Shown piece by piece: positions 1-58,541 of a stretch of DNA of 58,541 nt. Source of the stretch: Deltaproteobacteria bacterium. GTDB lineage: Bacteria > Myxococcota_A > UBA9160 > UBA6930. The notes under the pieces were generated by a model. It was given only the letters and a program-made list of their open reading frames with translations. It was not told the origin of the DNA and searched no databases. Within the stretch, counting starts at the first letter, position 1. Each line of letters begins with the position of its first letter. Where the stretch lies: the NCBI GenBank assembly GCA_002687015.1, contig NYZB01000276.1:1-58541 (forward strand). The letters run 5' to 3'. The translations under genes and the position numbers were made by a program.

Positions 1-1093
1 GCTGCTCGGAGCCCAGCTCCTCCTGCACGCGGCGATGCTCCAGATCCGGACCCTGCTCGTCGACCCGGGCGTCGTGGAGCCCGAGAACCTGGGGAACCAG
101 CTCTTTCCGGCCGATGCCGTCGGAGAGCCCAAGGCGCAGGTGCGCGCCGCCCAGATGGCCGCGCTCAACCCCTCCTGCCCGGTGCGAGCGCTCCCCGAGC
201 GCATCGAGGACGTGGGCCTCGGCCAGCTGGCCGATAGCGACCTGCTCTTGACGGGGCTCGACAGCCGCGCGAGCCGACTCCGCGTTGCCGACATCGCCCA
301 GCAGCTCGGAGTGGATTGGATCGACGCCGCCGTCGACGGCAGCGGCGAGCGACAGCTGGGCGTGGTCACCTGGTTCCGGCCGAAGGAGGCCGACCTGGCC
401 TGCTATGGATGCCGCTACGACGGCGACGCCCTCGCCGAGATCGCGCGCGAGCAGCGGACGGCACCCTGCGCGAGCTGGCGCAACCGGGAGCTTCCGGACT
501 CACCTCCCACCCTCACCGCCTCGCCCTTCGGGGGGATCGTGTCGGGCTGGCAGATGAGCTTCGCCATCCGCGGGTTGCTGGGGGAGGGCGACGCCCTCGC
601 CGGCCACCAGCTGCAGATCGCCGGGGGGGCTCCGCCTCGCATGCGCTCGGTGAGGTTGGCCCGCAACCCGACGTGCCGCTTCTCCCACGCCTCACCGCCC
701 GCCGCGAGCCCCAGCCCGGACGGCGACACGGTCGGAGATCTGGTGTGCGCCGCGGAGAGGGAGCTCGGCGCTCCCCTCGATGGGGTGCGTTTCCCCGGCC
801 GGTCGCTGGTGCTGGGCCTGGTGTGTCCGGCCTGTGGCGGACGCCAGGAACGGGTGAAGCGCTGCGAGGCGGTCAGCGACGCGGAGCTGCGCTGCCCCCA
901 CTGCGGCTCCGCCGAATGCCTGCCCCTCGAGCTCGGAGACGGCCTGGATGCCGCCCGGCTGCAGACCCTCGCCTCGCACACGTGGCGATCCCTGGGAATC
1001 CCGGATCAGGACCTGGTCGTCGCCTCGAGTGCCGGGCGAGAGATCCGCTACCTGCTGCGGCCCGCGATCGAGGGTGGGGGGGCGCCATCATGA
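1..1093 (+). CDS. E1-like ubiquitin-activating / ThiF-MoeB family adenylyltransferase (5' partial, frame open to window edge, codon phase from nt 2)
   Basis: ThiF-type Rossmann/adenylation motifs (LLVDPGVVEPENLGNQ, KAQVRAAQMAALNP). CYGC plus a later C(RF) cysteine pattern as in ThiF/MoeB/E1 Zn sites. About 120-aa C-terminal extension with a CPACGG...CPHCGS zinc ribbon. High third-position GC. Stop overlaps the next start (ATGA at 1090-1093). Confidence 0.85.
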   Translation, partial: LLGAQLLLHAAMLQIRTLLVDPGVVEPENLGNQLFPADAVGEPKAQVRAAQMAALNPSCPVRALPERIEDVGLGQLADSDLLLTGLDSRASRLRVADIAQQLGVDWIDAAVDGSGERQLGVVTWFRPKEADLACYGCRYDGDALAEIAREQRTAPCASWRNRELPDSPPTLTASPFGGIVSGWQMSFAIRGLLGEGDALAGHQLQIAGGAPPRMRSVRLARNPTCRFSHASPPAASPSPDGDTVGDLVCAAERELGAPLDGVRFPGRSLVLGLVCPACGGRQERVKRCEAVSDAELRCPHCGSAECLPLELGDGLDAARLQTLASHTWRSLGIPDQDLVVASSAGREIRYLLRPAIEGGGAPS

Positions 1094-1626
1094 ACGACGT
1101 CATCCGGGCGTTCAGGGGCCGCACCATGGACCGGGATCTCCAGGCCGTGCGTGACCGCAGCGACAGCGTGCGACTCGCTCCGGATCCGCGCAGTGGCGAG
1201 CCCCCGGCCCGGCTCCACGGTGTCTTCCGGGATCTCGCCTACTTCGAGCCCGACGTCCAGCGAAGCTGCCGCGTCGTGCGCCGCCCCCTGCCCTTCTCGC
1301 TCACCTTTGCCGACGACTACTGCTGCTGCAGCGACGGCAGCCTGCAGATGCGCGTCGCCCAGCTACACGCACCCATCGTCCACCCGAACGTGGCGCCCGG
1401 CGGGCTCGTCTGCCTCGGCCCCCGCTTCCGGCCGGGCACCAAGCTGCCGGCCCTGCTCGAGCACCTGCACGCGATCGTCTCGGGGCGCGTCTACGCCAGC
1501 GAGTCTCCTCTCGACCCCGAGGCGGCGCGCCTCTTCCTGCGCGAGGGCGAGCGCGTCCGCGCCCTGCGCTCGGCGCCGCTGTGGCGCGACCCGGTGGCGC
1601 GAGCCGTACGAGTCGAAACCCGCTGA
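1090..1626 (+). CDS. E2-like ubiquitin-conjugating (UBC-fold) protein, 178 aa
   Basis: ATG 1090 overlaps the E1 stop. Sequence HPNVAPGGLVCLG matches the E2 HPN motif followed by a catalytic-Cys loop. Upstream PFSLTFADDY and downstream SPLDPEAARLF resemble canonical UBC core elements. Confidence 0.8.
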   Translation: MNDVIRAFRGRTMDRDLQAVRDRSDSVRLAPDPRSGEPPARLHGVFRDLAYFEPDVQRSCRVVRRPLPFSLTFADDYCCCSDGSLQMRVAQLHAPIVHPNVAPGGLVCLGPRFRPGTKLPALLEHLHAIVSGRVYASESPLDPEAARLFLREGERVRALRSAPLWRDPVARAVRVETR

Positions 1627-1648
1627 GCCAACCCACGAAGGGAGACCC

Positions 1649-1915
1649 ATGACCGCCGCCACCCGCCCGACGCTGATCGACCTCACGCTGTCCGACTGGG
1701 AGGGCAGCCGCAAGGCGCACCTGGAGCAGGTGCCCGCCACCTCGACGGTGGGTCAGGTCGTGAACGAGGCCGTCTCCCACCTCGGCCTTCCGCCCCAGCA
1801 CCTCTACCAGGCGGTGCTGCGCGGCAGGGAGCTCGACCCGGGCGCCATCCTGGACGACCTCGGCATCGCCGCCGACACCGAGATCGACCTGGTTCCCGAG
1901 GTGAGCGCCGGTTGA
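1649..1915 (+). CDS. Ubiquitin-like beta-grasp protein, 88 aa, C-terminus ...PEVSAG
   Basis: ATG 1649 preceded by AAGGGAGA. Size and hydrophobic pattern (TLIDLTL...LRGRELDPGAILDDLGIAADTEIDLV) fit a beta-grasp Ubl. It ends in Gly immediately before the stop and sits between the E2 and JAB genes. Confidence 0.7.
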   Translation: MTAATRPTLIDLTLSDWEGSRKAHLEQVPATSTVGQVVNEAVSHLGLPPQHLYQAVLRGRELDPGAILDDLGIAADTEIDLVPEVSAG

Positions 1916-1977
1916 AGCACCCGCCCGACGGTCCCGGACACCTCGGGACCGCCGGGCACGCCCGGAGGCGACGAACC

Positions 1978-3048
1978 ATGAGCGAGCTCCCCTGGCGCTT
2001 CACTCTCGAAGTGCGACGCGAGAGCGGCGACCTCGCCGCCACGACCCAGGCGAGCGCGGCCCCCTGCATCGAGGCCGCGATCTTCCGGAGCGTGTGGATG
2101 GGCGAGCTGGCCAACGAGGGCGCCTGGCCGGACCTGCAGGTGACGCCGGAGTGGCTCGGCGATGGACGGCCCGTCATCACGGGGCTTGCGGTCGGCGTGG
2201 CCGGCGGCACCCCGCGGCACTTCGGTCTGGAGGCCTTCGCGAGCCAGGCCAGAGCCCTGATTCGCAGCCTCGATGCCGCGGGGCGCATCGGCGCCAAGGA
2301 GCGCGTCCGCTGGAACGTCGCCGCCGACCCGGCCGGGGACCCGGCCGGGCTTGGCAAGGTCCGCATCAGCCGTTCTCCCTTTCCGCTCGAGCCCGCCGAC
2401 CTGCCCGACGTGGCCCCGGGCAGCTTCGGGGTGGGCTTTGCGGCGGAGGTCCTGGCGGGCCTTCATGACCGGGTCCGGAGCACCGGCTCCGTCGAGGGCG
2501 CCGAGCTGCTGCTCGGACGGCTGCACCACGATTCCACCCGTCGCGCCGTACAGCTCTCGGTTGCAGAGGCCCTGCCGCTCACGCCGGGCCGAGGGGGCCA
2601 GTCGAACACGCATTTCGCCTTCGACCCGGGCAGCTTCGTCGCGGCCCGGAGCGCGGCGTTGGCCCGAAGGGACGGTCTGCGCCCGGTCGGCTGGCACCAC
2701 AACCACAACCCCTGCGACGCCTGCCTGGAAAGACCGGACTGCGACGCCAACTGGGTCTTCTTCTCCGAAGACGACCAGCAGGTGCAGGCGACCTTGTTCC
2801 CCTCGCCCTACATGGTCGCCCTGGTGGGCGGAAAGATCGCCGCGCTGCCTGCGAGCCGACCGGGCTTCCGCCTCTACGGGTGGAGCGGCGGGGTGATGGA
2901 GGAGCGCCACTTCGGCGTGACGGGTCCCGGAGCCGAGGCCTGGGACCGGGAGCTCGGCGCCTTCGCCGACGGGGCGCCAGGAAGACCCCCTGTGGGCGCG
3001 CCGAGCCCGGCCACCCCCGAGAAGGAGACGACGTGTCCGACGAACTGA
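1978..3048 (+). CDS. JAB/JAMM (MPN+) metalloisopeptidase with about 165-aa N-terminal domain of unknown function, 356 aa
   Basis: ATG 1978 with GGAGG 9 nt upstream (the track ORF starts at TTG 1912). JAMM elements: VEGAELLLGRL (Glu), WHHNHNP (HxH) and FFSEDD (SxxD). A Cys-rich insert (CDACLERPDCD) lies between HxH and SxxD. Confidence 0.8.
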   Translation: MSELPWRFTLEVRRESGDLAATTQASAAPCIEAAIFRSVWMGELANEGAWPDLQVTPEWLGDGRPVITGLAVGVAGGTPRHFGLEAFASQARALIRSLDAAGRIGAKERVRWNVAADPAGDPAGLGKVRISRSPFPLEPADLPDVAPGSFGVGFAAEVLAGLHDRVRSTGSVEGAELLLGRLHHDSTRRAVQLSVAEALPLTPGRGGQSNTHFAFDPGSFVAARSAALARRDGLRPVGWHHNHNPCDACLERPDCDANWVFFSEDDQQVQATLFPSPYMVALVGGKIAALPASRPGFRLYGWSGGVMEERHFGVTGPGAEAWDRELGAFADGAPGRPPVGAPSPATPEKETTCPTN

Positions 3049-4456
3049 TCCAGCTGCTCAAGGGAGAGGACCTCGAACCGGACGCCGAAATCGCGGCGAT
3101 CGCGAAGGCCTCGGGCGACCCGAAGGCCCTGCGCGTGGTCGCGCGACGCTTGATCGAGCGCCGTCGGGAGATCGGCGTGGAGCTCGCCAAGACCCGCGTC
3201 GCCCTGGAGAAGGCGAAGGCACAGGGCGCCAAAGCGAGGGAGGAGCTCGAAGCATTGCAGCAGCCGCCCCTGCACCCCGGCATCGTGCTGCGGGCCTGCG
3301 CGGACGGGCGCCTGGACGTGGCGACCCGCGGCGGAAGGCAGATCGTCGGGACCTTGCCCCAGCTCGCGGACGTCGAGCTCAAGGCCGGCGACGAGGTGTG
3401 GCTCGACCCGGGCAGCGGCCTGGTCGTCTCCCGGGGCCACGCGGGGCCGCGTCTCGGCCGCGTCCTCACCGTGGCCGAGGTGCTGGACGAGCGGGTGATC
3501 GTGCGCGGCGAGGCCGACGAGGAGCTGGCGCTCCTCTGCGATGCCGCCCTCACCAGGGGCCTGGCCACCGGCGACCGGGTGCTCGCCTCGAGCGAGGTGC
3601 CCTGTGTGCTCGAGCGGCTCCCGGGGGAGCGCCAGGGCGAGCACCTGCTGCAACATGCGCCGGCGACGCGCTTCTCGGACATCGGAGGCCTCGATGCGCT
3701 GATCGCCGAAGTGCGGCAGGAGCTGGAGCTCCACCTCTTCCACCCGGAGCTGGTGGAGAGCCACGGCCTGAGGCTGATGCGCGGCATGACCCTCGTGGGC
3801 GATCCCGGCGTCGGCAAGACGATGCTGGCTTGCGCCATCGCCGGGTTCCTCGCCGATCACGCGCCCGAGACCCGCTTCATGAACGTGAAGCCCGGCTCGC
3901 TGCGCGGCTCGTTCTACGGACAGACCGAGCAGCGCATCCAGGCCCTGTTCGACGCCGCGCGGGCCGCACCAGGCAAGGTCGTGATGTTCTTCGACGAGCT
4001 GGACCACTTCGGCGCCCGTGGCGCGAACCTCGGGCACGACATCGACGATCGGGTGATCGGCACCCTGCTGGCCGAGATCGACGGCCTGGAGGAGGCCGAC
4101 GGCATCTTCATCGTGGGCGCGACGAACCGCCTGGACCTGATCGACGACGCCCTGATCCGCGGCGGCCGGCTCGGCGACCGCATCGTCGAGATCCCGCGGC
4201 CCGGGCGCGGGGCGACACACGCCATCCTCGAGCGGCTCCTGGGGCCGAGCCTGCCCTGGGGCCGCGCCGGCGAGGACCCGGCGGGCGAGGCCGTCGCTTC
4301 GCCCTCGAGGTGCCGTGGAAGCCGGCGAACACGACCGTATCGGCCGAGTTGGAGCAGATGCTCGACGAGGTCGCGGGCCCCCTGCCGGAGCAGCCGACCG
4401 CCAACCACCTTGCGGGCCTCGTGCTGCGAAGCCGTGCGCGAAGGAGAGCCGGGTGA
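3033..4456 (+). CDS. AAA+ ATPase of proteasomal-ATPase (PAN/Mpa/Rpt-like) architecture, with an apparent -1 frameshift near 4270-4300
   Basis: GTG 3033 preceded by GAAGGAGA; it overlaps the JAB 3' end by 16 nt. N-terminal coiled coil (EIGVELAKTRVALEKAKAQGAKAREELEALQQPP), then two OB-like segments (GIVLRACADGRLDV..., GRVLTVAEVLDERVIVRG...). Walker A GDPGVGKT, Walker B VVMFFDELD, sensor-1 GATNR, Arg-finger region RGGRLGDR. After about nt 4290 the original frame becomes Arg/Ser-rich junk. The -1 frame keeps high GC3 (FALEVPWKPANTTVSAELEQMLDEV...) and ends at TGA 4454-4456, overlapping the next start. Confidence 0.75.
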
Positions 4457-4695
4457 GCTACCGACCCCCCATCCTGCTGAAGACCACTCCCCGGCTCGAG
4501 GTGGACGAGCGTCTCTACTACGAGGTCGCCTCGAACGGGATCTTCCAGGTCAAGGAGGCGCCGTGGTTCCGGGCCGTCACCCGGGTGACGCGTGAGGTGC
4601 CCGGGCTCTACCCCTCGCAAGAGAGGCTGGACCTGGACCTGCTCTCCGGACGCCAGGTGCCGGTCCGGCGGAACCTGAGGGCCGCGGCCCGGTGA
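4453..4695 (+). CDS. Hypothetical 80-aa protein translationally coupled to the AAA+ gene
   Basis: GTG 4453 in a GTGA overlap with the AAA+ stop, AAGGAGA 6 nt upstream, strong GC3 bias throughout. I recognise no motif (VSYRPPILLKTTPRLEVDERLYYEVASNGIFQVKEAPWF...). Confidence 0.5.
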   Translation: MSYRPPILLKTTPRLEVDERLYYEVASNGIFQVKEAPWFRAVTRVTREVPGLYPSQERLDLDLLSGRQVPVRRNLRAAAR

Positions 4696-4762
4696 GGCGC
4701 CAGGTCCCAGACGGGGGCCCCTGAGGCGCCTCGACTGGCGGCCACGAGCTGCAATCGACAAC

Positions 4763-4891
4763 ATGACCCGAGACCCGGTGCCTACCTCCACGGGCACGGC
4801 GCGCAGCCACATCTCGGCCGACGGCTTCCGAACGGCCCTCTCCTGGCGGGAAGCCCCCACGAGGCGACTCGAGGAGCGCTTGAGCGAATGA
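4763..4891 (+). CDS. Possible 42-aa upstream ORF coupled to the globin gene (below the ORF-track size cutoff)
   Basis: ATG 4763 to TGA 4889-4891, forming an ATGA overlap with the globin start at 4888. 36 of 42 codons end in G/C. No obvious Shine-Dalgarno sequence and no recognisable motif. Confidence 0.25.
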   Translation: MTRDPVPTSTGTARSHISADGFRTALSWREAPTRRLEERLSE

Positions 4892-5286
4892 ACGACCCCA
4901 CCCCTCCCGAATCCCCCTACCTGCGTCTGGGCAAGGAAGAGGGCATCCGCCGCCTGGTCGAGCTCTTCTACCAGTACATGAGCGAGCTGCCCGAAGCGGC
5001 GACGATCCGCAACATGCACGCCGAGGACATCTCCCCGATGGAGGACAAGCTGACGGTCTTCCTCACGGGGTGGATGGGCGGGCCCGAGCGCTACCGCGAG
5101 CGTTTTGGGCGGGTGATCATCCCCGCGGCCCACGAGCCCTATCCGATCGGCTCCGCGGAGCGGGACCAGTGGCTCCTGTGCATGCGCCACGCGCTCGACG
5201 CCGTCGAGGCCGAGCCGGACCTGATCGAGATGCTCATGCCGGCCTTCACGCAAATGGCCGAGATGTGCCGGACGATCGACGACTGA
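4888..5286 (+). CDS. Truncated hemoglobin-like globin (group II trHb / bacterial globin family)
   Basis: 132 aa. Pattern RRLVELFYQYM...FLTGWMGGPERY...AAHEPYPIGSAERDQWLLCMRHAL matches the conserved trHb layout (GGP..Y, proximal His, D.WL.CM..A). Confidence 0.75.
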   Translation: MNDPTPPESPYLRLGKEEGIRRLVELFYQYMSELPEAATIRNMHAEDISPMEDKLTVFLTGWMGGPERYRERFGRVIIPAAHEPYPIGSAERDQWLLCMRHALDAVEAEPDLIEMLMPAFTQMAEMCRTIDD

Positions 5287-5304
5287 GGGAAGGCACGCGG
5301 GGGG

Positions 5305-5346
5305 TTGACCCGGGACTTTATTTCGATATATTTGGAACTATCGAAA
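5305..5346 (+). promoter_or_regulatory. Sigma-70-type promoter with overlapping palindromic operator upstream of arsM
   Basis: TTGACC (5305-5310), 16 nt spacer, TATATT (5327-5332). Perfect inverted repeat TTTCGATA-N10-TATCGAAA (5321-5346) overlaps the -10. AT-rich island in GC-rich DNA. AAGGAG RBS at 5345-5350, ATG at 5357. Confidence 0.6.
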
Positions 5347-5356
5347 GGAGATCCCC

Positions 5357-6169
5357 ATGACGTCCCTGCGATCCAACGAGCCCGAGACCCTTCGCGACCA
5401 GGTGCGGGAGGGCTACACCCGCATCGTCCAGGACGCGCCGGATGCGGCCCGCGCCGACGAGGCCGCCCGCCGCCTCGGCTACGACGAGGACCAGCTCCGA
5501 GCCGTGCCGGAGGGGGCGAACCTGGGCGTCGGCTGCGGCAACCCCACCGCGATCGATGCGCTGAAGCCCGGCGAGACCGTCGTCGACCTCGGCTCTGGCG
5601 CGGGCATGGACGCCTTCCTCGCGGCCCGCCAGGTGGGCCCCGAAGGCCACGTGATCGGTGTCGACATGACCGACGCCATGCTCGAGAAGGCGCGGGAGAA
5701 CGCGAGGAAGGTCGACCTCCAGGACAGCGTCGAGTTCCGCAAGGGACACATCGAAGAGCTTCCGATCGAGGACGCCAGCGTCGACGCGATCATCTCCAAC
5801 TGCGTCATCAACCTCTCGCCGGAGAAGGACCGGGTCTACGCCGAGGCCTACCGCGTGCTCAAGCCGGGCGGCCGGCTGATGATCAGCGACATCGTGCTCG
5901 AGCGAGAGCTCCCGCAGAAGGTGATCGAGAGCATCGATGCGTACCTGGGCTGCGTGGGCGGCGCCAGCCTTCGCAGCGAGTACCTGGACACGATCGCCAA
6001 GGCCGGCTTCAGCGAGGTCCGCATCGATCGGGAGTCCAGCTTCGCAGAAGCGATCCCTCTCGAGGATCCGAGGGTCCGGGAGGCGATGGAGCGGATGCAG
6101 ATCGGCGAGGAAGAGGCCCGCAGCTTCGCCAGCGCCGTGACGAGCCTGCAGATCTTCGCGCGCAAGTGA
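5357..6169 (+). CDS. arsM: Arsenite S-adenosylmethionine methyltransferase
   Basis: 270 aa. GVGCGNPTA, VVDLGSGAGMD (SAM motif I), GVDMTDAML, SNCVINLS and YLGCVGGA, with the conserved Cys positions typical of ArsM/AS3MT. Confidence 0.85.
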   Translation: MTSLRSNEPETLRDQVREGYTRIVQDAPDAARADEAARRLGYDEDQLRAVPEGANLGVGCGNPTAIDALKPGETVVDLGSGAGMDAFLAARQVGPEGHVIGVDMTDAMLEKARENARKVDLQDSVEFRKGHIEELPIEDASVDAIISNCVINLSPEKDRVYAEAYRVLKPGGRLMISDIVLERELPQKVIESIDAYLGCVGGASLRSEYLDTIAKAGFSEVRIDRESSFAEAIPLEDPRVREAMERMQIGEEEARSFASAVTSLQIFARK

Positions 6170-6185
6170 AGCGGAGACCCGCCGC

Positions 6186-7595
6186 CTAGAGTGGACCCTC
6201 CTGCTCCCCGGTGAGGACCAGGTCGAGGATCCGCTCCGGATCGGTCCATCCCCGCTCGTCCTGGACCTCCCGGCAAGCGCTCAGGATCTCGCCGAAGCGT
6301 TTCGAGGGCGACAGCCCGCGTGCGATCAGGTGGCGGCCGAGGACCACGTCCTTCGGACCCTCGGCGGGGATGGCCAGCTGGCGGGCCTTCTCGAGGAAGG
6401 CCTCCCCAGCCTCGAACTCGCCGCGAAGCGCCTCCTCGGTGGTGCGGCCCAGCTGGTCCGCCCGTGCGATGCGCTCGAGCAGCTCCATCGAGACGCCGCC
6501 CGCTGCGAGCTCACGGGCGAGCCTGCGATAGGCACGCGGCCCCGCGCCGTTCTGGACGAAGAGGGTCGGGGAGAGGTGGTGCAGGACCAGGAGGCCGACC
6601 GCACGGATGAGCTCGTTCGAGATGCGGAGCCTCTCGAGGAGGGCCGAGGTCGGGGGCAGGCCCGCACTCTCGTGGCCGCGAGAGCGGATGCGGCCCTCGA
6701 TCACCTCGGTCGTCGCCGGCTTCCCGAGATCGTGGCAGAGGGCCGCGAACATCAGGGCCGCATCCTCGCCGGGATCGCCCGTGCGCAGCTCTGCAGCGGA
6801 GTCGAGCACCATCAGGGTGTGGATCCAGACGTCGCCCTCGGGGTGCCACTCCGCGTCCTGCGGTACACCCCGAAGCTCGGCCAGCTCCGGGAAGAAGCGG
6901 ATCAGGTCGCTCTCGTCGAGGAATCGCAGGCCGAGCGAGGGCTTGCGCCCCTTCAGCAGCAGCTTGTTGAACTCCTCGCCGAGCCGCTCCCCGGGAAGCT
7001 CCGAGAGGTCGAGCTGCGAGCAGAGACGGGTGAGCTCGGCATCGGGCTCCATCTCGAAGCGCGCCGCGAACTGGGCCACCCGGAGACCGCGCAGCGGATC
7101 CTCGGAGAAGCTCTGCGGATCGGTGGCCCGCAGACGGCCGGCCTCCAGGTCCGCCACGCCTCCGTGGGGGTCGAGCAGCTCTCCGGTGACGAGATCGAAG
7201 CCGATGGCGTTGATCGTCAGGTCCCGGCGGCGCGCGGCCTCGCTGAAGTCGAGCTCCGGATCGACCTGGATCTCGAAGCCGCGATGCCCTGCGCCGGTCT
7301 TGCTATCGCGTCGGGGCAGCGAGAAGTCCACGTCGAGCCCGCGGATCATCAGCACCCCGAAGGACTGCCCCACCGTCATCACCTCGCCGAACTCGCCGAG
7401 AACCTCCGAGAGCTCCGGCAGCCTGAGGCCGAAGGTCTCGACGTCGAGGTCCTTCGACGGCTGGCCGAGCAAGGCGTCGCGCACGGCGCCTCCCACGAGG
7501 AGGGCCCGACCGCCGCGAGCCCGGATCGCCGCTCCGATCGCGTGGACCCGCCGGCCGACCGGGTCGTCGCGCAGATGCTCGCGCAGGGCTTCCAT
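6186..7595 (-). CDS. cca: CCA-adding tRNA nucleotidyltransferase with HD domain
   Basis: 469 aa. LVGGAVRDALLG...DLDV polymerase-beta nucleotidyltransferase head, RRDLTINA motif, HD domain CHDLGK...RGHE. Confidence 0.85.
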   Translation of the reverse strand: MEALREHLRDDPVGRRVHAIGAAIRARGGRALLVGGAVRDALLGQPSKDLDVETFGLRLPELSEVLGEFGEVMTVGQSFGVLMIRGLDVDFSLPRRDSKTGAGHRGFEIQVDPELDFSEAARRRDLTINAIGFDLVTGELLDPHGGVADLEAGRLRATDPQSFSEDPLRGLRVAQFAARFEMEPDAELTRLCSQLDLSELPGERLGEEFNKLLLKGRKPSLGLRFLDESDLIRFFPELAELRGVPQDAEWHPEGDVWIHTLMVLDSAAELRTGDPGEDAALMFAALCHDLGKPATTEVIEGRIRSRGHESAGLPPTSALLERLRISNELIRAVGLLVLHHLSPTLFVQNGAGPRAYRRLARELAAGGVSMELLERIARADQLGRTTEEALRGEFEAGEAFLEKARQLAIPAEGPKDVVLGRHLIARGLSPSKRFGEILSACREVQDERGWTDPERILDLVLTGEQEGPL

Positions 7596-7814
7596 GGGTT
7601 CCTTCCGCTTTCAGGTGGCGAACGATACCGTTTGCTGGCGAGGGGAGTGGCAGGCTCCCGAGCCCGGGTTCACTGCCGGGGCGGGCTCCGCGCCCGGCTC
7701 GAGCGAAGAGCGGTCTTCGCACAGCTCATTCAATGGACCTCGCAAGGGGTGAACCAGGCCGCGGGCTCGTGTGACCCACGCCGCAAGGAATCGCGGCCAG
7801 AGGAGCAGACCGCC

Positions 7815-8183
7815 ATGCACATTCGAAGGATCGCAATCCCCCTGGTCGTGGCGGGCACCCTGCTGGCCGCCGGCCAAGCCGCCGCGGGAAGCTGGACGAT
7901 CCACTGCACCACTCCGGACCGCAAGCTCGAAATGCTCTTCGAGCACTACGACGACGCATCCGGCGACGACTACGGCCGGGTTCCGGAATGGGCGCTGCTG
8001 ACCGTGGGGCAGAGCTCCCAGGAGCTGCGAGGGCCGAGCCGCGAGATGGCGGGGCTCTTGATCTACGAGTTCGAGAAGCACACCGTGATCTACTCGGGCG
8101 CCGCCCAGGCCGATCGGCCGAAGCACATCGCGATCTACGACAAGGCGGGCGGATTCTCGGCCATCGGGGCCTGTGAAGGCTGA
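7815..8183 (+). CDS. Secreted hypothetical protein, 122 aa
   Basis: ATG 7815 with AGGAG 9 nt upstream. Signal peptide MHIRRIAIPLVVAGTLLAAGQAAAG. The upstream 1.4 kb of track ORF 6330..8183 is antisense to cca and not coding. Confidence 0.55.
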   Translation: MHIRRIAIPLVVAGTLLAAGQAAAGSWTIHCTTPDRKLEMLFEHYDDASGDDYGRVPEWALLTVGQSSQELRGPSREMAGLLIYEFEKHTVIYSGAAQADRPKHIAIYDKAGGFSAIGACEG

Positions 8184-9040
8184 GGACGGAGCGAGCCCTT
8201 GCGGGAGGCCGCGGCCGCGGCGGCCAGCAGCAGGAGGAGCCCCGGCTCGGGCACGGTCGGATAGAGCGCGTTGCGCCCCGAGAGATCGTCCGGCCGCAGG
8301 TCCGTCCGCAGGAAGTCCGGCCGTTGGCCGCCCCACATCATCGCAAAGGAATCCAGCTGGGCCGTCGCCACCAGGCCGGCCACCGGGTTCAGCGGATCCG
8401 CCGGCTGGTAGACGCTCAGGGGATCCCCGTCGTCGTCCCAGCTGGTGCTCTCGTTCGGGTGGCCGAGGCCCAGGGAGTGACCGATCTCGTGGGCCATCAG
8501 GTTGATGAGCCGGTTGGTGTAGTCCGCGGGCGTCGCCAGCCCGCCGCCGAGGAGCAGCGAGAAGAGGATGTTGAAGCGGTCGGTCGCGACGACGATGCTG
8601 GACTTCACGATGGCGGGCCCCGTGATCACCGCACCGGAGGTGAGGGTCACGCCGGTGATGAACCACTGGTCCAGGAAGGAGAAGCCGGTGCTGACGTTGC
8701 CCTGGAAGATGGGGTCCTGGGAGGTGGCGGAGAAGACGTCGATCTCGCGCCCGGGAGCCGCGTCGAACTGGATGTCGAAGTGGAGATCGGGCGTCTCCCA
8801 GACGCGGAAGGACTGGACCAGGGCGGCATCGAAGGCGGCGATCTCGGCGGGATCGGTGAGCCCGAAGGAAGCGGCAAAGCCAGGGGCGATGCCGACCTGG
8901 ATGCCGTCGTGAAGGCCCGCTCCCTGCACGGGCGTGGCCGACCAGCGAGGCATGTTGGAGAGGGTGAAGCCGGGGTACGCGGCGAAGGCCAGGGCGTGTG
9001 CCGGCAACAGGACGAGCAGGAGTAGCAGGAAGGACCGCAT
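8135..9040 (-). CDS. Matrixin/metzincin-like zinc metalloprotease with PEP-CTERM sorting signal
   Basis: Signal peptide MRSFLLLLLVLLPAHALA. HEIGHSLGLGH (HExxHxxGxxH). C-terminal VPEPGLLLLLAAAAAASRKG (PEP motif + TM + basic cluster), followed by an unusual extra 19 aa. Confidence 0.8.
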   Translation of the reverse strand: MRSFLLLLLVLLPAHALAFAAYPGFTLSNMPRWSATPVQGAGLHDGIQVGIAPGFAASFGLTDPAEIAAFDAALVQSFRVWETPDLHFDIQFDAAPGREIDVFSATSQDPIFQGNVSTGFSFLDQWFITGVTLTSGAVITGPAIVKSSIVVATDRFNILFSLLLGGGLATPADYTNRLINLMAHEIGHSLGLGHPNESTSWDDDGDPLSVYQPADPLNPVAGLVATAQLDSFAMMWGGQRPDFLRTDLRPDDLSGRNALYPTVPEPGLLLLLAAAAAASRKGSLRPQPSQAPMAENPPALS

Positions 9041-9116
9041 GGTGGGCCTCGAAGCCCTTCCCGGCCATCTATCCTACCGCCCGCTTCCGCCGAAGGTCAA
9101 CAACAGAGGCGGCGAC

Positions 9117-9968
9117 TCAGCCGTCGCAAGCCGGCCCTTCCGCCCCGATCGCCCACGAGAGAGCGCCGCCGAGCAGGCTCTTCATCTCGGGTCGCTGATA
9201 GGCGGCGGCCAGGTGACCGAGGGCCGAGAAGAGGGTGCGGCCCCGGCCCAGGCATCGCGACCAGACCACGGGATGGTCGTCGCCCATGCGCAGGTCCTCG
9301 TCCATCCAGAGGAGGTGGAGCTCCGGGCTGTAGCTGCTCTCGTCCACGCGGACGAGCACGTCGAATCCCCTCTCACGGACGCTGCGGTCGAAGCTGTACC
9401 ACTCCTCGTGGTGGACGAAACGTTCGGGAAGATCGCGGGTCGCGGGATGCGTCCGGTCCTCGACCACGGCGGTCGCGTCCTGGAACTGCGGGCCCATGGT
9501 GTGCCCGATGAACTGCGCGCCGATCAGCTCCTCGACGTACCAGGCCCAATCGTAGGAAGGGTCCCCCCCGGCGCCGTGCAGGCCCACGAAGCCACCGCCC
9601 TGCTCCAGCCATTCCCTCAGGTGCTGCTTCTGGTCCGGGTTCAGGGTGTCGCCACTGGTATTGTGCCAGACCGTGACGGCGAAGCGGGACAGGATCTCGG
9701 GAGTGAAGGCCGCACCGTTCTCGGTATGGAAGAGCGACCAGCCCTTCTCCGCGGCGATCTCCTCGAGCAGGGCGAGCCCCGCCGGAATCGCCTCCTCGTG
9801 GCGAAAGCCATTGGTCTTGGTGAAGACGAGGAGGGCCGGAGCGCCGAGGTTCGCCGGCAGCTCGGGGGGCTCGGTCTCGTAGCTGTGGGAAGGGAAGAAG
9901 GTCCGCCAGGCACTGCAGCCGCCGGCGAGGAGACAGACGAGAGCCAGGAGCGGAATCGCGCGACGCAT
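9117..9968 (-). CDS. ThuA-domain (trehalose-utilisation-like) lipoprotein, paralog 1
   Basis: ATG 9968; lipobox LLAGGCS. VFTKTNGFRHEEAIPAG, WHNTSGDTL and HPVVW...ALGH are ThuA-like and closely parallel 11359..12204. The upstream part of track ORF 9117..11306 is antisense to the MFS gene. Confidence 0.8.
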   Translation of the reverse strand: MRRAIPLLALVCLLAGGCSAWRTFFPSHSYETEPPELPANLGAPALLVFTKTNGFRHEEAIPAGLALLEEIAAEKGWSLFHTENGAAFTPEILSRFAVTVWHNTSGDTLNPDQKQHLREWLEQGGGFVGLHGAGGDPSYDWAWYVEELIGAQFIGHTMGPQFQDATAVVEDRTHPATRDLPERFVHHEEWYSFDRSVRERGFDVLVRVDESSYSPELHLLWMDEDLRMGDDHPVVWSRCLGRGRTLFSALGHLAAAYQRPEMKSLLGGALSWAIGAEGPACDG

Positions 9969-9982
9969 GGAGTTTCCTTGTA

Positions 9983-9992
9983 GGTCCGGACC
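9983..9992. promoter_or_regulatory. Perfect 10-bp palindrome in the 48-bp divergent ThuA/MFS intergenic region
   Basis: GGTCCGGACC is self-complementary and lies centrally between start codons 9968 (-) and 10017 (+). Confidence 0.25.
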
Positions 9993-10016
9993 GACGGCAC
10001 GTATTCTACGCGAGCC

Positions 10017-11324
10017 ATGAATCAATCGCGCGCCGACTACCCGACCCGGAAGATCTTCGTCTTCAGCACGCTGACGCTGTTCACCGCGGGGCTCTCCTTC
10101 TCCCTGCGGGCGAGCATCATCGGAACACTGGAGGCGCAGTACCTCGCCAGCATCGATCCGGCCCATTCGGGCGAGATGGCGGGGCAGCTGCTGGGGATTG
10201 CATTCCTGGGCTTCGCTTCCACGCTCTTCCTCGCAAGCGTGTTCCTCGACGCCATCGGGCAGGGACGCAGCCTGCTCATCGCGGCGAGCGCCTTCGTGGT
10301 GGGCACCACCATGACCCTCGCCGCGCCGGCGCTCGCCGAAGGCCCGGGGGTCTACGACCTCCTGTGGCTCGGCTTCCTGCTCTCCGGCCTCGGCTGGGGC
10401 TTCATGGAGGCGGCGGTCAATCCCCTGGTCGCGGCGCTCTACCCGGAGGACAAGACCAATCGCCTGAACATCGTCCACGCATGGTGGCCGGCGGGGATCA
10501 TCGCCGGAGGGCTGATCGAGCTCGGGTTGGGCGCGCTGGGCATCGGCTGGCAGGCGCGCTTCGGGATGATCCTGCTCCCGGCCACGGTGGCCATCACCCT
10601 CTACTTCGGCACCCGTTTCCCGCGTACCGAGCGCGCGGCGGCTGGCGTTTCCATGGCGGACATGTTCCGCGAGATCCCGCGCAAGCCGATGTTCCTGGTC
10701 TGGTGGGTGTGCATGTTCCTCACGGCCTCCTCGGAGCTGGCGCCCGGACAGTGGATCGACCTGACACTCACCCGCACGGTCGGCATGCGCGGCATCTGGC
10801 TCCTGATCTACGTGAGTGGGATGATGTTCGTACTGCGCCACTTCGCAGGCCCGATCGCCCACCGCATCTCCAATGTGGGGATGCTCTGGGGCTCGGCGGT
10901 GCTGGCCTCGCTCGGTCTCCTGGCCCTCGCCCGCGTCGACTCGCCCACCATGGCGATCGGTGCCGCGACCGTCTGGGGCCTCGGCGTCTGCTTCATGTGG
11001 CCGACCATGCTGGCCAACGTGTCGGAGCGCTACCCCCGCGGCGGCGAGCTCTTCGTCGGCCTGATGGGCGTCGCCGGCGCTCTGGCGATCAACTTCGTTC
11101 TGCCGCAGCTCGGAGCCATCTTCGACCGGGCGAAGATCGAGGTCGCGGGTGGTCCCGAGGCCTTCGCCGCGCTCTCGGGCCAGCCCCTGCAGGAGGTGCT
11201 GCGCAGCGCCGCCGGCACCTCCTTCCAGACCCTGGCCATCCTCCCCGCGATCCTGATCGTCGTCTTCGCCGCACTCGCCCTCGTCGACCGGGCGCGCGGC
11301 TACCAACCCGAGCGCCTGAACTGA
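10017..11324 (+). CDS. MFS transporter (sugar/FucP-like)
   Basis: 435 aa, about 12 predicted TM helices, MFS-like loops (NPLVAALYPEDKTNR). Confidence 0.85.
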   Translation: MNQSRADYPTRKIFVFSTLTLFTAGLSFSLRASIIGTLEAQYLASIDPAHSGEMAGQLLGIAFLGFASTLFLASVFLDAIGQGRSLLIAASAFVVGTTMTLAAPALAEGPGVYDLLWLGFLLSGLGWGFMEAAVNPLVAALYPEDKTNRLNIVHAWWPAGIIAGGLIELGLGALGIGWQARFGMILLPATVAITLYFGTRFPRTERAAAGVSMADMFREIPRKPMFLVWWVCMFLTASSELAPGQWIDLTLTRTVGMRGIWLLIYVSGMMFVLRHFAGPIAHRISNVGMLWGSAVLASLGLLALARVDSPTMAIGAATVWGLGVCFMWPTMLANVSERYPRGGELFVGLMGVAGALAINFVLPQLGAIFDRAKIEVAGGPEAFAALSGQPLQEVLRSAAGTSFQTLAILPAILIVVFAALALVDRARGYQPERLN

Positions 11325-11358
11325 GACCGGCAGGCCAACGCCGTCACCAACAGAGGGT

Positions 11359-12204
11359 TCAGGGGCAGGCGGGACCTTCCTGACCGAGGGCCCAGGCGAT
11401 CGCGCCTTCGATCAGGTCCTTCAGGTGCTGCGTCTGGTAGGCGACGGCCTGGTGGCCGAGGGCCGAGTAGAAGGCGCGCCCCTTGCCCACACAGGTCGTC
11501 CACACGATCGGGTGGTCGTCGCCCATCGAGAGGTCTTCGTCGAGCCAGAGCCAGTCGATGCGCGGGGAGTAGGTCGACTCGTCGACGGTGGCGAGCACGC
11601 GGAAGCCCTTGGCCCGCGGGCTCTCGGTGAAGGAGTACCACTCCTCGGTGTGCAAGAAGGTCTCGGGCCACTTCGCCGTGCCCGGGTGGTCGCGATCCTC
11701 GACGTGGACGCGGGCCTCCTGGAACTGCGGGCCCATCGGGTGCTGGCCGTAGTCCACGCCGATCAGGTTCTTGCGGTACCAGTCCCAGGTATGGGAGCCG
11801 TCACCGGCCGCATGGGTGCCGACCCAGCCGTGGCCCTCCTCGAGCCAGCCCTGGAAGGCGGCCTTCTGCCCCTCGGTGAGGACGTCGCCGCTGGTCACGT
11901 GCCAGACGACGGCGTCGAAGCGGGCCAGCAGCTCGGGCTCGAAGCTCGCTCCGTTCTCGGTGTGGAAGACCGACCAGCCGCGGCGAGCGGCAATCTCCTC
12001 GATCAAGGCGACCCCGGCGGGGATCGCCTCCTCGTGGCGGAAGGCGTTGGTCTTCGTGAACACCATCACGGCCGGCGAGCCCAGATCGGCCGGCAGGGTC
12101 GGCGGCTCGGTGTCGTAGTCCTTCTTCGGGACGAAGGCGCGGTAGACGCTGCAGCTGGTGAGGAGTAGAGAGGCGAGAAGCCCGAGGGCGATCGTACGGC
12201 TCAT
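11359..12204 (-). CDS. ThuA-domain lipoprotein, paralog 2
   Basis: ATG 12204, 7 nt after the SDR stop. Lipobox LLLTSCS. Collinear similarity to 9117..9968 (VFTKTNAFRHEEAIPAG, HPIVW...ALGH). Confidence 0.8.
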   Translation of the reverse strand: MSRTIALGLLASLLLTSCSVYRAFVPKKDYDTEPPTLPADLGSPAVMVFTKTNAFRHEEAIPAGVALIEEIAARRGWSVFHTENGASFEPELLARFDAVVWHVTSGDVLTEGQKAAFQGWLEEGHGWVGTHAAGDGSHTWDWYRKNLIGVDYGQHPMGPQFQEARVHVEDRDHPGTAKWPETFLHTEEWYSFTESPRAKGFRVLATVDESTYSPRIDWLWLDEDLSMGDDHPIVWTTCVGKGRAFYSALGHQAVAYQTQHLKDLIEGAIAWALGQEGPACP

Positions 12205-12211
12205 GGCAAAG

Positions 12212-12988
12212 TCAACCCGTGAAGCGGTGGCCGGCCAGATAGCCGCCGTCCACGGGCAGCGCCACACCGGTCACGAAGGAGGATTCGTCCGACGCGAGGA
12301 AGAGCGCCGCGTTCGCCAGCTCGACGGGCTTGCCGAAGCGGCCGAGCTGGTGGGCGGCGCGGATCTGGTCCTCCAACGCCTTGGCGCCCTCGATCCTGAA
12401 GGTCGCGCGGAGCAGGGGCGTGTCGACGAAGCCGGGGCAGATCGCGTTCACGCGGATGCCGGCGCTCGCGTAGTCGATCGACATGTTCTTGGTCAGCAGG
12501 ATCACGGCGCCCTTGGACGCGTTGTAGACGCTGCCGCCCATGAAGCCCTCGATGCCCTCGACACTGGCCACGTTGATGACCGAGCCGCCGCCACCCTCCA
12601 TCATGACGGGCACCACGTGCTTGTTCACCAGGAAGGTGCCCTTCATGTTGATGTCCATGACGTGGTCCCAGGCGTCTTCCTCGAGCATATGGACCATGCC
12701 GCCGCCGGCCACGCCTGCCGAGTTCAGCACCACGTCGATGCGGCCGAAGGCCTGCTTCGCCTCGCCGACGACCTCCCGGATACGCGCCTCGTCGCGCACA
12801 TCACCGGTGGCGAAGCTGCTGCGCGAAGCCACGCGCGTGGCTTCCTCCCAGTCCGGCTCGAACTTGTCGTTCAGGTCGAAGCCGGCGACGATCGCACCTT
12901 CCTCCGCGAAGCGCAGCGCGCTGGCCGCGCCGATCCCGGACGCGGCACCGGTAATGAACGCCACCTTGCCTTCGAGCCGACCTGCCAT
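12212..12988 (-). CDS. Short-chain dehydrogenase/reductase (SDR)
   Basis: TGAASGIG cofactor motif, NSAG, YNASK catalytic motif, PGFVDTP. Paralog of 49232..50005. Confidence 0.9.
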   Translation of the reverse strand: MAGRLEGKVAFITGAASGIGAASALRFAEEGAIVAGFDLNDKFEPDWEEATRVASRSSFATGDVRDEARIREVVGEAKQAFGRIDVVLNSAGVAGGGMVHMLEEDAWDHVMDINMKGTFLVNKHVVPVMMEGGGGSVINVASVEGIEGFMGGSVYNASKGAVILLTKNMSIDYASAGIRVNAICPGFVDTPLLRATFRIEGAKALEDQIRAAHQLGRFGKPVELANAALFLASDESSFVTGVALPVDGGYLAGHRFTG

Positions 12989-13075
12989 TGGACCTCCGAC
13001 GATCGAGAATTCCCTGGTCCGACTGTAGACCAGCCGAAGCGGCCCGATCCTCCCCGCGCCGGCCGGGTGAGCGGA

Positions 13076-14704
13076 TCAGGAGCCCTTCGACCGGGCGGCC
13101 TGCACCTGCCGGAGCTGCGCCTCCGCGCTCTCCTGCCAGGGTCCTCCGACCTCGATGGCGGCCCCGAGCGCGTTCTCCGCCGAAGCCAGGTCGCCGATCG
13201 CCAGGTACGCCGCCGCCCGGGCCATCCAGTCCGACTGCCCCGCGCGTCGCCCCTCTCCGTGGTCCAGCCAGTTCTGGACCAGACGGCGATGCAGGGCTTC
13301 GTATCCGGGATGCCCTCGGAGAGGCTGGAGGACCGGATCCTGGAGGATCTGGTAGGCGTCGAAGCCCCGGTTCGCGAGCTTCTCGAGCCGCTCGTAGGCG
13401 CCGTCCAGATCGCCCTCGCGTGTCAGGCTCCGTGCCCCGAGGAAGGCGGCGCTCCTTCCGTCCGGGTACTTCCGGGCGGAGTCGACCATCAGCAGCATCT
13501 CGTTTCGCCAGAGGGGCGCGCGCTGATAGGAATGGGAGGCGAAGAGCAGGGCGAGACCCGCAGCCAGCAGGGGCCCGAGCCAGGGCCGGATCCGGCCGAA
13601 GCGGAGCGAACCCGTGGCCCCGTGGAGCGCGAGTGCGGATCCCGCGAGGAGGCCGGGTAGGACCGTGTAGAGGTAGCGGTCGCCCATCGGAAAGAGGAAG
13701 GTGAAGACCTGGGAGGCCGGTGCGTAGGCCGCAGCCGCCCACAGCCAGTGCACGCCCTCGATCTCGCGGCGCGCCAGGGTCGTCGTCATGCGCCACGCCA
13801 GCGCCAGGCAGGCGAGCAGTCCGGCCCACCACCAGGGGTCGGCCAGCCCCGCGACCGGCGGCTCGTGGGAGAACGCCACTCCGAGGGTCGTGGCCGCCAT
13901 CACCAGGTAGCGTGCGGCCAGTCCGAGCATCGAGCGGCCCTGCTCGAAGGGCCCCGAGTAGCGATCCAGGAGGGCGGCATGACCGGTGTCCGCAAAGATG
14001 AGGAACTCGGGGATCGCGCACAGGATCGCGACGACGGCCCAGGCGAGGATCCAGACACGGCCGCGCGAGAGAGCGTCGGGCCCCCGCACCCAGAGCCACG
14101 CCGCCAGCACGGGCCAGGCCAGGAGCGCCGCGATCTTGGCGAGCAAGGCCAGGGCGAAGAGCGCCGTGGCCAGGAGGGGCCGCCGCTCGAAGGCGAGAAG
14201 AGAGCCCGTGCCGAGCGCGAGACACAGCAGGGTCTTCGTCTGGAAGATCCACGCCACGGTCTCGACGTTGGCGGTATGCGCGAAGAAGACGAAGCCCAGG
14301 GCGCATGCGGCCGGCCCGGACAAGCCGGTGCGGAAGAACCAGGCGACCAGCAGCGCCGAGCAGATCCCGTGCAGGAGCACGTTGACCAGGTGATAGCCCC
14401 AGGTCTCGTCTCCGAAGAGCTGCCACTCGACCATGGTGACCAGCTGGTGCACGGGCGCGTAGTTGGCCACGTAGTAGGCGGCGTCTCCCAGCGGATCGAG
14501 AGCGGCGAGCAGGTGCCTCCAGTCGGCGGTCTGGACGTAGGGGTTGTTGAGCACGTAGCCGACGTCGTCGGCGACGAAGCCGCCCTGCAGGGCGGGGCCG
14601 AAGAGGATCAGGCCGAGGCCGGAGAACACGCCGGCCAACGCCAGCACGCCCAGAGGCGTGGCGCACAGGCGGTGCATCGAGCTGCCCTGGTCGGTGTCGT
14701 TCAT
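13076..14704 (-). CDS. TMTC/PMT-like GT-C membrane glycosyltransferase with C-terminal TPR-like domain, paralog 1
   Basis: Multi-TM N-terminal region with [30 protein letters not shown] and [11 protein letters not shown], characteristic of DUF1736/TMTC-type O-glycosyltransferases. Soluble helical C-terminus. The start is uncertain (ATG 14704 or 14677). Confidence 0.7.
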
Positions 14705-14874
14705 CGGAAGGGAGGCCGTTCGGTCGCCATCGGGCGAACCGGGCAGGGTACCACCGAGCCTTCGCGTGCCAGCCGATGGCCACCCCTGGAGCCCCCAGGG
14801 GAAGAAAGCCCTCGGACGGGCTCCAGGGGGCACGAGCGCGATACCCTCGCTCCCCCCCGAGTGGAGGATCTCCC

Positions 14875-16086
14875 ATGCTCGACGTGCGAATCGATGGCGG
14901 TAGCGTAGTCGACGGCACCGGCCGACCGGCCCGCGCCGCCTCCGTGGGCATCCGGAACGGTCGGATCGCCGCGATCGGCGAGGTATCGGAAGACGCGACC
15001 CACACGATCGACGCGGCGGGTCGGATCGTCTGTCCGGGCTTCGTGGACGTGCACACCCACTACGACGCCCAGGCCTTCTGGGATGGCACCCTCTCACCTT
15101 CGCCCTACCACGGCGTGACGACCGTGATCGGTGGCAACTGCGGGTTCAGTGTCGCACCCCTCGTGCCCGAGGCGGGCCCCTACCTGATGCGAATGCTGGC
15201 CCGCGTGGAGGGCATGCCACTCGAGAGCCTCGAAGCGGGCGTGCCCTGGATTGGACCCACTTCGGCGAGTACCTCGGGCGGCTCGAGAACGAGCTCGCCG
15301 TCAACGCGGCGTTCATGGTCGGCCACTCCGCCATCCGTCGGGTCGTCATGGGCGAACGGGCCGTCGGCGAGGAGGCGACCGAGCAGGAGCTCCTGGCGAT
15401 GATCGCGCTCCTCCAGCAGTCGATCCGCGAGGGTGGCCTGGGCTTCTCCTCCACCGTGGCGCCCACCCACAACGATGGCGAGGGCCAGCCCGTGCCCTCG
15501 CGCCACGCCAGCCGTGAAGAGCTGGTCGCCCTGGCCGGTGCGATTCGGGATCTACCCGGCACGGCTCTCGAGTTCCTGCCGGGCGTCGGCAAGTTCACCG
15601 ACGAGCAGAAGCAGCTGATGACGGACATGTCGCTGGCCGCGAACCGGCCCCTCAACTGGAACCTGCTCGCGCCGAGCTCGCAGGACCCGGAGCTCGTCGA
15701 GGCCCAGCTCTCGGCGGGCGACTACGCCGCGGCCCGCGGCGCCACCGTCCTGGCCCTCACGGTTCCCCAGACGCCGACCGTGCGCATCAACCTGCACTCG
15801 GGCTTCGTCTTCGACGCCCTGCCGGGCTGGGCGGAGCTCTTCCGCAGGCCCGTCGAGGAGCGCAAGCAGGTGCTCAGCGATCCCGCCTACCGGGAGAACC
15901 TCGACAAGGGCGCCCACTCCGAGGAGGCGCCTCTACGCCGACGCAATCGGCATCGACCACGTCTTCGTGAATGGCACCGAGATCGTGAGGGGCCAGGAGC
16001 ACACCGGTGCCCTGCCCGGTACGGTCATGCACCCAGGCCGCGATACGGACACCGTCGAGGTGCCCGGCGGCCGCAACCGCGCCTGA
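14875..16086 (+). pseudogene. N-acyl-D-amino-acid deacylase (D-aminoacylase family amidohydrolase), disrupted by a frameshift and an internal deletion
   Basis: N-terminus [16 protein letters not shown]...[11 protein letters not shown] in frame 1. At about 15249 the reading continues in another frame (VPW|[30 protein letters not shown]), consistent with one G missing from CCCTGG(G)ATTGG. At about 15925-15931 it jumps to the family C-terminus (RLYADAIGIDHVFVNGTEIVRGQEHTGALPG), which skips well over 100 residues normally present. Confidence 0.7.
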
Positions 16087-16103
16087 CACGCGAGAAGAGG
16101 ATC

Positions 16104-16964
16104 ATGGAAGACCTGAAGTGCTTCGACGTCGACCACGAAGGCCCCGTCGCCCACGTCAAGTTGAATCGCCCCGACGCCTTCAACTCGATGACCCCCGACT
16201 TCTGGCGGGAGCTGCCGGCCATCATCGATCAGCTGGACGAGGAGGGCGCGGCCCGGGCGATCGTCCTCTCGTCGACCGGAAGGCACTTCACGGCGGGCAT
16301 GGACCTGGCCGTGTTCTCGGGCATCGGCGACGGGCCCGTCGGTGGCAGCGAGCGGACGCCGCGCGAAACGGGCCGCTTGCGCAGCCAGGCCCGGGAGAGC
16401 GCCCTGGTCTTCCAGGAGAGCTTCAACGCCCTCGAACGCGCGCGCATGCCCGTGATCGCGGCGATCCAGGGCGGCTGCGTGGGCGGCGGCGTGGACATGA
16501 TCAGCGCCTGCGACATGCGCTATTGCACCGAGGATGCCTTTTTCTGCATCCAGGAGATCAACATCGGCCTGACCGCCGATGTCGGCACCTTGCAGAGGCT
16601 GCCGAAGCTCATCCCCGAAGGCGTCGCCCGCGAGTACGCCTACACCGGCCGCCGCATGCCGGCGGCGAGGGCCAGGGAGCTCGGCCTCGTCAACGAGGTC
16701 TACCCGACCCAGGAGGCCATGCTGGCCGACGTCCTCGAGATCGCCAACGAGATCGCGGAGAAGTCGCCGCTGGCGATCTGGGGCTCGAAGGAGATGCTCA
16801 ACTACACGCGCGACCACAGCGTGCAGGAGGGCCTCAACTACATCGCGACCTGGCAGTCCGGGATGTTCTTCGGTCAGGACATGGCCGAGGCCTTCGAGGC
16901 CAAGCGGGAAAAGCGACCCGCCGAGTTCGAGAACCTGCCCCGCCGCTACCGCCTCCCGAAGTAG
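16104..16964 (+). CDS. Enoyl-CoA hydratase/isomerase (crotonase) family, dienoyl-CoA-isomerase-like
   Basis: 286 aa. VKLNRPDAFNSM, FTAGMDL, AAIQGGCVGGGVDMISACDMRY, SPLAIWGSKE. Confidence 0.85.
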   Translation: MEDLKCFDVDHEGPVAHVKLNRPDAFNSMTPDFWRELPAIIDQLDEEGAARAIVLSSTGRHFTAGMDLAVFSGIGDGPVGGSERTPRETGRLRSQARESALVFQESFNALERARMPVIAAIQGGCVGGGVDMISACDMRYCTEDAFFCIQEINIGLTADVGTLQRLPKLIPEGVAREYAYTGRRMPAARARELGLVNEVYPTQEAMLADVLEIANEIAEKSPLAIWGSKEMLNYTRDHSVQEGLNYIATWQSGMFFGQDMAEAFEAKREKRPAEFENLPRRYRLPK

Positions 16965-16974
16965 ACGGCGCACC

Positions 16975-18603
16975 TTGAACCCGCGCAGCCGGCCCGGCGA
17001 CCTCGCATGGCTGGGCCTGGTCGTGTTGGGAGCTCTCGCGCTCTTCTCGTTGGACTGGCGGGGCGGCCTCTACGGCGGCGTGGCCGAGGTGGGCGCCATG
17101 CGCGTGCTTGCTGGCGACCTGCCCTACCGGGACTTCTGGACGATCTATGCGCCCGGGCAGTTCTATCTGCTCGCGGGGCTCTTCGCGCTCTTCGGCTTGC
17201 AGTGGCTCGTCAGCCCGATCGCAGCCAGCCTGCTGCTGGCCGGAGCCAGCGCCGCGCTCTTCTGGGCCGTGCGGCGCGCGGGCGGAACCAGGGGCTCGGC
17301 GCTCGCGGGCGCCCTGGTGCTGGTCGTGGCGATCGCAGCCACGCCCTACCACCGGAGCTGTGGCAGCTATCCGCCGGCCCTGCTGCTCGGCATCCTGGCC
17401 TGGGGCCTCGTCGCGGGGCAGACACGCGGCAAGGGCGCCGTTGCGGCCGGCCTGGCCCTGGGCGCAGCCGCCCTGTTCAAGCACGACGTGGCCGCCTACT
17501 CCGCGCTGGGTGTCGCCCTCTACCAGCTGGGCCGGGGCCACCAGGACACCGGCTCCTGGCCGCGCGCCCTTCGCTGCGTTGCCACGACCGCCGCAGCCGC
17601 CCTGGCCGTCTTCGCGCCGCCCATGGTCGCCCTGGCACTCTCCACGGGCCCCGATCTCTGGCAGGACCTCGTGCGCTTCCCGCTCGGGGACTTCGCGAGC
17701 TCGCGGCCGGAGCAGCTGCCCCTCTGGCCGACGACGACCTTCGACCCCGAAGCGACCCGGCGCGCGGCCGCGCTGGCCGCCGGCAACAGCCTGACCTTCT
17801 GGCTCCCCTGGGTCGCGCAGCTCCTCGCCCTGGCTGTGGCGCTGCGCGACCGGCGGTTGCGCCCCTGGGCCCTTGCCCTGTTCGCGACCTTCCTGCTGCA
17901 CCAGCTCGCCGCGAGGGTGCAGATCAACACCCACGTCGTCTCGTGGAGCGCCATGGCCGCCCTGGCCCTCGCACCGGCCTGGCCTCGGATCCGGGAGGAG
18001 CGGAGCCTCCGGCTCGCCACCCTGGGCACGGCGGCCGCCCTGATCGCCGCCCACGGCGTGGCTCCGCTGGTCCGCCATGGCGTCGAGACGCCCCGGCACA
18101 CCGCGGACGCGCCGCTCCCGACCGCGAGGGGCATGCGAGTCCTGCCGAGTGACGTGCCGGCCCTGCTGAGGCTGGCGGAGCTGGTGGAGCAGAACCTCCC
18201 GGAGGGGGGTCGGCTCTACGCCGGAGAGCGGCGCCACGACGCGCTGCTCACGAGCCCCATGCGGCTCTACTTCCTGCTCGGGCGCCTGCCGGCCGTCCGC
18301 TACCACGAGCTGCACCCCGCCGTCGCCGACACCGAGCCCATTCAGGCGGAGATGATCGCCGACCTCGAGCGGCACGAGGTGTCGCTGGTGATCCTGCGCC
18401 GCAGCTTTCCCGACGATCATCTGGACCGCTGGCGGGAAGACCTGCGCAGCCGCGTCCCGTCCGCCGGCTCCACCCTGCTCGACGAGACCCTGCGAGAGCG
18501 CTTCGGCCGCCTGGAGCAGGTCGGCGGCTACGAGGTGCTGCGCCGCCGCTCTCGGAGCCACCCGTCCGGAGGGGACAAAGAGAAAGGGCGGCCACCGAGG
18601 TGA
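16975..18603 (+). CDS. Integral membrane GT-C-like glycosyltransferase (ArnT/PMT/DUF2029-like), function uncertain
   Basis: Multi-TM protein with GDLPYRDFWTIYAPGQFY near the N-terminus and a soluble C-terminal domain. The start was chosen at TTG 16975, before the first TM helix. The stop TGA 18601-18603 lies inside the hairpin of the convergent terminator. Confidence 0.55.
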   Translation: MNPRSRPGDLAWLGLVVLGALALFSLDWRGGLYGGVAEVGAMRVLAGDLPYRDFWTIYAPGQFYLLAGLFALFGLQWLVSPIAASLLLAGASAALFWAVRRAGGTRGSALAGALVLVVAIAATPYHRSCGSYPPALLLGILAWGLVAGQTRGKGAVAAGLALGAAALFKHDVAAYSALGVALYQLGRGHQDTGSWPRALRCVATTAAAALAVFAPPMVALALSTGPDLWQDLVRFPLGDFASSRPEQLPLWPTTTFDPEATRRAAALAAGNSLTFWLPWVAQLLALAVALRDRRLRPWALALFATFLLHQLAARVQINTHVVSWSAMAALALAPAWPRIREERSLRLATLGTAAALIAAHGVAPLVRHGVETPRHTADAPLPTARGMRVLPSDVPALLRLAELVEQNLPEGGRLYAGERRHDALLTSPMRLYFLLGRLPAVRYHELHPAVADTEPIQAEMIADLERHEVSLVILRRSFPDDHLDRWREDLRSRVPSAGSTLLDETLRERFGRLEQVGGYEVLRRRSRSHPSGGDKEKGRPPR

Positions 18604-18610
18604 CCGCCCT
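18575..18610 (-). terminator. Rho-independent terminator of PEP-CTERM gene copy A
   Basis: On the minus strand: GGGCGGTCAC-CTCG-GTGGCCGCCC hairpin (one G-U pair) followed by TTTCTCTTTGT. Conserved with 38401..38436. Confidence 0.6.
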
Positions 18611-18638
18611 TTCGAGGACGTTCAGCTAGCGAAGGAGC

Positions 18639-19355
18639 CTAGCTGCGGCGGCGACCCACCGTCACCAGGCCCAGGGCGCCGGCGCCGAGGAGCAGCAGCG
18701 TGCCCGGCTCCGGAACGCCGTTGTAGCGCAGGCGCAGGATCGTCGGGGACGAGGTCGTGCTCTGCAGGCCGAAGCTCGGCGCGGAGGTCACGAGCTTGTT
18801 GGCGACGACCAGCTGGATCGTGCCACCACCACCGGCGGTCAGGTTGAACGAACCGGTCGTGGTCACGTTCGGCAGCGCATTGCCCAGGCTGGTGAGGCCA
18901 CCGGCCTTCGCAACACCCGTGGTCCACTTCTGGTTGGTCAAGGTCAGGTTGATGCCATAGCCACCTGCCGTGACGGTGCCGGCCGTGCCCGTGGCCACCG
19001 GGATCGCGATGGCGCAGAACCCGAACAGGTACGCGCAGACATCTCCGGTCTGGATGCCGCCGTTGACCGCGCCGCCGCTCGTCACGCTGACCGCACCGTG
19101 ACCGCCCAGCTTGATCGTGATCGTGCTAACCGGGCTGGTGGTCGGGGGGAGGATGGTCGTGGTGCCGGCAAAGGCCGTACCGCCACCCCAGCTCCCCGCG
19201 TTGGCCGTGGAAGCGCCGTTCGCCTGCGCGATGGTCGTGATGGTGACACCGCCGATGACCGGCGTGGTCGACTCGGTCTCGACCTCGTACAGCGTGCCCG
19301 CATTGGCGCCGACGGCGAGCAACAGGGCAGCGAGAATGATGAACAACTTGTGCAT
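18639..19355 (-). CDS. PEP-CTERM sorting-domain secreted protein, Thr/Gly-rich, copy A (238 aa)
   Basis: ATG 19355. Signal peptide MHKLFIILAALLLAVGANA. C-terminal VPEPGTLLLLGAGALGLVTVGRRRS. Paralog of 37659..38372. Confidence 0.85.
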   Translation of the reverse strand: MHKLFIILAALLLAVGANAGTLYEVETESTTPVIGGVTITTIAQANGASTANAGSWGGGTAFAGTTTILPPTTSPVSTITIKLGGHGAVSVTSGGAVNGGIQTGDVCAYLFGFCAIAIPVATGTAGTVTAGGYGINLTLTNQKWTTGVAKAGGLTSLGNALPNVTTTGSFNLTAGGGGTIQLVVANKLVTSAPSFGLQSTTSSPTILRLRYNGVPEPGTLLLLGAGALGLVTVGRRRS

Positions 19356-19405
19356 TGTTGGAGTTCCTTGAACCTTCCTGTCCCCGGGGGAGCACCCTGC
19401 CCCCG

Positions 19406-19527
19406 CTCGAGACCTGGAGTGAATTCCCATCCCGCGCCCTCTTTCGAGGAGGATGAGTCCAGTGAATGAGTGGGAGCTGGGCCCCGAATGTGTCGGGGAA
19501 TCTCGAGGAATCTGGAGTCAATTCCCC
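19406..19527 (-). promoter_or_regulatory. Two about 23-26-nt direct repeats upstream of PEP-CTERM copy A (candidate regulator sites)
   Basis: Plus strand CTCGAGACCTGGAGTGAATTCCC (19406-19428) and CTCGAGGAATCTGGAGTCAATTCCCC (19502-19527). On the gene strand each contains GGGAATT(C/G)ACTCCAG, a core related to the GGGAAAT arms upstream of copy B. Confidence 0.3.
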
Positions 19528-19597
19528 TCGGGTGACCCAAAATGGGCTGGGAAGGCCCATGGAGAGCCAAGACCCGACGATCCCCCTGGGGGAATCG

Positions 19598-21244
19598 TCA
19601 GTTCGAGGATCCGGCCGCGTCCCGAGAGCGGAGGCCGGCCTCGACCTCAGCCTGATGGGGGCCTCCCTTGGCCCTGGCCCGCTCCAGGAGCTCGATCACC
19701 TCGTCGGTATTCCCCAGGGCATTGTGCGCGCCCGCCATCAGGACCAGCTCGATCTGGAAGGGGTCCTCGGCCCTCGACAGCCGATCGAGGGTGGCCCGCG
19801 CCATCTCGTTCAGCGGGCGTTGGACCTCGCGGTAGCCCACCAGACCGGCGATCGCGGGGTCGTCCAGGAGCGTCGTGTAGTCCACGAAGCCCGCGGCCAG
19901 GAGCGCCTCGAGCTCGCGGCCCACCGCCGGGACGTTGCCGGTGCGAGCATCCCGTTTCGCGTAGTCGATGAGCGCGGGGACGCCCTTGGGGTAGTTGCGC
20001 GTGGACTCCTGGGAGAGGGCCCGGTTCGTCGCGACCACGGGCGCGCGTTGGTGGGCTCGATAGCCGAAGGAGAGCGCCACCGCGACGAGGAGGGCACCCG
20101 CCCAGACGGGATCCCCTGATGCCCTGGCACCTCGGGATGCGCGCCACGCCGAGAAGCGAAGCCAACCCTCTCGCGCAGCAAGGAGCCCGCCGCCCAGCAA
20201 CCCGATCAACGGGGCGTACAGGTAGCGGTCGGCCATCGGGAACAGGAAGGCGAAGACCTGGCTCACCGGGGCGTACGCCGCCACCGCGAGCAACCAGTAG
20301 ACCGCCTCCTCATCACGGCGCCGGAGCACGGCGATCCATCGCCAGCTGAGCACGGCGAGGAGCAGGAGGCCGCTCAACCACCACGGGTCCAGCCAGCTCC
20401 GGGGTGGCGTCGGCTGGTGGAAGGCGGAGACGCCGAGGCCACTGACCGCCATCCGCAGGTAGCGCGTGGCCAGAGCCACCATCCAGCGCGCCTGCTCCGC
20501 CGGACCCTCGACGGGGGAGATCCCGAGGGACCCCACCCGCTGGAAGGCCGACATCTCCGGGATTCCGACCAGGACCAGGACCGCGAGGAAGGCGAGCAGC
20601 CAGATCGGCCGGGGCGCTTCGACGACCTCGTCCCCTTGTCGGACCCAGCACAGGAGGGCGGCGACCGGCAGCACGAAGGCTGCGCTGATCTTCGTCAGGA
20701 GGGCCAGCGCGAAGAGCAGGCACGCGAGACCGGGGTGCCGAGCCAACAAGAGAATGGACGCCAGGGCCAGGGCGGTCGAGAGCAGGGTCTTGACCTGAAA
20801 GACCATGCCGACGGTCTCGACGTGGGCGGGATGCAGCAGGAACACGAGCCCGGCGGCGCCGGCCACGACGAGCGGCAGCCGCGACGAGCGCAGGAGCATG
20901 ACGACGAGCAGCCCGTTCAGGGCGTGCAGGATCACGTTGACCACGTGATAGCCCCAGGTCTCCAACCCGAAGACGTGGCGCTCGACGGCGTGGACCAGCA
21001 GATGGACGGGGGCGTAGTTCATCCCCCAGAGGATGCCGGGAGCGGTCGGGTCGAGAATGACGGCGATGTTCTCGGCGCCGAGCTCCTGGACGTAGGGGTT
21101 GTCGACGATGATGGCGACGTCGTCCGAGACGAACTCGCCGTCGAGCACCGGAGCGTAGACGGCGAAGCTCGAGACGAGCATCAGCGCGAGGAGCCCCAGC
21201 GCAGCGGGCCATCCGAATTCCCGGTCGGCCTGGCCCCCCGCCAC
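19598..21244 (-). CDS. TMTC/PMT-like GT-C membrane glycosyltransferase with C-terminal TPR-like domain, paralog 2
   Basis: Collinear with 13076..14704 (SDDVAIIVDNPYVQ, YAPVHLLVHAVERHVFG, WGYHVVNVILH). The start was set at GTG 21244, before the first TM helix, and is uncertain. The gene lies directly upstream of PEP-CTERM copy A on the same strand. Confidence 0.7.
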   Translation of the reverse strand: MAGGQADREFGWPAALGLLALMLVSSFAVYAPVLDGEFVSDDVAIIVDNPYVQELGAENIAVILDPTAPGILWGMNYAPVHLLVHAVERHVFGLETWGYHVVNVILHALNGLLVVMLLRSSRLPLVVAGAAGLVFLLHPAHVETVGMVFQVKTLLSTALALASILLLARHPGLACLLFALALLTKISAAFVLPVAALLCWVRQGDEVVEAPRPIWLLAFLAVLVLVGIPEMSAFQRVGSLGISPVEGPAEQARWMVALATRYLRMAVSGLGVSAFHQPTPPRSWLDPWWLSGLLLLAVLSWRWIAVLRRRDEEAVYWLLAVAAYAPVSQVFAFLFPMADRYLYAPLIGLLGGGLLAAREGWLRFSAWRASRGARASGDPVWAGALLVAVALSFGYRAHQRAPVVATNRALSQESTRNYPKGVPALIDYAKRDARTGNVPAVGRELEALLAAGFVDYTTLLDDPAIAGLVGYREVQRPLNEMARATLDRLSRAEDPFQIELVLMAGAHNALGNTDEVIELLERARAKGGPHQAEVEAGLRSRDAAGSSN

Positions 21245-21332
21245 TACGCGCGCACCACCATGGGCTCGAGGGTACGAAAAGCCCCAGGGCGTCGCGACAG
21301 AGTCGCTGGCTGCGCCGTGGAGGACGGGGGCC

Positions 21333-22775
21333 GTGCCGCTACCCTGGGAGCGGGTCCTTGCAAAGGTGCAGCCGAAGTCGGAAGAGCAAGAAGGCCGCTT
21401 GCCCGCCTTCCTGAGAAAGCCCGAGGGCGTCTTCCTTGCCCTGGCCGGGGTCTTCGGGCTCTTCTTCTGCTTCGCCACTCCCCCGCACGACCCCGCCGAC
21501 GAGGATCGCCACCACGGGGTCGCCTTCCTGCTCTCGGAGGCGCACTTCACGGTCGTCGGGGACGCCCCCGGCCACGAAGCCACGGTGCCGAGGAGCATCG
21601 TGAACCTCCACCCACGCGGGCACCACTACACGGACGAGCAGCTCCGCTCGGGGCGGCTGCCGGCGGACATCCCGCGGACCCGTCGCCACCGGCCCGAAGA
21701 CCTCCGTCGCCTCTACGCTCGCGAGCTCGCCCCCCACGACCGGGTCCCCGTCCGCTACGGCGCGGCCTACTCCCCCCTGGTCTACGCCGCCATTTCACCC
21801 GCTCTGGCACTCGGTCGCGCCGCGGGCCTGCCCGTGGTGGCCAGTCTCTGGCTGGCGCGGGTCGCGGGCCTGGCGTTGTGGCTCGCAGGCGTCGCGCTCG
21901 CCATCCGACGGGCGCCGGTCGGCAAGTGGGGCCTTGCGGCCGTCGCCCTGCTTCCGATGTCGGTCTTCCAGGCGGGCTCGATCTCGGGCGATCCCGTCTC
22001 CCAGGTGGTCCTCTTCCTCTTCTTCGCGGAGCTGCTGCGCGCCGCGCGGAGAGGGACGGATTGGGCCGGTCGCGAGGCGCTGCTCCTCGTCGGTCTCGCG
22101 GCCCTGATCGGCCTCGTCAAGCCCGGCTACGCGCCGATCACCCTCTCCGCAGTCGCGTTGCTCGTCGCCGAGCGTTCGGGTCGGCGAGCCGCCTGGATCG
22201 CGGCGATCGTGGCCGCGGCCCACCTCACGACCGTGGGCTGGGCAGCGCGGGTCCAGGCCGCGGTGCAGCCCACCCTCGCCGTCGGCGTGGACGCGGCGGA
22301 GCAGGCCCTCTTCATCGCGACCCACCCCCTCGAGTTCGCAGGCATCCTGCTGCGCACGAGCTGGATGTCCGTTCCCGCCTGGATCGAGGAGATGGTCGGG
22401 AACGTCGGACACCTCGACGTCGGCATCCCACCCGTCGCCACGGCCGTGGCCCTGCTGGCGGTGTTGGCCGCGAGCATGCTCGACGAGGCTCCGACGCCGC
22501 GGCCCTGGACGGGCTGGGCACTCCTGGGAGGCTTCTTCGCCGCGGGCATCGCGATCATGACGATCGCCTACATGGGATGGACGGCCGTCGGCATCCCGGT
22601 CATCCACGGCGTGCAGGGCCGCTACTTCATGCTCATGCTGCCCTTCGCACTCGTCGGCCTACCGCGTCTCCCGACCCGGTACGCGCCACCGGCACGCGCT
22701 GCCATCCCCTGGGCGCTCGCCACCGTCCTGGCCGTGACCGCAGTGGAGATGGTCGACCGGTACTACGAGTTCTGA
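21333..22775 (+). CDS. DUF2142-type polytopic membrane protein (putative glycan-assembly protein), intact paralog
   Basis: GTG 21333 with GGAGGA 8 nt upstream. PPHDPADEDRHH near the N-terminus, many TM helices, GVQGRYFMLMLPF near the C-terminus. Paralog of 42817..44258. Confidence 0.7.
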   Translation: MPLPWERVLAKVQPKSEEQEGRLPAFLRKPEGVFLALAGVFGLFFCFATPPHDPADEDRHHGVAFLLSEAHFTVVGDAPGHEATVPRSIVNLHPRGHHYTDEQLRSGRLPADIPRTRRHRPEDLRRLYARELAPHDRVPVRYGAAYSPLVYAAISPALALGRAAGLPVVASLWLARVAGLALWLAGVALAIRRAPVGKWGLAAVALLPMSVFQAGSISGDPVSQVVLFLFFAELLRAARRGTDWAGREALLLVGLAALIGLVKPGYAPITLSAVALLVAERSGRRAAWIAAIVAAAHLTTVGWAARVQAAVQPTLAVGVDAAEQALFIATHPLEFAGILLRTSWMSVPAWIEEMVGNVGHLDVGIPPVATAVALLAVLAASMLDEAPTPRPWTGWALLGGFFAAGIAIMTIAYMGWTAVGIPVIHGVQGRYFMLMLPFALVGLPRLPTRYAPPARAAIPWALATVLAVTAVEMVDRYYEF

Positions 22776-22781
22776 GGAGCT

Positions 22782-25262
22782 CTAGCCCTCGCCCTGGCTC
22801 AGCTCCTTGATCGCCGCCCGGGTCTCCTCGACCTCCGGGTACTCGACGGCGGCGGCCAGGGCCAGCTCGAAGGCCTCGACGGCTGCCTGGGGCCGGCCCA
22901 TCTCGCGCAGAGCCAGACCCAGGTGATGCTGGGCGACGGCCCAGGCGCGGGTCTGCTCCTGCGCCAGCTCGATGGCCTCTTCGAATTGGACCGCGGCGGC
23001 CTCGGGGATCTTCCGTTGCAGGTAGACGAAGCCCAGGGTGTCCGCCGCACCGGTCGAACGGGGGAGTGCCTGGCGAGCCTCCTGGGCCAGGCTCAAGGCG
23101 CGGTCCAGGTCTCCGCCGCTGACGGTCAGGTGATAGGCGAGATCGTTCTTGGCACCGGGCAGGTCGGAGCGTTCGGCCAGGGCCGCCTCCAGGAGCTCGA
23201 TGGCGCGACCGCGCTCGCCGCGGCTGGAGTGGAGACGCGCCAGCATGATCCGGCCGGAGGCATCGAGGGTCCCGGCCTCCTCCTGTTTCGTCAGACGCTC
23301 CATCACCTCGCTCTGGCGCCCGAGCCTGGTGAGCAGCTGCACCACCAGCTTCACGCTGCCCGGCTGGTCCGGCTCGAGCTCGAGCGATCGCTCGGCGTGG
23401 CTGAGTGCCTTCTCCTTGTCGCCGACCCTGACCAGCTGCTTGGCGAGAAGTCGATGGAGGATGCCCGAATCGGGCTGCTTCTCGACAGCCCGGACCAGCC
23501 GCTCGGTCGCCCGATCCGGCTTGCGGTCGCGCAGGTCGAGTGCGACGGCCATCCGGATCAGCCTCACTTCCCCCGGCTCTCGTTCGAGAGCGGCAGCGAG
23601 ACGCTTGCGAGCCAGCTCCGGTTGGTTCCCATACTCTTTTTGGGCGAAGAGCAGGACCGCATCCGCGGGCGGCTCGTCCAGGCGGAAGAAGCGCTCCAGC
23701 AGCTGCCTTGCGACCTGCTCCTGGCCGGCCCCGTAGGCCGCGCGAGTGGCCGGCAGCAGATCGCGTAGGGAGACCTGGCCGCGTTGACGCCGGAACACCC
23801 GTCGGAAGGTCACGAGGGCTCCCGCATGGTCGCCGAGCCGTGCCTGGAGCCTCGCCTTCTGCCGAAGGCAGCGCAGGTGGAACTTGCCCGTGGGCTGGAC
23901 CAGGGCCAGGGCCTGGTCGACGTGCCCCAGGGCGACTCGCATGCGGCCGAGCCGCGTCTCCACGGAGCTGAGCCTGAACAGGTCGGTTGGGTTCTCCTCG
24001 AGCTGGATCAGGGTCCGGTAGAGGTCGGCGGCGTCCGTTTCCCGACCCTCGGCCTCGGCGACCCGGGCCTGGGCTCGCAAGGCGTCGGGCGTATCGGCGA
24101 ACTCCGTCACCAGGCGCTCCGAAGTCACCTTCGCGGCAGGCAGATCGCCGTTCTGGATCTGCTGGGAGACGATCTCGCCCAGGATGCGCTCCGAACGGGA
24201 CGCCTTGGAGACCGACTCCTCGAGATGGGCGAGCGCCAGGTCCTGATGCCCTCGCGCCGCGAGGTCTCGGGAGTAGGCGATGTGGGCGGCGGGCAGCTCG
24301 GGCACCGTCTCGACCATGCGCGCGAGGACGGTCGACGGCTGGGCGTTCATCCCGTCGACCAGGGTCGCGAGGCGCTGCCACTGCCGTATGACCGTGGGCT
24401 CCAGCTCGAGGGATTGCTCGATCGCCCAGCGCTCGGTGGCGGTGTCCTTGACGCCCTGGCTGTAGCGCCGCGCCGCCGCGAGCGCCGACTGGAGCATCTC
24501 CTTGCGTTCCGCCCCCTTCCAGGCCTCGACTTTCCGGTAGGCCTCCTTGAAGGCCTCGGGGGCTTCGCTCCGGCGGGCCTCCCAGGATCCCAGCAGGCTC
24601 GCGCGCTCGATCGCGGCCCGGAGCGCATGCCGCGACTCACCCGCTTGCTCTGACGCGACGGCCTGCTCGAAGGAAGCGAGCGCGTTCTGCCAGGCAGCCT
24701 CTTCGGGCTCTTCCTTGCGCCGGATGGCCTCTCCGATCTGCGCCATGTACACGATTCCGAGCTGGAGCAGAGCCTCGGGATCGTCGTCGCCGATCTCGAC
24801 CGCCGTCAGCGCTTCGGTCAGCGCGCCATCCAGATCCTCCGACACGATGCCGGCCTGGGAGAGCATCACCCGTGCGGAGACGTTCGTGGGGTCCCGCTCG
24901 AGGATCTCAGCCAGGAGCTCCCGCGCCTCGTCGACTTCCGTCCCCAGGAGGAGCCGCGCTTCGCCGAGGGCGGCCGGCAGCATGGAGGGATCGAGTCGCC
25001 TCGCTTCCTGGTAGTAGAAGAGGGCATCCTCGATCGCCCGGGCCCGCATCATGAGCTCCGCGATCTCGAAGTTGACGGCGGCGTTGTTGGGGTCGATCTG
25101 CAGGGCACTCCGCAGCTCGAGGAGCGCCTCCTGGAGGTCGCCGGCCACCCTGAGCTCTTGGGCCGCAGCCAGGTGCTCGGCGAGCTTCTCTTCGTCGGAG
25201 CCGCAGCCGGCCGCAAGGCCCACGGCCAGGAGTAGAACACAACCGACTCGCCACGCCCTCAT
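22782..25262 (-). CDS. Large TPR-repeat lipoprotein (PrsT-like?), 826 aa
   Basis: ATG 25262 in an ATGA overlap with the upstream TPR gene stop, GGGAGG RBS. Lipobox LAAGCGS. TPR-like helical repeats throughout. Confidence 0.8.
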   Translation of the reverse strand: MRAWRVGCVLLLAVGLAAGCGSDEEKLAEHLAAAQELRVAGDLQEALLELRSALQIDPNNAAVNFEIAELMMRARAIEDALFYYQEARRLDPSMLPAALGEARLLLGTEVDEARELLAEILERDPTNVSARVMLSQAGIVSEDLDGALTEALTAVEIGDDDPEALLQLGIVYMAQIGEAIRRKEEPEEAAWQNALASFEQAVASEQAGESRHALRAAIERASLLGSWEARRSEAPEAFKEAYRKVEAWKGAERKEMLQSALAAARRYSQGVKDTATERWAIEQSLELEPTVIRQWQRLATLVDGMNAQPSTVLARMVETVPELPAAHIAYSRDLAARGHQDLALAHLEESVSKASRSERILGEIVSQQIQNGDLPAAKVTSERLVTEFADTPDALRAQARVAEAEGRETDAADLYRTLIQLEENPTDLFRLSSVETRLGRMRVALGHVDQALALVQPTGKFHLRCLRQKARLQARLGDHAGALVTFRRVFRRQRGQVSLRDLLPATRAAYGAGQEQVARQLLERFFRLDEPPADAVLLFAQKEYGNQPELARKRLAAALEREPGEVRLIRMAVALDLRDRKPDRATERLVRAVEKQPDSGILHRLLAKQLVRVGDKEKALSHAERSLELEPDQPGSVKLVVQLLTRLGRQSEVMERLTKQEEAGTLDASGRIMLARLHSSRGERGRAIELLEAALAERSDLPGAKNDLAYHLTVSGGDLDRALSLAQEARQALPRSTGAADTLGFVYLQRKIPEAAAVQFEEAIELAQEQTRAWAVAQHHLGLALREMGRPQAAVEAFELALAAAVEYPEVEETRAAIKELSQGEG

Positions 25263-27697
25263 TCCGGCGAACCTCCCGCCTCGAGACGGGCGATCTCGGC
25301 CCGTGTCTGGTCGGCCTCCGGGAAGGGCCCGGTTTCCAGGGCGAGGCGCAGCATCTCCAAGGCCTCCTCGGGCTGGCCTCGCTCGGCCAGGATCTGGCCC
25401 AGATGGAAGCGCGCCGTCGCGTAGTCCGGCTTCGCCTTCAGGGCAATGCGGAACTGGAGCTCCGCAGCGGGTAGCTCGCCGCGCTTGGCAGCGACGTAGC
25501 CCAGGGTGTCGTGCATCTCCGCGCGGCCGTCGAGGCGCACGGCCCGCCGGGCCAGCCTCATGGCCCGGTCGAGCGATTCTCCTCCCTCGGCCAGGAGCCA
25601 CGCCAGGTCGTTCGAGGCCCCGGCGTGGTGGGGGAAGCGCTTGACGATCTCGCCAAGGCGGGTCTTTGCGTCGTCCCGGTCGCCGAGGAAGAGGGACATC
25701 TGTGCCCCGACGTAGGCATAGGTGGGCATCTCGGGCTCGGCCTCGGCCGCCTGATCGAAGAGGTCCCGGGCGGGCTCGAGCTCGCCCCGCTTCTGGAGGA
25801 CGTAGGCCTTGCCCGCCAGGGCGTGACCGTTTCCGGGCGAGAGCTCGAGGGACCTCTCGAAGGCTCCCTCCGCCTCGTCGATCCGTCCGGAGCGGAGCAG
25901 CACGCTCGCGCGCGCGACCTGGAGGTCACTCCGGTCGGGCTCCTTGGCAATGAAGCCGTCGACCAGCCCGAGCGCCTCGCCGTGCTTTCCGAGCCTCGCG
26001 TAGAGCTCCAGAAGGTTCCGCAGCGCGAGACCCGAGTCCGGGGAGGAGAGATCGATGTCCATCTCCCCCTTGACCTGCTCGAAGGCAGCGAAGGCGGCCT
26101 CGGGGCCGCTCTGCTTCCCCACGAGATCGACGAGCTCGGCCAACGCCACGGCCGCGAAGCGGCCGTCGTGCTTCCTGGCCAGCTCCGCCAGCGTGATCTT
26201 CAGGTCCATCTCCTCGCCGAGCGCGAGCTGAGAGCGGGCCTGGATGAGATACCCTTCGGGCGTGGTGACGCCCCGTGTCGCGATGTGGAGCCGTGAAAAG
26301 TTGACGGCCTGCCGGTACTCCCCCCGCACGTAGTAGAGCAGGGCCAGGTTGAGAGCGGCGTCCGTGTCCTCCCGGGTCTGCCGAACCACCTCGCGGAGCT
26401 CGTCGATCGCGCGCTGCTCGTCCCCGATCTCGAACGCGGCGTTGGCGGCGAGCTGCCGTACCCCGGGGTTGTCGGGCCATTGGGCCTCGGCCTGTTCGAG
26501 GAACTCGAGCGCCGTTCCGGGCTCACCTCGCTTCAGGGCCAGATGGCCGCGGATGATCGTCGCATAGAGATCCTCCAGCTCCGGGAGCGCGGCGTCGGCT
26601 TCGTCGAGCCGATCCGACATGACCAGCAGGTCGGCGCGAGTGAACTCGTACTCTTCGCGGAGGGGCCCCTCGTCGGCGATCGACAGGGCCGCATCGATCG
26701 CTTCCAGAGCACCCGCCATGTCCTCGGTGCGGCGCCGGATGTCCGCCAAGGTCGCCCACCCGCCGGCGGACGGCGTCTTGTCCACGAAGTCCAGGACGAG
26801 CTGCTCGGCCTCCTCGAGCTCGCCCTCCTGGATCAGGCGATTGGCCAGGATGCGGCGCAGCTCCACTTCTTCCGGGTGGGCTTCGAGCGCCTTGCGAAGA
26901 ATCGTCAGCGCCTCTTCCGGCTTCTCCAGGTCGTCGAAGGCGTTGACGACCTCGGTGGCCACCTTGGGCAGCTCGAGATAGGCCTCCGCGCACGCGTGCA
27001 GGGCCTTGGCGGAGCGTTCCTCGTCCTCCCGCCGCTCCTTGTAGAAGTTGGCGCGCTTCACGCAGATCATCCCGCGTTCGACGAGCTCGCCGTAGCCTTC
27101 GTCGACCAGCTCGTCGTAGAGCGCCTCCGCCTCGTCGATGCGATCGGCACGGGCCAGCGCGTCCGCGCGCACGACGTGGAAGCCCCGAAGCTCGGGGTTC
27201 AACGCGATCAGGCGGTCGGCGCTGTCGAGGGCGATCTCTCCCTTGCCGATGCTGAGAGCCGCGTGGGCTCGGGTCACGAGGGCGTTCTCGTTCTCGGGAT
27301 CCTCGGCCAGCACGAGATCGGTGCGCTCGATGGCGGCCTCGAAGTTCTTCTGCTGGAGCAGCATCGACGAGAGCAGGAGATTCGCCTGACGCCCGAACTC
27401 CTCGCTCTTCGAGCTGACCTCCAGGGGATAGAGCGCCTCTCCGGGACGGCCGAGCTGGAGCAGGGTCAGGCCGAGCAGGTAACGCGCCTCCGCGTCCTCG
27501 GGATTGGCATCGAGGACCTCGCGAAGCAGGGCTTCGGCCTCCTCGTGGGCACCCACCTCCTGCAGGGCCCGGGCCTCTTCGACCGCGTTCTCTCCGCCCT
27601 GGGCACAGCCCAGGGCCACGGCCAGCAGCATGACGAGGAGCCAGGGACGGGCACCCGAAGCGGCCCGCATCGACGTGGAATGGGAAGGCAGATGCAT
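25259..27697 (-). CDS. Large TPR-repeat lipoprotein, 812 aa
   Basis: ATG 27697 with GAGAGG upstream. Lipobox VALGCAQ. Repeated TPR-like motifs. Confidence 0.8.
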   Translation of the reverse strand: MHLPSHSTSMRAASGARPWLLVMLLAVALGCAQGGENAVEEARALQEVGAHEEAEALLREVLDANPEDAEARYLLGLTLLQLGRPGEALYPLEVSSKSEEFGRQANLLLSSMLLQQKNFEAAIERTDLVLAEDPENENALVTRAHAALSIGKGEIALDSADRLIALNPELRGFHVVRADALARADRIDEAEALYDELVDEGYGELVERGMICVKRANFYKERREDEERSAKALHACAEAYLELPKVATEVVNAFDDLEKPEEALTILRKALEAHPEEVELRRILANRLIQEGELEEAEQLVLDFVDKTPSAGGWATLADIRRRTEDMAGALEAIDAALSIADEGPLREEYEFTRADLLVMSDRLDEADAALPELEDLYATIIRGHLALKRGEPGTALEFLEQAEAQWPDNPGVRQLAANAAFEIGDEQRAIDELREVVRQTREDTDAALNLALLYYVRGEYRQAVNFSRLHIATRGVTTPEGYLIQARSQLALGEEMDLKITLAELARKHDGRFAAVALAELVDLVGKQSGPEAAFAAFEQVKGEMDIDLSSPDSGLALRNLLELYARLGKHGEALGLVDGFIAKEPDRSDLQVARASVLLRSGRIDEAEGAFERSLELSPGNGHALAGKAYVLQKRGELEPARDLFDQAAEAEPEMPTYAYVGAQMSLFLGDRDDAKTRLGEIVKRFPHHAGASNDLAWLLAEGGESLDRAMRLARRAVRLDGRAEMHDTLGYVAAKRGELPAAELQFRIALKAKPDYATARFHLGQILAERGQPEEALEMLRLALETGPFPEADQTRAEIARLEAGGSPE

Positions 27698-27986
27698 CGA
27701 AACCTCTCTGTCGCGGTGGGCTCTCTTCGTCCGACCCACGTCTTTCCTTGCGGCATCCGCCGCAGGCCGGAGACCCGGCAGGTCGGGCGGCGGCGTTGCC
27801 ACCGATGCCGACCCGGGCCCGATTCAGGCGAACCCGTAACTATACCGGAGGGAGCGGGCCCCTCAATGTAGAGCGTTGGTTCCCGTAAGGGCCGCCCGGG
27901 TGACGACCGAAAAGCTGGGTCACCTGCCCGGCGCGAGGGGAACTCACAACACGCGACTGGTGAGCCACGAGTGCCGCGTCGTCGTG

Positions 27987-27992
27987 TATAAT
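27987..27992 (+). promoter_or_regulatory. Consensus TATAAT -10 element in the 328-bp divergent region between the TPR operon and the sulfatase-like operon
   Basis: A perfect TATAAT is rare in this GC-rich DNA. It lies 34 nt upstream of the proposed TTG start at 28026. There is no convincing -35 element. Confidence 0.3.
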
Positions 27993-28025
27993 CCCCGGTT
28001 CTCTCAATCCTGGCTGGAGAAATCC

Positions 28026-29423
28026 TTGTCTGGTCGCATCTATGATTCTCCCCGCTTTTTCTATGCCTTGGCGGCGCTCCTGCTGATTGCTGGTGCCCTG
28101 AGCCAGCTCCGGATCTCGATTCCGACCCGGCCCATCGGCAGTGTGGACGAGATCGCTGCGCTGAAGGATCGGGAGGACCTCAACGTCATCTTCGTCTTGA
28201 TCGACACCCTGCGCGCCGATCGGCTCGGATCCTACGGCTACGAGCGCGACACCACTCCCTTGATCGATGAGCTCGGCCGGAGCGGCATCCGCTTCGCCGA
28301 GACCCATGCCCAGTCCAGCTGGACGAAGACCTCGATGGCCTCGCTCTGGACGGGCCTCTTCCCGCCGCGGACGGGCGTCCTCCGCTACGACGACGCCGTC
28401 CCGCCGAAGGCGACGATGCCGGCGGAGATCTTCAGGGAGGCGGGCTACGCCACGGCCGGGATCTTCCGGAACGGCTGGGTGGGCGCCAACTTCGGCTTCA
28501 ACCAGGGCTTCGAGACCTACGTGAAGCCCCAGAAGCGGGAGGTCAAGGAGGGCTTCGAGAAGCACGTCCCCGGCGCCGCCACCGTGCCGGGCACGGATTC
28601 GGAAGTGACCCTGGCCGCCCTCGAGTTCGTGCGGAACAACGCGCACCAGAAGTTCCTTCTCTACCTGCACTACATGGACGCGCACCAGTACGCCTACGAG
28701 GCGGAGTTCGCCCAGCTCGACTACGGATCGACGATCTCGGACAGCTACGACCGGGCGATACGCTGGACCGACGCCAACATCGATCAGCTGGTCGCCGAGC
28801 TCGAAGACCTGGACCTGATGAAGAAGACGATCCTCGTGATCGCCTCCGACCACGGTGAGGCCTTCCGGGAGCACGGCATCGAGGGGCACGCCCAGGACCT
28901 GCACATCGAGGCGCTCCGGGTCCCGCTGATCATCAACCTGCCCTTCCGGATCGATGGAGGGCTGACCGTGGAGCCAGTGACCCGCAACGTCGACATCTGG
29001 CCCACGATCCTCGACATGGTCGGACTGCCGCCTCTTCCGAGCACCGACGGCATCTCCCTGATCCCGATGATCCAGGCCGCAGCCGAAGGCTCCAGCACGG
29101 AGGAGCTCGAGTCCTTCGCATTCCTCGACCTGGGCTGGGGGCAGCGCAACTCGGACTTCCAGCCCTTGGCCGCGCTGCAGCACGAGGGGCGAAAGGTCAT
29201 GGTCGAGCTGGCGGAGCCCGAAGAGACCTTGATGGCCTTCGACGTGGATGCCGATCCGGGTGAGCGGAAGAACCTCAAGGGCGGCAGGCCCGACTGGATC
29301 GAGCCTCTGCAGGCGAAGATGGCAGAGCACTCGGAGGCCGAAACGGCCATCGGCAGCCTCCAGATCGAGCTCGACGAGATGTACCGGGCCCAGCTCGAGG
29401 CTCTTGGCTACGTCGTGAAGTAG
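28026..29423 (+). CDS. Sulfatase-like alkaline-phosphatase-superfamily enzyme (Thr at the nucleophile position), membrane anchored
   Basis: TTG 28026 with GGAGA 5 nt upstream. N-terminal TM FFYALAALLLIAGAL. VLIDTLRADRLGSYGY metal-site motif, SDHGE, and HAQSSWTKTSMASLWTG in place of the C/S-x-P-x-R sulfatase signature. Start uncertain. Confidence 0.75.
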   Translation: MSGRIYDSPRFFYALAALLLIAGALSQLRISIPTRPIGSVDEIAALKDREDLNVIFVLIDTLRADRLGSYGYERDTTPLIDELGRSGIRFAETHAQSSWTKTSMASLWTGLFPPRTGVLRYDDAVPPKATMPAEIFREAGYATAGIFRNGWVGANFGFNQGFETYVKPQKREVKEGFEKHVPGAATVPGTDSEVTLAALEFVRNNAHQKFLLYLHYMDAHQYAYEAEFAQLDYGSTISDSYDRAIRWTDANIDQLVAELEDLDLMKKTILVIASDHGEAFREHGIEGHAQDLHIEALRVPLIINLPFRIDGGLTVEPVTRNVDIWPTILDMVGLPPLPSTDGISLIPMIQAAAEGSSTEELESFAFLDLGWGQRNSDFQPLAALQHEGRKVMVELAEPEETLMAFDVDADPGERKNLKGGRPDWIEPLQAKMAEHSEAETAIGSLQIELDEMYRAQLEALGYVVK

Positions 29424-29424
29424 G

Positions 29425-31977
29425 GTGGCAAGCCGCCCGGTGTCTGCCCTTCCCTTCTTCGTCCTGGCCTTCTTGTCGGGAACGGCGGCCCTCACCTACG
29501 AAGTCGTCTGGGCGAAGACCTTTGCGCTCACCTTCGGCAGCTCCACCCTCGCGGCCAGCGCTTCGGTGGCGGGCTTCATGGGCGGGATGGGCCTCGGGGC
29601 CCATCTCTACCCCCGCCTGGTCGAAGAGCGGGTCCACCCCCTGCGCGCCTACGCGGCCCTCGAGTTCGGCATCGCGGCCACCGCGGCGCTCTTCTCCGCC
29701 GGCTTCCAGTGGCTTCCGGGCTTGTTCGCCGCCGCGGCAGACTGGCTTCCGGGCGGAGTCTCCCTCGATGTCTTCCGGGTCCTCTCGGCGATGTCGCTGC
29801 TGATCGTTCCCGCGAGCCTGATGGGCGCGACCTTTCCGGCCCTCTGTCTCGTCATGCTCCGGACGCGCAGCGACGTCGACCAGCACCTCGGCTGGATCTA
29901 TGGATGGAACACCCTGGGCGCGGCCGCGGGGGCACTGGCGGCCGGCTTCGTCTTCATCGAGGTCCTGGGCCTGCGGGGCAGCGTGGCCCTGGCCTGTGCG
30001 ATCAACCTGCTGGTGGGCCTGGCAGCGCTCCTCCTGTTCCGCATCCGCGAAGAGGGCCGCAGGCCGGCTCCGGACTCGACGGAAGGGATCCCGACCCGGC
30101 TCCCCGCCGGCACCACGGGCCTCGTCCTCTTCGCGGCGGGCTTCGCCACCCTCGCCTACGAGATCCTCTGGTTCCGTGCGCTCCGCTACCTGGTGGGCAA
30201 CAGCACCTACGCCCTGAGCCTCATCTTCGTGATCTTCCTCCTCGGACTGGGCGTCGGAGGGTTGATCTACCGACCACTGCTGCGACGGGTCTCGGCCGAA
30301 GCGCTGCTCGGCGTCTCGCAGCTCGGGATCGCGGTCCTCGCACTCGGCGCGATCTTCGCCGAGATCTTCATCCTGGGTGACTACGCTCTCTCCGAGCAGC
30401 TCTCGGTGTTCTCGCCGCTCGTGCAGGCCCAGCCCTGGTGGAAGCGGCTCCTGCTCTCCTCGGAGATCGCCCTCTGCATCATGCTGCCGGCCACCCTCCT
30501 GATGGGGCTGGCCTTCCCGCTCGCGAGCCGGCTCTTCCTGGGCAGCCTCGAGCGGCTGGGTCGGCGAGTCGGCTTCGCCACCCTGCTCTCGAACCTGGGC
30601 AGCATCGTCGGCTCGATCGGAGCGGCCGTCGTGATCCTGCCGCTCCTCGGCACGGTCACCGGAACGACCGCCGTGGCCTTCGTGAATCTCGGGCTCGGCA
30701 TCCTGATCCTCCGCCACAGCCAGTCGCCGCCGTGGTGGAAGCGAGCCGCGGCCGCTGCGGCCCTCGTGCTCTGCGCGGGCGCCCTGTTCCTGCCCACGCG
30801 GATGCCCTTCCGCGGCGAGCGGGCTGCGGAGCGGGTCGCCACCGAGCTCGTCTTCGAGCAGGAAGACGATCTCGGGACGGTCCAGGTCCGCGCCGCCAGG
30901 AGGAACCCGGAGAACAGGGTCATGCTGATCGATGGGTCGATGATTGCGGCCAGCCGGGGCTTCCTCGAGCCCTTCGACCGCAAGCAGACCCTGCTCGCCC
31001 ACCTGCCCCTGGCGATCGACGGCTCGCTGCGCCGGACCCTGAACGTCGGACTCGCTTCCGGCTCGACCCTGGAAGCGATCGCGGGCCACCCCGAGCTCGT
31101 GACCCTCGACACCGTCGAGATCAACCCCGCGGTCGCGAAGGGCGCGGCCTTCTTCTCCGAGTCGCAGGCCCTCGGCGATCCGCGGGCCCGCCTGTTCGTC
31201 GAGGACGCGGTGCACCACCTCCTGCGCTCCCCCGAGGGCTACGACCTGGTCATCAGCGACGGAAAGCAGAACAAGGACTACTCGGGCAACTCGAAGGTCC
31301 TCTCCTGGGAGTTCTTCGACTACGCCCGCCGCAGCCTCTCCGGCTGTGGGCTCTTCGTGCACTGGATTCCGGGCAACCTCGACGGCGAGAGCTTCGAGAT
31401 CGTGGTCCGCACCCTCCTCGACGTCTTCCCGGAGGTCGAGATCTTCGTCGACGGCGCGGAATCCGTCCTGATGGTCGGCTCGGACTGCCCGATCGGCGGC
31501 CGGCGCGGCATGTCACAGAGCTCCTTCGTCGCCAGCGGCGGTGCGGAGCAGCTCGGTGAGTTCGGCCTCGGGCAGGTCGAGACCCTGAAGGCCCTCTGGG
31601 TCGCTGGACGACCCGGGCTCGAGGCCATCCTCGAGCCCGGTCCGCTGAACGACTGGAACCACATGCCCCTCGAGTACAGGAACTACCGGGCGCCGGGTGG
31701 CAAGCAGAAGGACGCCCGGCGAAACCTCGAGTGGCTCGTGGAAGCGGGCGGGGCCGGCCCCACGCCCCAGTGGGTTCGCCGCCTCGGCCCCGACGTCGAG
31801 ATCGCCCGCATCGTGCGCGAGGCCCTGCTCCTGCGGATGGCCGGAGAGGACTCGAGGGCACGGGGCCTGCTTCGGGAAGCCGTGGCCGACCACCCCGACA
31901 GCCTGCTCTTGCGCCGCGAGAATGCCAAGAAGAAGTCCATCGGAGCCAAGAAGAAGCTCCTCCGAGATCCGTCGTGA
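29425..31977 (+). CDS. Fused polytopic-membrane (MFS-like) / spermidine-synthase-like protein, paralog 1
   Basis: GTG 29425, 1 nt after the upstream stop. N-terminal about 450 aa of TM helices beginning FFVLAFLSGTAALTYEVVW. C-terminal class I methyltransferase/spermidine-synthase-like fold (NVGLASGSTLEAI...DLVISDG). Confidence 0.75.
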   Translation: MASRPVSALPFFVLAFLSGTAALTYEVVWAKTFALTFGSSTLAASASVAGFMGGMGLGAHLYPRLVEERVHPLRAYAALEFGIAATAALFSAGFQWLPGLFAAAADWLPGGVSLDVFRVLSAMSLLIVPASLMGATFPALCLVMLRTRSDVDQHLGWIYGWNTLGAAAGALAAGFVFIEVLGLRGSVALACAINLLVGLAALLLFRIREEGRRPAPDSTEGIPTRLPAGTTGLVLFAAGFATLAYEILWFRALRYLVGNSTYALSLIFVIFLLGLGVGGLIYRPLLRRVSAEALLGVSQLGIAVLALGAIFAEIFILGDYALSEQLSVFSPLVQAQPWWKRLLLSSEIALCIMLPATLLMGLAFPLASRLFLGSLERLGRRVGFATLLSNLGSIVGSIGAAVVILPLLGTVTGTTAVAFVNLGLGILILRHSQSPPWWKRAAAAAALVLCAGALFLPTRMPFRGERAAERVATELVFEQEDDLGTVQVRAARRNPENRVMLIDGSMIAASRGFLEPFDRKQTLLAHLPLAIDGSLRRTLNVGLASGSTLEAIAGHPELVTLDTVEINPAVAKGAAFFSESQALGDPRARLFVEDAVHHLLRSPEGYDLVISDGKQNKDYSGNSKVLSWEFFDYARRSLSGCGLFVHWIPGNLDGESFEIVVRTLLDVFPEVEIFVDGAESVLMVGSDCPIGGRRGMSQSSFVASGGAEQLGEFGLGQVETLKALWVAGRPGLEAILEPGPLNDWNHMPLEYRNYRAPGGKQKDARRNLEWLVEAGGAGPTPQWVRRLGPDVEIARIVREALLLRMAGEDSRARGLLREAVADHPDSLLLRRENAKKKSIGAKKKLLRDPS

Positions 31978-34799
31978 TTCGCGGCATCGCACTCCTCCTG
32001 ACCTTCTTCACGGGCTCGAGCGGCCTCGTCTACGAGGTCGCCTGGCAGAAGGTGCTGGCCGCGCTGCTCGGCTCGCACAGCGAAGCGACGGCGGCCGTCC
32101 TGGCGATCTACCTGGGCGGACTCGCTGCGGGCTACGCGCTCTTCGGCCGGGTCACGGCGCGCTCGGGGCGCCTCTCGCTCTTGCGCCTCTACGGAATCGT
32201 CGAGTTCGGCATCGGTGTCTGGGCCCTCCTCTTCCCGTGGTTCTTCACGGCGGCGCAGGGGCTCTCGGTGGCCATGGCGCCTGCCAACGAAGCCCTGGGC
32301 TTCGGGTTCGACGTCCTCCTCGCGACCTTCCTGATCGGCCCGCCCACGGTGTTGATGGGCGGCACCATCCCCGTCCTGACCCAGGCGCTCGCCCGGGACA
32401 CGAGCGACGCGACCCGGGTCCACGCCTGGATCTACTCCACCAACACGGCGGGGGCCTTCCTCGGCGCGCTGGCGGGTGGGTTCTTCCTGGTGCCGTGGCT
32501 GGGTCTGGACGGAGTGGTCCGGACGATGGCCATCGTGAACCTGGGCGCTGGGGTCGTCTTCGTCCTGTCCGGCGGCGCCGGCCGTGCGGCCGCCCCCGCG
32601 GCGGAAACGCCGGGGAGCCGGCAGCCGGAGAGCTTCGCCGGCTACGCCGTGGTCGCGGTTCTGGCCGGGTTCTCGATGATGACGGTGCAGACGGTGCTCA
32701 ACCGGATCGGCGCGCTCTCGCTCGGCGCCTCCCACTTCACCTTCTCCATGGTCGTGGCGGTCTTCGTCCTCTGCATTGCGCTCGGTAGCTTCGCGGTCTC
32801 TGCACTCCGGACGATCCCGGCATGGCTCATCGTCGGCCTGCAGTGGCTGTTGGCGGCCATCATGGTGGGCCTCTACTTCGTCCTGCCGGATACGACCTAT
32901 TGGGCCCATGTCATCCGCAGCCTCTTCCGCGACGAAGCGGCGGCCTTCTTCCCCTACTACGGCGCGGTCTTCACGGCGATGCTCGCCGTGCTCTTCGTCC
33001 CCATCGGGATCTCCGGCGCCCTGCTGCCCCTTCTCTTCCACCACCTGCGCGATCGGATGGGCGAGCTCGGCAGCGTCGCCGGCAAGCTCTACAGCTGGAA
33101 CACCGTGGGCTCCTTGCTGGGCGCGCTGCTCGGTGGCTACGCGCTGCTCTTCTTCATCGACCTCGACCAGGTCTACGCGCTCGCCGTGGGCGGGCTGTTC
33201 TTCGTGGCGCTCGGCGTCACGATCCTGGTGGGACGCATGCCGCTCGCTCTGGGAGCGATCGGCGCCGTCGTGGTCCTCTTCCTCGGCACCCAGCTTCCGG
33301 AGTGGGACTCGAATCGTCTGGCCGCCGGGACCTTCCGCCAACGCCACCCCACCCCGAATTCCTACAGCGGGCCCAAGGCCTTCTACCGACAGGGTCGACT
33401 CAACCACGTGTTCCACACCGACGACCCGATCGCCTCGGTCACGGTCGTCCGGAACACCCAGAAGGGCAAGCCCAACCACGCCATCATGACGAACGGCAAG
33501 GCCGACGGCAGCCTTGGCCCCGACTACCCGACCATGGCGATCACGGGCCTGCTCCCGGCTCTCTTTACGGACGACCCGTCCCGCTCCTTCGTGATCGGCT
33601 GGGGCACGGGAGTGACGATCGGCGAGCTCGCCGCCCTCGAAGGCACCCGTGAGGTCCTCGTCGCCGAGATCTCGCCGGGCGTCCTCGAGGCTGCACCGCT
33701 CTTCGACTACGGAAACCTGGCGGCCTCGAAGAACCCGAAGGTCGAGATCCTTCGAAGTGATGCGTACCGCGCGCTGCTCCGGAGCGAAGGCCAGTTCGGA
33801 GTCATTGCCTCGGAGCCGAGCAACCCCTGGGTCGCGGGGGTGGAGATGCTCTTCAGCCGGGACTTCCTCGAAGCGGCGCGCTCCCGGCTGACGCCGGGCG
33901 GCATCTACGCCCAGTGGTTCCACCTCTACGAGACGGATCGCGAGACGGTCGAGATGGTGCTCCGCACCTACGCCGAGGTCTTCGATTCCGTCTCGATCTG
34001 GTACACCTTCGGCCCCGATCTGATCCTGCTCGGGCACAACGCGCCGGATGACTCGCTCGACCTCGAGCGCCTTCGGAAGGGGTTCGAGCAACGCGACTTC
34101 CGCGCGGGCTTCGCGCGGGCCCGCATCGGGAGCTTTCCGACCTTCCTCTCCCACGAGCTCATACCGCTGGGCACGCCGGAGGCCGCAGGGCTGAAGGGGC
34201 CGATCCACACGTTGCGGCACCCGCGGCTGAGCCACCTGGCCGCGAGTGCCTTCTTCCACAGCAGGCGGGCAGAGGTCCCGAGCTTGCCGCAGCTCCCGAG
34301 CGCTCGGGTCGGTGCCCGGAACTCGCTCCTCCGCAGGGCCGGGCCCCTGGACGAGGCGACGCTCGGCGAGATCGTCCGCCACACCTGCGAGATGCAGCGA
34401 CTCCGGGAGTGCGCCACGTGGCTCGCGCGAATGATCGCCTCGTTCCCCGACAGCGAGCAGACCGCAGAGCTGAGGCGGAGGCGAGAGGCCCGTCTCACCG
34501 AGTTCCTGAAGCTCGAGCCGGGAGCCCTCGACTCCCTCGCGGGCTTCTACGAGGGGAAGGTCCCGAGCCTGAGCGGGAGCGGATTTTCGGATGCGCTCCA
34601 GGCCACGAAGCTCTTCGAGCGCTTCTACCTGCACGCTGCGCCCTTCCCGCGGCGGGTGCTGTCGGGCGCGTGGCGCAACTGCCGCGAGGTGGGCGTCTCG
34701 CTCCGCTGCTACGAAGCGCGCCGCAAGGCCGGCGAGCGACTCGGCGACCTGACGGCCCAGGTCGATCTCGGATCGACCCCTGGAGCACCGCTGCGGTAG
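31974..34799 (+). CDS. Fused polytopic-membrane (MFS-like) / spermidine-synthase-like protein, paralog 2
   Basis: GTG 31974 in a GTGA overlap with the upstream stop. LLLTFFTGSSGLVYEVAW opening parallel to paralog 1. VIGWGTGVTIGEL...GVIASEPSNPW spermidine-synthase-like core. Extra C-terminal helical domain. Confidence 0.75.
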   Translation: MIRGIALLLTFFTGSSGLVYEVAWQKVLAALLGSHSEATAAVLAIYLGGLAAGYALFGRVTARSGRLSLLRLYGIVEFGIGVWALLFPWFFTAAQGLSVAMAPANEALGFGFDVLLATFLIGPPTVLMGGTIPVLTQALARDTSDATRVHAWIYSTNTAGAFLGALAGGFFLVPWLGLDGVVRTMAIVNLGAGVVFVLSGGAGRAAAPAAETPGSRQPESFAGYAVVAVLAGFSMMTVQTVLNRIGALSLGASHFTFSMVVAVFVLCIALGSFAVSALRTIPAWLIVGLQWLLAAIMVGLYFVLPDTTYWAHVIRSLFRDEAAAFFPYYGAVFTAMLAVLFVPIGISGALLPLLFHHLRDRMGELGSVAGKLYSWNTVGSLLGALLGGYALLFFIDLDQVYALAVGGLFFVALGVTILVGRMPLALGAIGAVVVLFLGTQLPEWDSNRLAAGTFRQRHPTPNSYSGPKAFYRQGRLNHVFHTDDPIASVTVVRNTQKGKPNHAIMTNGKADGSLGPDYPTMAITGLLPALFTDDPSRSFVIGWGTGVTIGELAALEGTREVLVAEISPGVLEAAPLFDYGNLAASKNPKVEILRSDAYRALLRSEGQFGVIASEPSNPWVAGVEMLFSRDFLEAARSRLTPGGIYAQWFHLYETDRETVEMVLRTYAEVFDSVSIWYTFGPDLILLGHNAPDDSLDLERLRKGFEQRDFRAGFARARIGSFPTFLSHELIPLGTPEAAGLKGPIHTLRHPRLSHLAASAFFHSRRAEVPSLPQLPSARVGARNSLLRRAGPLDEATLGEIVRHTCEMQRLRECATWLARMIASFPDSEQTAELRRRREARLTEFLKLEPGALDSLAGFYEGKVPSLSGSGFSDALQATKLFERFYLHAAPFPRRVLSGAWRNCREVGVSLRCYEARRKAGERLGDLTAQVDLGSTPGAPLR

Positions 34800-34832
34800 G
34801 ACCAGATGCCACCGGCCATGGCGGGCGCGCCT

Positions 34833-37307
34833 CTACCTTTCGGACAGGCGGGCGAAGCGCTTCTCCGCTTCTTCGCGGAGATGACTCGTGCCGTCGCCTG
34901 CGGGTGCGGCCCGGGCCTCCGCCAGGGCCTGCTCGGCTTCGAGCTCCCGGCCGAGGCCGGCGTACGCCTCCGCACGCCGGTAGAGCAGGTCATAGCGACC
35001 GGGCGCTCGGACGAGACCCCTCTCGGCGGTCTCCAGCGCAGCGGCGAAAGCCCCCTGGGCGACCTGCACGGACGCCAGGGTCTCGAGCGCGCCCGCGGTG
35101 CCGTCCGTGACCTCCACGACCTCGCGGGCCAGGGACTCCGCGCGATCCAATCGACGCCCGAGCCGAGAAAGCAGCCAGGCCAGGTGGTTCTTGGCGAGGA
35201 CGTTGTCGGGGTTGAAGGCAAGAGCCCGCTCCGCGGCCACGGCGGCCTCCCCCTGCCGGCCGAGTCGATCGAGAACTTCGGCACTCGCGAGGAAGATCCG
35301 ATCCGTCGTGGCGCCCGCACGCTCGGCGGCGCTGAGACGCATGCGCGCCATGTCCAGCCTTCCGGCCACGAGCTCGGCGCGGGCGAGGCGAAGCGCCGCG
35401 GCCTCGCGACTCAGGTGCCCCGGCGGGAGCTCGGCCAGGCGGCGGCGGGCACTCATCAAGTCCCCGTCTTCCGTGTCCAGGGCCGCGAGGCGCCAGAGGC
35501 TGGTCGAGTTGGGTTGTTCGGCGGCCGCCGCCTGCTCGTAGCTGCGTCGGGCCTCCTCGCGGTCGCCCACCAGCTCCAACGCCTCGCCCAGCAGCACGAA
35601 GCCGCTGCCTCGGCCCGGATTCTTCTTCGCCGCGGCGCGAAAGGTCGCAATGGCCTCCTGCGTTCGACCCTCGGCCAGGGCCAGGCGGCCCTCGAGGAGA
35701 AAGACATCCTCCGGGTGGGAGCCGCGCAGCCGTTCGAGGTGGGCGCGTGCCGTCCCGGTGTCGCCGGCCATGAGCGCCGCGTCCACGCGCATCCCCTCGA
35801 TGTTGGAGCCGCTCGGACCGAAGGGCTTGAGCGCCTCCAGGACCTCGCGGCCGCGACCCTGGGAGAGAAGGACGTTCGCCCTGTGCAGGGCCTGGAGCAG
35901 GAACACCTTGTCCTTGGGGTCTGGGCCGCCGACCACGCCCAGGGGCGGCCCGCCCCCCTCGGCCTCGGCGACGTCGATGTAGCCGAGGGCCTCGAGGCGC
36001 GCGCGCTCGGCGTCCCCGACCTCCAGATTCGGTGCGGGCGGTCGGCCGGCGGCGATACGCGCTTCGACGACGGCGTCCAGTGCGCGCACTCGCTCGGGTT
36101 GCTCGTCTGCCAGGTTCCGCAGCTCACCCGGATCGGACTGGAGGTCGTAGAGCTCGGGGCGCGTCACTCGGATGTACTTCCACTCTGCGGTTCGAACTCC
36201 GAGCTGGGGGCTCCAGCCCAGATCGAGCTGGCTGGCCAGGGTCTCGACCCAGGCCACCCGGTCGGAGGGGAGCGCCCGACCCTGGAGGGCCGGCCACAGG
36301 CTGGTGCCGTCGCTCGCGGGCATCGGCGGAAGCCCGAACCAGTCGAGCACCGTGGGTGCGAGATCCGCGAGCGCGACCTGATCCTCGACCACCTCGTCGG
36401 CGGGAATGCCCGGTCCGGACAGGATGAGCGGCACGCGCTGGGTCGGGTCGTAGATCGTAAAGGAATGGGTCCACTCGCCGTGGTCGCCGCGAGCCTCGCC
36501 GTGGTCGCTGGTCACGACGACCGCGGTGGCTCCGTCAGGGAAGCGCTCGTCGATCGCCGCCAGGAGTCGAGCCAGCTCCGCATCGGCGAAGGCGATCTCC
36601 CCGTCGTAGAGATCGGACTCGAAGCGGCTGGCCCAGGGCTCCGGGGGGGTCAGATCCTGGTGCGGGTCATAGAGGTGGATCCATGAAAAGAAGCGCTCGG
36701 GCGCCCCGTCGAGCCAGCGGATGGCGGAATCGACAACCTGGTTGGCGGGACGACTGGCCACGACCATGGCCGCCCGGCCTGCGCGGGCCATGCCGAGCTC
36801 GTCGTCGTAGACGTCGAAGGAGCGGGCGAGGCCGTGGCGCTCGTCCAGCACCGCCGCAGCCACGAAGGCCCCCGTCCCGAAGCCCGCGGCGCGAAAGCGA
36901 TCGGTCAAGGTGGGAATGTCCGCTTCCAGCCTGAAGTCGCCGTTGTCGCGAACGCCGTGGGCCGGCGGATCGAGACCGGTGAGCAGGGTGGCGTGCGAGG
37001 GAAGGGTCAGCGGAGCGGGCGAGATCGCGTGCTGGAAGCGCGTCCCCTCCCTCGCAAGACGATCCAGGGTCGGGGTCGAGCCGCCGCCCCACCCGTAGCA
37101 ACCCACCCGATCGGCGCGGAGCGTGTCGATGGTGACGAGCAGGAGGCGCTTCGGCGACTCCGCCCGGGTTGGCTGCGCAGACTCCGAGGGTTGGATGGGG
37201 GCGTTGGCCGGCTCGGCTGGGGGAGGCGCCGGTACAGGGCTCTCTCCGCATGCGAAGGCGAGCAGGGAGAGAGTCACAAGGACGGCTCGGGCGCGCATGG
37301 GCCGCAC
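34833..37307 (-). CDS. Sulfatase-like (Thr-nucleophile type) enzyme fused to a C-terminal TPR domain, lipoprotein
   Basis: Lipobox LLAFACG. LLLVTIDTLRADRVGCYGW, and SPAPLTLPSHATLLTG instead of C/S-x-P-x-R. TSDHGE. About 400 aa of TPR-like repeats at the C-terminus. Confidence 0.8.
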   Translation of the reverse strand: MRPMRARAVLVTLSLLAFACGESPVPAPPPAEPANAPIQPSESAQPTRAESPKRLLLVTIDTLRADRVGCYGWGGGSTPTLDRLAREGTRFQHAISPAPLTLPSHATLLTGLDPPAHGVRDNGDFRLEADIPTLTDRFRAAGFGTGAFVAAAVLDERHGLARSFDVYDDELGMARAGRAAMVVASRPANQVVDSAIRWLDGAPERFFSWIHLYDPHQDLTPPEPWASRFESDLYDGEIAFADAELARLLAAIDERFPDGATAVVVTSDHGEARGDHGEWTHSFTIYDPTQRVPLILSGPGIPADEVVEDQVALADLAPTVLDWFGLPPMPASDGTSLWPALQGRALPSDRVAWVETLASQLDLGWSPQLGVRTAEWKYIRVTRPELYDLQSDPGELRNLADEQPERVRALDAVVEARIAAGRPPAPNLEVGDAERARLEALGYIDVAEAEGGGPPLGVVGGPDPKDKVFLLQALHRANVLLSQGRGREVLEALKPFGPSGSNIEGMRVDAALMAGDTGTARAHLERLRGSHPEDVFLLEGRLALAEGRTQEAIATFRAAAKKNPGRGSGFVLLGEALELVGDREEARRSYEQAAAAEQPNSTSLWRLAALDTEDGDLMSARRRLAELPPGHLSREAAALRLARAELVAGRLDMARMRLSAAERAGATTDRIFLASAEVLDRLGRQGEAAVAAERALAFNPDNVLAKNHLAWLLSRLGRRLDRAESLAREVVEVTDGTAGALETLASVQVAQGAFAAALETAERGLVRAPGRYDLLYRRAEAYAGLGRELEAEQALAEARAAPAGDGTSHLREEAEKRFARLSER

Positions 37308-37407
37308 CGTAGCTGAATGGCCATCCCCTCCCAGGCCCGGCCCGCCGGCGAGGGCCTATCCCCCCGGGACGTTGATTGAACGGAAGGAACGCCCTTTCCG
37401 TTCTGTA

Positions 37408-37431
37408 GGGAAATCCCTTTCCGAATTTCCC
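37408..37431 (+). promoter_or_regulatory. Inverted repeat, candidate enhancer-binding-protein site (UAS) about 100-120 bp upstream of the sigma-54 promoter
   Basis: GGGAAAT-N10-ATTTCCC (37408-37414 / 37425-37431), embedded in a relatively AT-rich stretch with further GGAAGG/CCTTTCC motifs (37382-37399). Confidence 0.35.
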
Positions 37432-37529
37432 GTCGCGTGCCCTCGATCGGGACCGGTGGAGGCTCGGGATTTCGTTGTTTCTCGTGGTTTTTCAACGAGT
37501 TATGTGTTTTCCGCTCCAGCGGGCCCGCT

Positions 37530-37545
37530 TGGCACTCGCATTGCA
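37530..37545 (+). promoter_or_regulatory. Sigma-54 (RpoN) -24/-12 promoter for PEP-CTERM gene copy B
   Basis: TGGCAC-TCGCA-TTGCA matches the TGGCAC-N5-TTGCW consensus with correct GG/GC spacing. It lies about 115 nt upstream of ATG 37659. Confidence 0.65.
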
Positions 37546-37658
37546 GATGTCCGGGGTAACTTCGCGACGACCGGTGGCAAGGTGCATACCCGGGTACGCG
37601 AACGAGCAGGTAGGGTTGGCCCCCGCGGCCTCCCGTCGAAACAAGGAAAACCATTCAC

Positions 37659-38372
37659 ATGCGCAAGTTGTTCATCCTCGCGGCGGCCATGCTGTTGGCC
37701 GTCGGCGCTAATGCGGCACCGCTCACCGAGGTCGAGACCGAGTCGACCACGCCGGTCATCGGCGGGGTCACCATCACGACCGTCGCGCAGAGCAACGGAA
37801 CGGCCTCGGCCGGCGCCGGTTCCTGGGGCGGTGGTACGGCCTTTGCCGGCACCCAGACCATCCTCCCCCCGACCACCAGCCCGGTTAGCACGATCACGAT
37901 CAAGCTGGGCGGTCACGGTGCGGTCAGCGTGACGGCCCTCGGCGCGGTCGTCGGCGGCGTCCAGACCGGCTCCGTCTGTGCGTATCTGTTCGGCTTCTGC
38001 GCCATCGCCATCCCGGTGGCCACGGGCACGACCGGCACGATCACGGCTGGCGGGTACGGCATCTTCATCACGGTCGAGAACCAGAAGTGGACCACGGGTG
38101 TTGCGAAGGCCGGTGGCCTGACCAGTCTCGGTCAGGCGCTGCCGAACGTGACCACGACCGGTTCGTTCAACATCAACGCCAGTGGTGCGGGCACGATCCA
38201 GCTGGTCGTGGCCAACACGCTCACCACCAGTGGGGCGGCCTACGGCCTGCAGAGCACGACCTCGAGCCCGACGATCCTACGCCTGCGCTTCAGCGTGCCG
38301 GAGCCCGGCACCCTGCTGCTCCTCGGCGCTGGTGCCCTCGGCCTCGTGCTGGTGGGTCGCCGCCGCAGCTAA
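37659..38372 (+). CDS. PEP-CTERM sorting-domain secreted protein, Thr/Gly-rich, copy B (237 aa)
   Basis: Signal peptide MRKLFILAAAMLLAVGANA. C-terminal VPEPGTLLLLGAGALGLVLVGRRRS. About 40 differences from copy A over about 238 positions by manual alignment. Confidence 0.85.
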   Translation: MRKLFILAAAMLLAVGANAAPLTEVETESTTPVIGGVTITTVAQSNGTASAGAGSWGGGTAFAGTQTILPPTTSPVSTITIKLGGHGAVSVTALGAVVGGVQTGSVCAYLFGFCAIAIPVATGTTGTITAGGYGIFITVENQKWTTGVAKAGGLTSLGQALPNVTTTGSFNINASGAGTIQLVVANTLTTSGAAYGLQSTTSSPTILRLRFSVPEPGTLLLLGAGALGLVLVGRRRS

Positions 38373-38400
38373 GCTCGTTAGTTAGCTGAACGTCCTTGAA

Positions 38401-38436
38401 GGGGCGGTCACCTCGGTGGCCGCCCCTTCTCTTTGT
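38401..38436 (+). terminator. Rho-independent terminator of PEP-CTERM gene copy B
   Basis: GGGGCGGTCAC-CTCG-GTGGCCGCCCC hairpin followed by TTCTCTTTGT. Confidence 0.65.
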
Positions 38437-38519
38437 GGAGAGCTTGCGGAGCTCGAGGGGGCCCTGGAAGAGCCGGCACCGAGCGGAAGGGGAGGGCCGC
38501 GCCGCCCCTGGCGGAGCGC

Positions 38520-39428
38520 TCAGAGCTTGCTCTGCAGGTACTCGAGGGTGCGCTCGCCCGCGCCCTCTTCGACGGGCACGATGGACGCGTCGAAGTCCGT
38601 GACGCCCACCTCGCGGAGCCGGTCGAGGGCGGCGTCCAGGATCGCCTCGTCGCCGACGATCGCGACGTCGCCTGGACCCGCGGCTCCCTCCCGGTCGAGC
38701 ATGGCCCTGTAGGACGGCAGGCTGCCGTACATCGCCAGGTTCTGGCCGACCCACTGGCGCGCGGCATCCGGATCGCCGGTCAGGGCGATCGGCAGGGCCG
38801 CCACGATGCGCGGCTCGGCGCGTCCGGCCTCTTCGGCCGCCGCGCGCAGCTTGGGCCCGATGTGCGCCTCGATCGTCGCGGGGCCGGTCATCCAGAGGAT
38901 CGTGCCGTCGGCGTAGGTACCGGCCAGCTTGAGCATGACGTCGCCCAGGGCCGCGATGAGGACCGGCGTGTTGCCGGCGCCGGGCACCTGCAGGCCGGCG
39001 TTCACCCGGTAGTGCTCCCCCTCGAACTTCGCGGGCTCACCGCGCAGGAGCGGGGTCAGGACCTCGAGGTACTCGCGCATGTTGCGCGCCGGCTTGTCGT
39101 AGCTGAAGCCGAACATGTCCTCGATGACGATCTTGTGGGAGAGACCGATCCCCAGGACGAAGCGTCCGTCGCAGGCAGCCTGGGTGGTCAGGGTCTGCTG
39201 GGCGATCGCGACGGGGTGCCGGGGAAAGGTGGGCACCACGGCCGTGCCGAGCTCGATCCGCTGCGTCTCACGACCCGCGATCGCCAGGGTGCCGATCGCG
39301 TCCAGCCCGAAGATGTTGGCCATCCAGATGGAGTGGAAGCCGCGTTGCTCCAGGTCCCGGGCCTGCGCCACGATGCCGTCGAGGGTGCCGTCCGGACCGT
39401 TCGCTCCGGTCATGATGCCGATTCGCAT
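38520..39428 (-). CDS. Luciferase-like monooxygenase (LLM) class, probably F420-dependent, oxidoreductase
   Basis: ATG 39428 with GGAGGA RBS, 302 aa. MRIGIMTG...GFHSIWMANIFGLDA...GLSHKIVIEDMFG typical of LLM/F420 oxidoreductases. The upstream part of track ORF 38520..39809 is not coding. Confidence 0.8.
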   Translation of the reverse strand: MRIGIMTGANGPDGTLDGIVAQARDLEQRGFHSIWMANIFGLDAIGTLAIAGRETQRIELGTAVVPTFPRHPVAIAQQTLTTQAACDGRFVLGIGLSHKIVIEDMFGFSYDKPARNMREYLEVLTPLLRGEPAKFEGEHYRVNAGLQVPGAGNTPVLIAALGDVMLKLAGTYADGTILWMTGPATIEAHIGPKLRAAAEEAGRAEPRIVAALPIALTGDPDAARQWVGQNLAMYGSLPSYRAMLDREGAAGPGDVAIVGDEAILDAALDRLREVGVTDFDASIVPVEEGAGERTLEYLQSKL

Positions 39429-39480
39429 GGGGTTCCTCCGCGCTGGGTGCCGGAGTGTGCCCCAGGTGCCGGGGCGTCGC

Positions 39481-40908
39481 TCACGCGTGGGGAGCCTGCC
39501 AGGCCAGGTGGCCACCGCAGACGGTGGCGGCCACGTGCTCCGCGCGAAGGTCGCTGCGGACCTCGCTCCACGCTGCGTCGAGCAGACAGAGATCGGCGTG
39601 CACGCCGGGCTCCACCACGCGGGGCGGAGCCCCCGGCGCTTCGAGCGGGCCCAGGAAGAGGGCCAGGGCCTCGTCCGGAAGGAGCGCCTCGCCCGGCGCG
39701 AGCCGCGCCCCGCAGCGCGTCTCGCGCCCAACCGCCGCCGCCATGGCGAGCCAGGGATCCGGCGAGCCGTAGGGAGCATCGCTGCCGGCGGCCAGGGGGA
39801 CGCCCGCATCGAGCCAGGCCCGACCCGGGTAGAGCCAGGGCCGATCGCGCTCCTCCACCTCTGTCAGGTAGGTCTCGCCGCGCTCGCGGACGAAGATCGG
39901 CTGGCTGACGACCCGGACGCCGAGGCGCCGGATCCAAGCGACGCAGTCGGGCGGCGCGACCGAGGCGTGCTCGACGCGATCCGCGGGCTCCGCTCCCGCC
40001 TCTTCGAGTGCGGCCAGGGCGAGCACGAGCTCGGCACGGGTCACGGCGTGGATCGCGACGCCCCGGCCCGCCGCGTGGGCCTCGCGGATGCGATCGGCGA
40101 GTCGCTCCGGCTGGGGAAGGCGCGGCTCGTCGAGCAGGATCTTCACCGCGCCCACCTGCACCCCAGCAGGCACGTCGAGCCGGCCCAGCTCGGAGCTACC
40201 GAGCAGCTGCAGGCGCTGCGGAAGATCCCCCGTCTTCCTGGCTTCGAGCAGCCGCCCCACCGAGCGCGGTGTGTTGTCCGCACCCGCGTCGGTCACACCC
40301 GTGACGCCGTGACGGGCGAGCAGGCGGCCGACCTCCGCCAGATCGGGAGGCCCGGACCCGGGAAGGCGTTCGCGCAGCCAGCCGTCCAGCCGGAAGAGCC
40401 GGCCGGTCGCGCGACCCGCCGCATCCCTCTCCACGCCTTCGGGAAGATCCGGGGCATCCAGGCCCAGCGCCTTGGCGCCGAGGTCGTTGACCATCCACAG
40501 CGCACCCGTGCGGTGCTGCACACGAACCGGCAGGTCGGAGCGGAATCCGCTGAGACGGCGGCGATCCAGGTGCCCCGCTACCGATTCGTGGTAGCCGACG
40601 CCGCGCACCCAGCCGGAGCGCGGTGTCGCCCCGCGCAGGCGCTCCGCCAGGGCTTGCTCGTCCTCGACCTCCGGCGGACCGCAGGCCACCGAGGAGAGCG
40701 CCGACGCCAGGCCGAAGAGGTGGAGATGGTGGTCGTGCAGACCCGGCAGGAGGGCGCCACCGCGCGCCTCGAGCACCTGCTCGTCGCCTCGCGCCATGAG
40801 CGTGTCGCCAATGGCCGCGATCCGGCCGCGGCGAACGCTCACGTCGCAGCGCCGGCCGCCCAGCTCGCAGTTGCGAAACAGCAGGGGTCGGGGCTCGGGA
40901 GGGGCCAT
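39481..40908 (-). CDS. Metal-dependent amidohydrolase (amidohydrolase-3 / YtcJ-like)
   Basis: ATG 40908, 475 aa. PGLHDHHLHLF metal-binding HxH, AIHAV, AAGSDAPYG. Confidence 0.75.
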   Translation of the reverse strand: MAPPEPRPLLFRNCELGGRRCDVSVRRGRIAAIGDTLMARGDEQVLEARGGALLPGLHDHHLHLFGLASALSSVACGPPEVEDEQALAERLRGATPRSGWVRGVGYHESVAGHLDRRRLSGFRSDLPVRVQHRTGALWMVNDLGAKALGLDAPDLPEGVERDAAGRATGRLFRLDGWLRERLPGSGPPDLAEVGRLLARHGVTGVTDAGADNTPRSVGRLLEARKTGDLPQRLQLLGSSELGRLDVPAGVQVGAVKILLDEPRLPQPERLADRIREAHAAGRGVAIHAVTRAELVLALAALEEAGAEPADRVEHASVAPPDCVAWIRRLGVRVVSQPIFVRERGETYLTEVEERDRPWLYPGRAWLDAGVPLAAGSDAPYGSPDPWLAMAAAVGRETRCGARLAPGEALLPDEALALFLGPLEAPGAPPRVVEPGVHADLCLLDAAWSEVRSDLRAEHVAATVCGGHLAWQAPHA

Positions 40909-40941
40909 GCGCCGGTCCACACCTGATATTCTAGTCCGGTC

Positions 40942-41667
40942 ATGGATCCCTCGACCGACAGCCTGGAGCGGCTCGTTCCCGAAGCGCTCGACGCGGACGA
41001 TTCGACCGGGCTCGACACCCTGGCTCTCCACCTGGCCCGCTACGAGTTCGCGGCGCGATTCGCCCGCTCCGGGGCACGGATCCTCGACATGGCCTGCGGT
41101 GTCGGGTACGGGACCCGCTTGCTGGCCGATCGCTCTTCGGGCAGCGCCCTGGGCGTGGACCTCTCGGAGGAGGCCATCTCCCACGCCCGCCGCAGCTATG
41201 CGCGCGAGGGCGTCGACTTCGCCGTCGCCGACGCGCTCGAGTTCGGCGAGCCGGCCGGCTACGACCTGGTGGTCTCCCTGGAGACGGTCGAGCACGTCGA
41301 TGATCCGGTTCGTCTGATGCGCCGGCTCCTCGAGCTGGTCCGCCCGGGGGGCGTCCTCGTCGCATCGGTTCCGACCACACCCTCGACGGACGTGAATCCG
41401 CACCACCAGAGCGACTTCACCCGGGCCAGCTTTCGGGCGATGCTCCGCGACACCCCGGCGCGGGAGATCGACCAGCTCTTCCAGGTCCAGAGGGTGCCGA
41501 TCGGCGGCGTGCTGATGCGCAGCGAGAAGCGCATGGCCGACATGCGCCCCAACCTGCTCGCCTACTACGCCACCCACCCGGGAAGTCTCTTGCGACGCCT
41601 GGCCTCCACCCTGCGCCACGGCTTCGCGAACCACTACCTCACCCTGGCCTGGCGGCACGAGGCGTGA
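40942..41667 (+). CDS. Class I SAM-dependent methyltransferase
   Basis: ILDMACGVGYG (motif I), DLVVSLETVEHV, RPGGVLVASVP. Confidence 0.8.
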   Translation: MDPSTDSLERLVPEALDADDSTGLDTLALHLARYEFAARFARSGARILDMACGVGYGTRLLADRSSGSALGVDLSEEAISHARRSYAREGVDFAVADALEFGEPAGYDLVVSLETVEHVDDPVRLMRRLLELVRPGGVLVASVPTTPSTDVNPHHQSDFTRASFRAMLRDTPAREIDQLFQVQRVPIGGVLMRSEKRMADMRPNLLAYYATHPGSLLRRLASTLRHGFANHYLTLAWRHEA

Positions 41668-42353
41668 AGGCCGTCCTGATTCCGGCCTTCAACGAGGAGC
41701 CCCGTCTGCCGGCGGTTCTCGAGGCGCTGCGCCGCGAGGCGCCCGACTTCGTGCCGATCGTCATCGATGACGGCTCCCGGGACCACACGGCCGAGATGGC
41801 CCTGAAGGGCGGCGCCACACTGCTGCGCCATCCCTTCAACCTGGGCTACGGGGCTGCGCTGCAGACCGGCTACAAGTTCGCACTGCGGAGCGGAGTCGAC
41901 CTGCTCGTGCAGATGGATGCCGACGGCCAGCATCGCCCGGAGGACCTTCTGCGGCTGGCCGAGGGGCTGGAGACCGGGAAGCTGGACCTGGTGATCGGAT
42001 CGCGCTTCCTGGGCGAGGGCGACTACCGGATGGGGGGCTTGCGAAGTGTGGGGCGGAGCTTCTTCCGCTGGCTGCTCGGCCTCTTCGGCCTGCACGTCAG
42101 CGACCCCACATCGGGGCTCCAGGCCATGAACCGGTCCGTCCTCGAGCTCTACGCCGAGGACATGTTCCCCTCCGACTACCCCGATGTGGACGTCCTGCTC
42201 TGCGCGCATCGGCGCGGGCTGCGGGTCGGAGAGTGCGCGGTGACGATGGACCCGAGCCCGCGGGCCTCGACCCTTCACGCGGGGTTGGCGCCGGTCTACT
42301 ACGTGTACAAGATGATCCTCTCGCTGTGGGCGGCCTCGCGGACCCGCCGGTAG
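41664..42353 (+). CDS. GT2 family glycosyltransferase (polyprenyl-phosphate sugar synthase-like, GtrB/DPM1 type)
   Basis: GTGA overlap with the upstream gene. IPAFNEE, VIDDGSRD, QMDADGQH, SDPTSGLQAM. Confidence 0.85.
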   Translation: MKAVLIPAFNEEPRLPAVLEALRREAPDFVPIVIDDGSRDHTAEMALKGGATLLRHPFNLGYGAALQTGYKFALRSGVDLLVQMDADGQHRPEDLLRLAEGLETGKLDLVIGSRFLGEGDYRMGGLRSVGRSFFRWLLGLFGLHVSDPTSGLQAMNRSVLELYAEDMFPSDYPDVDVLLCAHRRGLRVGECAVTMDPSPRASTLHAGLAPVYYVYKMILSLWAASRTRR

Positions 42354-42374
42354 GGAGTCTGAAACGGGGGAGCC

Positions 42375-42815
42375 ATGAGCCCGGAAGAACGACTCGAAGA
42401 GCTGCGTCAGCTCTTCCTCCACGCGCCGGAGACCGAATCCACCCGCCTCATCGCCGTGGGCCTCAGCCTGGGCCTGATCACGGCGGTGCTGCTGCTCGTG
42501 CGCCGCAGGACCCTGCGCGCCGAGTACACGCCCGTGTGGGTGCTGGTGGCCCTGTTCACCTTCGCACTCAGCGCCTTCCCTCCGCTGCTCACCTTCGTCA
42601 CCCGCTCGCTGGGAGCCTGGACGGGCAGCTCGGCGATCTTCTTCCTCGGGCATCTCTTCCTGGTGGCCATCTGCTTGAACTACGCCGTGCGCCTCTCGGG
42701 CTTGACGCTCCAGGTCAAGAACCTGACCCAGGAGGTGACGGTGCTCCGCGCCCAGGTCGAAGGAGCCCAGCCACGGGCGGTGGGCGCGGGCGCTCCCTCC
42801 GTCGGGGAGCCCTAG
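42375..42815 (+). CDS. Small membrane protein, DUF2304-like (GT2-associated)
   Basis: 146 aa with 3-4 TM helices. The RRRTLRAEYTPVWVLVAL motif resembles DUF2304. It sits immediately after a GT2 gene and before a DUF2142 gene. Confidence 0.6.
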   Translation: MSPEERLEELRQLFLHAPETESTRLIAVGLSLGLITAVLLLVRRRTLRAEYTPVWVLVALFTFALSAFPPLLTFVTRSLGAWTGSSAIFFLGHLFLVAICLNYAVRLSGLTLQVKNLTQEVTVLRAQVEGAQPRAVGAGAPSVGEP

Positions 42816-42816
42816 G

Positions 42817-44258
42817 CTGCCGAAGGCGAGCGCCGCACCCCGACCCGGAAGCCGGTGGACCGGGCGACCCGACACCGTCTTCCTGGTCCTGGGTGGCCTC
42901 TTCGGGGTCTTCTTCGCCCTGGTCTCGCCGCCGCACGACCCGCCGGACGAGGTGCGCCACCACGCGCGCGCCCTCCTCATTGCGCCACCACGCGCGCGCC
43001 CTCCTCATTGCGGAGGGGACGTGGCGGATCGTCGGGCAGGCGCCGGGACACGAAGCGACCCTTCCCCGACGGCTCGTCGGCCTGCACCCGCCTGGCCACC
43101 ACTACAGCCCGGCGCAGCTCCTGTCCGGTACGATCCCCAAGCAGAGCGCGCGCGCTTCCAAGCACAGGCCGGCGGAGATCCTCGCCCTGTGGCAGACACC
43201 GCTTCGGCGACGCGACCGGCAACCCATCGCCTTCGTCACTCCGTACGCACCCCCCATCTTACCTCCCTGCCGCGCTTGCGCTGGCGCTGACGGCTGCTCT
43301 CGGCGACTCCGTCGGAGCCGGGCTGCACGGCGCGCGGCTCGCTTCTCTCGCGGTCTGGCTCCTGTGCGTCTGGATCGCGATCCGACGCTGCCCGGCCCAG
43401 GGTTGGCTGCTCTGTGCGATCGCGCTGCTTCCGATGTCCGTCTTCCAGGCGGGCTCGATCTCCGCGGATCCCATCAGCCAGGCCGTGATCTTCCTGGTCT
43501 TCGCAGAGCTCCTCCGTGTGGCGTCGCCCGACGCTGAGCCGCGGACCACCCGAGAAGGGCTCGGGCTCGTGGCCCTGTGCGCGATGCTGGGCTTCGTCAA
43601 GCCGGGCTACGCGCCGCTGGCCCTCGCCGCCCTCGCGTTGCCGAAGACCGCCTTCCCGGGTCGGCGGAGATGGGCGTGGGCCTGCGCAATGCCCGCAGCG
43701 GCGCTCCTCGCCACCCTCGCGTGGACCCTGGTGGTCCAGGCGGCGCAGCAGCCCGCCCTCACCGACGACGCCGACATGGCGGGCCAGCTGCGCCACGTTC
43801 TCGCCCATCCGATGTCCTTCCCGGCCGCCGCAATCACCACCACCGTGGCGCTGACGGGCGCATGGCTCGAGGGGATGGTGGGAACCCTCGGCCACCTCGA
43901 CGTGGAGATCCCCTTGCCGGCGACCTGGTTGGCCTGGGTGGCCGTCCTGGCCGGAGCTGCGCTCGGCGGGCGAGAGGTGCCCGGGCGAGCCCTGAGGGCG
44001 ACGATGGCGCTCGGCTTCCTGGCCACCGCAGCGACCGTTCTCCTCATGGCCTACCTGGGATGGACGCCCGTCGGCCATCCCCACGTCCTGGGTGTGCAGG
44101 GGCGCTACTTCCTGCTCATGCTGCCCTTCGCGATCGGCGCACTGCCCGCGCTGCCGAACCCGGCGGGCGAGAGGCTGCGGCCCGCACTGGTCTGGACCCT
44201 GGCCGGCGTGCTCGCCATCTCCGCGGTCGAGCTCGTGACGACCTACTACGAGCTCTAG
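42817..44258 (+). pseudogene. DUF2142-type membrane protein paralog, disrupted by a 28-bp tandem duplication and a 1-nt insertion in a C-run
   Basis: The reading switches across three frames. Deleting one 28-bp unit (42954-43009) and one C of the C6 run (43250-43255) restores a continuous ORF collinear with 21333..22775 (PPHDPPDEVRHHARALLIAEGTWRIVGQAPGHEATLPRR...YAPPSYLPAALALAL...GVQGRYFLLMLPF). No ATG/GTG/TTG start is available; only CTG 42817. Confidence 0.7.
42954..43009 (+). repeat. Perfect 28-bp direct tandem duplication inside the DUF2142 paralog
   Basis: GCGCCACCACGCGCGCGCCCTCCTCATT occurs twice back to back (42954-42981 and 42982-43009). 28 is not a multiple of 3. Confidence 0.95.
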
Positions 44259-44274
44259 GAAGAAGGGCCTGTGG

Positions 44275-45837
44275 CTAGCCGCTCTGGGCCTCTGCCACGG
44301 GCGCGAGCCTTTGACGGTCGCCGAGGACGTGCTCCACGCCGGGACGCGGCCGACACAGCACGAGGAACTGGAAGCCGAAGAGCGTCCCCCAGAGCCGTGC
44401 CAGACCGGAGCTCACTCGTCCGAGCGCGCGCCCGAGGCGGCCCGGAAGGACCGCCTCCCAGGGCACCGGGATGGCCCGGGTCCACTCGATCTCGTAGCCG
44501 CAGTCGTCGAGCATGCGCAGCAGCGACTTGCGCGTGAAGAGCCGCTTGTGGGCGATGTCGAGGATCCCCCGATCGCCGTAGTTGAAGCGGCCGAAGAGCA
44601 GCATCAGCCGGTTCGCGACGAAGCCGACGTTGGGTGTCGCCACCAGCACGCGCGGCCCCAGGCCCTCGACGGCCAGCGCCTGGCTCTGGTTCCGCAGACC
44701 GAGGAGGAAGCTCTCGGGGTCGTCGAGCTCCTCCAGGACGTCGAGGAGCAGCACCGCGTCGTAGTCGAAGGGATCGACCGGCAGGGGCGCTTCGAGATCG
44801 GCCTTGAGGAAGCGTCGCATCCGACCGGGCAGGGGTTGCTCGCGATCGATCCCGGTCACCTCGGCGCCCATGGCCTCGCAGGCCTCGGCGACGACGGCTG
44901 CGCCCGAGCCCAGGTCCAGCACGCTGGCCGGCGCCATCTCGCGAAGGGTCTCGATGGCCGCGCGATGGGCCGAGTAGAGGGGTCCACCCCCGGTACGGCT
45001 GCGCCACTCGGGATCGTCGAGCTGCCGGTACTTGAGCGAGCACAGCATGCCCGTGCGGTGCATCCGGTAGCGGAGCGTCTCCACGGTGACGTTCCACGCG
45101 TAGTCGAGCCCGTCGACGTGGCACTCCTCGTCGCCGTAGTGGGTCGGGATGTCGAACTCCTCGATCCGCGCGCTGACGTGCATCGCCTGCAGCAGGATCT
45201 CGGTGTCGAAGTGAAAGTCGTTCGTGTTGATCTCGAAGGGCACCTTGGCGAGGAAGGACGAGGAGTAGCCGCGGTAGCCGGTGTGGTACTCGGAGAGGTG
45301 GCGGCCCGTCAGCAGGTTCTGCATCCGCGTCAGCAGCGTGTTGCCCAGCACCTTGTAGAGGGGCATGCCGCCTGCGCGCGCACTCGCCAGATCCCCCATC
45401 CGCGACCCCAGGACGACGTCGGCGCCGGTCTCCTCCCAGGTGCGAATGAACTGGGGCAGCAGCTCGGGTGCGTACTGGCCATCGCCGTGCAGGAGGATCG
45501 TGAAGTCGTAGCCGGCGTCGATCGACTGGCGGTAGCCGAGCTTCTGGTTCCCGCCGTAGCCCTGGTTCACCGGGTTCCGGGTCACGGTGACGTTGCCGAT
45601 CCCCCGCTCGTCGAGCCAGGCGCGAAGGAGATCCGGGCCGGCATCGCCGGAGGCGTCGTCGATGACCAGGAAGTGGATGCGCTGATCCTCGAAGAGCTCG
45701 GCCGGCACTCGCTCGAAGACCGAGACCAGATGACGCTCGGCCCGGTAGGCCACGACGAAGACGAGGATCCGCCCGCGCGAGCGGCGCTCCGCGGGACCGG
45801 GGAGGGTCGGTTCGTGGGTGGCGATGGGGGCGGTCAT
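44275..45837 (-). CDS. Bifunctional GT2 glycosyltransferase / SAM-methyltransferase-like fusion protein
   Basis: ATG 45837, 520 aa. N-terminal half: VIDDASGD, LLHGDGQY, IPTHYGDEEC (GT2). C-terminal half: VLDLGSGAA, LLLDVLEEL (class I methyltransferase fold). Confidence 0.8.
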   Translation of the reverse strand: MTAPIATHEPTLPGPAERRSRGRILVFVVAYRAERHLVSVFERVPAELFEDQRIHFLVIDDASGDAGPDLLRAWLDERGIGNVTVTRNPVNQGYGGNQKLGYRQSIDAGYDFTILLHGDGQYAPELLPQFIRTWEETGADVVLGSRMGDLASARAGGMPLYKVLGNTLLTRMQNLLTGRHLSEYHTGYRGYSSSFLAKVPFEINTNDFHFDTEILLQAMHVSARIEEFDIPTHYGDEECHVDGLDYAWNVTVETLRYRMHRTGMLCSLKYRQLDDPEWRSRTGGGPLYSAHRAAIETLREMAPASVLDLGSGAAVVAEACEAMGAEVTGIDREQPLPGRMRRFLKADLEAPLPVDPFDYDAVLLLDVLEELDDPESFLLGLRNQSQALAVEGLGPRVLVATPNVGFVANRLMLLFGRFNYGDRGILDIAHKRLFTRKSLLRMLDDCGYEIEWTRAIPVPWEAVLPGRLGRALGRVSSGLARLWGTLFGFQFLVLCRPRPGVEHVLGDRQRLAPVAEAQSG

Positions 45838-45955
45838 GAGAAGAACCCTGGAGGGTACCACCCGCGCCGCAGGGAGCGGGAAGGCCCAGGACCGTGAGTA
45901 GCCATGCGACGACAGCGGGTTACGCCGGCCCGCACCCGAGACTCCCCGCGGGGGC

Positions 45956-47224
45956 TCACGAGAGGACCTCCGGGTTGTCGGCGCCGAGAGGCCTGGCGGC
46001 GGCCGCCCGGCGGGGCGCAGAAGGCGGGGTGGCCACCCCGAGGTAGGTCTGCGGCTCCCCGCCGCGGCGCAGGCCGGCCTCGGCCACGAGATGCGCCACC
46101 GCAGAGAGGGCAACGTCGAGGAGCTCACCGCCCCCTCGCCGCAGGGAGGCCTGGACCGCCAGGGCCGCGTGCACGCCCGTCAGCGGGTCGGCGATCGCGT
46201 CGCCCACGAAGACGGGGCCGGACCGGGGCCACTCGACGAGACCTCCGGACACCGCGGCGTCGTCCCCGAAGGCGACCCAGCCCCCCTGCGGATCGCCGCG
46301 CCCGTAGCCGGTGAGGGAGCACCAGACGCGTCCTGCGCGGCCCCCGACCCAGGCGGCGGCATCGACCCCGAGCTGCGAGAGCGCCCGCGGGCGCGCGCTC
46401 TCGAGCACCACGTCGACCCGTTCGATCAGGCTCTTCAGCTGGAGCCGACCCCGGGGATCGCCGAGGTCGAGGGCGACGCTCTCCTTGCCGGCGTTCAGGA
46501 GATCGAAGAAGGCGGGGGACCCGCGACGGGCACCGTCCGGCCGCGCCCTGCTCTCCAGCTTCGTGACGCGGGCACCGGCGCGCCGCAGCAGGTCGCTGCA
46601 CAGCGGACCGGCCCACAGCGCGCTCAGGTCGAGCACCCAGGGCCGAAGAGGAGCCGGAGTGGGTTCCCCGAGCTGGGACCGGACACACCAGGATCTCGGG
46701 GCACCCTCTTCCCCGGTGCAGCCGACCGCGAGACCCAGCTGCCGCCCCCGGGCCAACAGCTCGCCGGCGTCCCTCGCGGCGACTTCGCGCTCCAAGGCGG
46801 ACCAGTCGCCGGGCTCGATCTCGGCCTCGAGCCAGGCGGGCACGCTGCGCCAGTCGTCGGGCCGAGGCAGGTTCGGGGCGATCCAACCCGTGCGCGTGGA
46901 GACGAGGCGTGCCTGGCCGCCGGGCGCCGTGGCGCCCCGGCGCGACAGGCCGGCCAACGCCGCCCGCTCTCCCAGGAGGCGCGCGTCGAGGCCGGACAGG
47001 TCCGCACCGGGCGCCAGCGAACGCAGACCCAGGAGCGCACCCTCGATGGCCTGGGGCGCGGGAGCGCGCGGCACGAGGATCCGGTCCGGCAAGCCGGTCA
47101 GGGCGAGGGCGCCCGACCGATCCCACGCGGCCTCGTGGGGCTCCTCGCCGCCTGCGGCCGGCGGCTCCACGGGCGCGGCGCCCAGCTCCGCGAGCCGCGC
47201 TCTCGCCCAGGCACAGCGCTTCAC
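45956..47224 (-). CDS. Family III (CaiB/BaiF-type) CoA-transferase-like protein with noncanonical domain order
   Basis: GTG 47224 in a GTGA overlap with the upstream stop. The canonical N-terminal motif (VLDLSALWAGPLCSDLLRRAGARVTKLE, LNAGKESVALDL, LTGYGRGDP) starts only about 190 aa into the ORF. Confidence 0.7.
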   Translation of the reverse strand: MKRCAWARARLAELGAAPVEPPAAGGEEPHEAAWDRSGALALTGLPDRILVPRAPAPQAIEGALLGLRSLAPGADLSGLDARLLGERAALAGLSRRGATAPGGQARLVSTRTGWIAPNLPRPDDWRSVPAWLEAEIEPGDWSALEREVAARDAGELLARGRQLGLAVGCTGEEGAPRSWCVRSQLGEPTPAPLRPWVLDLSALWAGPLCSDLLRRAGARVTKLESRARPDGARRGSPAFFDLLNAGKESVALDLGDPRGRLQLKSLIERVDVVLESARPRALSQLGVDAAAWVGGRAGRVWCSLTGYGRGDPQGGWVAFGDDAAVSGGLVEWPRSGPVFVGDAIADPLTGVHAALAVQASLRRGGGELLDVALSAVAHLVAEAGLRRGGEPQTYLGVATPPSAPRRAAAARPLGADNPEVLS

Positions 47225-48225
47225 CCCCCCGGCTCGATCTCGTCGACCAGACCCCAGCGGAGACACTGGTCGGCGGGGATCCGCGCTCCGGTCAGCGCCA
47301 TCCAGGCCGTTCGCTGGCGCCCGATGCGCCGGGGCAGGCTGACCGTTCCTCCGGCTCCGGGCACGAGCCCCATGCCGACCTCGGGGAGCATCGCGAAGGC
47401 ATCCTCTCGAGCCGAGACCCGCCCGCAGAACGCCGGGATCTCGATCCCCGCGCCGACACAGGCGCCGTGGATGTGGGCGTGTACGCGGCCCGCGAAGGGC
47501 GCGAGCAGGCGACCCGGATTCCGGGTCGAGCGGACCGCGTGGGCGGTGGCCGGGTCGGGGACCGAGCCGAACTCGTCGAGGTCGCCGCCGCTGCAGAAGC
47601 TCGGACCCGAGCCGCGCAGCTCGACGGCTTCGATGCTCGGGTCCTGCTGGACCAACGCCAACGCCTCGCACAGCGCATCGCGCAGCCCGGCCGAGAAGGC
47701 GTTGCGCCGCTGGGGCCGGTCGAGGGTGAGCCGCAGGAGCGCCTGCTCCCGCTCGACGCGCAGGGGATCGCCGGCTTCGGGCGGGGGCTCGCGGCGCGGG
47801 TAGGCCGAGAGCCAGGCTGCGAACTCCGGGCCGCCCTGGAGGGTCCCGTAGACCAGTGACTCTGCGATCAACCCCTCGTGGATGCCGAGGCCCTCGGAAT
47901 GGCGCAGCAGCTGCACGAGGGCCAGGGAGGCGAGTGGGTGAGCGGCGACGGCCGTTTCGATGGCGGCGAGCGCCACCTGGTCCTGGATCAGGACGTCGAC
48001 CCCTGCGGCGAGGGGGCGCAACGCCTCGGCCACCTCGTCGCCGGCCCAGCCGACGGTCACGGCCGGGAGCTCCCCCAGCCGCGCCCAGCGCTCCGGTGCC
48101 GGACGCCCCTGCTCCCGCAGGTCGATGGCGAGGACGGCCTCTCCCGTGAGCACGGACCAGCGCTCCGACGCCAGGGGGTCGGCGAGGGCAGCGGCCAGGG
48201 CGTCGGGGGACCAGGCATCGGCCAT
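47221..48225 (-). CDS. Enoyl-CoA hydratase/isomerase family protein with N-terminal extension
   Basis: 334 aa. LRLTLDRPQRRNAF, FCSGGDLDEF, HGACVGAGIEIPAF crotonase core in the C-terminal half. Confidence 0.75.
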   Translation of the reverse strand: MADAWSPDALAAALADPLASERWSVLTGEAVLAIDLREQGRPAPERWARLGELPAVTVGWAGDEVAEALRPLAAGVDVLIQDQVALAAIETAVAAHPLASLALVQLLRHSEGLGIHEGLIAESLVYGTLQGGPEFAAWLSAYPRREPPPEAGDPLRVEREQALLRLTLDRPQRRNAFSAGLRDALCEALALVQQDPSIEAVELRGSGPSFCSGGDLDEFGSVPDPATAHAVRSTRNPGRLLAPFAGRVHAHIHGACVGAGIEIPAFCGRVSAREDAFAMLPEVGMGLVPGAGGTVSLPRRIGRQRTAWMALTGARIPADQCLRWGLVDEIEPGG

Positions 48226-48336
48226 GGTCGGAGTCTATCGCTGGCGGCCCGTCCGGGACGAGGGGCCGCTGGGGTTGCCGATCCCACCGCGCCGGGGACG
48301 CACTAGAGTACCTGGGCCCGGGTGCCCGGCCGAATG

Positions 48337-48352
48337 CGATCGGATCCGATCG
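48337..48352. promoter_or_regulatory. Perfect 16-bp palindrome in the divergent crotonase/crotonase intergenic region (candidate operator)
   Basis: CGATCGGATCCGATCG is exactly self-complementary. It lies 34 nt upstream of GTG 48386. Confidence 0.35.
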
Positions 48353-48385
48353 ACTCCGACCGGGAGATCTGCGAAGGAGGGCCAC

Positions 48386-49222
48386 GTGTCCTACGAGTAC
48401 GAGCACCTGCACGTCGAGATCGGCGATGGTGTGGCGACGGCGACGATCGACAACCCTCCGATCAACGTGATGACCCTGGGCCTCTTCGGGGACCTGCTGC
48501 GCTTCGCCAGCAAGGTGGCCACCGACGACGAGGTGCGGGTGGTCATCCTGCGCAGCGACCAGGAGGGCTTCCTGATCGCCCACTTCGACGTCGAGGCGAT
48601 CCTCGGGCTGCCGACCGACCGGCCGAGCGCACGCGTGTCCAAGGTGGAGGAGAACCCCTTCCACGCGATGTGCGAGATCTTCCGCACCATGCCGAAGGCG
48701 ACGATCGTCGAGGTGGGTGGCCGTGTCGGCGGCGGCGGCAGCGAGCTGGCCATGTCCTGCGACATGCGCTTCGGCGCCCTCGGGCGCGCGGTGATCAGCC
48801 AGCCCGAGGTGGCCCTCGGCATCCTGCCGGGCGGCTCGGGCACCCAGCGCATGCCGCGCCTGCTCGGACGCGGACGCGCCCTCGAGGTGATCCTGGGCTG
48901 CGACGACCTGGATGCGGAGACCGCCGAGCGATGGGGCTACCTGAACCGGGCCCTCCCGCCCGACGAGCTTCGCCCCTTCGTCGATCGCCTCGCCCGGCGC
49001 ATCGCCTCCTTCCCGGCGCACGCGATCCGCGACGCGAAGCGGTCGGTGCTGAACGCCGAGCCCGACTTCGCCCCGGGCCTGATCGAGGAGGGCTTCCTCT
49101 TCGAGGAAGCCCTACGGGAGGAGTCGGCGCGCCGGGCCATGCGCCGCTTCCTCGAAGTGGGCGGCCAGACCCGCGAGGGAGAGCTGCGGCTGGCCGAGCT
49201 GTGTCTCGAACTCGCCGAATGA
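48386..49222 (+). CDS. Enoyl-CoA hydratase/isomerase (crotonase) family
   Basis: GTG 48386 with GAAGGAGG RBS. ATIDNPPINVM, GGRVGGGGSELAMSCDMRF, LPGGSGTQR. Confidence 0.85.
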   Translation: MSYEYEHLHVEIGDGVATATIDNPPINVMTLGLFGDLLRFASKVATDDEVRVVILRSDQEGFLIAHFDVEAILGLPTDRPSARVSKVEENPFHAMCEIFRTMPKATIVEVGGRVGGGGSELAMSCDMRFGALGRAVISQPEVALGILPGGSGTQRMPRLLGRGRALEVILGCDDLDAETAERWGYLNRALPPDELRPFVDRLARRIASFPAHAIRDAKRSVLNAEPDFAPGLIEEGFLFEEALREESARRAMRRFLEVGGQTREGELRLAELCLELAE

Positions 49223-49231
49223 GAGGACAGG

Positions 49232-50005
49232 ATGAAGCTGGAAGGAAGAACGGCACTGATCACGGGGGCTGCATCGGGGATCGGCGCGGCATGCGCGGCC
49301 CGATTCGCCGAGGAGGGTGCGAAGGTCGCAGGAGTGGATCTCCAGGCACCCGTCGACGCGGCGGCCTGGGCGGCGGTCGAGAAGGCCGCTCCGGAGGCTC
49401 TCTTCCGCGACGGCCTGGACGTGCGGGAGGAGGCCCAGGTCGCGGAGGCCGTGGCCGCCGTGAAGGAGCGGTTCGGACGGATCGACGTGCTCGTCAATGC
49501 CGCGGGCGTGGGAGGCTTCTCGTCGGCCCACCTGCTCGAAGAAGAGGAGTGGGACCACACGGTCGACATCAACCTGAAGGGCTCGTGGCTGGTCAGCAAG
49601 CACGTGTTGCCCGGCATGATCGAGCAGCTGTCGGGCAGCATCATCCACCTGGCGAGCGTGGAGGGCCTCGAGGGCATGGGCGGCTCCCTCGCCTACAACG
49701 CCTCGAAGGGCGGCGTGGTGCTGATGACCAAGAACATGGCGATCGACTATGGCAAGCTCGGCATCCGCGTGAACTGCCTGTGTCCCGGCCTGATCGACAC
49801 GCCGCTGACGGCGCTTCTCCAGGACGAGCCGCTCGCCGAGGTGAGGAAGACGATGCTCTCCTGGCACGCGATCGGCCGCGCCGGTCGCCCGGACGAGGTC
49901 GCCGCCTGCGCGCTCTTCCTCGCCTCGGACGACGCGTCCTTCGTCACGGGGCACTCCCTGGTCGTCGACGGCGGATGGACCGCCGGGCGAACGGCCACGG
50001 GCTGA
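49232..50005 (+). CDS. Short-chain dehydrogenase/reductase (SDR)
   Basis: TGAASGIG, NAAG, YNASK, PGLIDTP. Paralog of 12212..12988. Confidence 0.9.
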   Translation: MKLEGRTALITGAASGIGAACAARFAEEGAKVAGVDLQAPVDAAAWAAVEKAAPEALFRDGLDVREEAQVAEAVAAVKERFGRIDVLVNAAGVGGFSSAHLLEEEEWDHTVDINLKGSWLVSKHVLPGMIEQLSGSIIHLASVEGLEGMGGSLAYNASKGGVVLMTKNMAIDYGKLGIRVNCLCPGLIDTPLTALLQDEPLAEVRKTMLSWHAIGRAGRPDEVAACALFLASDDASFVTGHSLVVDGGWTAGRTATG

Positions 50006-50040
50006 ACGAAGCCCCTGGGCGCCGCCGCAGTGGACGCGGA

Positions 50041-50922
50041 GTGGTAGCGAACCGGACGCGACGGGCTTCGCTGGCCGCGGTGGTCGCGCTCGCCGGATGG
50101 GCCTGCGCGGGAGCGCCCGAGGCGCCGCCGGCCCGCGAGCCGGTGCGCGACGAGAGAGCGCAGGAGCGCGATCTCTTCCCCGAGCTCTCCAGCCAGCTCG
50201 AGCGCCAGATGGCCGAGCAGCGCGCGGCCGCGCTCGCCCGCGGCGCCGAGCTCAAGGCGAAGGAGATCGATCCCTTCGGGGCCCAGGGCTTCGAGAGCCG
50301 ATTGACCGAGCTGGGGGTACCCGCCTTTGCCGGCTGTGCGCGCGGAGCCAGCGATTGGCCGCGCATGGACGCACTGGTGGCCCTGCGCCGGGTGGACGAG
50401 GGAGACTTCTGGGCGTCCAGCCCGGTGCTTGGGGATGCAGGCGAATCACGGGCCCTGCGCGAGCGCGCGCCGGCGACGCCGATCGTCCACGTGAGCTGCA
50501 CCCTCGAGGTCGAGGTCGAGCCGGTGATCCAGGGCGGCTTCGAGGCCAGGCTCCGCGAGGTGCGCTTCGTCGCCCTCTTCGACCGCGAGATCTCCTGGTG
50601 GAACCCGGACCAGCGCGGCGACGAGAGCACCCGGGCTCACGCGCAGGTTCATCTCGACCTCGCCTACCTGCTCGCCCGCGAGGCGACTCGCAGCCGCACT
50701 GCGCCCCTGCGAGCCCGGGGGCCCACCGAGCGCAGTGCGCTCGATCGGCTTGGGCTGCTCTGGGCGAATCACCTGGGCGAGATCGACCGCGAGCTGCGCG
50801 CCCTCGAGCGCCAGCTCGACCTGGAGACGAGCCAGGGCTGGGATGCCGCGGCGAGCCAGCGTTGGGCCGAGCGCCTGCGCGGGGGCCTCGGCGCGGTGCG
50901 GGCGGCGATGCCCGCGCGCTGA
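50041..50922 (+). CDS. Secreted hypothetical protein
   Basis: GTG 50041. Signal-like N-terminus VVANRTRRASLAAVVALAGWACAG. High GC3. No recognised domain. The upstream 1.7 kb of track ORF 48322..50922 overlaps real genes in other frames. Confidence 0.5.
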   Translation: MVANRTRRASLAAVVALAGWACAGAPEAPPAREPVRDERAQERDLFPELSSQLERQMAEQRAAALARGAELKAKEIDPFGAQGFESRLTELGVPAFAGCARGASDWPRMDALVALRRVDEGDFWASSPVLGDAGESRALRERAPATPIVHVSCTLEVEVEPVIQGGFEARLREVRFVALFDREISWWNPDQRGDESTRAHAQVHLDLAYLLAREATRSRTAPLRARGPTERSALDRLGLLWANHLGEIDRELRALERQLDLETSQGWDAAASQRWAERLRGGLGAVRAAMPAR

Positions 50923-50932
50923 CGGTCTGGCC

Positions 50933-52435
50933 TCAGCTCTCGCCCAGGTCCGCCTTGACCTTTCGGCGCAGCAGCTTGCCCGTCTCGTTGTAGGGCAGCT
51001 CGTCCCAGAACTCGAGCCGCTGGGGCGCGCGCGAGGAGCGCAGGTGCTCCTTGACCCAGCCCTGCAGGTCCTCGGCCGTCACCTCGGAGCCGGACTTGCG
51101 GACGATCACGGCGCCGACGCCCTCCCCCCACTGCTCGTCGGGGATGCCCACCACGGCGCAGTCGGCGACGTCGGCGTGCTCGTGGAGCACGTCCTCGATC
51201 TCGCCCGGCGAGAGGTTCTCACCGCCGCGGACGATCACGTCGTCGATCCGGCCGTCGATGAAGAGGTAGCCCTCTTCGTCGAGGTAGCCGCCGTCGTTGG
51301 TGGGGAACCAGCCTCCCTCGATCAGCAGGCTGCCGCGGCCCACGTACTCGCCGGAGACCTGCTCGCCGCGCACGTGGATCTCGCCGCGTTGGCCGGGGGG
51401 CAGCGCCTTGCCGGCTTCGTCGCGGATCTCGACCTCGATGCTGGGCAGGGGCCGGCCGGCGGAGGCCAGGCGCTTGCGCGCCTCGGGAGAATCGGCGGCG
51501 GCCGCCGCGCGGTGATCGTCGGGGCCCAGCACGGCGATCGTCGAGCTGGTCTCCGTCAGGCCGTAGGCGTTCGTGAAGTCCGTTTCGGTGAACTGGCGCA
51601 TGGCCCGGTCGATCACGGGAAGGGGCATCTTGCCGCCCCCATAGGCGAGGGATCGCAACGCAGAGGGGCTGGAGGCGCCGCTCGCCTCCAGCTCGTCGAT
51701 GATGCGCGAGAGCATGGTGGGCACGACGAAGGCGTTGGTGATCGCCTCCTTCTCGGCCAGGCGAAGCCACTCGGCGGCGTCGAAGTTCGGGAGCTGCACG
51801 ATGCGGCGGCCCGCGTAGAGCGAGCTCATGAGCGCCGCCATGCCGGCGACGTGGTAGGGCGGCACGCTGACCAGGACCGCGTCGGCGTCGTCCGAGCCCA
51901 TGAACTCCACCGAGCCCAGGATGTACGAGACCATGTGCTTGTGCCGGAGCACCGCGGCCTTGGGTACGCCGGTGGTCCCGCTCGTGAAGAGCAGGATCGC
52001 GATCTCCTCGGGGTCCATCTGCCAGTCGGGGTCCGGCACCTCGCCCGTGCCGCGCGCGATCCCGAGGAACTCCTCGCGTGTGACGACCTGGATGCCGTCG
52101 CGGCCTCGCAGCTGCTCTGCGCGCTGGTCGTCGGTCACGAGCAGCGCGGGTGTGATTCGCTCGATCAGCGCGTCGAGCTCGTCTCCGGTGAGGCGGTAGT
52201 TGAGCGGCACGAAGGGAAGCCCGGCCCAGCCCGCCCCGAAGAGCGCCAGCGGAACCGCGGGGCTCGACACGTCGAGGATCGCGGCGTGCTCCACGCCCGC
52301 CCCGCGGAAGTGGGACGCGACCCGGCCGGCCCCGGCGAAGAGCTCGCCGATGGTCCAGCGGTCGTCCCCACATTGGATCCCGGTGCGCTCTCCCATCGCC
52401 TGGGAGCCCATCTCCAGCAACATCATCACGTTCAT
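50933..52435 (-). CDS. AMP-dependent acyl-CoA synthetase/ligase (ANL superfamily)
   Basis: 500 aa. LLFTSGTTGVPKAA (AMP-binding motif), YGLTETS, GWFPTNDGGY, RGGENLSPGEIE, ETGKLLRRK. Confidence 0.85.
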   Translation of the reverse strand: MNVMMLLEMGSQAMGERTGIQCGDDRWTIGELFAGAGRVASHFRGAGVEHAAILDVSSPAVPLALFGAGWAGLPFVPLNYRLTGDELDALIERITPALLVTDDQRAEQLRGRDGIQVVTREEFLGIARGTGEVPDPDWQMDPEEIAILLFTSGTTGVPKAAVLRHKHMVSYILGSVEFMGSDDADAVLVSVPPYHVAGMAALMSSLYAGRRIVQLPNFDAAEWLRLAEKEAITNAFVVPTMLSRIIDELEASGASSPSALRSLAYGGGKMPLPVIDRAMRQFTETDFTNAYGLTETSSTIAVLGPDDHRAAAAADSPEARKRLASAGRPLPSIEVEIRDEAGKALPPGQRGEIHVRGEQVSGEYVGRGSLLIEGGWFPTNDGGYLDEEGYLFIDGRIDDVIVRGGENLSPGEIEDVLHEHADVADCAVVGIPDEQWGEGVGAVIVRKSGSEVTAEDLQGWVKEHLRSSRAPQRLEFWDELPYNETGKLLRRKVKADLGES

Positions 52436-52489
52436 CGCACACCACCCCCACGATCACGAAGGGGTCAGGCCCCGTCGTGAGCTGTGGGT

Positions 52490-52798
52490 TCAATCGGAGG
52501 AGGGGAGGGCCTTGGCTTCCTTCAGGGTCAGGGCGTCGCCGCCCACTGCGAGGGAGCCTTCGCCGGGCTTCGTGCAGAGGAGCTCCAGATCGCCCGCCTC
52601 GTTCACGTAGCGCTTGCCGATCTGGGTGCCGTTCTTGTGGCTGGGATCGACGTCGCCGCCCGGGGCGTCGGCCGCGGCGTCCACCATCGCGGCGCCACCG
52701 CAGGTCAGATCCAGGTCTCCGTCCGGCGCCGCGATCACCATCACCTGGGTGTCGCAGACGCCGCTCTTCAGGCGGGAGCCAGCCTTGAGTGCAGCCAT
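52490..52798 (-). CDS. Small hypothetical protein, 102 aa
   Basis: ATG 52798 with GGAGGA RBS and good GC3 bias (MAALKAGSRLKSGVCDTQVMVIAAPDG...GKRYVNEAGDLELLCTKPGEGSL). It follows the acyl-CoA synthetase gene's divergent region. Confidence 0.5.
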   Translation of the reverse strand: MAALKAGSRLKSGVCDTQVMVIAAPDGDLDLTCGGAAMVDAAADAPGGDVDPSHKNGTQIGKRYVNEAGDLELLCTKPGEGSLAVGGDALTLKEAKALPSSD

Positions 52799-53127
52799 CG
52801 TCGGGGTCCTCCAGCTTGTTCGATCGCGCGACCGGTCCGGCTCGCGCACTTCGAGAGTATGGGCATTCGGATCCGGAGCCGACCGACCGGGTCCCTGGTC
52901 ATGTCGACCATGGCCCCTGCCCGTGGCTCCGGCAGGTGGGTTCGAGCGAGGGTGGATTCTAACCCCTCTTCGGACTCCGCGTGAGGGACCGCCATCCGCC
53001 GGGCGCCGGGTCTCCCACCGGGGGATCGGGGCCCAGAGAGCCCTCCCGAGCCCGGACGTGGGCCCTCCGGCAGGGAGGGGCCCCCGCCTCGCCACTGGCC
53101 CATCGCAGCCGGGAGCCGTAGCGTCCG

Positions 53128-53846
53128 ATGCCGATGCGGCCCACGGCGATCTTCATTCCGGCCTACCAGGCCGAGCACACCGTGGCGGCGGTGATCGAGC
53201 GGATCCCCGAGGAGGCCTGCCGGCTCTCTGCGAGGTCACGGTGATCAACGACGGCAGCTCCGATGGCACCAGCGATGCGGTCCGGGCGGTCGCCAGGCGC
53301 TTCCCCAAGGTGCGGCTGATCGAGGAGGCCCAGAACCGGGGCTACGGCTCGGCGGGTCGCAAGGGCCTGCGCCTCGCGCTCGAGACCCCGGCCGAGTACG
53401 TGGTCTGTCTCCACGCCGATGGCCAGTATCCGCCGGAGAAGCTCCCCGAGTTCATCCCCTTCATGGCGGAGCAGGGCATCGACGTCCTGCAGGGCTCCCG
53501 CCACAAGGATGGGACGGCCCTCGAGGGAGGGATGCCCGCCTACAAGGTGTTCGCCGGCAAGATCCTCACCTGGCTGGAGAACCGCACCTTCGATCTGCAG
53601 ATGACCGACTACCACTCGGGCTTCATGCTCTACAGCCGCCGGGCGGTGGAGGTCATCCCCTTCGACGAGCTCTCGACCTACTTCGACTTCGACCTCGAGG
53701 TGATCGCCCGCGCCCGCGGGCTGGCCGTGGGCGAGCTCGGGATTCCGACCCACTACGGGGACGAGGAATCCCACCTGAACCCCATCTGGTACGGCCTGCG
53801 CTGTCTGCGCGTGATGCTGCGCTACCGCCTGGGGCGCTACGCCTAG
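53128..53846 (+). pseudogene. GT2 family glycosyltransferase with an apparent single-nt frameshift near 53205-53230
   Basis: The N-terminus MPMRPTAIFIPAYQAEHTVAAVIERIPEE stops at 53244. The remainder (LCEVTVINDGSSDGT...LHADGQYPPE...IPTHYGDEESH) continues in the -1 frame to 53846. It is collinear with the GT2 half of 44275..45837. Confidence 0.65.
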
Positions 53847-53891
53847 GAGCGCCTGCTCAAGCCGGCTGCCCGCCCGGTCGATCCGCTGGGC

Positions 53892-54221
53892 ATGCGTGGC
53901 GAAGCCGTCCTCCTGAGCAATACCGAGGAGATCCCCGGGCGTGCGATCCGGGAGCACCACGGCGTGGTGTCGGGCAGCACGGTGCGGGCCAAGCACCTGG
54001 GGCGGGACATCATGGCCGGCCTCAAGAACCTCGTGGGCGGCGAGCTCAAGGGCTACACCGAGCTGTTGCAGGAAGCGCGCCAGGAAGCGCTGGAGCGCAT
54101 GATCGAAGAAGCGCAGAAGGCCGGCGCCAATGCCGTGGTCAACGTGCGCTTCCAGACGAGCTCGGTCGCCCAGGGCGCGGCGGAGCTCTTCGCCTACGGC
54201 ACGGCCGTGACCGTCGGCTGA
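53892..54221 (+). CDS. YbjQ/UPF0145 family protein
   Basis: 109 aa. GVVSGSTVRAKHLGRDIMAGLKNLVGGELKGYTELL...ANAVVNVRF typical of YbjQ_1. Confidence 0.8.
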   Translation: MRGEAVLLSNTEEIPGRAIREHHGVVSGSTVRAKHLGRDIMAGLKNLVGGELKGYTELLQEARQEALERMIEEAQKAGANAVVNVRFQTSSVAQGAAELFAYGTAVTVG

Positions 54222-54223
54222 CC

Positions 54224-54712
54224 ATGGAGGCGGAGCCGGCCTTCCCGTTGCTGCGCCTGCTGCTTCCGCTGCTGCTCCTGGCCATGGGCTGGCTGGTGGG
54301 AGGGGCCATCGAGCGGGCGCATCTCAGGCGGCTGCGCCTGCGCGAGATCCACTGGAGGCGCCTGCCGCTCGTGACCCTGCGGGAGCCGCCCGAGGCCTGG
54401 CAGGTGCAGCGCGCAGGGCTGGTGGTCGGCAGCGTCGTCGTCTCGATCGACTACTGGAAGCGGATGATGGCCTTCTTCCGCAGCCTCGTCGGCGGGAGGG
54501 TGCGCGCCTACGAATCCCTCCTCGAGAGGGCGCGGCGCGAGGCCCTGCTCCGCCTGAAGGAGACCGCCCACGGGGCGGGCTTCGACGCCGTGCTCGGCGT
54601 GCGGCTGGAGACGGCCCGTCTGGCGAGCGCATCTCGCGACGGCGAGGGAACGGCGGGAGTCGAGATCGTCGCCTTCGGGACCGGAGTGACCCGGAGCCAG
54701 GAGCCGGGCTAG
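54224..54712 (+). CDS. Membrane-anchored YbjQ-like domain protein
   Basis: N-terminal TM LLRLLLPLLLLAMGWLVGGAI, followed by a YbjQ-like core (SVVVSIDYWKRMMAFFRSLVGGRVRAYESLLERARREAL...FDAVLGVRLE). Confidence 0.65.
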   Translation: MEAEPAFPLLRLLLPLLLLAMGWLVGGAIERAHLRRLRLREIHWRRLPLVTLREPPEAWQVQRAGLVVGSVVVSIDYWKRMMAFFRSLVGGRVRAYESLLERARREALLRLKETAHGAGFDAVLGVRLETARLASASRDGEGTAGVEIVAFGTGVTRSQEPG

Positions 54713-55442
54713 GGCTGGGCGGGGTGCAGGCCAGCCGGCCGGCCGTACTGCTCGAAGTAGTGGGTCATGGTGACCCGAAGGGTCTCCCGGAGGCTGGTCT
54801 TCGGCTTCCAGCCGAGCCGGGCTTCCGCCTTCGAGACGTCCGGAACCCGGCGATCGCAGTCCTCGTAGCCATCGCCGTAGAACTTCTCGCCCGTGATCTC
54901 CTCGATCGGATGCTCGAGGAAGGCGTCCTTGCCGGTGATCTCGGCGGCGAGCTCGCGCATCATGAGAGCGAGCTCCTTCATCGTCACCTCGCCGCCGCGG
55001 TTGCCCACGTTGAAGACGTGGTTCTGGGCGCCCTTCGGGTTGTCGAGCATCAAGCTGAGCGCGTCGATGGCGTCGTCGATGTAGGTGATCGTGCGGTAGG
55101 CGCCCCCACCGTCGACGAGCTGATCGGCTTGTCGTCGAGGAGCGCCGTCATGAAGCAGGCCAGCACTCGCGGCACGCCCTCGCCATCGCGGCCGGGGATG
55201 AAGTCCATGCGCGCGCCGAACCAGTTGTAGGGGCGGATCATCGTGAACGGCATCCCGTTCTCGACGTTGTGCGCGAAGATGTAGCGCTGGTGGAAGGAGA
55301 GCCTCGGGTCGTCCAGGTGCTGGGAGATCTTGTCGTAGGAGACGTCCCACCCCTCGACGTGCACGTCTCCGGAGGCCAGCAACCGGTCGGTGAGGTGGCT
55401 CCCCACGAAGCCGCCGCAGCCGAGGATGATGACCTTCTTCAT
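54709..55442 (-). pseudogene. NAD-dependent epimerase/dehydratase (ArnA C-terminal / UDP-glucuronate decarboxylase-like) remnant with an in-frame internal deletion and a frameshift
   Basis: ATG 55442 with GGAGGG RBS. MKKVIILGCGGFVGSHL Rossmann start, then LSFHQ|RYIFAHNVENGMPFTMIRPYNW (junction about 55284-55292). This skips the segment that normally carries the Ser and YxxxK catalytic residues. A frame change at about 55121 (..LLDDKPI|QLVDGGGAYRTITYIDD..) is consistent with one missing nt. Confidence 0.7.
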
Positions 55443-55651
55443 CGTTCCCTCCGAGACCACCCGGGCGATGCCCGCTCGGCACGGGCGCAGGAGGGACCGT
55501 TGCGGCAGCCCAAACCCCTCCGGGCCGGCCGCGAGAACCCTCCGCCTCGCGCGCCGGGATTGGCATTCGATGAAGGCCCCGCACCCTTGGGTCCCCGAGG
55601 GGACTTCGCCGCGGGGGCTTGAAAAGCGATTCCCGAGTTCGTAGAGTCGCG

Positions 55652-55687
55652 CTGAAATTGAAAGGCGTTTTCAGTTTCAGTTGAAAC
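55652..55687. promoter_or_regulatory. AT-rich imperfect 12-bp inverted repeat with reiterated TGAAA motifs upstream of the zinc-ribbon ORF
   Basis: CTGAAATTGAAA-GGCGT-TTTCAGTTTCAG (11 of 12 complementary), followed by TTGAAAC. It lies in the divergent region between 55442 (-) and 55716 (+). Confidence 0.3.
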
Positions 55688-55715
55688 TCGACTCGTCGAC
55701 CCCGGACCCCCTCGC

Positions 55716-55874
55716 ATGGCGTCTTCTCCGGACCTCCATCCCCCGACCTCGAGCGACTGCCGCTGCCTCTGCGGCAGCCTGCTCGCACGTGTGGTGGATG
55801 GTGGGGTCGAGCTGAAGTGCCGTCGCTGCAAGCGCACCACCTGGCTGCCGCTTCAGGACGGGGAGCCCGAATGA
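55716..55874 (+). CDS. Small (52-aa) zinc-ribbon protein, Com-like (not in the ORF track)
   Basis: MASSPDLHPPTSSDCRCLCGSLLARVVDGGVELKCRRCKRTTWLPLQDGEPE. The CxC...CxxC pattern and spacing resemble Mu Com-type zinc fingers. GC3-rich codons. Confidence 0.45.
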   Translation: MASSPDLHPPTSSDCRCLCGSLLARVVDGGVELKCRRCKRTTWLPLQDGEPE

Positions 55875-55965
55875 CCCCTCTTCACTCCGAGGCCAGAGAC
55901 CGAGAGTCCCGAGCCCTTCCTGCCGCACCCCGCGAGATCGGGGCCGCGCGCATGGAGGTGCCTCC

Positions 55966-57258
55966 GTGGCCCCTGCTCTCCGGATCCTCTTCGCAGCCCT
56001 CGTGATTGCCGCACCGGCCATCGCCGACGACGACGCCGTCCGCGCCCGGGACGACCGGATCGCCGACCTCGAGCGCCAGATGGGTGTGCTCGTCGACGAG
56101 CTCTCACGCCTGCGCACCCAGGTCGCCGTACCGGAGGAGCCCGAGCTGAAGAGCTTCTACGGTCTCGGGCCGGCGGCCTCCAAGGTCTACGGGAGCAACC
56201 GGGGTCTCTCGATCGGCGGCTACGGCGAGGCCTTCTACACGAACTTCGTGGGCGACGAGTCCGACAGCGACCGGGACCTGTCCGACTTCCTGCGCTTCGT
56301 CACCTACATCGGATACAAGTTCAACGAGGACATCGTGTTCAACTCGGAGATCGAGTACGAGCACGCCTCGACCGGCGAGGCCGGCTCCGTCTCGGTCGAG
56401 CTCGCGACCCTCGACTTCTTCTGGAAGCCCGAGGTCAACTTCCGCGCCGGCTTGATGCTGCTGCCCATGGGCTTCTTGAACGAGGTCCACGAGCCCCCCT
56501 TCTTCTACGGGGTGCAGCGGCCCGAGACCGAGCGGCGGATCCTGCCCAGCACCTGGCGCGAGAACGGCGTCGGCCTCTTCGGGAAGATCGGCGAGAGCAT
56601 CGAGTACCGCACCTACGTCACGACCGGCTTCGATGCCACGGGCTTCTCGGATTCCGGGATCCGCGGCGGGCGACAGAAGGGCAGCAAGGCCCTTGCCGAG
56701 GACCTGGCCTGGGTGATCCGGGCGGACTGGACGCCGGAGTGGGTGCCCGGGCTCCAGCTGGGCGGCTCCTTCTACGTCGGCGATTCGGGACAGGACAGCG
56801 AGACGGCGGTGGGTGACGTGCCCGACGCGCAGCTCTGGATCGGCGAAGCCCACGCCCAGTACAGGAAGGGCGGCTTCCACTCCCGGGCCCTGCTGGCCTA
56901 CTCCCAGCTCTCGGATGCGAGCGACCTGAACGCCGCGTTGGGGCGCCCCCAGGCCAGGCCGATCGCCAGCAAGATGCTCGGCGCCTACGGCGAGGTCGCC
57001 TACGACGTCTGGCCCTGGCTCTTCGGGAACGAGGAGAAGGCCCTCGAGCCCTTCCTGCGGGTCGAGTACGTGGACACCCAGTTCGAGGTGCCGAGCGGCT
57101 ACTCCGCGAACCGGCGCAACGCCTACTGGCTCTACACGCCCGGGATCAACTTCTACCCGCACCCGAACGTCGTGCTGAAGATCGAGTACAGGAACTTCAA
57201 CTCGCGGGGCGGCACCCGGCCCGACGAGCTCTCCCTCGGAATGGGATTTGCCTTCTAG
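55966..57258 (+). CDS. Outer-membrane beta-barrel porin-like protein with N-terminal coiled coil
   Basis: GTG 55966 with GGAGG 7 nt upstream. Signal peptide MAPALRILFAALVIAAPAIA. Alternating beta-strand pattern. C-terminal ...LSLGMGFAF (terminal Phe, OMP signature). Confidence 0.7.
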   Translation: MAPALRILFAALVIAAPAIADDDAVRARDDRIADLERQMGVLVDELSRLRTQVAVPEEPELKSFYGLGPAASKVYGSNRGLSIGGYGEAFYTNFVGDESDSDRDLSDFLRFVTYIGYKFNEDIVFNSEIEYEHASTGEAGSVSVELATLDFFWKPEVNFRAGLMLLPMGFLNEVHEPPFFYGVQRPETERRILPSTWRENGVGLFGKIGESIEYRTYVTTGFDATGFSDSGIRGGRQKGSKALAEDLAWVIRADWTPEWVPGLQLGGSFYVGDSGQDSETAVGDVPDAQLWIGEAHAQYRKGGFHSRALLAYSQLSDASDLNAALGRPQARPIASKMLGAYGEVAYDVWPWLFGNEEKALEPFLRVEYVDTQFEVPSGYSANRRNAYWLYTPGINFYPHPNVVLKIEYRNFNSRGGTRPDELSLGMGFAF

Positions 57259-57865
57259 ACGCGCACCCATCGCCCTCGTCCTCGCGAGCCTCGTCGCCAC
57301 GGCGGGCGCCCTGCCCGCTGCGGCCGAGGCCTTCCTCAGCAAGAGAGAGGCCCTCGAGCTCGCCTTCCCCGATGCCGATCGAGTCGAGCATCGGTCCTTC
57401 GCCCTGGACGACGAGCAGGCCGAGCAGGTCCAGCAGCTATCCCGGCATCCCCTCGAGTCGCGGCTGGTCACGATCCACACGGGATTCGTGGGGGATCGCG
57501 TCACGGGCCATGCGGTCATCGACGTCCACACGGTGCGAACCCTGCCCGAGGCCTTCATGGTGGTCCTGACACCCGAGGGAGCGGTGCGCTCCGTGCGCAT
57601 CCTCGCCTTTCACGAGCCACCCGAGTTCCGGCCGCCGGATCGCTGGCTGCGCCAGTTCGAGACGTCGGGAGCCGGGGAGCCGTCCGAGCTGCTGCGGGTC
57701 GGTGCCCGGATCCACGGCATCGCGGGCTCGACCCTCTCCGCCCGGGCCGCCACCGGAGGCGTGCGGCGCTCCCTCGCCCTCTACGAGGTGCTCGTCCGAA
57801 CCGCGGAAACGCCGGTCGCCAACCGCGAGAGAAGCGGGGCCTCTCCTGGCGTCGGCGGAAGCTAA
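57248..57865 (+). CDS. Exported FMN-binding domain protein
   Basis: Signal peptide IALVLASLVATAGALPAAAEA. IHGIAGSTLSARAATGGVRRSL matches the FMN_bind (NqrC/RnfG-type) flavinylation motif. TTG start overlaps the porin 3' end. Confidence 0.7.
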   Translation: MPSRRAPIALVLASLVATAGALPAAAEAFLSKREALELAFPDADRVEHRSFALDDEQAEQVQQLSRHPLESRLVTIHTGFVGDRVTGHAVIDVHTVRTLPEAFMVVLTPEGAVRSVRILAFHEPPEFRPPDRWLRQFETSGAGEPSELLRVGARIHGIAGSTLSARAATGGVRRSLALYEVLVRTAETPVANRERSGASPGVGGS

Positions 57866-57895
57866 GCGGCCGACGCGCCGAAGCAGGGAGGTCGT

Positions 57896-58399
57896 GTGCG
57901 TTTCGTCGTGACGGGGGAGTGGAGCCGCAATCGGCTCCTCCAGACGATCGTCGTGCTCTACGTGCTCTACGTCGCGGGGCTCTGGGTGACGAACTTCCTG
58001 CTCTACTTCCACAAGATGGGGCTCAGCTACACGTCGGTGGTCGAGTACTACCTGGGCTCCGAGGCGCGCTTCCTCCAACCCCGAAGCTACCAGGGGCTGC
58101 TCGAGATCTCGCACTTCCACTTCTTCGCGATGGGCATGCTGCTGCTGGTGCTCACCCACCTCATCCTCTTCGTGCCCCTCCGGAACGGCACGAAGGTGTG
58201 GCTGATCGCGCTGCCCTTCGTCTCCGCCCTCCTCGAGGAGGGTGCGAGCTGGCTGGTGCGCTTCGCCCACCCGGGCTTCGCCTACCTGAAGATCGCGAGC
58301 TTCCTGCTGCTCCAGGGGAGCCTGCTGGCCCTGATGGTGATCTCCCTCTGGTCGGTCTTCGCCGCCTCCTCGAGGAACTACCAGAGCGGCGAAGGCTAG
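57896..58399 (+). CDS. Integral membrane protein (4 TM), unknown function
   Basis: GTG 57896 with AGGGAGG RBS, 167 aa, four hydrophobic helices, conserved-looking His residues (EISHFHFF, LTHLILF). Confidence 0.6.
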   Translation: MRFVVTGEWSRNRLLQTIVVLYVLYVAGLWVTNFLLYFHKMGLSYTSVVEYYLGSEARFLQPRSYQGLLEISHFHFFAMGMLLLVLTHLILFVPLRNGTKVWLIALPFVSALLEEGASWLVRFAHPGFAYLKIASFLLLQGSLLALMVISLWSVFAASSRNYQSGEG

Positions 58400-58541
58400 A
58401 GCCGGCCTCAGAAATGTGAAACGCGTGTCGGCCTTCCTCGGAGGGTCGGGCACGGTGACTGCTCCCCCGGCAAAGCCGGGGGCATCAGGTGAGCCGCTCA
58501 AAGCGGCTGGACGGGGCCGCTGCGCGGCCCCTGGCGCCCCC

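Follow-up and report, generated by a model that had tools for sequence, protein, structure and literature searches.

Do the first 4695 nucleotides of the window (the whole stretch of DNA analysed, 58,541 nucleotides long) encode a complete ubiquitin-like conjugation system coupled to a proteasome-type unfoldase? A preliminary description had proposed a complete operon of six genes, encoding E1, E2, Ubl, JAB, an AAA+ ATPase and an orphan 80-aa protein. Comparison with homologous loci suggests that positions 1–4695 are, very probably, a recently degraded copy of a conserved 11–12-gene cluster combining a ubiquitin-tagging set with a proteasome-type ATPase. Instead of six genes, the window copy has four that are intact, one that is truncated, and fragments of others (Table 1).

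Table 1. Features in positions 1–4695 of the window
Feature	Position	Strand	Remarks
E1 (ThiF-type adenylating enzyme)	2..1093	+	Pfam ThiF 7.9e-21; 5′ end cut by window edge
E2 (UBC-like, HPN...Cys108)	1090..1626	+	Start overlaps E1 stop, ATGA 1090–1093
E2/Ubl spacer, 22 nt	1627..1648		Site of g5 in every homologous locus seen
Ubl-1, 88 aa, ubiquitin family, C-terminal VSAG	1649..1915	+	Rad60-SLD E=0.0011; ubiquitin E=0.033
JAB-1	1978..3048	+	N-terminal alpha/beta domain and C-terminal JAMM/MPN metallopeptidase with three-Cys insert
AAA+ ATPase, Mpa/ARC-like, truncated	3033..4298	+	Matches only residues 3–424 of 541–545-aa homologues (tblastn)
AAA+ out-of-frame read-through tail	4299..4595	+	99 codons, Arg/Pro/Ser-rich; not native protein sequence
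g10 relic	4292..4456	+	C-terminal 52 residues of 268-aa protein, frame 2, without own start codon
"Orphan" ORF, 80 aa	4453..4695	+	In-frame chimera of JAB-2 (g11) start and E1-2 (g12) end

Intact Genes of the Tagging Set

The five co-directional ORFs from E1 to AAA+ are present as originally described, together with the ATGA overlap of E1 and E2, the 22-nt gap before the Ubl gene and the 16-nt overlap of the JAB and AAA+ genes (3033–3048). The E1 gene is full length in the contig L001, where it starts 95 nt upstream of the window (L001:8817) and encodes 395 aa; the protein is co-linear with E1 of the intact loci and 56–60% identical to it (tblastn). It is preceded there, outside the window, by a fragment of a RING-like gene (g2, residues 58–178), which adjoins the start of a divergent gene.

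The eukaryote-like HPN...C signature attributed to the E2 is well conserved: H98, P99, N100 and C108 are invariant across six cluster orthologues, and within a 47-sequence family N100 is invariant and the other three residues are at least 90% conserved. The Pfam UQ_con match has an E-value of 0.015 for the window protein and 4e-4 for its L009 orthologue, and every PDB match of the 47-sequence profile is an E2 enzyme (best 3.9e-5). The C-terminus is 8–10 residues shorter than in most orthologues. Ubl-1 likewise ends in Gly as proposed; its VSAG motif is invariant in orthologues, some of which carry 1–32 additional residues past the Gly, and an 8-sequence profile matches the Caldiarchaeum Ubl (6e-5) and ubiquitin.

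The start of JAB-1 was set at ATG 1978, in agreement with homologue N-termini (the alternative is TTG 1912). The protein has no Pfam match. Its AF2 model (pLDDT 86.5) has an MPN fold of the Rpn11/BRCC36/CSN5 type, with the Caldiarchaeum Rpn11 homologue, BRCC36, CSN5 and Rpn11 as the best Foldseek matches (E ~1e-7). All JAMM residues are in place, E173, H241, H243, S263 and D266 being invariant among 24 sequences along with C246, C249 and C255.

Truncated Unfoldase and the Chimeric ORF

The OB and AAA domain calls for the ATPase hold (Prot_ATP_ID_OB_C 2.4e-13, AAA 5.8e-27; TIGR03689 pup_AAA 242 bits), but the protein is Mpa-like only to residue ~421 (nt ~4298) and out of frame afterwards. Searches with intact-locus proteins (tblastn) place the end of homology at residue ~424 of 541 (nt 4301) and find no similarity between the read-through tail and any AAA+ C-terminus, while past ~4320 frame 3 ceases to have the top GC3 value. 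The protein keeps its OB domains and coiled-coil region, Walker A (residue 256), Walker B (319), and the sensor-1 (362) and Arg-finger (377) regions; most of the helical lid and the entire C-terminal region are gone.

Third-position GC marks two changes of coding frame: frame 3 gives way to frame 2 at ~4290, and frame 2 to frame 1 at ~4453. The frame-2 segment (GC3 0.90) matches residues 215–266 of g10 at nt 4292–4447 with 55–63% identity (tblastn; alignment), which places the first deletion junction at ~4292–4298. The GTGA at 4453–4456, previously read as an AAA+/orphan junction, closes frame 2 with its TGA, and the AAA+ frame 3 does not stop there; on homology, it is the ancestral overlap in which the 268-aa gene ends and JAB-2 begins.

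The supposed orphan gene consists of two gene ends. JAB-2 residues 1–61, a segment preceding the JAMM motif, match at 4453–4635, and residues 217–239 of g12, including the last ~22 residues of the short second E1, match at 4621–4689 (both tblastn). The second junction lies at ~4627–4640, where CTGGAC is repeated. The GTG start and its GAAGGAG Shine-Dalgarno sequence are inherited from the g10/g11 overlap.

The E2/Ubl spacer is probably a deletion scar as well: a YbjN-like gene, g5 (231–292 aa), lies between E2 and Ubl wherever a contig covers the interval, and the window spacer resembles the g5–Ubl intergenic region of L007. The loss of g5 left no fragment and could in principle be a primary absence, yet g5 is present in every other locus.

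The Conserved Cluster

In the intact family, a RING-like Zn finger gene (g2) is followed by E1, HPN-E2, g5, Ubl-1, JAB-1 and the Mpa-like AAA+ gene, and then by a second module comprising ThiS-like Ubl-2, the 268-aa g10, JAB-2 and a short E1-2. This order is uniform in every homologous locus long enough to judge (~17 loci, falling into a Myxococcota-like and an Acidobacteriota-like clade). It was seen in full in L007/L008, L009 (=L012), L010/L011, L013, L014 (Ca. Sulfopaludibacter), L015, L016, L018, L020, L023 and L025; the partial contigs L019, L021, L022, L024 and L026–L030 are consistent with it. No case of a missing g5 or a short AAA+ gene occurs among these full-order and partial loci. 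A full-length Mpa-like ATPase gene directly follows the JAB gene in each locus reaching that far, confirming the AAA+ gene as a conserved neighbour, and the two genes abut or overlap at most loci. Judging from gene order, the E1/E2/Ubl/JAB set of the family is hard-wired to a coiled-coil/OB/AAA ATPase, as had been suggested; the suggestion fails for the window copy, in which the AAA+ gene is truncated. We found no description of this cluster family in the accessible literature, and it is the intact relatives elsewhere, rather than the window copy, that are the objects of interest. Clusters of this type are rare and bacterial, and their tagging set is eukaryote-like.

The g5 product is YbjN/T3SS-chaperone-like, and g10 carries an invariant PN...C motif. 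The g2 protein (C4HC3) matches Prok-RING_1 in 3/5 members; the earlier remark that no E3 is in view does not apply to the family, and a remnant of this gene is still present immediately before the window. In L010, one ORF encodes both JAB-2 and E1-2. The second module stands alone in L017 beside a divergent SorC-type regulator gene; in L015 and L016 a regulator gene of this type lies next to the full cluster. This module is probably the older cassette, and the first module and the ATPase are probably later additions to it.

Probable Deletions and Alternative Explanations

Relative to the intact order, some 3.6 kb of the cluster appear to have been lost from the window lineage through four deletions. 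One would have removed everything upstream of g2 residue 58, and another g5. A third, out of frame, would have taken the AAA+ lid and C-terminus, Ubl-2 and the first 214 residues of g10; the fourth, in frame, would extend from JAB-2 residue ~61 to E1-2 residue ~216 and yield the 80-aa "orphan". E1, E2, Ubl-1 and JAB-1 remain sequence-intact, with the unfoldase and the entire second module presumably dead. The deletions look recent, because the window genes do not carry extra changes at columns that are otherwise invariant (leave-one-out: AAA+ 0/66, JAB 2/48, E2 1/22, Ubl 0/14) and the fragments retain frame-specific GC3 of 0.90–0.93. They are deduced by comparison rather than observed, since the nearest intact relative is only 51–66% identical and the lineage's own ancestral sequence is not among the comparators.

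That the six genes tag, unfold and de-tag as encoded, forming a complete functional operon, is very improbable. Six close-packed co-directional ORFs can be drawn, and gene calling yields a 520-aa AAA+ ORF for each assembly; however, this ORF loses its native frame, the "orphan" joins two gene ends, the g10 C-terminus without a start codon lies between the AAA+ and JAB-2 parts, and all other loci have ATPases of 532–545 aa and five or six further genes. An assembly or sequencing artefact, arising from collapsed or chimeric metagenome assembly, is extremely improbable. The source is a short-read metagenome assembly, and several samples may be related Tara Oceans material, but the same structure occurs in six assemblies at 99.97–100% identity: the six contigs, named in different assembler styles (k127, NODE and scaffold records and one JGI contig), match each other for up to 11.6 kb with 0–2 mismatches and no gaps, and all four independent junctions would have to be false. 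Programmed frameshifting near 4295, joining the AAA+ protein to the frame-2 segment as a variant C-terminus, has a negligible probability. This segment has high GC3 and a proper stop overlapping the next start, but its homology is to the C-terminal end of an unrelated protein of 268 aa and not to any AAA+ lid; informal inspection of 4285–4320 recognised no slippery heptamer, and no homologue has such an arrangement.

It is possible, though unlikely, that E1, E2, Ubl-1 and JAB-1 survive beside inert fragments as a Bil-like minimal system for tagging and de-tagging. "Degraded" describes the cluster and not necessarily these four genes, since they bear no signs of decay: their frames are unbroken and co-linear with homologues, catalytic residues are kept, and invariant sites carry no excess changes. 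Functional four-gene E1/E2/Ubl/JAB systems (Bil) exist elsewhere (PMC11601596, PMC11601603). On the other hand, the native upstream region has been lost, and with it the N-terminal third of the RING-like gene as well as any promoter before it, and the g2 fragment directly adjoins the start of a divergent gene. Merely recent deletions would equally leave no decay, chance keeps frames open for long in a 70% GC genome, and a four-gene variant of the family was seen in 0 of ~17 loci.

Proposed Mechanism of the Intact System

For the intact family, tag/unfold/de-tag logic is a reasonable hypothesis; the whole mechanism outlined here, based on homology and gene order, is tentative. JAB-1 would cut precursors of Ubl-1 so that the Gly of VSAG is exposed; E1 would adenylate Ubl-1 and hand it as a thioester to Cys108 of E2, and the RING-like protein, perhaps with assistance from the YbjN-like adaptor, would guide it to target lysines. 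The coiled-coil/OB collar of the AAA+ hexamer may then bind tagged proteins, which would be unfolded or extracted, and JAB-1 would remove the tag. Intact clusters encode no peptidase (20S type included), Pup or PafA/Dop, and their ATPases end in LRAA, LRVA or TRLG, with neither HbYX nor GQYL; without a cluster-encoded peptidase and a 20S-docking tail, unfolding or segregation is the more likely output than proteasomal degradation. Such logic cannot run in the window copy, unless the lid-less AAA+ protein is active.

Comparison with Known Systems

Caldiarchaeum-type, Prok-RING-associated operons encode Ub, E1, HPN-E2, a small RING E3 and Rpn11-like JAB (Nunoura 2011, PMC3082918; Burroughs, Iyer and Aravind 2011). 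The first module has the same five component types, each as a separate gene; the Caldiarchaeum Ubl is the best single-domain PDB match of Ubl-1, the Rpn11 homologue is the best structural match of JAB-1, the E2s share HPN and Cys, and g2 is Prok-RING_1-like. Unlike these operons, the cluster family is bacterial, its JAB-1 has an extra N-terminal domain and the three-Cys insert, and it adds the YbjN-like protein, the post-JAB Mpa-like ATPase and a full second Ubl/JAB/E1 cassette; in the window lineage, the RING gene is truncated and lies outside the window.

The ATPase resembles Mpa/ARC and PAN in its coiled-coil, two OB domains and single AAA module. The full-length homologue is co-linear with Mpa residues 39–498, and TIGR03689 is the best NCBIfam match, although 242 bits is far under the 504.75-bit equivalog cut-off. 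In contrast to Mpa/ARC and PAN, the tail and partner genes (Pup, PafA/Dop, 20S) are absent, and the window copy has neither lid nor C-terminus.

The antiphage Bil systems (type I/II, class '6d' of Iyer 2006) likewise group E1, E2, Ubl and JAB into a single operon as individual genes, and their JAB has an extra N-terminal alpha/beta domain. However, Bil/6d E2s lack the classical His and have a CEHH motif (PMC1779556 Table 1; PMC11354881) rather than HPN, BilA has two beta-grasp domains versus one in Ubl-1, and Bil has no ATPase; PADLOC gave no match for the window E2, Ubl or JAB.

The general layout of the second module, including the JAB-2/E1-2 ORF of L010, recalls Bub ('6E'/DUF6527) and PRTRC-type Ubl/E2-like/JAB-E1 cassettes. 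It weakly matches PRTRC_A and PRTRC_ThiF, with scores far under the PRTRC cut-offs, but has no DUF6527 protease or polyUbl, and g10 has an invariant Cys with no demonstrable E2 fold.

FtsH-ternary conflict systems carrying a Ubl tri-ligase module show enrichment among multicellular bacteria, deltaproteobacteria being one such group, and in Thermofonsia and Planctomycetes a related Ubl system lies beside a Pup system (Kaur, Burroughs, Iyer and Aravind 2020, PMC7159879). The FtsH-ternary systems too have a predicted E1/E2/RING/JAB/Ubl set in the neighbourhood of an AAA+ ATPase. Their vWA-MoxR pair, two-domain FtsH-type ATPase, Ubl-E2 fusion with EAD1 adaptor and caspase-like effectors are absent here, where the ATPase is Mpa-type with coiled-coil and OB domains.

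The 26S proteasome offers an analogy of layout only. It differs in having a lid scaffold, an Rpn8-like partner and a 20S core; the likeness to Rpn11 on the Rpt ring lies in an Rpn11-like JAMM gene adjoining or overlapping a coiled-coil/OB/AAA ATPase gene at most loci, within a cluster whose other products include E1, E2, a RING-like protein and a ubiquitin-family tag.

Gene layout of the window locus

Positions 1-4695 of the window hold a degraded copy of a larger conserved gene cluster. The GC content of the window is ~70% and long spurious ORFs run in all six frames, so coding frames were taken from GC3 and homology. The preliminary description had read this region as a six-gene operon of E1, E2, a ubiquitin-like protein (Ubl-1), a JAB peptidase (JAB-1), an AAA+ ATPase and an orphan 80-aa gene. 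Its placement of E1, E2, Ubl-1 and JAB-1, with the ATGA junction, the E2/Ubl-1 spacer and the overlap between JAB-1 and AAA+, agrees throughout with our own, and its account of the 3′ end does not, so that the observation as a whole is confirmed in part. By GC3, the coding frame is frame 3 to ~4290, frame 2 at ~4290-4456 and frame 1 at 4453-4695; the stop of the GTGA at 4453, proposed as the AAA+/orphan junction, closes frame 2 and not the ATPase frame.

Features of the degraded locus and its downstream neighbours (window coordinates), and components of the intact clusters
Feature	Coordinates	Strand	Remarks
E1	2-1093		cut by the window edge; full 395-aa gene in contig L001
E2	1090-1626		start overlaps the E1 stop as ATGA
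E2/Ubl-1 spacer	between 1626 and 1649		22 nt
Ubl-1	1649-1915		C-terminus VSAG
JAB-1	1978-3048		
AAA+ start	3033		GTG, 16 nt ahead of the JAB-1 stop
Truncated haemoglobin (Bac_globin)	4888-5286		
SAM-dependent methyltransferase	5357-6169		
CCA-adding/poly(A) polymerase-family enzyme with HD domain	6186-7595	-	
AAA+ of intact loci			532-545 aa
Ubl-2 of intact loci			ThiS-like; C-terminus always AGE(K/R)G plus 2-3 residues
g10 of intact loci			268 aa
JAB-2 (g11) of intact loci			HSHADLSAYSSSVD motif; weak Prok-JAB and PRTRC_A matches
E1-2 (g12) of intact loci			short; ThiF 5.7e-12

Proteins from the larger conserved clusters of relatives were used as tblastn queries against the window. The window ATPase matches residues 3-424 of the 541-545 in relatives, with nt 4301 as the last matching nucleotide, and its ORF stays open to 4595, with 99 further codons enriched in Arg, Pro and Ser. 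Nucleotides 4292-4447, in frame 2, correspond to residues 215-266 of the 268-aa g10; nt 4453-4635 correspond to residues 1-61 of the 252-aa JAB peptidase g11, and nt 4621-4689 to residues 217-239 of the 240-aa ThiF protein g12. The supposed orphan is therefore an in-frame chimera, joining the beginning of g11 to the end of g12. The truncated ATPase keeps Walker A (256), Walker B (319), the sensor-1 region (362) and the Arg-finger region (377), while most of the helical lid and the entire C-terminal region are gone. Two genes found in all relatives are absent from the window: the YbjN-like g5 in the E2-Ubl interval and the ThiS-like second Ubl that follows the ATPase.

Upstream of the window, in another assembly's contig carrying the same locus with its upstream flank (L001:8464-8826), this lineage retains only residues 58-178 of the RING-like zinc finger protein g2, without an ATG, and the fragment abuts the start of a divergent gene. 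That gene is a 161-aa ORF lacking a Pfam match (L001:7985-8470, minus strand), whose start codon adjoins the g2 fragment. It was considered as a truncated SorC regulator and rejected, as it has no similarity to the regulators flanking the cluster in loci L015-L017. A promoter/terminator scan of 4300-5000 found none.

The window copy itself is an accessory locus of an ordinary kind, in the course of pseudogenisation. Its ATPase and its module 2 (Ubl-2, g10, JAB-2 and E1-2) are dead; the first, tagging/de-tagging half alone could still work, given continued transcription. The ordinary chromosomal genes at 4888-7595 lie directly downstream, and the relic stands in a housekeeping context and not on an obvious mobile element. 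Scans of the whole 58.5-kb window detected neither tRNA nor tmRNA genes, and no Rfam families at gathering score. The GC peak of the window lies at 46001-48000 (0.757 vs ~0.70 elsewhere).

The deletions and their age

Looking up exact matches to the E2 recovered the window locus in six assemblies. Over stretches of up to 11.6 kb the six contigs show 0-2 mismatches without any gap, and their assembler naming styles differ, which makes it unlikely that an assembly artefact produced the deletions. Taking locus L007 as reference (g2-g12, 8.7 kb), ~3.6 kb is gone from the window lineage in four events. A CTGGAC-CTGGAC direct repeat occupies 4627-4638 at the second junction, and the 22-nt spacer between E2 and Ubl-1 resembles the g5-Ubl intergenic region of L007; both fit deletion without proving it, and the DNA-level comparison is at most suggestive of a g5 deletion.

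Since the six copies are mutually 99.97-100% identical, decay was assessed not by within-population dN/dS but by a leave-one-out count of substitutions at columns otherwise invariant. The window genes show no excess (AAA+ 0/66, JAB 2/48, E2 1/22, Ubl 0/14, E1 7/52), and more divergent intact loci give similar or higher counts, e.g., 19/64 for the E1 of L014. The surviving fragments have a frame-specific GC3 of 0.90-0.93 and are 55-69% identical to their homologues, within the range of intact genes. Taken together, these values indicate that the deletions are young compared with the split from the closest relative known. The locus also carries a warning for annotation, as gene callers read through deletion scars in 70% GC DNA: the outcome is a 520-aa "AAA ATPase" call, with the chimeric nature of the 80-aa ORF overlooked.

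The intact family

In all loci examined, the common gene order is g2, E1, E2, g5, Ubl-1, JAB-1, AAA+, Ubl-2, g10, JAB-2, E1-2. It is found in Myxococcota-type loci (L007-L013, L015, L016, L018-L022, L030) and in a second clade at 30-47% identity (L014, L023-L029), which includes Ca. Sulfopaludibacter (Acidobacteriota); JAFDCZ010000004, JAZFWH010000016 and JARLGM010000208 are examples of the intact family. The window's locus alone among those examined lacks g5 or has a short ATPase. The neighbourhood survey places the AAA+ gene after JAB-1 in every locus examined that reaches so far, which upholds the earlier view of it as a conserved neighbour. JAB-1 and AAA+ genes overlap or abut in most intact loci, and so do g10 and JAB-2. 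An upstream gene of 284-353 aa (g1) occurs only in some Myxococcota-like loci. In one Acidobacteriota-like locus, a gap of ~750 nt between AAA+ and Ubl-2 (L025:8641-9394) leaves room for an extra gene not seen in other loci.

The family of intact clusters is rare. JAB-1 has at least 24 relatives among 5.8 billion clusters, all ~50% identical, a count that may be an underestimate because the search scored only the 8000 candidates sharing most words. Only 3 of 185,579 species-representative genomes carry JAB-1, and E2 has only 68 matches among 1.84 billion representative proteins.

Conjugation components

E1 contains a ThiF/MoeB-type adenylation domain (Pfam ThiF, 7.9e-21). The E2 match to UQ_con is weak (0.015); its HPN motif and C108 do not vary across six orthologues and are conserved to at least 90% among 47 relatives. 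Searched against the PDB, a profile of 47 E2 sequences found no matches other than E2 enzymes for ubiquitin, NEDD8 and SUMO (best 3.9e-5), the alignment being placed on the HPN and the catalytic Cys, suggesting a UBC-fold E2 with HPN and a Cys ~8-10 residues downstream. Ubl-1 gives weak Rad60-SLD/ubiquitin matches in Pfam/NCBIfam (0.001-0.03), and an eight-sequence profile matches the Caldiarchaeum ubiquitin-like protein (6e-5) and ubiquitin. The window protein is a single domain of 88 aa, its VSAG ending is invariant among orthologues, and it is probably a ubiquitin-family beta-grasp modifier with a C-terminal Gly. Between 1 and 32 extra residues follow the VSAG Gly in four loci (L007:7625-7996, L009:7717-8004, L013:2355-2633, L016:6781-7059). 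The tailed Ubl-1 and Ubl-2 look like precursors for C-terminal trimming, and the Ubl-1 tails fit precursors that a deubiquitinase would process.

JAB-1 has no match in Pfam or NCBIfam. Its AlphaFold2 model (pLDDT 86.5) is best matched in Foldseek by the Caldiarchaeum Rpn11 homologue (6fnn), BRCC36, CSN5 and Rpn11 (E ~1e-7), and residues E173, H241, H243, S263 and D266 are invariant together with a three-Cys insert; the modelled fold and the E...HxH...S..D signature point to an isopeptidase of the JAMM/MPN+ type. The UBC and beta-grasp folds proposed for E2 and Ubl-1 are supported by sequence profiles, JAB-1 being the only one of the three for which a structure model was used.

All eight C4HC3 ligands of g2 are invariant in intact loci, and three of five members match Prok-RING_1 below threshold (best 6.7e-4). 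The g5 protein is YbjN/T3SS-chaperone-like in five of five members (best 3.3e-4).

The ATPase

The window ATPase matches AAA (5.8e-27), Prot_ATP_ID_OB_C (2.4e-13) and OB_N (0.0038). Its alignment to TIGR03689 "proteasome ATPase", starting at model position 16, scores 242.3 bits, below the 504.75-bit equivalog cut-off, a value that applies to the window copy without its last ~120 native residues. Over residues 39-498, a full-length homologue aligns co-linearly with Mpa (7px9, 5kwa). These matches agree with a putative N-terminal coiled coil plus OB domain(s) ahead of a single AAA module. That module, with its helical lid, is complete in the intact homologues and incomplete in the window copy, which is native to ~421 of 541-545 residues.

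Homologue ATPases end in LRAA, LRVA or TRLG, and none of these C-termini contains an HbYX or GQYL 20S-docking motif; the window copy has lost its native C-terminus. Among Myxococcota-like ATPases, those of L007, L009, L010, L013, L015 and L016 share a conserved (R/H/Q)-(L/I)-L-R-(A/V)-A tail, and that of the Acidobacteriota-like L014 ends in YTRLG. Among all genes called in seven full loci, none belongs to a proteasome, Pup, PafA or Dop Pfam family, and no other peptidase families occur in the clusters. The ATPase resembles Mpa/PAN in architecture but differs in equivalog score, docking tail and the 20S or Pup partner within the cluster.

Module 2 and the g10 protein

Module 2 stands alone at L017:9775-12274 as four genes encoding a ThiS-like Ubl-2, the 268-aa g10, JAB-2 and a short ThiF E1-2. 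A divergent SorC-type ("Sugar-bind") regulator gene precedes it there, and one of the same type precedes the complete 11-gene cluster of L015 and L016. More than 270 clusters make up the g10 family, none of them named and none with a Pfam domain; set against at least 24 for JAB-1, the count suggests an older origin and a wider distribution for module 2.

A P134-N135...C150 motif is invariant in g10. Foldseek matches of its AlphaFold2 model (pLDDT 90.4) were all non-significant and inconsistent, with Rad6, Ubc13 and UbcH7 recurring at E 0.14-0.7 amid sliding clamps, and PDB profile searches with g10 and g5 gave nothing useful. From the invariant PN...C motif we hypothesize that g10 may be a divergent E2, and an E2-like role is possible.

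In L010:11792-13270, a single 492-aa ORF spans JAB-2 and the short E1. In a sister-sample contig with an identical JAB-1 protein and identical upstream gene coordinates (L011:11792-13310), they are two overlapping genes of 253 and 255 aa. The discrepancy may reflect a genuine fusion in one variant or else a frameshift between the two contigs.

Possible working of the intact system

The association of a Ubl conjugation set with an unfoldase is the part of the earlier interpretation that receives support; its object, the window copy, is not. For the intact system we tentatively put forward the following mechanism, which as a whole is possible rather than probable. It starts from the component identities, the conserved order and the tight coupling of the genes, all of which are observed. 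JAB-1 would mature Ubl-1, which would be activated by E1 and handed to Cys108 of E2, with the RING-like g2 acting as E3 and, possibly, the YbjN-like g5 serving as an adaptor that binds peptides. Tagged proteins might be recognised via the coiled-coil/OB collar of the Mpa-like hexamer and then unfolded or extracted, JAB-1 taking off the tag in the process. Because there is neither a protease nor a 20S-docking tail, the output would more plausibly be segregase- or unfoldase-like (cf. Cdc48) than degradative. Module 2 might run a second, ThiS-like conjugation/deconjugation cycle.

That the intact family represents a bacterial ubiquitin-unfoldase machine not described before, operating with no 20S core and standing as a counterpart of the 19S Rpn11-Rpt arrangement or a relative of its antecedent, seems to us rather unlikely. 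If real, such a machine would combine a eukaryote-like Ub/E1/HPN-E2/RING set with an Rpn11-like deubiquitinase, a PAN/Mpa-type ATPase and a second Ubl cassette. The origin of the ubiquitin-proteasome system includes the question of how ubiquitin tagging was joined to an AAA+ unfoldase and to a deubiquitinase of the Rpn11 type. To our knowledge, none of the bacterial Ubl systems studied to date (CBASS Cap2/3, Bil, Bub) includes an ATPase, and the Pup system uses another tag and other chemistry. Here one conserved bacterial cluster encodes a tag of the ubiquitin family, E1, HPN-E2 and a RING-like protein together with an Rpn11-like JAB and an Mpa-like ATPase. The family is of genuine interest for how ubiquitin-unfoldase coupling arose. 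The cluster is compact, and the coupling could be reconstituted; the intact loci, not the window copy, are the ones for cloning.

Comparison with known systems

Type II CBASS Cap2/Cap3 loci encode an E2-E1 fusion protein beside a CD-NTase. In the window locus, E1 and E2 are separate genes and there is no cyclase, which sets it apart from CBASS; the PADLOC E1-E2 (CBASS) match of the window E1 is weak (3e-6). PADLOC gave only generic matches when run on all window proteins, the AAA+ hitting IetA and TRIP13, and no PADLOC v2 model matched the cluster as a system. In Bil (6d), the E2 lacks the classical His/HPN and has a CEHH-type active site (PMC1779556 Table 1 row 6d; PMC11354881), and the Ubl has two beta-grasp domains (PMC1779556; PMC11354881). 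The window E2 has HPN and its Ubl is a single 88-aa domain; the locus is therefore not Bil, and on comparison it is neither CBASS Cap2/3 nor Bub (PMC1779556; PMC11601596; PMC11354881).

Bub systems (6E/DUF6527) are characterised by a DUF6527 serine protease, E1/E2 without catalytic Cys and often a polyUbl. Module 2 differs: g9-g12 of L009 have no DUF6527/PF20137 match, the g10 Cys is invariant, and Ubl-2 is a single ThiS-like domain (L009). Assignment to PRTRC calls for scores above the TIGR03735 and TIGR03736 cut-offs and for ParB-related neighbours; module 2 reaches 18.4 bits for PRTRC_A (cut-off 101.8) and 27.8 bits for PRTRC_ThiF (cut-off 144.75), and no ParB family occurs among the cluster genes of seven full loci.

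The present architecture did not turn up in a full-text literature search, and prior computational mention is possible in Burroughs et al. 2009, 2011, 2012. Iyer et al. 2006 (PMC1779556) name no AAA+ partner for the bacterial Ubl operons that they list, the word "AAA" never occurring there, and a 2024 review gives none for its bacterial Ubl operons. "ATPase" never occurs in one 2024 Bub/Bil preprint, and the introduction of another describes no ATPase. A Ubl system beside a Pup system is noted in Thermofonsia and Planctomycetes (Kaur et al. 2020, PMC7159879). Among published systems, the FtsH-ternary conflict systems (Kaur et al. 2020, PMC7159879) come nearest in placing a Ubl tri-ligase set beside an AAA+ protein; they are built from vWA-MoxR, a double FtsH-type ATPase, a Ubl-E2 fusion and caspase-like effectors, all of which are absent from the present cluster. 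The family is a fresh variant of the known bacterial Ubl-conjugation operons, and its module 1 (E1, E2, Ubl-1, JAB-1 and the RING-like g2) stands nearest to the Caldiarchaeum-type, Prok-RING-associated "eukaryote-like" operons.

Follow-up and report, generated by a model that had tools for sequence, protein, structure and literature searches.

Proteasomal ATPases of the actinobacterial Mpa/ARC type (PDB 5KWA, 7PX9; TIGR03689) combine a coiled-coil helix, a QPP hinge, tandem OB domains and an AAA module with an aromatic pore loop and two arginine fingers, and the gene for Mpa heads a Dop-Pup-PrcBA-PafA locus. The C-terminal tails of Mpa and of the Rpt subunits are docking elements (PMC8223512, PMC8755798), and the beta-grasp hairpin of Mpa contacts the 20S gate (PMC8755798). 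A precedent for an Mpa-type unfoldase that works with a protein tag and without prcBA is the ARC of proteasome-less actinobacteria such as Corynebacterium glutamicum (review PMC8223512, which cites Kuberl 2016). The Rpt ring of the 26S proteasome, which is paired with the JAB/MPN+ peptidase Rpn11, and archaeal PAN share the coiled coil-OB-AAA layout but have a single OB domain and a tail of the HbYX type.

A second kind of system, the bacterial and archaeal E1-E2-(RING)-Ubl-JAB operon (Iyer 2006, PMC1779556; Caldiarchaeum, PMC3082918; Bil/Bub/CBASS type II, PMC11601596), encodes a ThiF-type E1, an E2 with an HPN..Cys motif, a JAMM peptidase, a small ubiquitin-like protein (Ubl) with a C-terminal glycine and, upstream, a Cys-rich RING-like protein. 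Term searches of Iyer 2006 (PMC1779556) and of preprints from the Corbett lab, one on Bub operons and one on bacterial Ubls, returned no mention of an AAA+ partner, and an Mpa-like AAA protein linked to E1/E2/RING/JAB operons was not found in full-text literature searches, though an earlier description may exist.

Here we describe such a gene from the window, by which we mean the whole stretch of 58,541 nucleotides that was analysed. It represents the first ~420 of the ~541 codons of an Mpa/ARC-like unfoldase gene, located in a decayed conserved operon of a marine lineage. To the account as a whole, with the window copy as a remnant and the intact family as an unfoldase for tagged proteins, we give a probability of roughly 80%.

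Architecture and nearest kin of the AAA protein

The elements that a preliminary description had read from the DNA of this gene, namely a heptad-like helix ending in PPLHPG, two OB-like segments and a classic-clade AAA module with its signature motifs, are all present and in frame 0 (Table 1). Pfam recovered Prot_ATP_ID_OB_C in two stretches (E=1.3e-13) and AAA (E=3.7e-27), with Prot_ATP_ID_OB_N below its cut-off (E=0.0026), and an AlphaFold2 model of residues 1-417 (mean pLDDT 89.6) contains a coiled-coil helix of 46 residues (aa 30-75), followed by two five-stranded beta domains (81-134 and 143-196) as the OB domains and by the AAA alpha/beta domain. The helix aligns with the Mpa coiled coil and the Mpa 'GQPP' hinge, and its length among relatives varies by exact heptads, being 20, 27 or 34 residues in 68 of 71 sequences. 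The window protein thus has the helix and proline hinge leading to the OB ring, the tandem OB domains, and the AAA module with Walker A and B, aromatic pore loop, sensor 1 and two arginine fingers that characterize Mpa/ARC. Residues G256, G259, G261, K262, D321, N365, R376 and R379 are invariant across the 71 AAA relatives, and the window protein deviates at none of the 53 columns conserved in at least 90% of them; its sole departure from the close family is a lineage-specific P257D in Walker A.

Table 1. Positions of the operon genes, sub-parts, motifs and gene stumps in the window.
Feature	Positions	Strand	Remarks
E1-like adenylating enzyme, ThiF family	2-1093	+	Pfam ThiF E=7.9e-21; 5' end cut by window edge
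E2-like (UBC) protein, HPN...Cys motif VHPNVAPGGLVCLG	1090-1626	+	weak Pfam UQ_con, E=0.015
Ubiquitin-like protein ending ...EVSAG-stop	1649-1915	+	74-76% identical to L003 and L001 Ubl
JAB/MPN+ metallopeptidase-like protein	1978-3048	+	stop overlaps AAA start by 16 nt
AAA gene, genuine homologous part	3033-~4298	+	GTG start at 3033, frame 0; aa 1-~422 of ~541
N-terminal helices	3039-3110	+	
Coiled-coil helix	3120-3257	+	
Heptad helix REIGVELAKTRVALEKAKAQGAKAREELEALQQ	3165-3263	+	frame 0
Pro hinge	3264-3281	+	PPLHPG; helix ends QPPLHPG
OB1	3273-3434	+	
OB2	3459-3620	+	
AAA large subdomain	3645-4202	+	
Walker A GDPGVGKT	3798-3821	+	frame 0
Pore loop SFYGQ	3909-3923	+	frame 0
Walker B FFDELD	3987-4004	+	frame 0
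Sensor 1 GATNR	4116-4130	+	frame 0
Arg fingers RGGRLGD	4158-4178	+	frame 0
First lid helix	4206-4238	+	
268-aa operon protein, stump aa 215-268	4292-4456	+	frame 2; tblastn E=1.4e-17, 60% identity to L003
Out-of-frame read-through tail of frame-0 ORF	4299-4595	+	~99 codons, R/P/S-rich
JAB2 stump, aa 1-61	4453-4635	+	frame 1; tblastn E=5e-29 (L003), 2e-29 (L001), 67-69% identity
ThiF2 (second E1) C-terminal stump, last ~23 aa	4621-4695	+	fused in frame with JAB2 stump; tblastn E=1.5e-5 (L001 aa 217-239), 1e-4 (L003 aa 216-235), 61-65% identity

The affinity to proteasomal ATPases that had been proposed holds, and Pfam, PDB sequence searches and the model alike point to Mpa of M. tuberculosis in particular. 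When the model was compared with the PDB by Foldseek, the best 30 matches were all Mpa chains (E 3e-32 to 7e-23), with Rpt subunits ranking next; and when the N-domain was compared with PDB sequences, the only matches were Mpa (3m9b, 2.8e-7) and ARC (2wfw, 1.9e-4), bar one marginal unrelated match (E=0.087). Among NCBIfam models, pup_AAA (TIGR03689) is the best family for the relative encoded in the intact operon L003, at 254.1 bits against 165 for PAN, 131 for CDC48 and 112 for FtsH, yet this score lies below the equivalog cut-off of 504.75, as do the 125-165 bits of the PAN models relative to their cut-offs of 500-750. A neighbour-joining (NJ) tree of the AAA module, built without PAN, Rpt or FtsH sequences (for placement against those, HMM scores and fold ranking were used), separates a group of sequences with GQYL tails (support 200/200) from the non-GQYL sequences together with the window (198/200) and recovers the close family (200/200). 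The window gene is supported as a proteasomal-ATPase-type AAA+ whose nearest kin are Mpa/ARC, while its family forms a clade separate from these; unlike Rpt and PAN, that family has two OB domains and no HbYX tail.

The operon around the AAA gene

Whereas Mpa heads its locus, the AAA gene of the window follows genes for E1, E2, Ubl and JAB. The E1 is 59% identical to that of operon L003, and the complete gene on contig L007 encodes 395 aa. In an alignment of six operon homologues, residues H98, P99, N100 and C108 of the E2 are invariant, and across eight JAB homologues the JAMM residues E173, H241, H243, S263 and D266 are invariant as well. A ThiF-type E1 stands beside an HPN...Cys E2 and a JAMM protein, as in the prokaryotic E1-E2-Ubl-JAB operons. 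The JAB protein of the window has no Pfam match (its homologues give faint or weak Prok-JAB matches and carry a Cys-containing insert between HxH and S..D), nor does the Ubl, whose L003 homologue gives sub-threshold matches to Rad60-SLD (E=6.8e-5) and to ubiquitin (E=0.0017). The Ubl terminates in AG where the known operons have GG; this end is conserved, and some homologues have a C-terminal extension beyond it, among them the L001 Ubl, which ends ...SAGCEVVAR. PADLOC v2.0 (2023; the release may predate Bil/Bub models) assigned the E1 only weakly to E1-E2 (Cap2; best 3e-6) and the AAA protein to generic IetA and TRIP13 models, with no matches for E2, Ubl or JAB, and an Rfam search of the window gave no match.

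The overlap between the JAB and AAA genes pairs a JAB/MPN+ peptidase with an ATPase, as in the Rpt ring with Rpn11, and contact between the two proteins may occur in this operon family. No gene for a 20S subunit, ClpP or another protease was found in the window operon or among 20 further large ORFs in the window, as had been claimed at the outset, and Pup, Dop/PafA and PrcB/PrcA are likewise absent from the window.

Intact relatives

Intact relatives of the AAA protein are 534-545 aa long and are found in Myxococcota/"Deltaproteobacteria", Binatia and Gemmatimonadales metagenome bins; a scan of genome contigs yielded one close relative only, in the Myxococcota MAG L014, and the taxonomic distribution is thinly sampled. 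Carriers of intact operons include the Myxococcota MAG JAZFWH01, GCA_974503975.1, GCA_036002045.1 and a 1.47-Mb contig of ERZ21829562. An intact operon comprises 11 genes, in the order Cys-rich RING-like protein, E1, E2, YbjN-like protein, Ubl(-AG), JAB, AAA, ThiS-like Ubl2, a 268-aa protein, JAB2 and ThiF2. The AAA gene follows E1-E2-Ubl-JAB in all eight independent contexts examined, and the module downstream of it is either Ubl2/ThiF2 or Pup/Dop/PafA. The latter, sister operons, which contain Pup(GGQ) and two Pup-ligase genes, resemble C. glutamicum in having a Pup-based system without proteasome genes; however, the C. glutamicum system has Pup only, and the operons described here always add the beta-grasp Ubl, E1, E2, RING-like protein and JAB. 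Beyond the window, an Mpa-type unfoldase is thus consistently embedded in an E1/E2/RING-like/JAB operon, sometimes with Pup/Dop/PafA.

Since an Mpa-like ATPase in an E1-E2-Ubl-JAB operon is here accompanied by no protease gene, the suggestion of the preliminary description that it acts as a Ubl-linked unfoldase is reasonable for the family; for the window copy, which is not intact, it is not supported. By homology to Mpa and from gene order, the coiled coils and OB ring of the hexamer would capture proteins tagged by the modifier of the operon (Ubl-AG, Ubl2 or, in sister operons, Pup), the aromatic pore loop ([YF]YG) would thread the substrate through the pore, and, much as Rpn11 does on the Rpt ring, the translationally coupled JAB would strip off or process the Ubl. 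The extreme C-termini of intact relatives are strongly conserved (...RLRAA or ...[RQK]LRAA, ...HRYLRAA, ...HRVLRVA), and in these close relatives neither GQYL nor HbYX occurs, GQYL tails being confined to more distant, true Mpa-type matches. Such conservation suggests that the tail may dock to some partner rather than the enzyme being purely stand-alone, and this partner would not be encoded in the operon as a recognisable protease.

One candidate for that partner is a compartmental protease encoded elsewhere (20S, HslV, ClpP or other), which the ATPase would feed through its conserved tail. The docking role of the tails in Mpa and Rpt speaks for this possibility, as does a segment of intact relatives that aligns to Mpa residues 493-551, is homologous to the beta-grasp hairpin and finds significant PDB matches, in a search with the lid segment, only in Mpa (1.2e-3). 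We nevertheless regard it as rather unlikely: no Pfam Proteasome gene lies within the 10-kb flanks of the eight contexts, whereas a GQYL-tailed control locus with Pup and Dop/PafA has PrcB/PrcA directly after Pup; the LRAA-type tail has no penultimate aromatic residue; and the sister operons resemble Mpa-Dop-Pup-PafA loci that lack exactly prcBA.

A bolder reading of the family, at somewhat below even odds, casts it as the component that unfolds substrates in a bacterial tagging pathway not yet described: an LRAA-tailed Mpa-like clade with no 20S in its locus, wired to a eukaryote-like RING-E1-E2-Ubl(AG)-JAB set (perhaps with an FHA protein) and to a second tag module (Pup/Dop/PafA or ThiS-like Ubl2/268-aa/JAB2/ThiF2), with JAB and the AAA ring acting like Rpn11 and Rpt. 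If true, it would connect, in bacteria, ubiquitin-type tagging by a beta-grasp protein with pupylation and with an unfoldase driven by ATP; and if it is functional and indeed undescribed, it would offer a tractable bacterial system for studying how an ATPase ring came to be coupled to Ubl tags and a JAB deubiquitinase, and what Mpa-like unfoldases do without a 20S core.

Two deletions truncate the window copy

Homology of the window gene to intact relatives is solid up to position 4259 (...LPW) and weak up to ~4298. The preliminary description had ended the gene at 4456, but the interval from 3033 to 4456 measures 1424 nt, no multiple of three, and spans two frames, so that it constitutes no ORF; the frame-0 ORF extends to 4595, with a product of 520 aa. 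The GC3 signal passes from frame 0 to frame 2 and then to frame 1, with switches at ~4280 and ~4456, and the C-terminus that had been quoted as ...RSRARRRAG and as lacking a docking motif is the frame-2 end of a stump of the 268-aa gene, which fits the C-terminal consensus of an alignment of that protein (A2, 38 sequences) and has its stop at 4456. Because this terminus is a chimera of two frames, the argument from a missing docking motif fails.

Two deletions account for the arrangement. In the first, the AAA gene breaks off behind its first lid helix and continues, in another frame, with the 54 codons that end the 268-aa gene; in the second, JAB2 is cut at codon ~60 and runs on into the final ~23 codons of ThiF2. 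The GTGA start/stop overlap between the 268-aa and JAB2 stumps (4450-4456) is preserved, as is the original 3' end of the operon at the ThiF2 stump. The ATPase has lost its C-terminal domain and most of its lid, and gone as well are Ubl2 and most of the 268-aa, JAB2 and ThiF2 genes, with ~1.3 kb of expected sequence (AAA C-terminus, Ubl2 and 214 codons of the 268-aa gene) missing at the first junction; the YbjN-like gene is also absent. Unlike Mpa, the window protein therefore lacks a complete helical lid and a C-terminal beta-grasp domain: of its ~120 missing C-terminal residues, which include the region matching the Mpa beta-grasp hairpin and the tail, tblastn with the last ~120 aa of six intact homologues found no trace in any frame of the window. 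As the first junction changes the frame, the frame-0 ORF reads through nonsense codons as far as 4595, and this tail has no homology to any AAA C-terminus. What had been called on this contig as an 'AAA ATPase' of 520 aa or 571 aa is the truncated gene with its nonsense tail, and the annotation is hereby corrected.

The window copy is most likely a recently inactivated remnant, and probably that of a Ubl/Pup-linked Mpa-like unfoldase. Because no additional damage is seen at conserved columns of the 417 aa that remain, some residual function is conceivable: a truncated product, consisting of the N-domain ring, the AAA large subdomain and a junk tail, might still be made and do less than the full enzyme or something new, such as forming a ring that binds Ubl in the service of the E1-E2-Ubl-JAB core that survives. 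Both the start codon and the overlap with the JAB gene have been preserved, the catalytic residues kept in E2 and JAB suggest that the core may still work, and N-domain fragments of Mpa hexamerise alone. Several observations make such a role improbable, however. Of the four lid helices expected, three are lost, together with the entire C-terminal domain; Walker A carries the lineage-specific P257D; and the tail retains the codon signature of the old frames and so has not been reshaped as coding sequence. Moreover, the evidently dead stumps are 60-69% identical to their L003 and L001 counterparts, compared with 51-66% for the E1, E2, JAB and AAA genes; since they are conserved equally well, conservation of the AAA part points to a recent deletion and not to function.

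That a full-length or fused protein is hidden by faulty sequencing or assembly, or is produced by a programmed -1 frameshift, is scarcely credible. Indel errors do occur in high-GC metagenome assemblies, and the frame-2 segment lies directly 3' of the end of frame-0 homology, but ~1.3 kb is absent rather than a single nucleotide displaced, and neither a homopolymer run nor an in-phase slippery heptamer (X_XXY_YYZ) occurs near the junction (4260-4300). Six contigs from independent metagenomes (TARA, ERR868455, ERR868468, two Logan runs and others) cover the region with 100% identical DNA, three of them matching over 5.2-6 kb, and from this identity in independently assembled contigs we conclude that the deletion is real. 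Because all contigs and cluster members are identical, polymorphism and dN/dS of the remnant cannot be computed. Equally negligible is the chance that 3033-4456 encodes an intact stand-alone unfoldase of ~474 aa ending in ...RSRARRRAG: its N-domain and AAA motifs are genuine and its operon has no protease gene, but the 54 residues at its end come from a different protein family and the intact relatives are all ~541 aa long.

Two further sequences of the operon deserve comment. The 268-aa protein was considered as the missing protease and rejected, as it is not recognisable as one by Pfam, NCBIfam (no match in either) or fold search (AlphaFold2 model with pLDDT 79, no significant PDB match, best E 0.08); its loop LLLPNLYNVAxGYGQRCWLCL resembles the HPN..Cys loop of E2, and 'E2-like' would be a guess, with hhalign against the operon E2 giving a probability of 1.9%. 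The frame-1 end ...RRNLRAAAR, taken for a shifted copy of the ...LRAA tail of the family, proved by tblastn to be the C-terminus of ThiF2.

The ATPase is of the Mpa/ARC type

The ATPase gene, which opens with a GTG start at 3033, is a decayed member of an Mpa/ARC-like family, and its layout of coiled coil, OB and AAA domains is genuine, far beyond chance. The heptad-like helix running into PPLHPG and the four classic AAA motifs named in the preliminary description all lie in frame 0 (see table), and its two OB-like segments were borne out as well: Pfam matched Prot_ATP_ID_OB_C in two stretches (E=1.3e-13), Prot_ATP_ID_OB_N below cut-off (E=0.0026) and an AAA domain (E=3.7e-27), and an AlphaFold2 model of residues 1-417 (71-sequence alignment, mean pLDDT 89.6) comprises a 46-residue helix (aa 30-75), five-stranded beta domains at 81-134 and 143-196, the AAA alpha/beta domain and one lid helix. 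Among PDB folds, M. tuberculosis Mpa chains (E 3e-32 to 7e-23) took all of the first 30 places for this model, with 26S Rpt subunits next. The helix preceding the proline hinge measures 20, 27 or 34 residues in 68 of 71 relatives, stepping by whole heptads as expected of a coiled coil.

The intact family is best classed as a variant form of the Mpa/ARC-type unfoldase. On an intact relative, the best NCBIfam model was pup_AAA (Mpa/ARC; 254 bits, far under its 504.75 cut-off), ahead of PAN (165), CDC48 (131) and FtsH (112 bits). In the PDB, the N-domain matched Mpa and ARC alone, plus one marginal unrelated entry, and the sole significant matches of the lid segment were Mpa residues 493-551, which include the beta-grasp hairpin (D504/K505) contacting the 20S gate (PMC8755798). 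When AAA modules were compared in a neighbour-joining tree, sequences with the GQYL end of true Mpa-type matches grouped together (200/200), and all non-GQYL sequences formed one clade with the window copy (198/200). Placement relative to PAN, Rpt and FtsH, which have no sequences in this tree, draws on the HMM scores and the fold ranking.

Operon context and proposed function

Intact operons run Cys-rich RING-like (~178 aa), ThiF E1, E2, YbjN-like, Ubl, JAB, AAA, then ThiS-like Ubl2, 268-aa protein, JAB2 and ThiF2. Non-GQYL ATPases lie directly 3' of E1-E2-(X)-Ubl-JAB in all eight contexts, window included; the GQYL control locus reads Mpa-Dop-Pup-PrcB-PrcA-...-PafA. Downstream of the non-GQYL genes are either Ubl2, a 268-275-aa protein, JAB2 and ThiF2, or two large Pup-ligase-type genes around a 65-69-aa protein. 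The latter arrangement occurs in the sister-clade contigs L038, L039 and L041, where Pfam Pup_ligase matches both large genes in L038 and L041 and the second alone in L039, and where the small protein is Pup-like, ending ...RQRGGQ in L038 and ...RQQGGQ in L039. Judged by gene content, each of these loci carries a pupylation module alongside one of the ubiquitin type (E1/E2/RING/JAB), with no proteasome subunit genes between the Pup-ligase-type genes. A sigma-54-dependent activator gene sits immediately 5' of the RING-E1 operon in L038 and L041, two unrelated bins, which hints that operon expression may be regulated.

The operon Ubl ends in -AG, not -GG. Some homologues extend beyond it (SAGCEVVAR, DAGRGFRK, DAGSETNESR); these forms look like precursors needing processing, presumably by the adjacent JAB. 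The 268-aa family (209 matches, all 'hypothetical') is well conserved, with motifs LLLPNLYNVAxGYGQRCWLCL and HEGNSYW, and gave no Pfam, NCBIfam or significant PDB fold match, nor anything recognisable as a protease; a conserved loop, LPN...C, would fit an enzyme resembling E2, for which profile comparison was not significant.

Mpa binds its tag through coiled coils and threads substrate with an aromatic pore loop (PMC8755798). By homology, the intact ATPase most likely unfolds tagged proteins: those bearing one of the operon's modifiers would be caught by its coiled coils and OB ring and then threaded by the pore loop. In several operons the JAB gene extends 16-17 nt past the AAA start, which suggests that the two products may pair as DUB and ATPase in the manner of Rpn11 and Rpt. 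The absence of a partner protease noted earlier held locally: no protease domain occurs among the 20 other large ORFs of the window, and no Proteasome-family gene in the 10-kb flanks of the eight contexts. The enzyme may act alone, as has been proposed for ARC in proteasome-less Corynebacterium (PMC8223512); docking to an unlinked partner through the conserved tail (...[RQK]LRAA, ...HRYLRAA or ...LRVA in the close family; ...HRVLRVA, ...YRYLSVA or similar in the wider group) seems to us less likely than not. Full-text literature searches, which took in papers on bacterial ubiquitin-like operons, turned up no account of an Mpa-like AAA in such operons, though one may exist.

Positions of features in the window and in related contigs
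Contig	Feature	Position	Frame	Remark
Window	Ubl	1649-1915
Window	AAA, aa 1 to ~409-422	3033-4259/4298	0	mapped operon protein
Window	heptad-like helix REIGVELAKTRVALEKAKAQGAKAREELEALQQ	3165-3263	0
Window	PPLHPG	3264-3281	0	directly after helix
Window	GDPGVGKT (Walker A)	3798-3821	0
Window	FFDELD	3987-4004	0
Window	GATNR	4116-4130	0
Window	RGGRLGD	4158-4178	0
Window	268-aa protein, aa 215-268	4292-4456	2	mapped; E 1e-17
Window	JAB2, aa 1-61	4453-4635	1	mapped; E 5e-29
Window	ThiF2, last ~23 aa	4621-4695	as JAB2 stump	mapped; E 1.5e-5
Window	ThuA-like	9117-9968		minus strand
Window	MFS transporter	10017-11324
Window	ThuA-like	11359-12204		minus strand
Window	large ORF	29419-31977		852 aa, stop-to-stop
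Window	large ORF	31560-34799		1079 aa, stop-to-stop
L001	Ubl	8713-9000
L007	RING-like	6521-6865
L038	sigma-54 activator	3867-5549
L038	Ubl	8714-8995
L038	genes 3' of Mpa-like gene	11686-15054
L039	Ubl	8598-8900
L039	genes 3' of Mpa-like gene	11905-14963
L041	sigma-54 activator	3918-5576
L041	genes 3' of Mpa-like gene	11692-15039

The window copy is a remnant

The preliminary description's ORF, 3033-4456, spans 1424 nt, which is not divisible by three, and joins two frames: frame 0 runs on to 4595 with a tail rich in R/P/S, and ...RSRARRRAG is read in frame 2, where it fits the consensus C-terminus of the 268-aa proteins. According to third-position GC, the coding frame shifts twice, 0 to 2 near 4280 and then 2 to 1 at 4456. 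The closest homologues (59-68% identity, 534-545 aa) exceed the homologous part by about 120 residues, which tblastn found in no frame of the window. The mosaic of mapped operon proteins shows that two internal deletions removed most of the ATPase lid, its C-terminal domain and Ubl2, together with most of the 268-aa gene, JAB2 and ThiF2. In seven of the eight contexts a YbjN-like gene (231-290 aa; a single 282-aa gene in L039) separates E2 from Ubl; it is gone from the window, where E2 and Ubl lie ~20 nt apart (1626-1649). The Cys/His-rich RING-like gene heading the operon is present in the window's lineage on contig L007, just upstream of the window; its match is limited to aa 60-174, with an in-frame stop ~20 codons upstream, which suggests possible damage at its 5' end too. 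On visual inspection, intact RING-like homologues look FHA-like in their N-terminal half.

The altered gene structure is not an artefact. The gene is present on ten contigs. Six independently assembled ones were compared and had 100% identical DNA in every stretch shared with the region, which for three contigs spans 5.2-6 kb. The other cluster members differ just by called start or in being partial. The junction holds neither a homopolymer run nor an in-phase slippery site.

At each of the 53 columns that are conserved in at least 90% of relatives, the 417 residues retained here show no deviation. They depart from the close family only by P257D in Walker A, which reads GDPGVGKT where the 23 other close relatives have GPPGVGKT; no other strongly conserved column carries a change specific to the window. 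Such conservation is no proof of function, since the dead stumps are equally conserved: these keep 60-69% identity to the intact-operon contigs L003/L001 and the codon signature of their former frames, compared with 51-66% for E1, E2, JAB and AAA and 74-76% for Ubl. The simplest reading is that the deletion was recent. Having lost its C-terminal domain and three of the four lid helices expected, the truncated product is most likely inactive, and some residual role for it is quite improbable. Catalytic residues are kept in E2 (HPN..C) and JAB (E, HxH, S..D), and the core of E1, E2, Ubl and JAB may therefore remain functional.

Other features of the window

No Rfam family reached gathering score in window 1-58541. 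An MFS transporter gene lies between two minus-strand ThuA-like paralogues, and two adjacent, very large ORFs, whose open frames overlap by ~400 nt, each carry a spermidine-synthase-like domain.

Follow-up and report, generated by a model that had tools for sequence, protein, structure and literature searches.

In a marine Myxococcota-like bacterium, an envelope gene cluster of 18 kb has at its edges two PEP-CTERM genes in inverted orientation, which are diverged copies of a single gene. As a whole the pair is probably best explained as lineage-specific paralogs, of which one (copy B) is parental and the other (copy A) is a promoterless copy, with patchy gene conversion between them and no inversion switch. 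Duplication together with conversion is an ordinary mechanism. Coordinates throughout refer to the window, the entire 58,541-nt contig that was analysed.

Two inverted PEP-CTERM gene units at the edges of an envelope cluster

An inverted-repeat search of the window returned two pairs of arms, 18719-19355/37659-38295 (637 nt, 84% identical) and 18575-18718/38293-38436 (144 nt, 89% identical), which are offset from each other by a single 3-nt indel. The corresponding blastn match extends to 18575-19370 against 38436-37642 (84.6% identity over 798 columns) and has no further counterpart at this level anywhere else in the window, which holds two copies only. The alignment that had been suggested as a check on the sequence-only reading bears out its description of two inverted paralogous units bracketing a cassette and running from RBS to terminator T-run with abrupt ends: similarity begins about 17 nt 5' of the ATG (at CAAGGAA) and stops at the terminator tail TCTCTTTGT, beyond which the flanks are unrelated. 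As also described there, both genes are directed out of the bracket, and the sequences 5' of them, inside it, differ between A and B. The two units (inverted copies of one PEP-CTERM gene, approximately 85% identical) and the genes between and beside them are listed here.

16975-18603, plus: u542b, 542-aa membrane protein, GT-C/PMT_2-like; left-hand neighbour outside the bracket, convergent with copy A; gene call transferred from L001
18575-19370, minus: copy A unit, 796 bp, with RBS, CDS 18639-19355 (238 aa) and 3' UTR with terminator
18613-18582, minus: terminator-like hairpin of copy A, 14 pairs and then a T-run; common to the 3' end of the convergent u542b
19598-21244, minus: u548, 548-aa PMT/TPR-like membrane protein; inside the bracket, next to copy A on its upstream side
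21333-22775, plus: DUF2142 membrane protein (PF09913, E 5e-45)
22782-25262, minus: TPR826, 826-aa TPR protein, PrsT-like, below the family cut-off
25259-27697, minus: TPR812, 812-aa TPR protein, PrsT-like, below the family cut-off
27900-29423, plus: Sulf507, 507-aa sulfatase-family protein
29440-31977, plus: fused MFS/spermidine-synthase-like membrane protein, 845 aa (NF037959, 85 bits against a cut-off of 40)
31974-34799, plus: Spd941, fused MFS/spermidine-synthase-like membrane protein, 941 aa (NF037959, 92 bits)
34833-37298, minus: SulfTPR, 821-aa sulfatase-TPR fusion, divergent from copy B
37642-38436, plus: copy B unit, with RBS, CDS 37659-38372 (237 aa) and terminator
38398-38429, plus: terminator-like hairpin of copy B
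38520-39428, minus: luciferase-like monooxygenase, outside-right neighbour

The GT-C label given earlier to the convergent gene u542b fits the presence of PF13231 (PMT_2) in its homologs, and its stop codon (TGA, 18601-18603) is located, as had been noted, inside the copy-A terminator hairpin. Together with the last nine codons, this stop is encoded by the copy-A terminator sequence: homology to the u542b ortholog in a related locus, L043, ends at YEVLR, and the tail DKEKGRPPR that follows within the repeat is unlike the orthologs in L043 and a second locus, L044. The inside neighbour u548 is a paralog of the gene at 13076-14704 (40% at the amino-acid level), and its relatives are named protein O-mannosyl-transferase or TPR protein in some sources. 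An Amidohydro_3 fragment at 14875-15402 marks a rearrangement scar farther to the left.

The encoded proteins are 84% identical, and a recount of their differences, put earlier at about 40 of about 238 positions, gives 39 substituted codons and one indel. Both pass the PEP-CTERM models PF07589 (25.8 bits for copy A and 28.8 bits for copy B; cut-off 20.7) and TIGR02595 (23.5 bits; cut-off 16), and both end in VPEPGTLLLLGAGALGLV(T/L)VGRRRS, with the PEP motif, a hydrophobic helix and a basic cluster at the very end. By inspection, the N-terminus carries a signal peptide, MHKLFIILAALLLAVGANA/G; an AlphaFold2 model (pLDDT 86.7) has a helix at residues 2-12, only beta strands up to residue 212 and a helix at 217-237, and neither inspection nor the model gives an internal TM segment. 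No exosortase (EpsH/Xrt) was found among the window ORFs scanned. The A and B products are probably all-beta proteins that are exported by Sec and anchored through a C-terminal PEP-CTERM segment, with processing presumably by an exosortase whose gene lies outside the window.

Mosaic divergence and support for gene conversion

The divergence between the copies is unevenly distributed, and is interrupted by one long identical block.

19080-19158 (copy A, minus) and 37856-37934 (copy B, plus): 79-nt identical block, CDS nt 198-276, codons 67-92; core of the putative conversion tract

The block is exactly 79 nt long, as the sequence-only reading had it, and all other identical runs between A and B are of 41 nt or less. 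When the 110 differences are placed at random the longest run has a mean of 31, and 79 was never reached in 20,000 trials. Perfect identity belongs to the window haplotype only: within the block, six of the seven other copy-B contigs have an A where the window has G. This G may be ancestral, or may have been acquired very recently by conversion from copy A to copy B. Synonymous differences are absent from a wider zone of 45 codons (59-103, about 19047-19181), and the regional dS between A and B takes values of 0.44, 0.00, 0.31 and 0.31 (heterogeneity chi-square P = 7e-7), against overall values of dS 0.27 and dN/dS 0.5.

The positional ortholog, P0004, comes from L009, a contig of a related species seen on the B side only; overall nucleotide identity is 85% between A and B versus 74% to P0004, and over the first 180 nt the three sequences are about equidistant. 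Conditioning on sites that vary in an outgroup, and using six different outgroups, we find A=B runs of 16-24 sites versus a permutation mean of 7-8 (P ≤ 0.0014); with third codon positions only, the runs are of 14-17 sites (P ≤ 0.00085). L009 is a 1.4x-coverage contig whose distances are inflated by sequencing errors, and the five other outgroups agree with it. These runs tests, combined with a tract dS of 0.00 as opposed to 0.31-0.44 elsewhere, support the earlier reading of the block as the product of gene conversion, in which the copies exchanged a short piece of sequence. Strong purifying selection on the family's most conserved peptide, together with codon bias, might in principle produce the same identity with no conversion at all, as the peptide encoded by the block, ILPPTTSPVSTITIKLG.H, is conserved from P0003 to P0008, and a GC3 of about 0.85 limits the synonymous options. 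We judge this highly improbable: in these codons A and B agree with each other at 14-17 third positions where they differ from the six outgroups, and tract dS is 0.71 to P0004 against 0.00 between A and B. Conservation of the block is nevertheless partly selective, because it encodes that peptide. Under the conversion account, the diverged copies would still swap short patches by gene conversion, presumably of RecA type, with the 79-nt block as the clearest tract.

Promoter asymmetry and the direction of duplication

Copy B is a single-gene unit with its own terminator and a 360-nt upstream region, in which two kinds of regulatory motif are found.

37530-37544, plus: sigma-54 -24/-12 promoter motif TGGCACTCGCATTGC, 115 nt 5' of the copy-B ATG
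37386-37399 and 37409-37422, plus: two GGAA-N6-TTCC palindromes

The former (TGGCAC-N5-TTGC) has no other perfect match in the 58.5-kb window, and no further site there fits the pattern of the latter, which likely form an enhancer for a sigma-54 activator. Eleven related loci have the same sigma-54 motif, mostly directly 5' of their PEP-CTERM gene, and similar pairs of GGAA..TTCC-like sites, several of them with one mismatch, precede that gene in eight loci, L009 included. This layout is thereby conserved among Myxococcota relatives. Upstream of copy A, no sigma-54 motif was found within two mismatches in 19356-19597. The combination of single-gene operon, long upstream region and sigma-54 motif, which is typical of the family and not obligatory, is found at copy B and not at copy A. 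In L009, P0004 is flanked by the same neighbours as copy B. Synonymous and non-synonymous changes assigned to each branch stand at 20:24 for A and 18:30 for B, compared with a neutral ratio of about 1:2.5, which indicates purifying selection on both copies; copy A, for which some route of transcription is presumed, thus appears to be functional and retained by selection.

Because the A side of the cluster is seen in no related species, the age and direction of the duplication are read from the promoter asymmetry and from the B side in L009, which point to copy B as parental and copy A as derived. The pair would then be lineage-specific paralogs of the single PEP-CTERM cargo gene of a conserved Myxococcota envelope cluster, copy B being the parental gene at the position that the ortholog occupies in a related species. 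Copy A would be a 796-bp copy, from RBS to terminator, that landed inverted and promoterless at the opposite cluster edge, where its terminator would also close the convergent GT-C-like gene.

The same arrangement might have arisen from a tandem, B then A, next to u542b, if a single ancient inversion running from B to u548 separated the two. Tandem or inverted arrays are common in this PEP-CTERM family (four related loci, among them the five-gene array of L008), the downstream copy of a tandem would naturally end next to u542b without a sigma-54 promoter, and rearrangement has left other marks in the region, the Amidohydro_3 fragment among them. However, the breakpoint would need to coincide precisely with the point where the two units met, upstream of A there is neither a terminator piece nor extra homology, and L009 already has the present B-side arrangement, leaving this route unlikely. 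It is a historical route, compatible with the present-day picture that the preferred explanation gives.

Orientation of the bracketed segment

The ten retrieved contigs that span a copy come from seven metagenome assemblies and include five or more copy-B haplotypes; all of them are colinear with the window at 99.8% or above. No flipped junction occurs in these contigs or in the window, itself an NCBI contig, all of them consensus assemblies in which a minority orientation, such as a low-frequency inversion of RecA type would produce, is invisible. In the species represented by L009, at about 24% DNA divergence, the order from Sulf507 to the luciferase-like gene (the B side) has the window's orientation, and not the orientation polymorphism among related genomes for which the sequence-only reading had proposed to look. 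The protein clusters that hold A and B at 90% identity, from a database of about 15 billion sequences, include no A/B chimera. A scan of about 45 ORFs throughout the window found no domain of a recombinase, integrase or transposase.

These results weigh against the earlier proposal that inversion of the cassette serves as a surface-variation mechanism. In such a recombination switch, crossovers between the inverted copies would recurrently flip the 18.3-kb cassette without a dedicated recombinase, and the sigma-54-driven 5' third would alternate between two C-terminal two-thirds, giving surface variation. The geometry permits this, both 5' ends being interior to the bracket: a crossover in the 79-nt block, which exceeds the minimal homology for RecA-dependent exchange in E. 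coli, would join the B promoter and codons 1-66 to A codons 93-238, and gene conversion shows that the copies pair. We nonetheless consider such a switch very unlikely, given the lack of flipped junctions, chimeras or an invertase in the material searched and the orientation unchanged in L009, and since an overall divergence of 15%, with other identical runs of 41 nt or less, should strongly suppress crossovers. As part of the paralog account, the inverted arrangement is probably a fixed by-product of duplication and not a programmed switch.

Conservation and presence/absence of the cluster

Genes for TPR826, TPR812, the PEP-CTERM protein, Sulf507, Spd941, SulfTPR and u548-like proteins recur together in Myxococcota metagenome-assembled genomes. 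In these relatives a PEP-CTERM gene lies directly upstream of Sulf507, and the matching slot in the window (27698-27899) is empty. The cassette appears to be a conserved, undescribed Myxococcota cluster, normally with one internal PEP-CTERM gene. Two related genomes, represented by L043 and L044, lack the entire 19.9-kb block: there the orthologs of its two flanking genes, u542b and the luciferase-like gene, are immediate convergent neighbours, with a 22-nt gap or a 4-nt overlap.

This presence/absence polymorphism at a conserved site, with the window's block placed exactly between u542b and the luciferase-like gene, raises the question of whether the block moves as an island in the manner of a composite transposon, with the PEP-CTERM genes as terminal inverted repeats. 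Such mobility would explain why the block ends coincide with the presence/absence boundary, but block loss in the relatives explains the indel equally well. Moreover, there is no transposase or integrase domain in the ORFs scanned, no convincing target-site duplication and no tRNA; the block does not differ from its flanks in G+C content, its ends are functional genes under purifying selection, and the same cluster in relatives carries its PEP-CTERM gene internally. We accordingly give a mobile island little credence, and retain duplication of a resident cargo gene as the preferred explanation.

Comparison with known systems

Like invertons and shufflons (e.g. hsdS invertons, PMC7672463), the window has inverted repeats that bracket a segment and lie in the coding sequence of variable surface or specificity proteins; unlike them, its repeats are whole 0.8-kb diverged genes (85%) instead of short identical sites, no invertase gene was found in the window, and only one orientation is observed. 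Local surface-gene duplication, patchy identity and raised dN/dS are shared with tandem lipoprotein paralog clusters (PMC2568036). Within the L008 array, dN/dS is 0.6-0.85 versus 0.5 for A and B, and in contrast to tandem or inverted surface-protein arrays A and B bracket, and are separated by, their own gene cluster.

The tuf genes share about 99% identity, are essential and are separated by hundreds of kb, whereas A and B share 85% identity, are accessory genes with 18 kb between them, differ in their regulation and have been homogenised in patches only. Otherwise the pair resembles tufA/tufB of Salmonella (PMC5485169, PMC6735719), inverted copies on one chromosome that exchange short tracts by homologous recombination and between which a crossover would invert the interval; mosaic divergence, with one tract far more similar at sites free to vary, recalls their concerted evolution.

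A further close match is the PEP-CTERM/exosortase (EpsH) system described by Haft et al. (2006), with its single-gene operons, long upstream regions and sigma-54 motif (PMC1569441), a pattern that copy B reproduces. The A and B proteins share its signal peptide, Thr/Gly/Ser-rich low-complexity body, VPEPG, TM helix and RRRS, and belong to a paralogous family adjoining glycosyltransferase and TPR genes. The window differs in that exosortase, PrsK and PrsR genes are absent from it, its TPR proteins score 184 and 138 bits against a PrsT cut-off of 312, and the partners comprise two sulfatase-family and two fused MFS/spermidine-synthase-like proteins; our literature search found no paper uniting a PEP-CTERM system with such partners. 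The A and B proteins may act as cargo of this cluster, to be handled or modified by its GT-C-like, sulfatase-family, TPR and MFS/spermidine-synthase-like proteins.

Two inverted PEP-CTERM gene units bracket an envelope gene cluster

A repeat search of the window (G+C 70.2%) returned two adjoining pairs of inverted-repeat segments, one joining 18719-19355 to 37659-38295 (637 nt, 84%) and the other joining 18575-18718 to 38293-38436 (144 nt, 89%), offset from the first by a 3-nt indel. Sensitive self-blastn widened the match to 18575-19370 against 38436-37642 at 84.6%, and no further repeat in the window reached the similarity of this pair, whose members we call copy A and copy B. In the pairwise alignment, similarity between the copies is bounded on the 5' side by CAAGGAA, about 17 nt before the ATG, and on the 3' side by TCTCTTTGT, the tail of a terminator-like hairpin, and the sequences flanking the two copies are unrelated to each other. 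Repeat search, self-blastn and alignment thus confirm the sequence-only reading of inverted paralogous PEP-CTERM units that run from ribosome-binding site to terminator with sharp ends, and its other factual statements were likewise borne out: its count of about 40 differing positions in 238 corresponds to 39 substituted codons and one indel (39 more codons carry synonymous changes only), the identical block common to both copies is exactly 79 nt long (19080-19158 and 37856-37934), and the TGA of the convergent GT-C gene u542b (18601-18603) lies within the copy-A hairpin. Both copies pass PEP-CTERM models, and the window holds no other such gene. Gene order was taken from gene calls on public contigs identical to the window, combined with Pfam and NCBIfam scans.

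Features of the bracketed region and its borders, in window order (coordinates, strand, description)
16975-18603, plus: u542b, no direct Pfam match; homologs with PMT_2, GT-C-like
18613-18582: terminator-like hairpin of copy A
18639-19355, minus, after u542b: copy A ORF, 238 aa, 84% identical to the copy B protein
19598-21244, minus: u548, PMT/TPR-like by the names that sources give its relatives
After u548, plus: DUF2142 protein
After the DUF2142 protein, minus: two large TPR proteins, PrsT-like, under the family cut-off
After the TPR pair, plus: sulfatase-family protein
After the sulfatase-family protein, plus: two fused MFS/spermidine-synthase-like proteins
Before copy B, minus: sulfatase-TPR fusion
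37659-38372, plus, after the sulfatase-TPR fusion: copy B ORF, 237 aa, 84% identical to the copy A protein
38398-38429: terminator-like hairpin of copy B
Beyond copy B, minus: luciferase-like monooxygenase

Given this content, "envelope-biogenesis cassette" is a fair label for the 18 kb between the copies; scans of the window turned up no exosortase, recombinase or transposase, and likewise no tRNA or Rfam family. We rejected a larger inverted duplication, as left and right of the bracket the Amidohydro_3 and ECH genes are related only as distant paralogs (27-37% aa).

The window also contains older paralog pairs, namely ThuA (9117-9968 and 11359-12204, 60% aa), inverted short-chain dehydrogenases (12212-12988 and 49223-50005, 69% nt), the PMT-like u542a and u548 (13076-14704 and 19598-21244, 40% aa) and DUF2142 (21333-22775 and 42816-44258, 48% aa); local duplication in this region goes back a long way. 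The first 175 aa of an Amidohydro_3 gene (14875-15402, plus strand) survive as an N-terminal fragment that overlaps the ECH ORF (15348-16964); in the related loci L009 and L044, full-length homologs stand on the opposite strand, right of the luciferase-like gene, and the fragment looks like the scar of an older rearrangement. Near the left end, genes for a ThiF-family protein and for an AAA ATPase whose OB domain is of the proteasomal-ATPase type (Mpa/ARC-like) lie close together (2-1093 and 2469-4595), a neighbourhood unexpected for a Myxococcota-like genome.

A central tract with probably more recent common ancestry

The sequence-only reading had taken the identical block as a sign of gene conversion. 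Under a uniform-substitution null the longest identical run averages 31 nt, and 79 nt was reached in 0 of 20,000 trials. This null is too simple, because differences cluster and the block codes for the peptide best conserved in the family; it was therefore judged inadequate and replaced by tests conditioned on sites that vary against an outgroup (n = 6: P0004, the copy-B ortholog in L009; four paralogs from locus L008; and the protein P0005). Over outgroup-variable sites the longest run at which A equals B is 16-24, against a permutation mean of 7-8 (P ≤ 0.0014), and at third codon positions only it is 14-17, covering CDS nt 177 to roughly 300 (P ≤ 0.00085).

Divergence along the gene is likewise uneven: A-B dS (Nei-Gojobori) is 0.44 in alignment columns 1-180, 0.00 in columns 181-330, where dS to P0004 is 0.71, and 0.31 in each of the two remaining parts after column 330. 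Along the gene, outgroup-unique and A/B differences do not keep a constant ratio (chi-square for heterogeneity, P = 7e-7), and A, B and P0004 are roughly equally far apart over the first 180 nt. These sequence comparisons show a mosaic A/B history, of which the simplest reading is gene conversion, giving the central tract a more recent common ancestry; the run tests and regional dS support that explanation of the identical block. A/B differences fall in multi-nucleotide clusters separated by identical runs of 79, 41, 39 and 36 nt, which suggests patchy exchange. Inside the identical block, six of the seven other copy-B contigs carry AGT (Ser), the window's B and all A copies carry GGT (Gly), and outgroups have Asn, so the perfection of the block in the window reflects either a very recent transfer from A to B or retention of the ancestral state. 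Nothing on PEP-CTERM together with gene conversion turned up in the searched literature.

A separate patch occurs in the copy-B haplotype of contigs L011 and L012, where three substitutions fall within 8 nt at codons 191-194 (window ~38229-38240; AGT GGG GCG GCC to AGC GGG CCG TCC, GAA to GPS). We considered an A-to-B micro-conversion here and rejected it: two of the three changes match A, an intervening difference is unconverted, and the pattern is discontinuous.

Asymmetric promoters identify the probable parental copy

A sigma-54 -24/-12 motif, TGGCACTCGCATTGC (37530-37544), lies 115 nt upstream of copy B and is the only perfect match in the window, and GGAA-N6-TTCC palindromes occur just twice in the window (37386-37399 and 37409-37422), both ~110-145 nt upstream of that motif. 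The promoter motif was found in 11 related loci (L009, L018, L020, L022, L025, L026, L028, L029, L030, L034 and L037), directly upstream of the PEP-CTERM gene in most and usually as the sole such match per 20-kb locus, and paired GGAA..TTCC-like sites of similar form accompany it in 8 of the 11. Judged by sequence conservation, the palindrome pair and the sigma-54 motif form a predicted control region of the PEP-CTERM family in Myxococcota genomes. The arrangement at copy B agrees with the published pattern for PEP-CTERM genes, which form operons of one gene preceded by a long region with a sigma-54 site (PMC1569441).

Upstream of copy A there is no sigma-54 motif within two mismatches, because the duplicated unit begins only 17 nt before the ATG. 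Since the promoter and enhancer sites, the published pattern and the orthologous position of copy B in L009 all favour B, we infer that copy B is the parental gene and copy A a promoterless copy. Copy A stops at the terminator T-run exactly and starts within the 5' UTR, an oddity that would also fit a 5'-truncated copy of the mRNA. Polarised with outgroups, the A branch carries 20 synonymous to 24 non-synonymous changes and the B branch 18 to 30; set against a neutral expectation of about 1 to 2.5, these counts indicate that copy A is not decaying. The obvious candidate for its transcription would be read-through from u548, which has the same orientation and lies 242 nt upstream.

A single orientation of the cassette is seen

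It had also been proposed that recombination between the copies inverts the cassette and so varies the cell surface. Exact-protein look-ups traced copies A and B to metagenome contigs of marine origin (Tara Oceans), and all ten contigs fetched (L001-L007 and L011-L013, from seven assemblies), assessed through one copy plus both its flanks, are colinear with the window at 99.8-100%. Copy B occurs in them as five or more haplotypes, and both copies stand together on two scaffolds (105 and 124 kb). No chimeric A/B protein occurs in the 90%-identity clusters of A and B, whose members are only A-type or B-type, and no intermediate cluster was present among the matches. A check for orientation polymorphism among related genomes gave the same orientation on the B side: L009, a long-read contig (1.4x) of a related species at ~24% DNA divergence, is colinear from Sulf507, a sulfatase-type window protein, through P0004 to the luciferase-like gene. 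Because the contigs and L009 are colinear and chimeras are absent, a single orientation is seen in the population and across species, as read from consensus assemblies, which are blind to a rare minority orientation; this argues against both the surface-variation proposal and an orientation polymorphism. Two JGI metagenome scans, one with a family alignment that lacked the tail and one with 40 nt taken from the identical block, gave no match, and the organism is therefore absent from that collection; in a GTDB genome scan the family members were all distant (30-46% identity), all in Myxococcota-type metagenome-assembled genomes.

The proposed geometry itself stands, in that a crossover inside the conversion tract would turn the cassette around and exchange the promoter-proximal and promoter-distal parts of the gene, but no such product was observed, and the 15% divergence argues that A/B crossovers are rare. 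We consider it very improbable that the inverted pair undergoes a RecA-driven, recombinase-free, low-frequency flip-flop by this route. Were it to do so, the 18-kb cluster would invert, the 5' module under sigma-54/enhancer control would gain an alternative C-terminal two-thirds, and a minority of cells would display a different surface-protein variant. On present evidence, the pair does not provide a new variation mechanism.

The cluster recurs in Myxococcota and the block is a presence/absence unit

Searching with window proteins (tblastn; names give type or length) recovered a recurring set in eight Myxococcota loci of about 1-20 kb each (L017, L018, L020, L023, L025, L026, L028 and L030), comprising TPR826 (minus), TPR812 (minus), a PEP-CTERM gene (plus; protein of 247-294 aa), Sulf507 (plus), Spd941, SulfTPR and a u548-like gene. 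In these relatives the PEP-CTERM gene is internal, just upstream of Sulf507; in the window this slot (27698-27899) is empty, and PEP-CTERM genes stand at the outer ends instead. No paper in the searched literature combines PEP-CTERM, spermidine synthase and sulfatase, and this gene-cluster context appears undescribed. A less probable origin for the pair would be tandem copies that a single ancient inversion separated; elsewhere the family forms multi-copy arrays, tandem as well as inverted (L008, L017, L021 and L024). The L008 array (572-4585), from another marine population, has four tandem family paralogs and a fifth, much more distant PEP-CTERM gene; pairwise dN/dS of 0.6-0.85 among the paralogs suggests relaxed or diversifying selection.

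In contig L043, from a related organism, the u542b ortholog (76% aa) is directly convergent with the luciferase-like ortholog (88% aa), their stop codons 22 nt apart, and the same pair is directly convergent in a second related organism, L044 (56% and 83%), which retains the ThuA-MFS-ThuA-SDR synteny of the window's left flank. As both contigs lack it entirely, the 19.9-kb block of copy A, cassette and copy B is a presence/absence unit, with junctions at 2396-2445 in L043 and 11194-11221 in L044 (window counterpart 18545-38519). The block ends match the repeat ends within about 30 and 84 nt, and the window's u542b is 13 codons longer than that of L043, the copy-A terminator encoding its last nine codons and stop. 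The difference may be either gain or loss. Movement of the block as an island is a second, improbable alternative origin; no target-site duplication was found at its ends, nor any mobility gene, G+C deviation, tRNA or Rfam family for the block.

The copy-A side of the cluster in a related species was sought through u548 homologs; P0173, the best long-contig match among them, was rejected as an ortholog, since it belongs to a second u548-like and sulfatase locus in the same samples. In L046-L053, from the same metagenome samples, a u548-like protein (65% aa) is followed by a 479-aa sulfatase-family protein; this locus is probably a further copy in the same or a co-occurring genome.

A probable fixed duplicate of a PEP-CTERM cargo gene

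The evidence best fits a fixed duplication of a cargo gene that belongs to a conserved PEP-CTERM-associated envelope cluster; its two copies would be asymmetrically regulated, both under purifying selection and subject to occasional short-tract gene conversion, the inverted bracket being a probable structural by-product of duplication. The closest analogues are inverted duplicates of the tufA/tufB type, which evolve in concert, and paralog arrays of surface-protein genes; the pair belongs to known kinds, and the surrounding gene cluster appears undescribed.

An AlphaFold2 model of the copy A protein (18639-19355), for which 84 sequences were aligned, is confident (pLDDT 86.7, pTM 0.80) and predicts an all-beta body between two terminal helices, the N-terminal one being the signal peptide; Foldseek found no PDB structure of significant similarity (best E 0.015, TM 0.23).

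The pair would illustrate cleanly, in nature, what becomes of a surface-protein gene after duplication, with one copy under ancestral sigma-54/enhancer control and the other promoterless, both selected and homogenised only in patches. Three elements were not found in the searched literature: the Myxococcota-wide cluster with two large TPR and two sulfatase-family proteins, a PEP-CTERM protein, and fused MFS/spermidine-synthase-like and PMT-like GT-C proteins; the putative conserved GGAA-N6-TTCC and sigma-54 control region; and the confidently predicted all-beta fold without a solved relative. Cluster, control region and predicted fold provide concrete handles on the PEP-CTERM cargo of uncultured marine Myxococcota.
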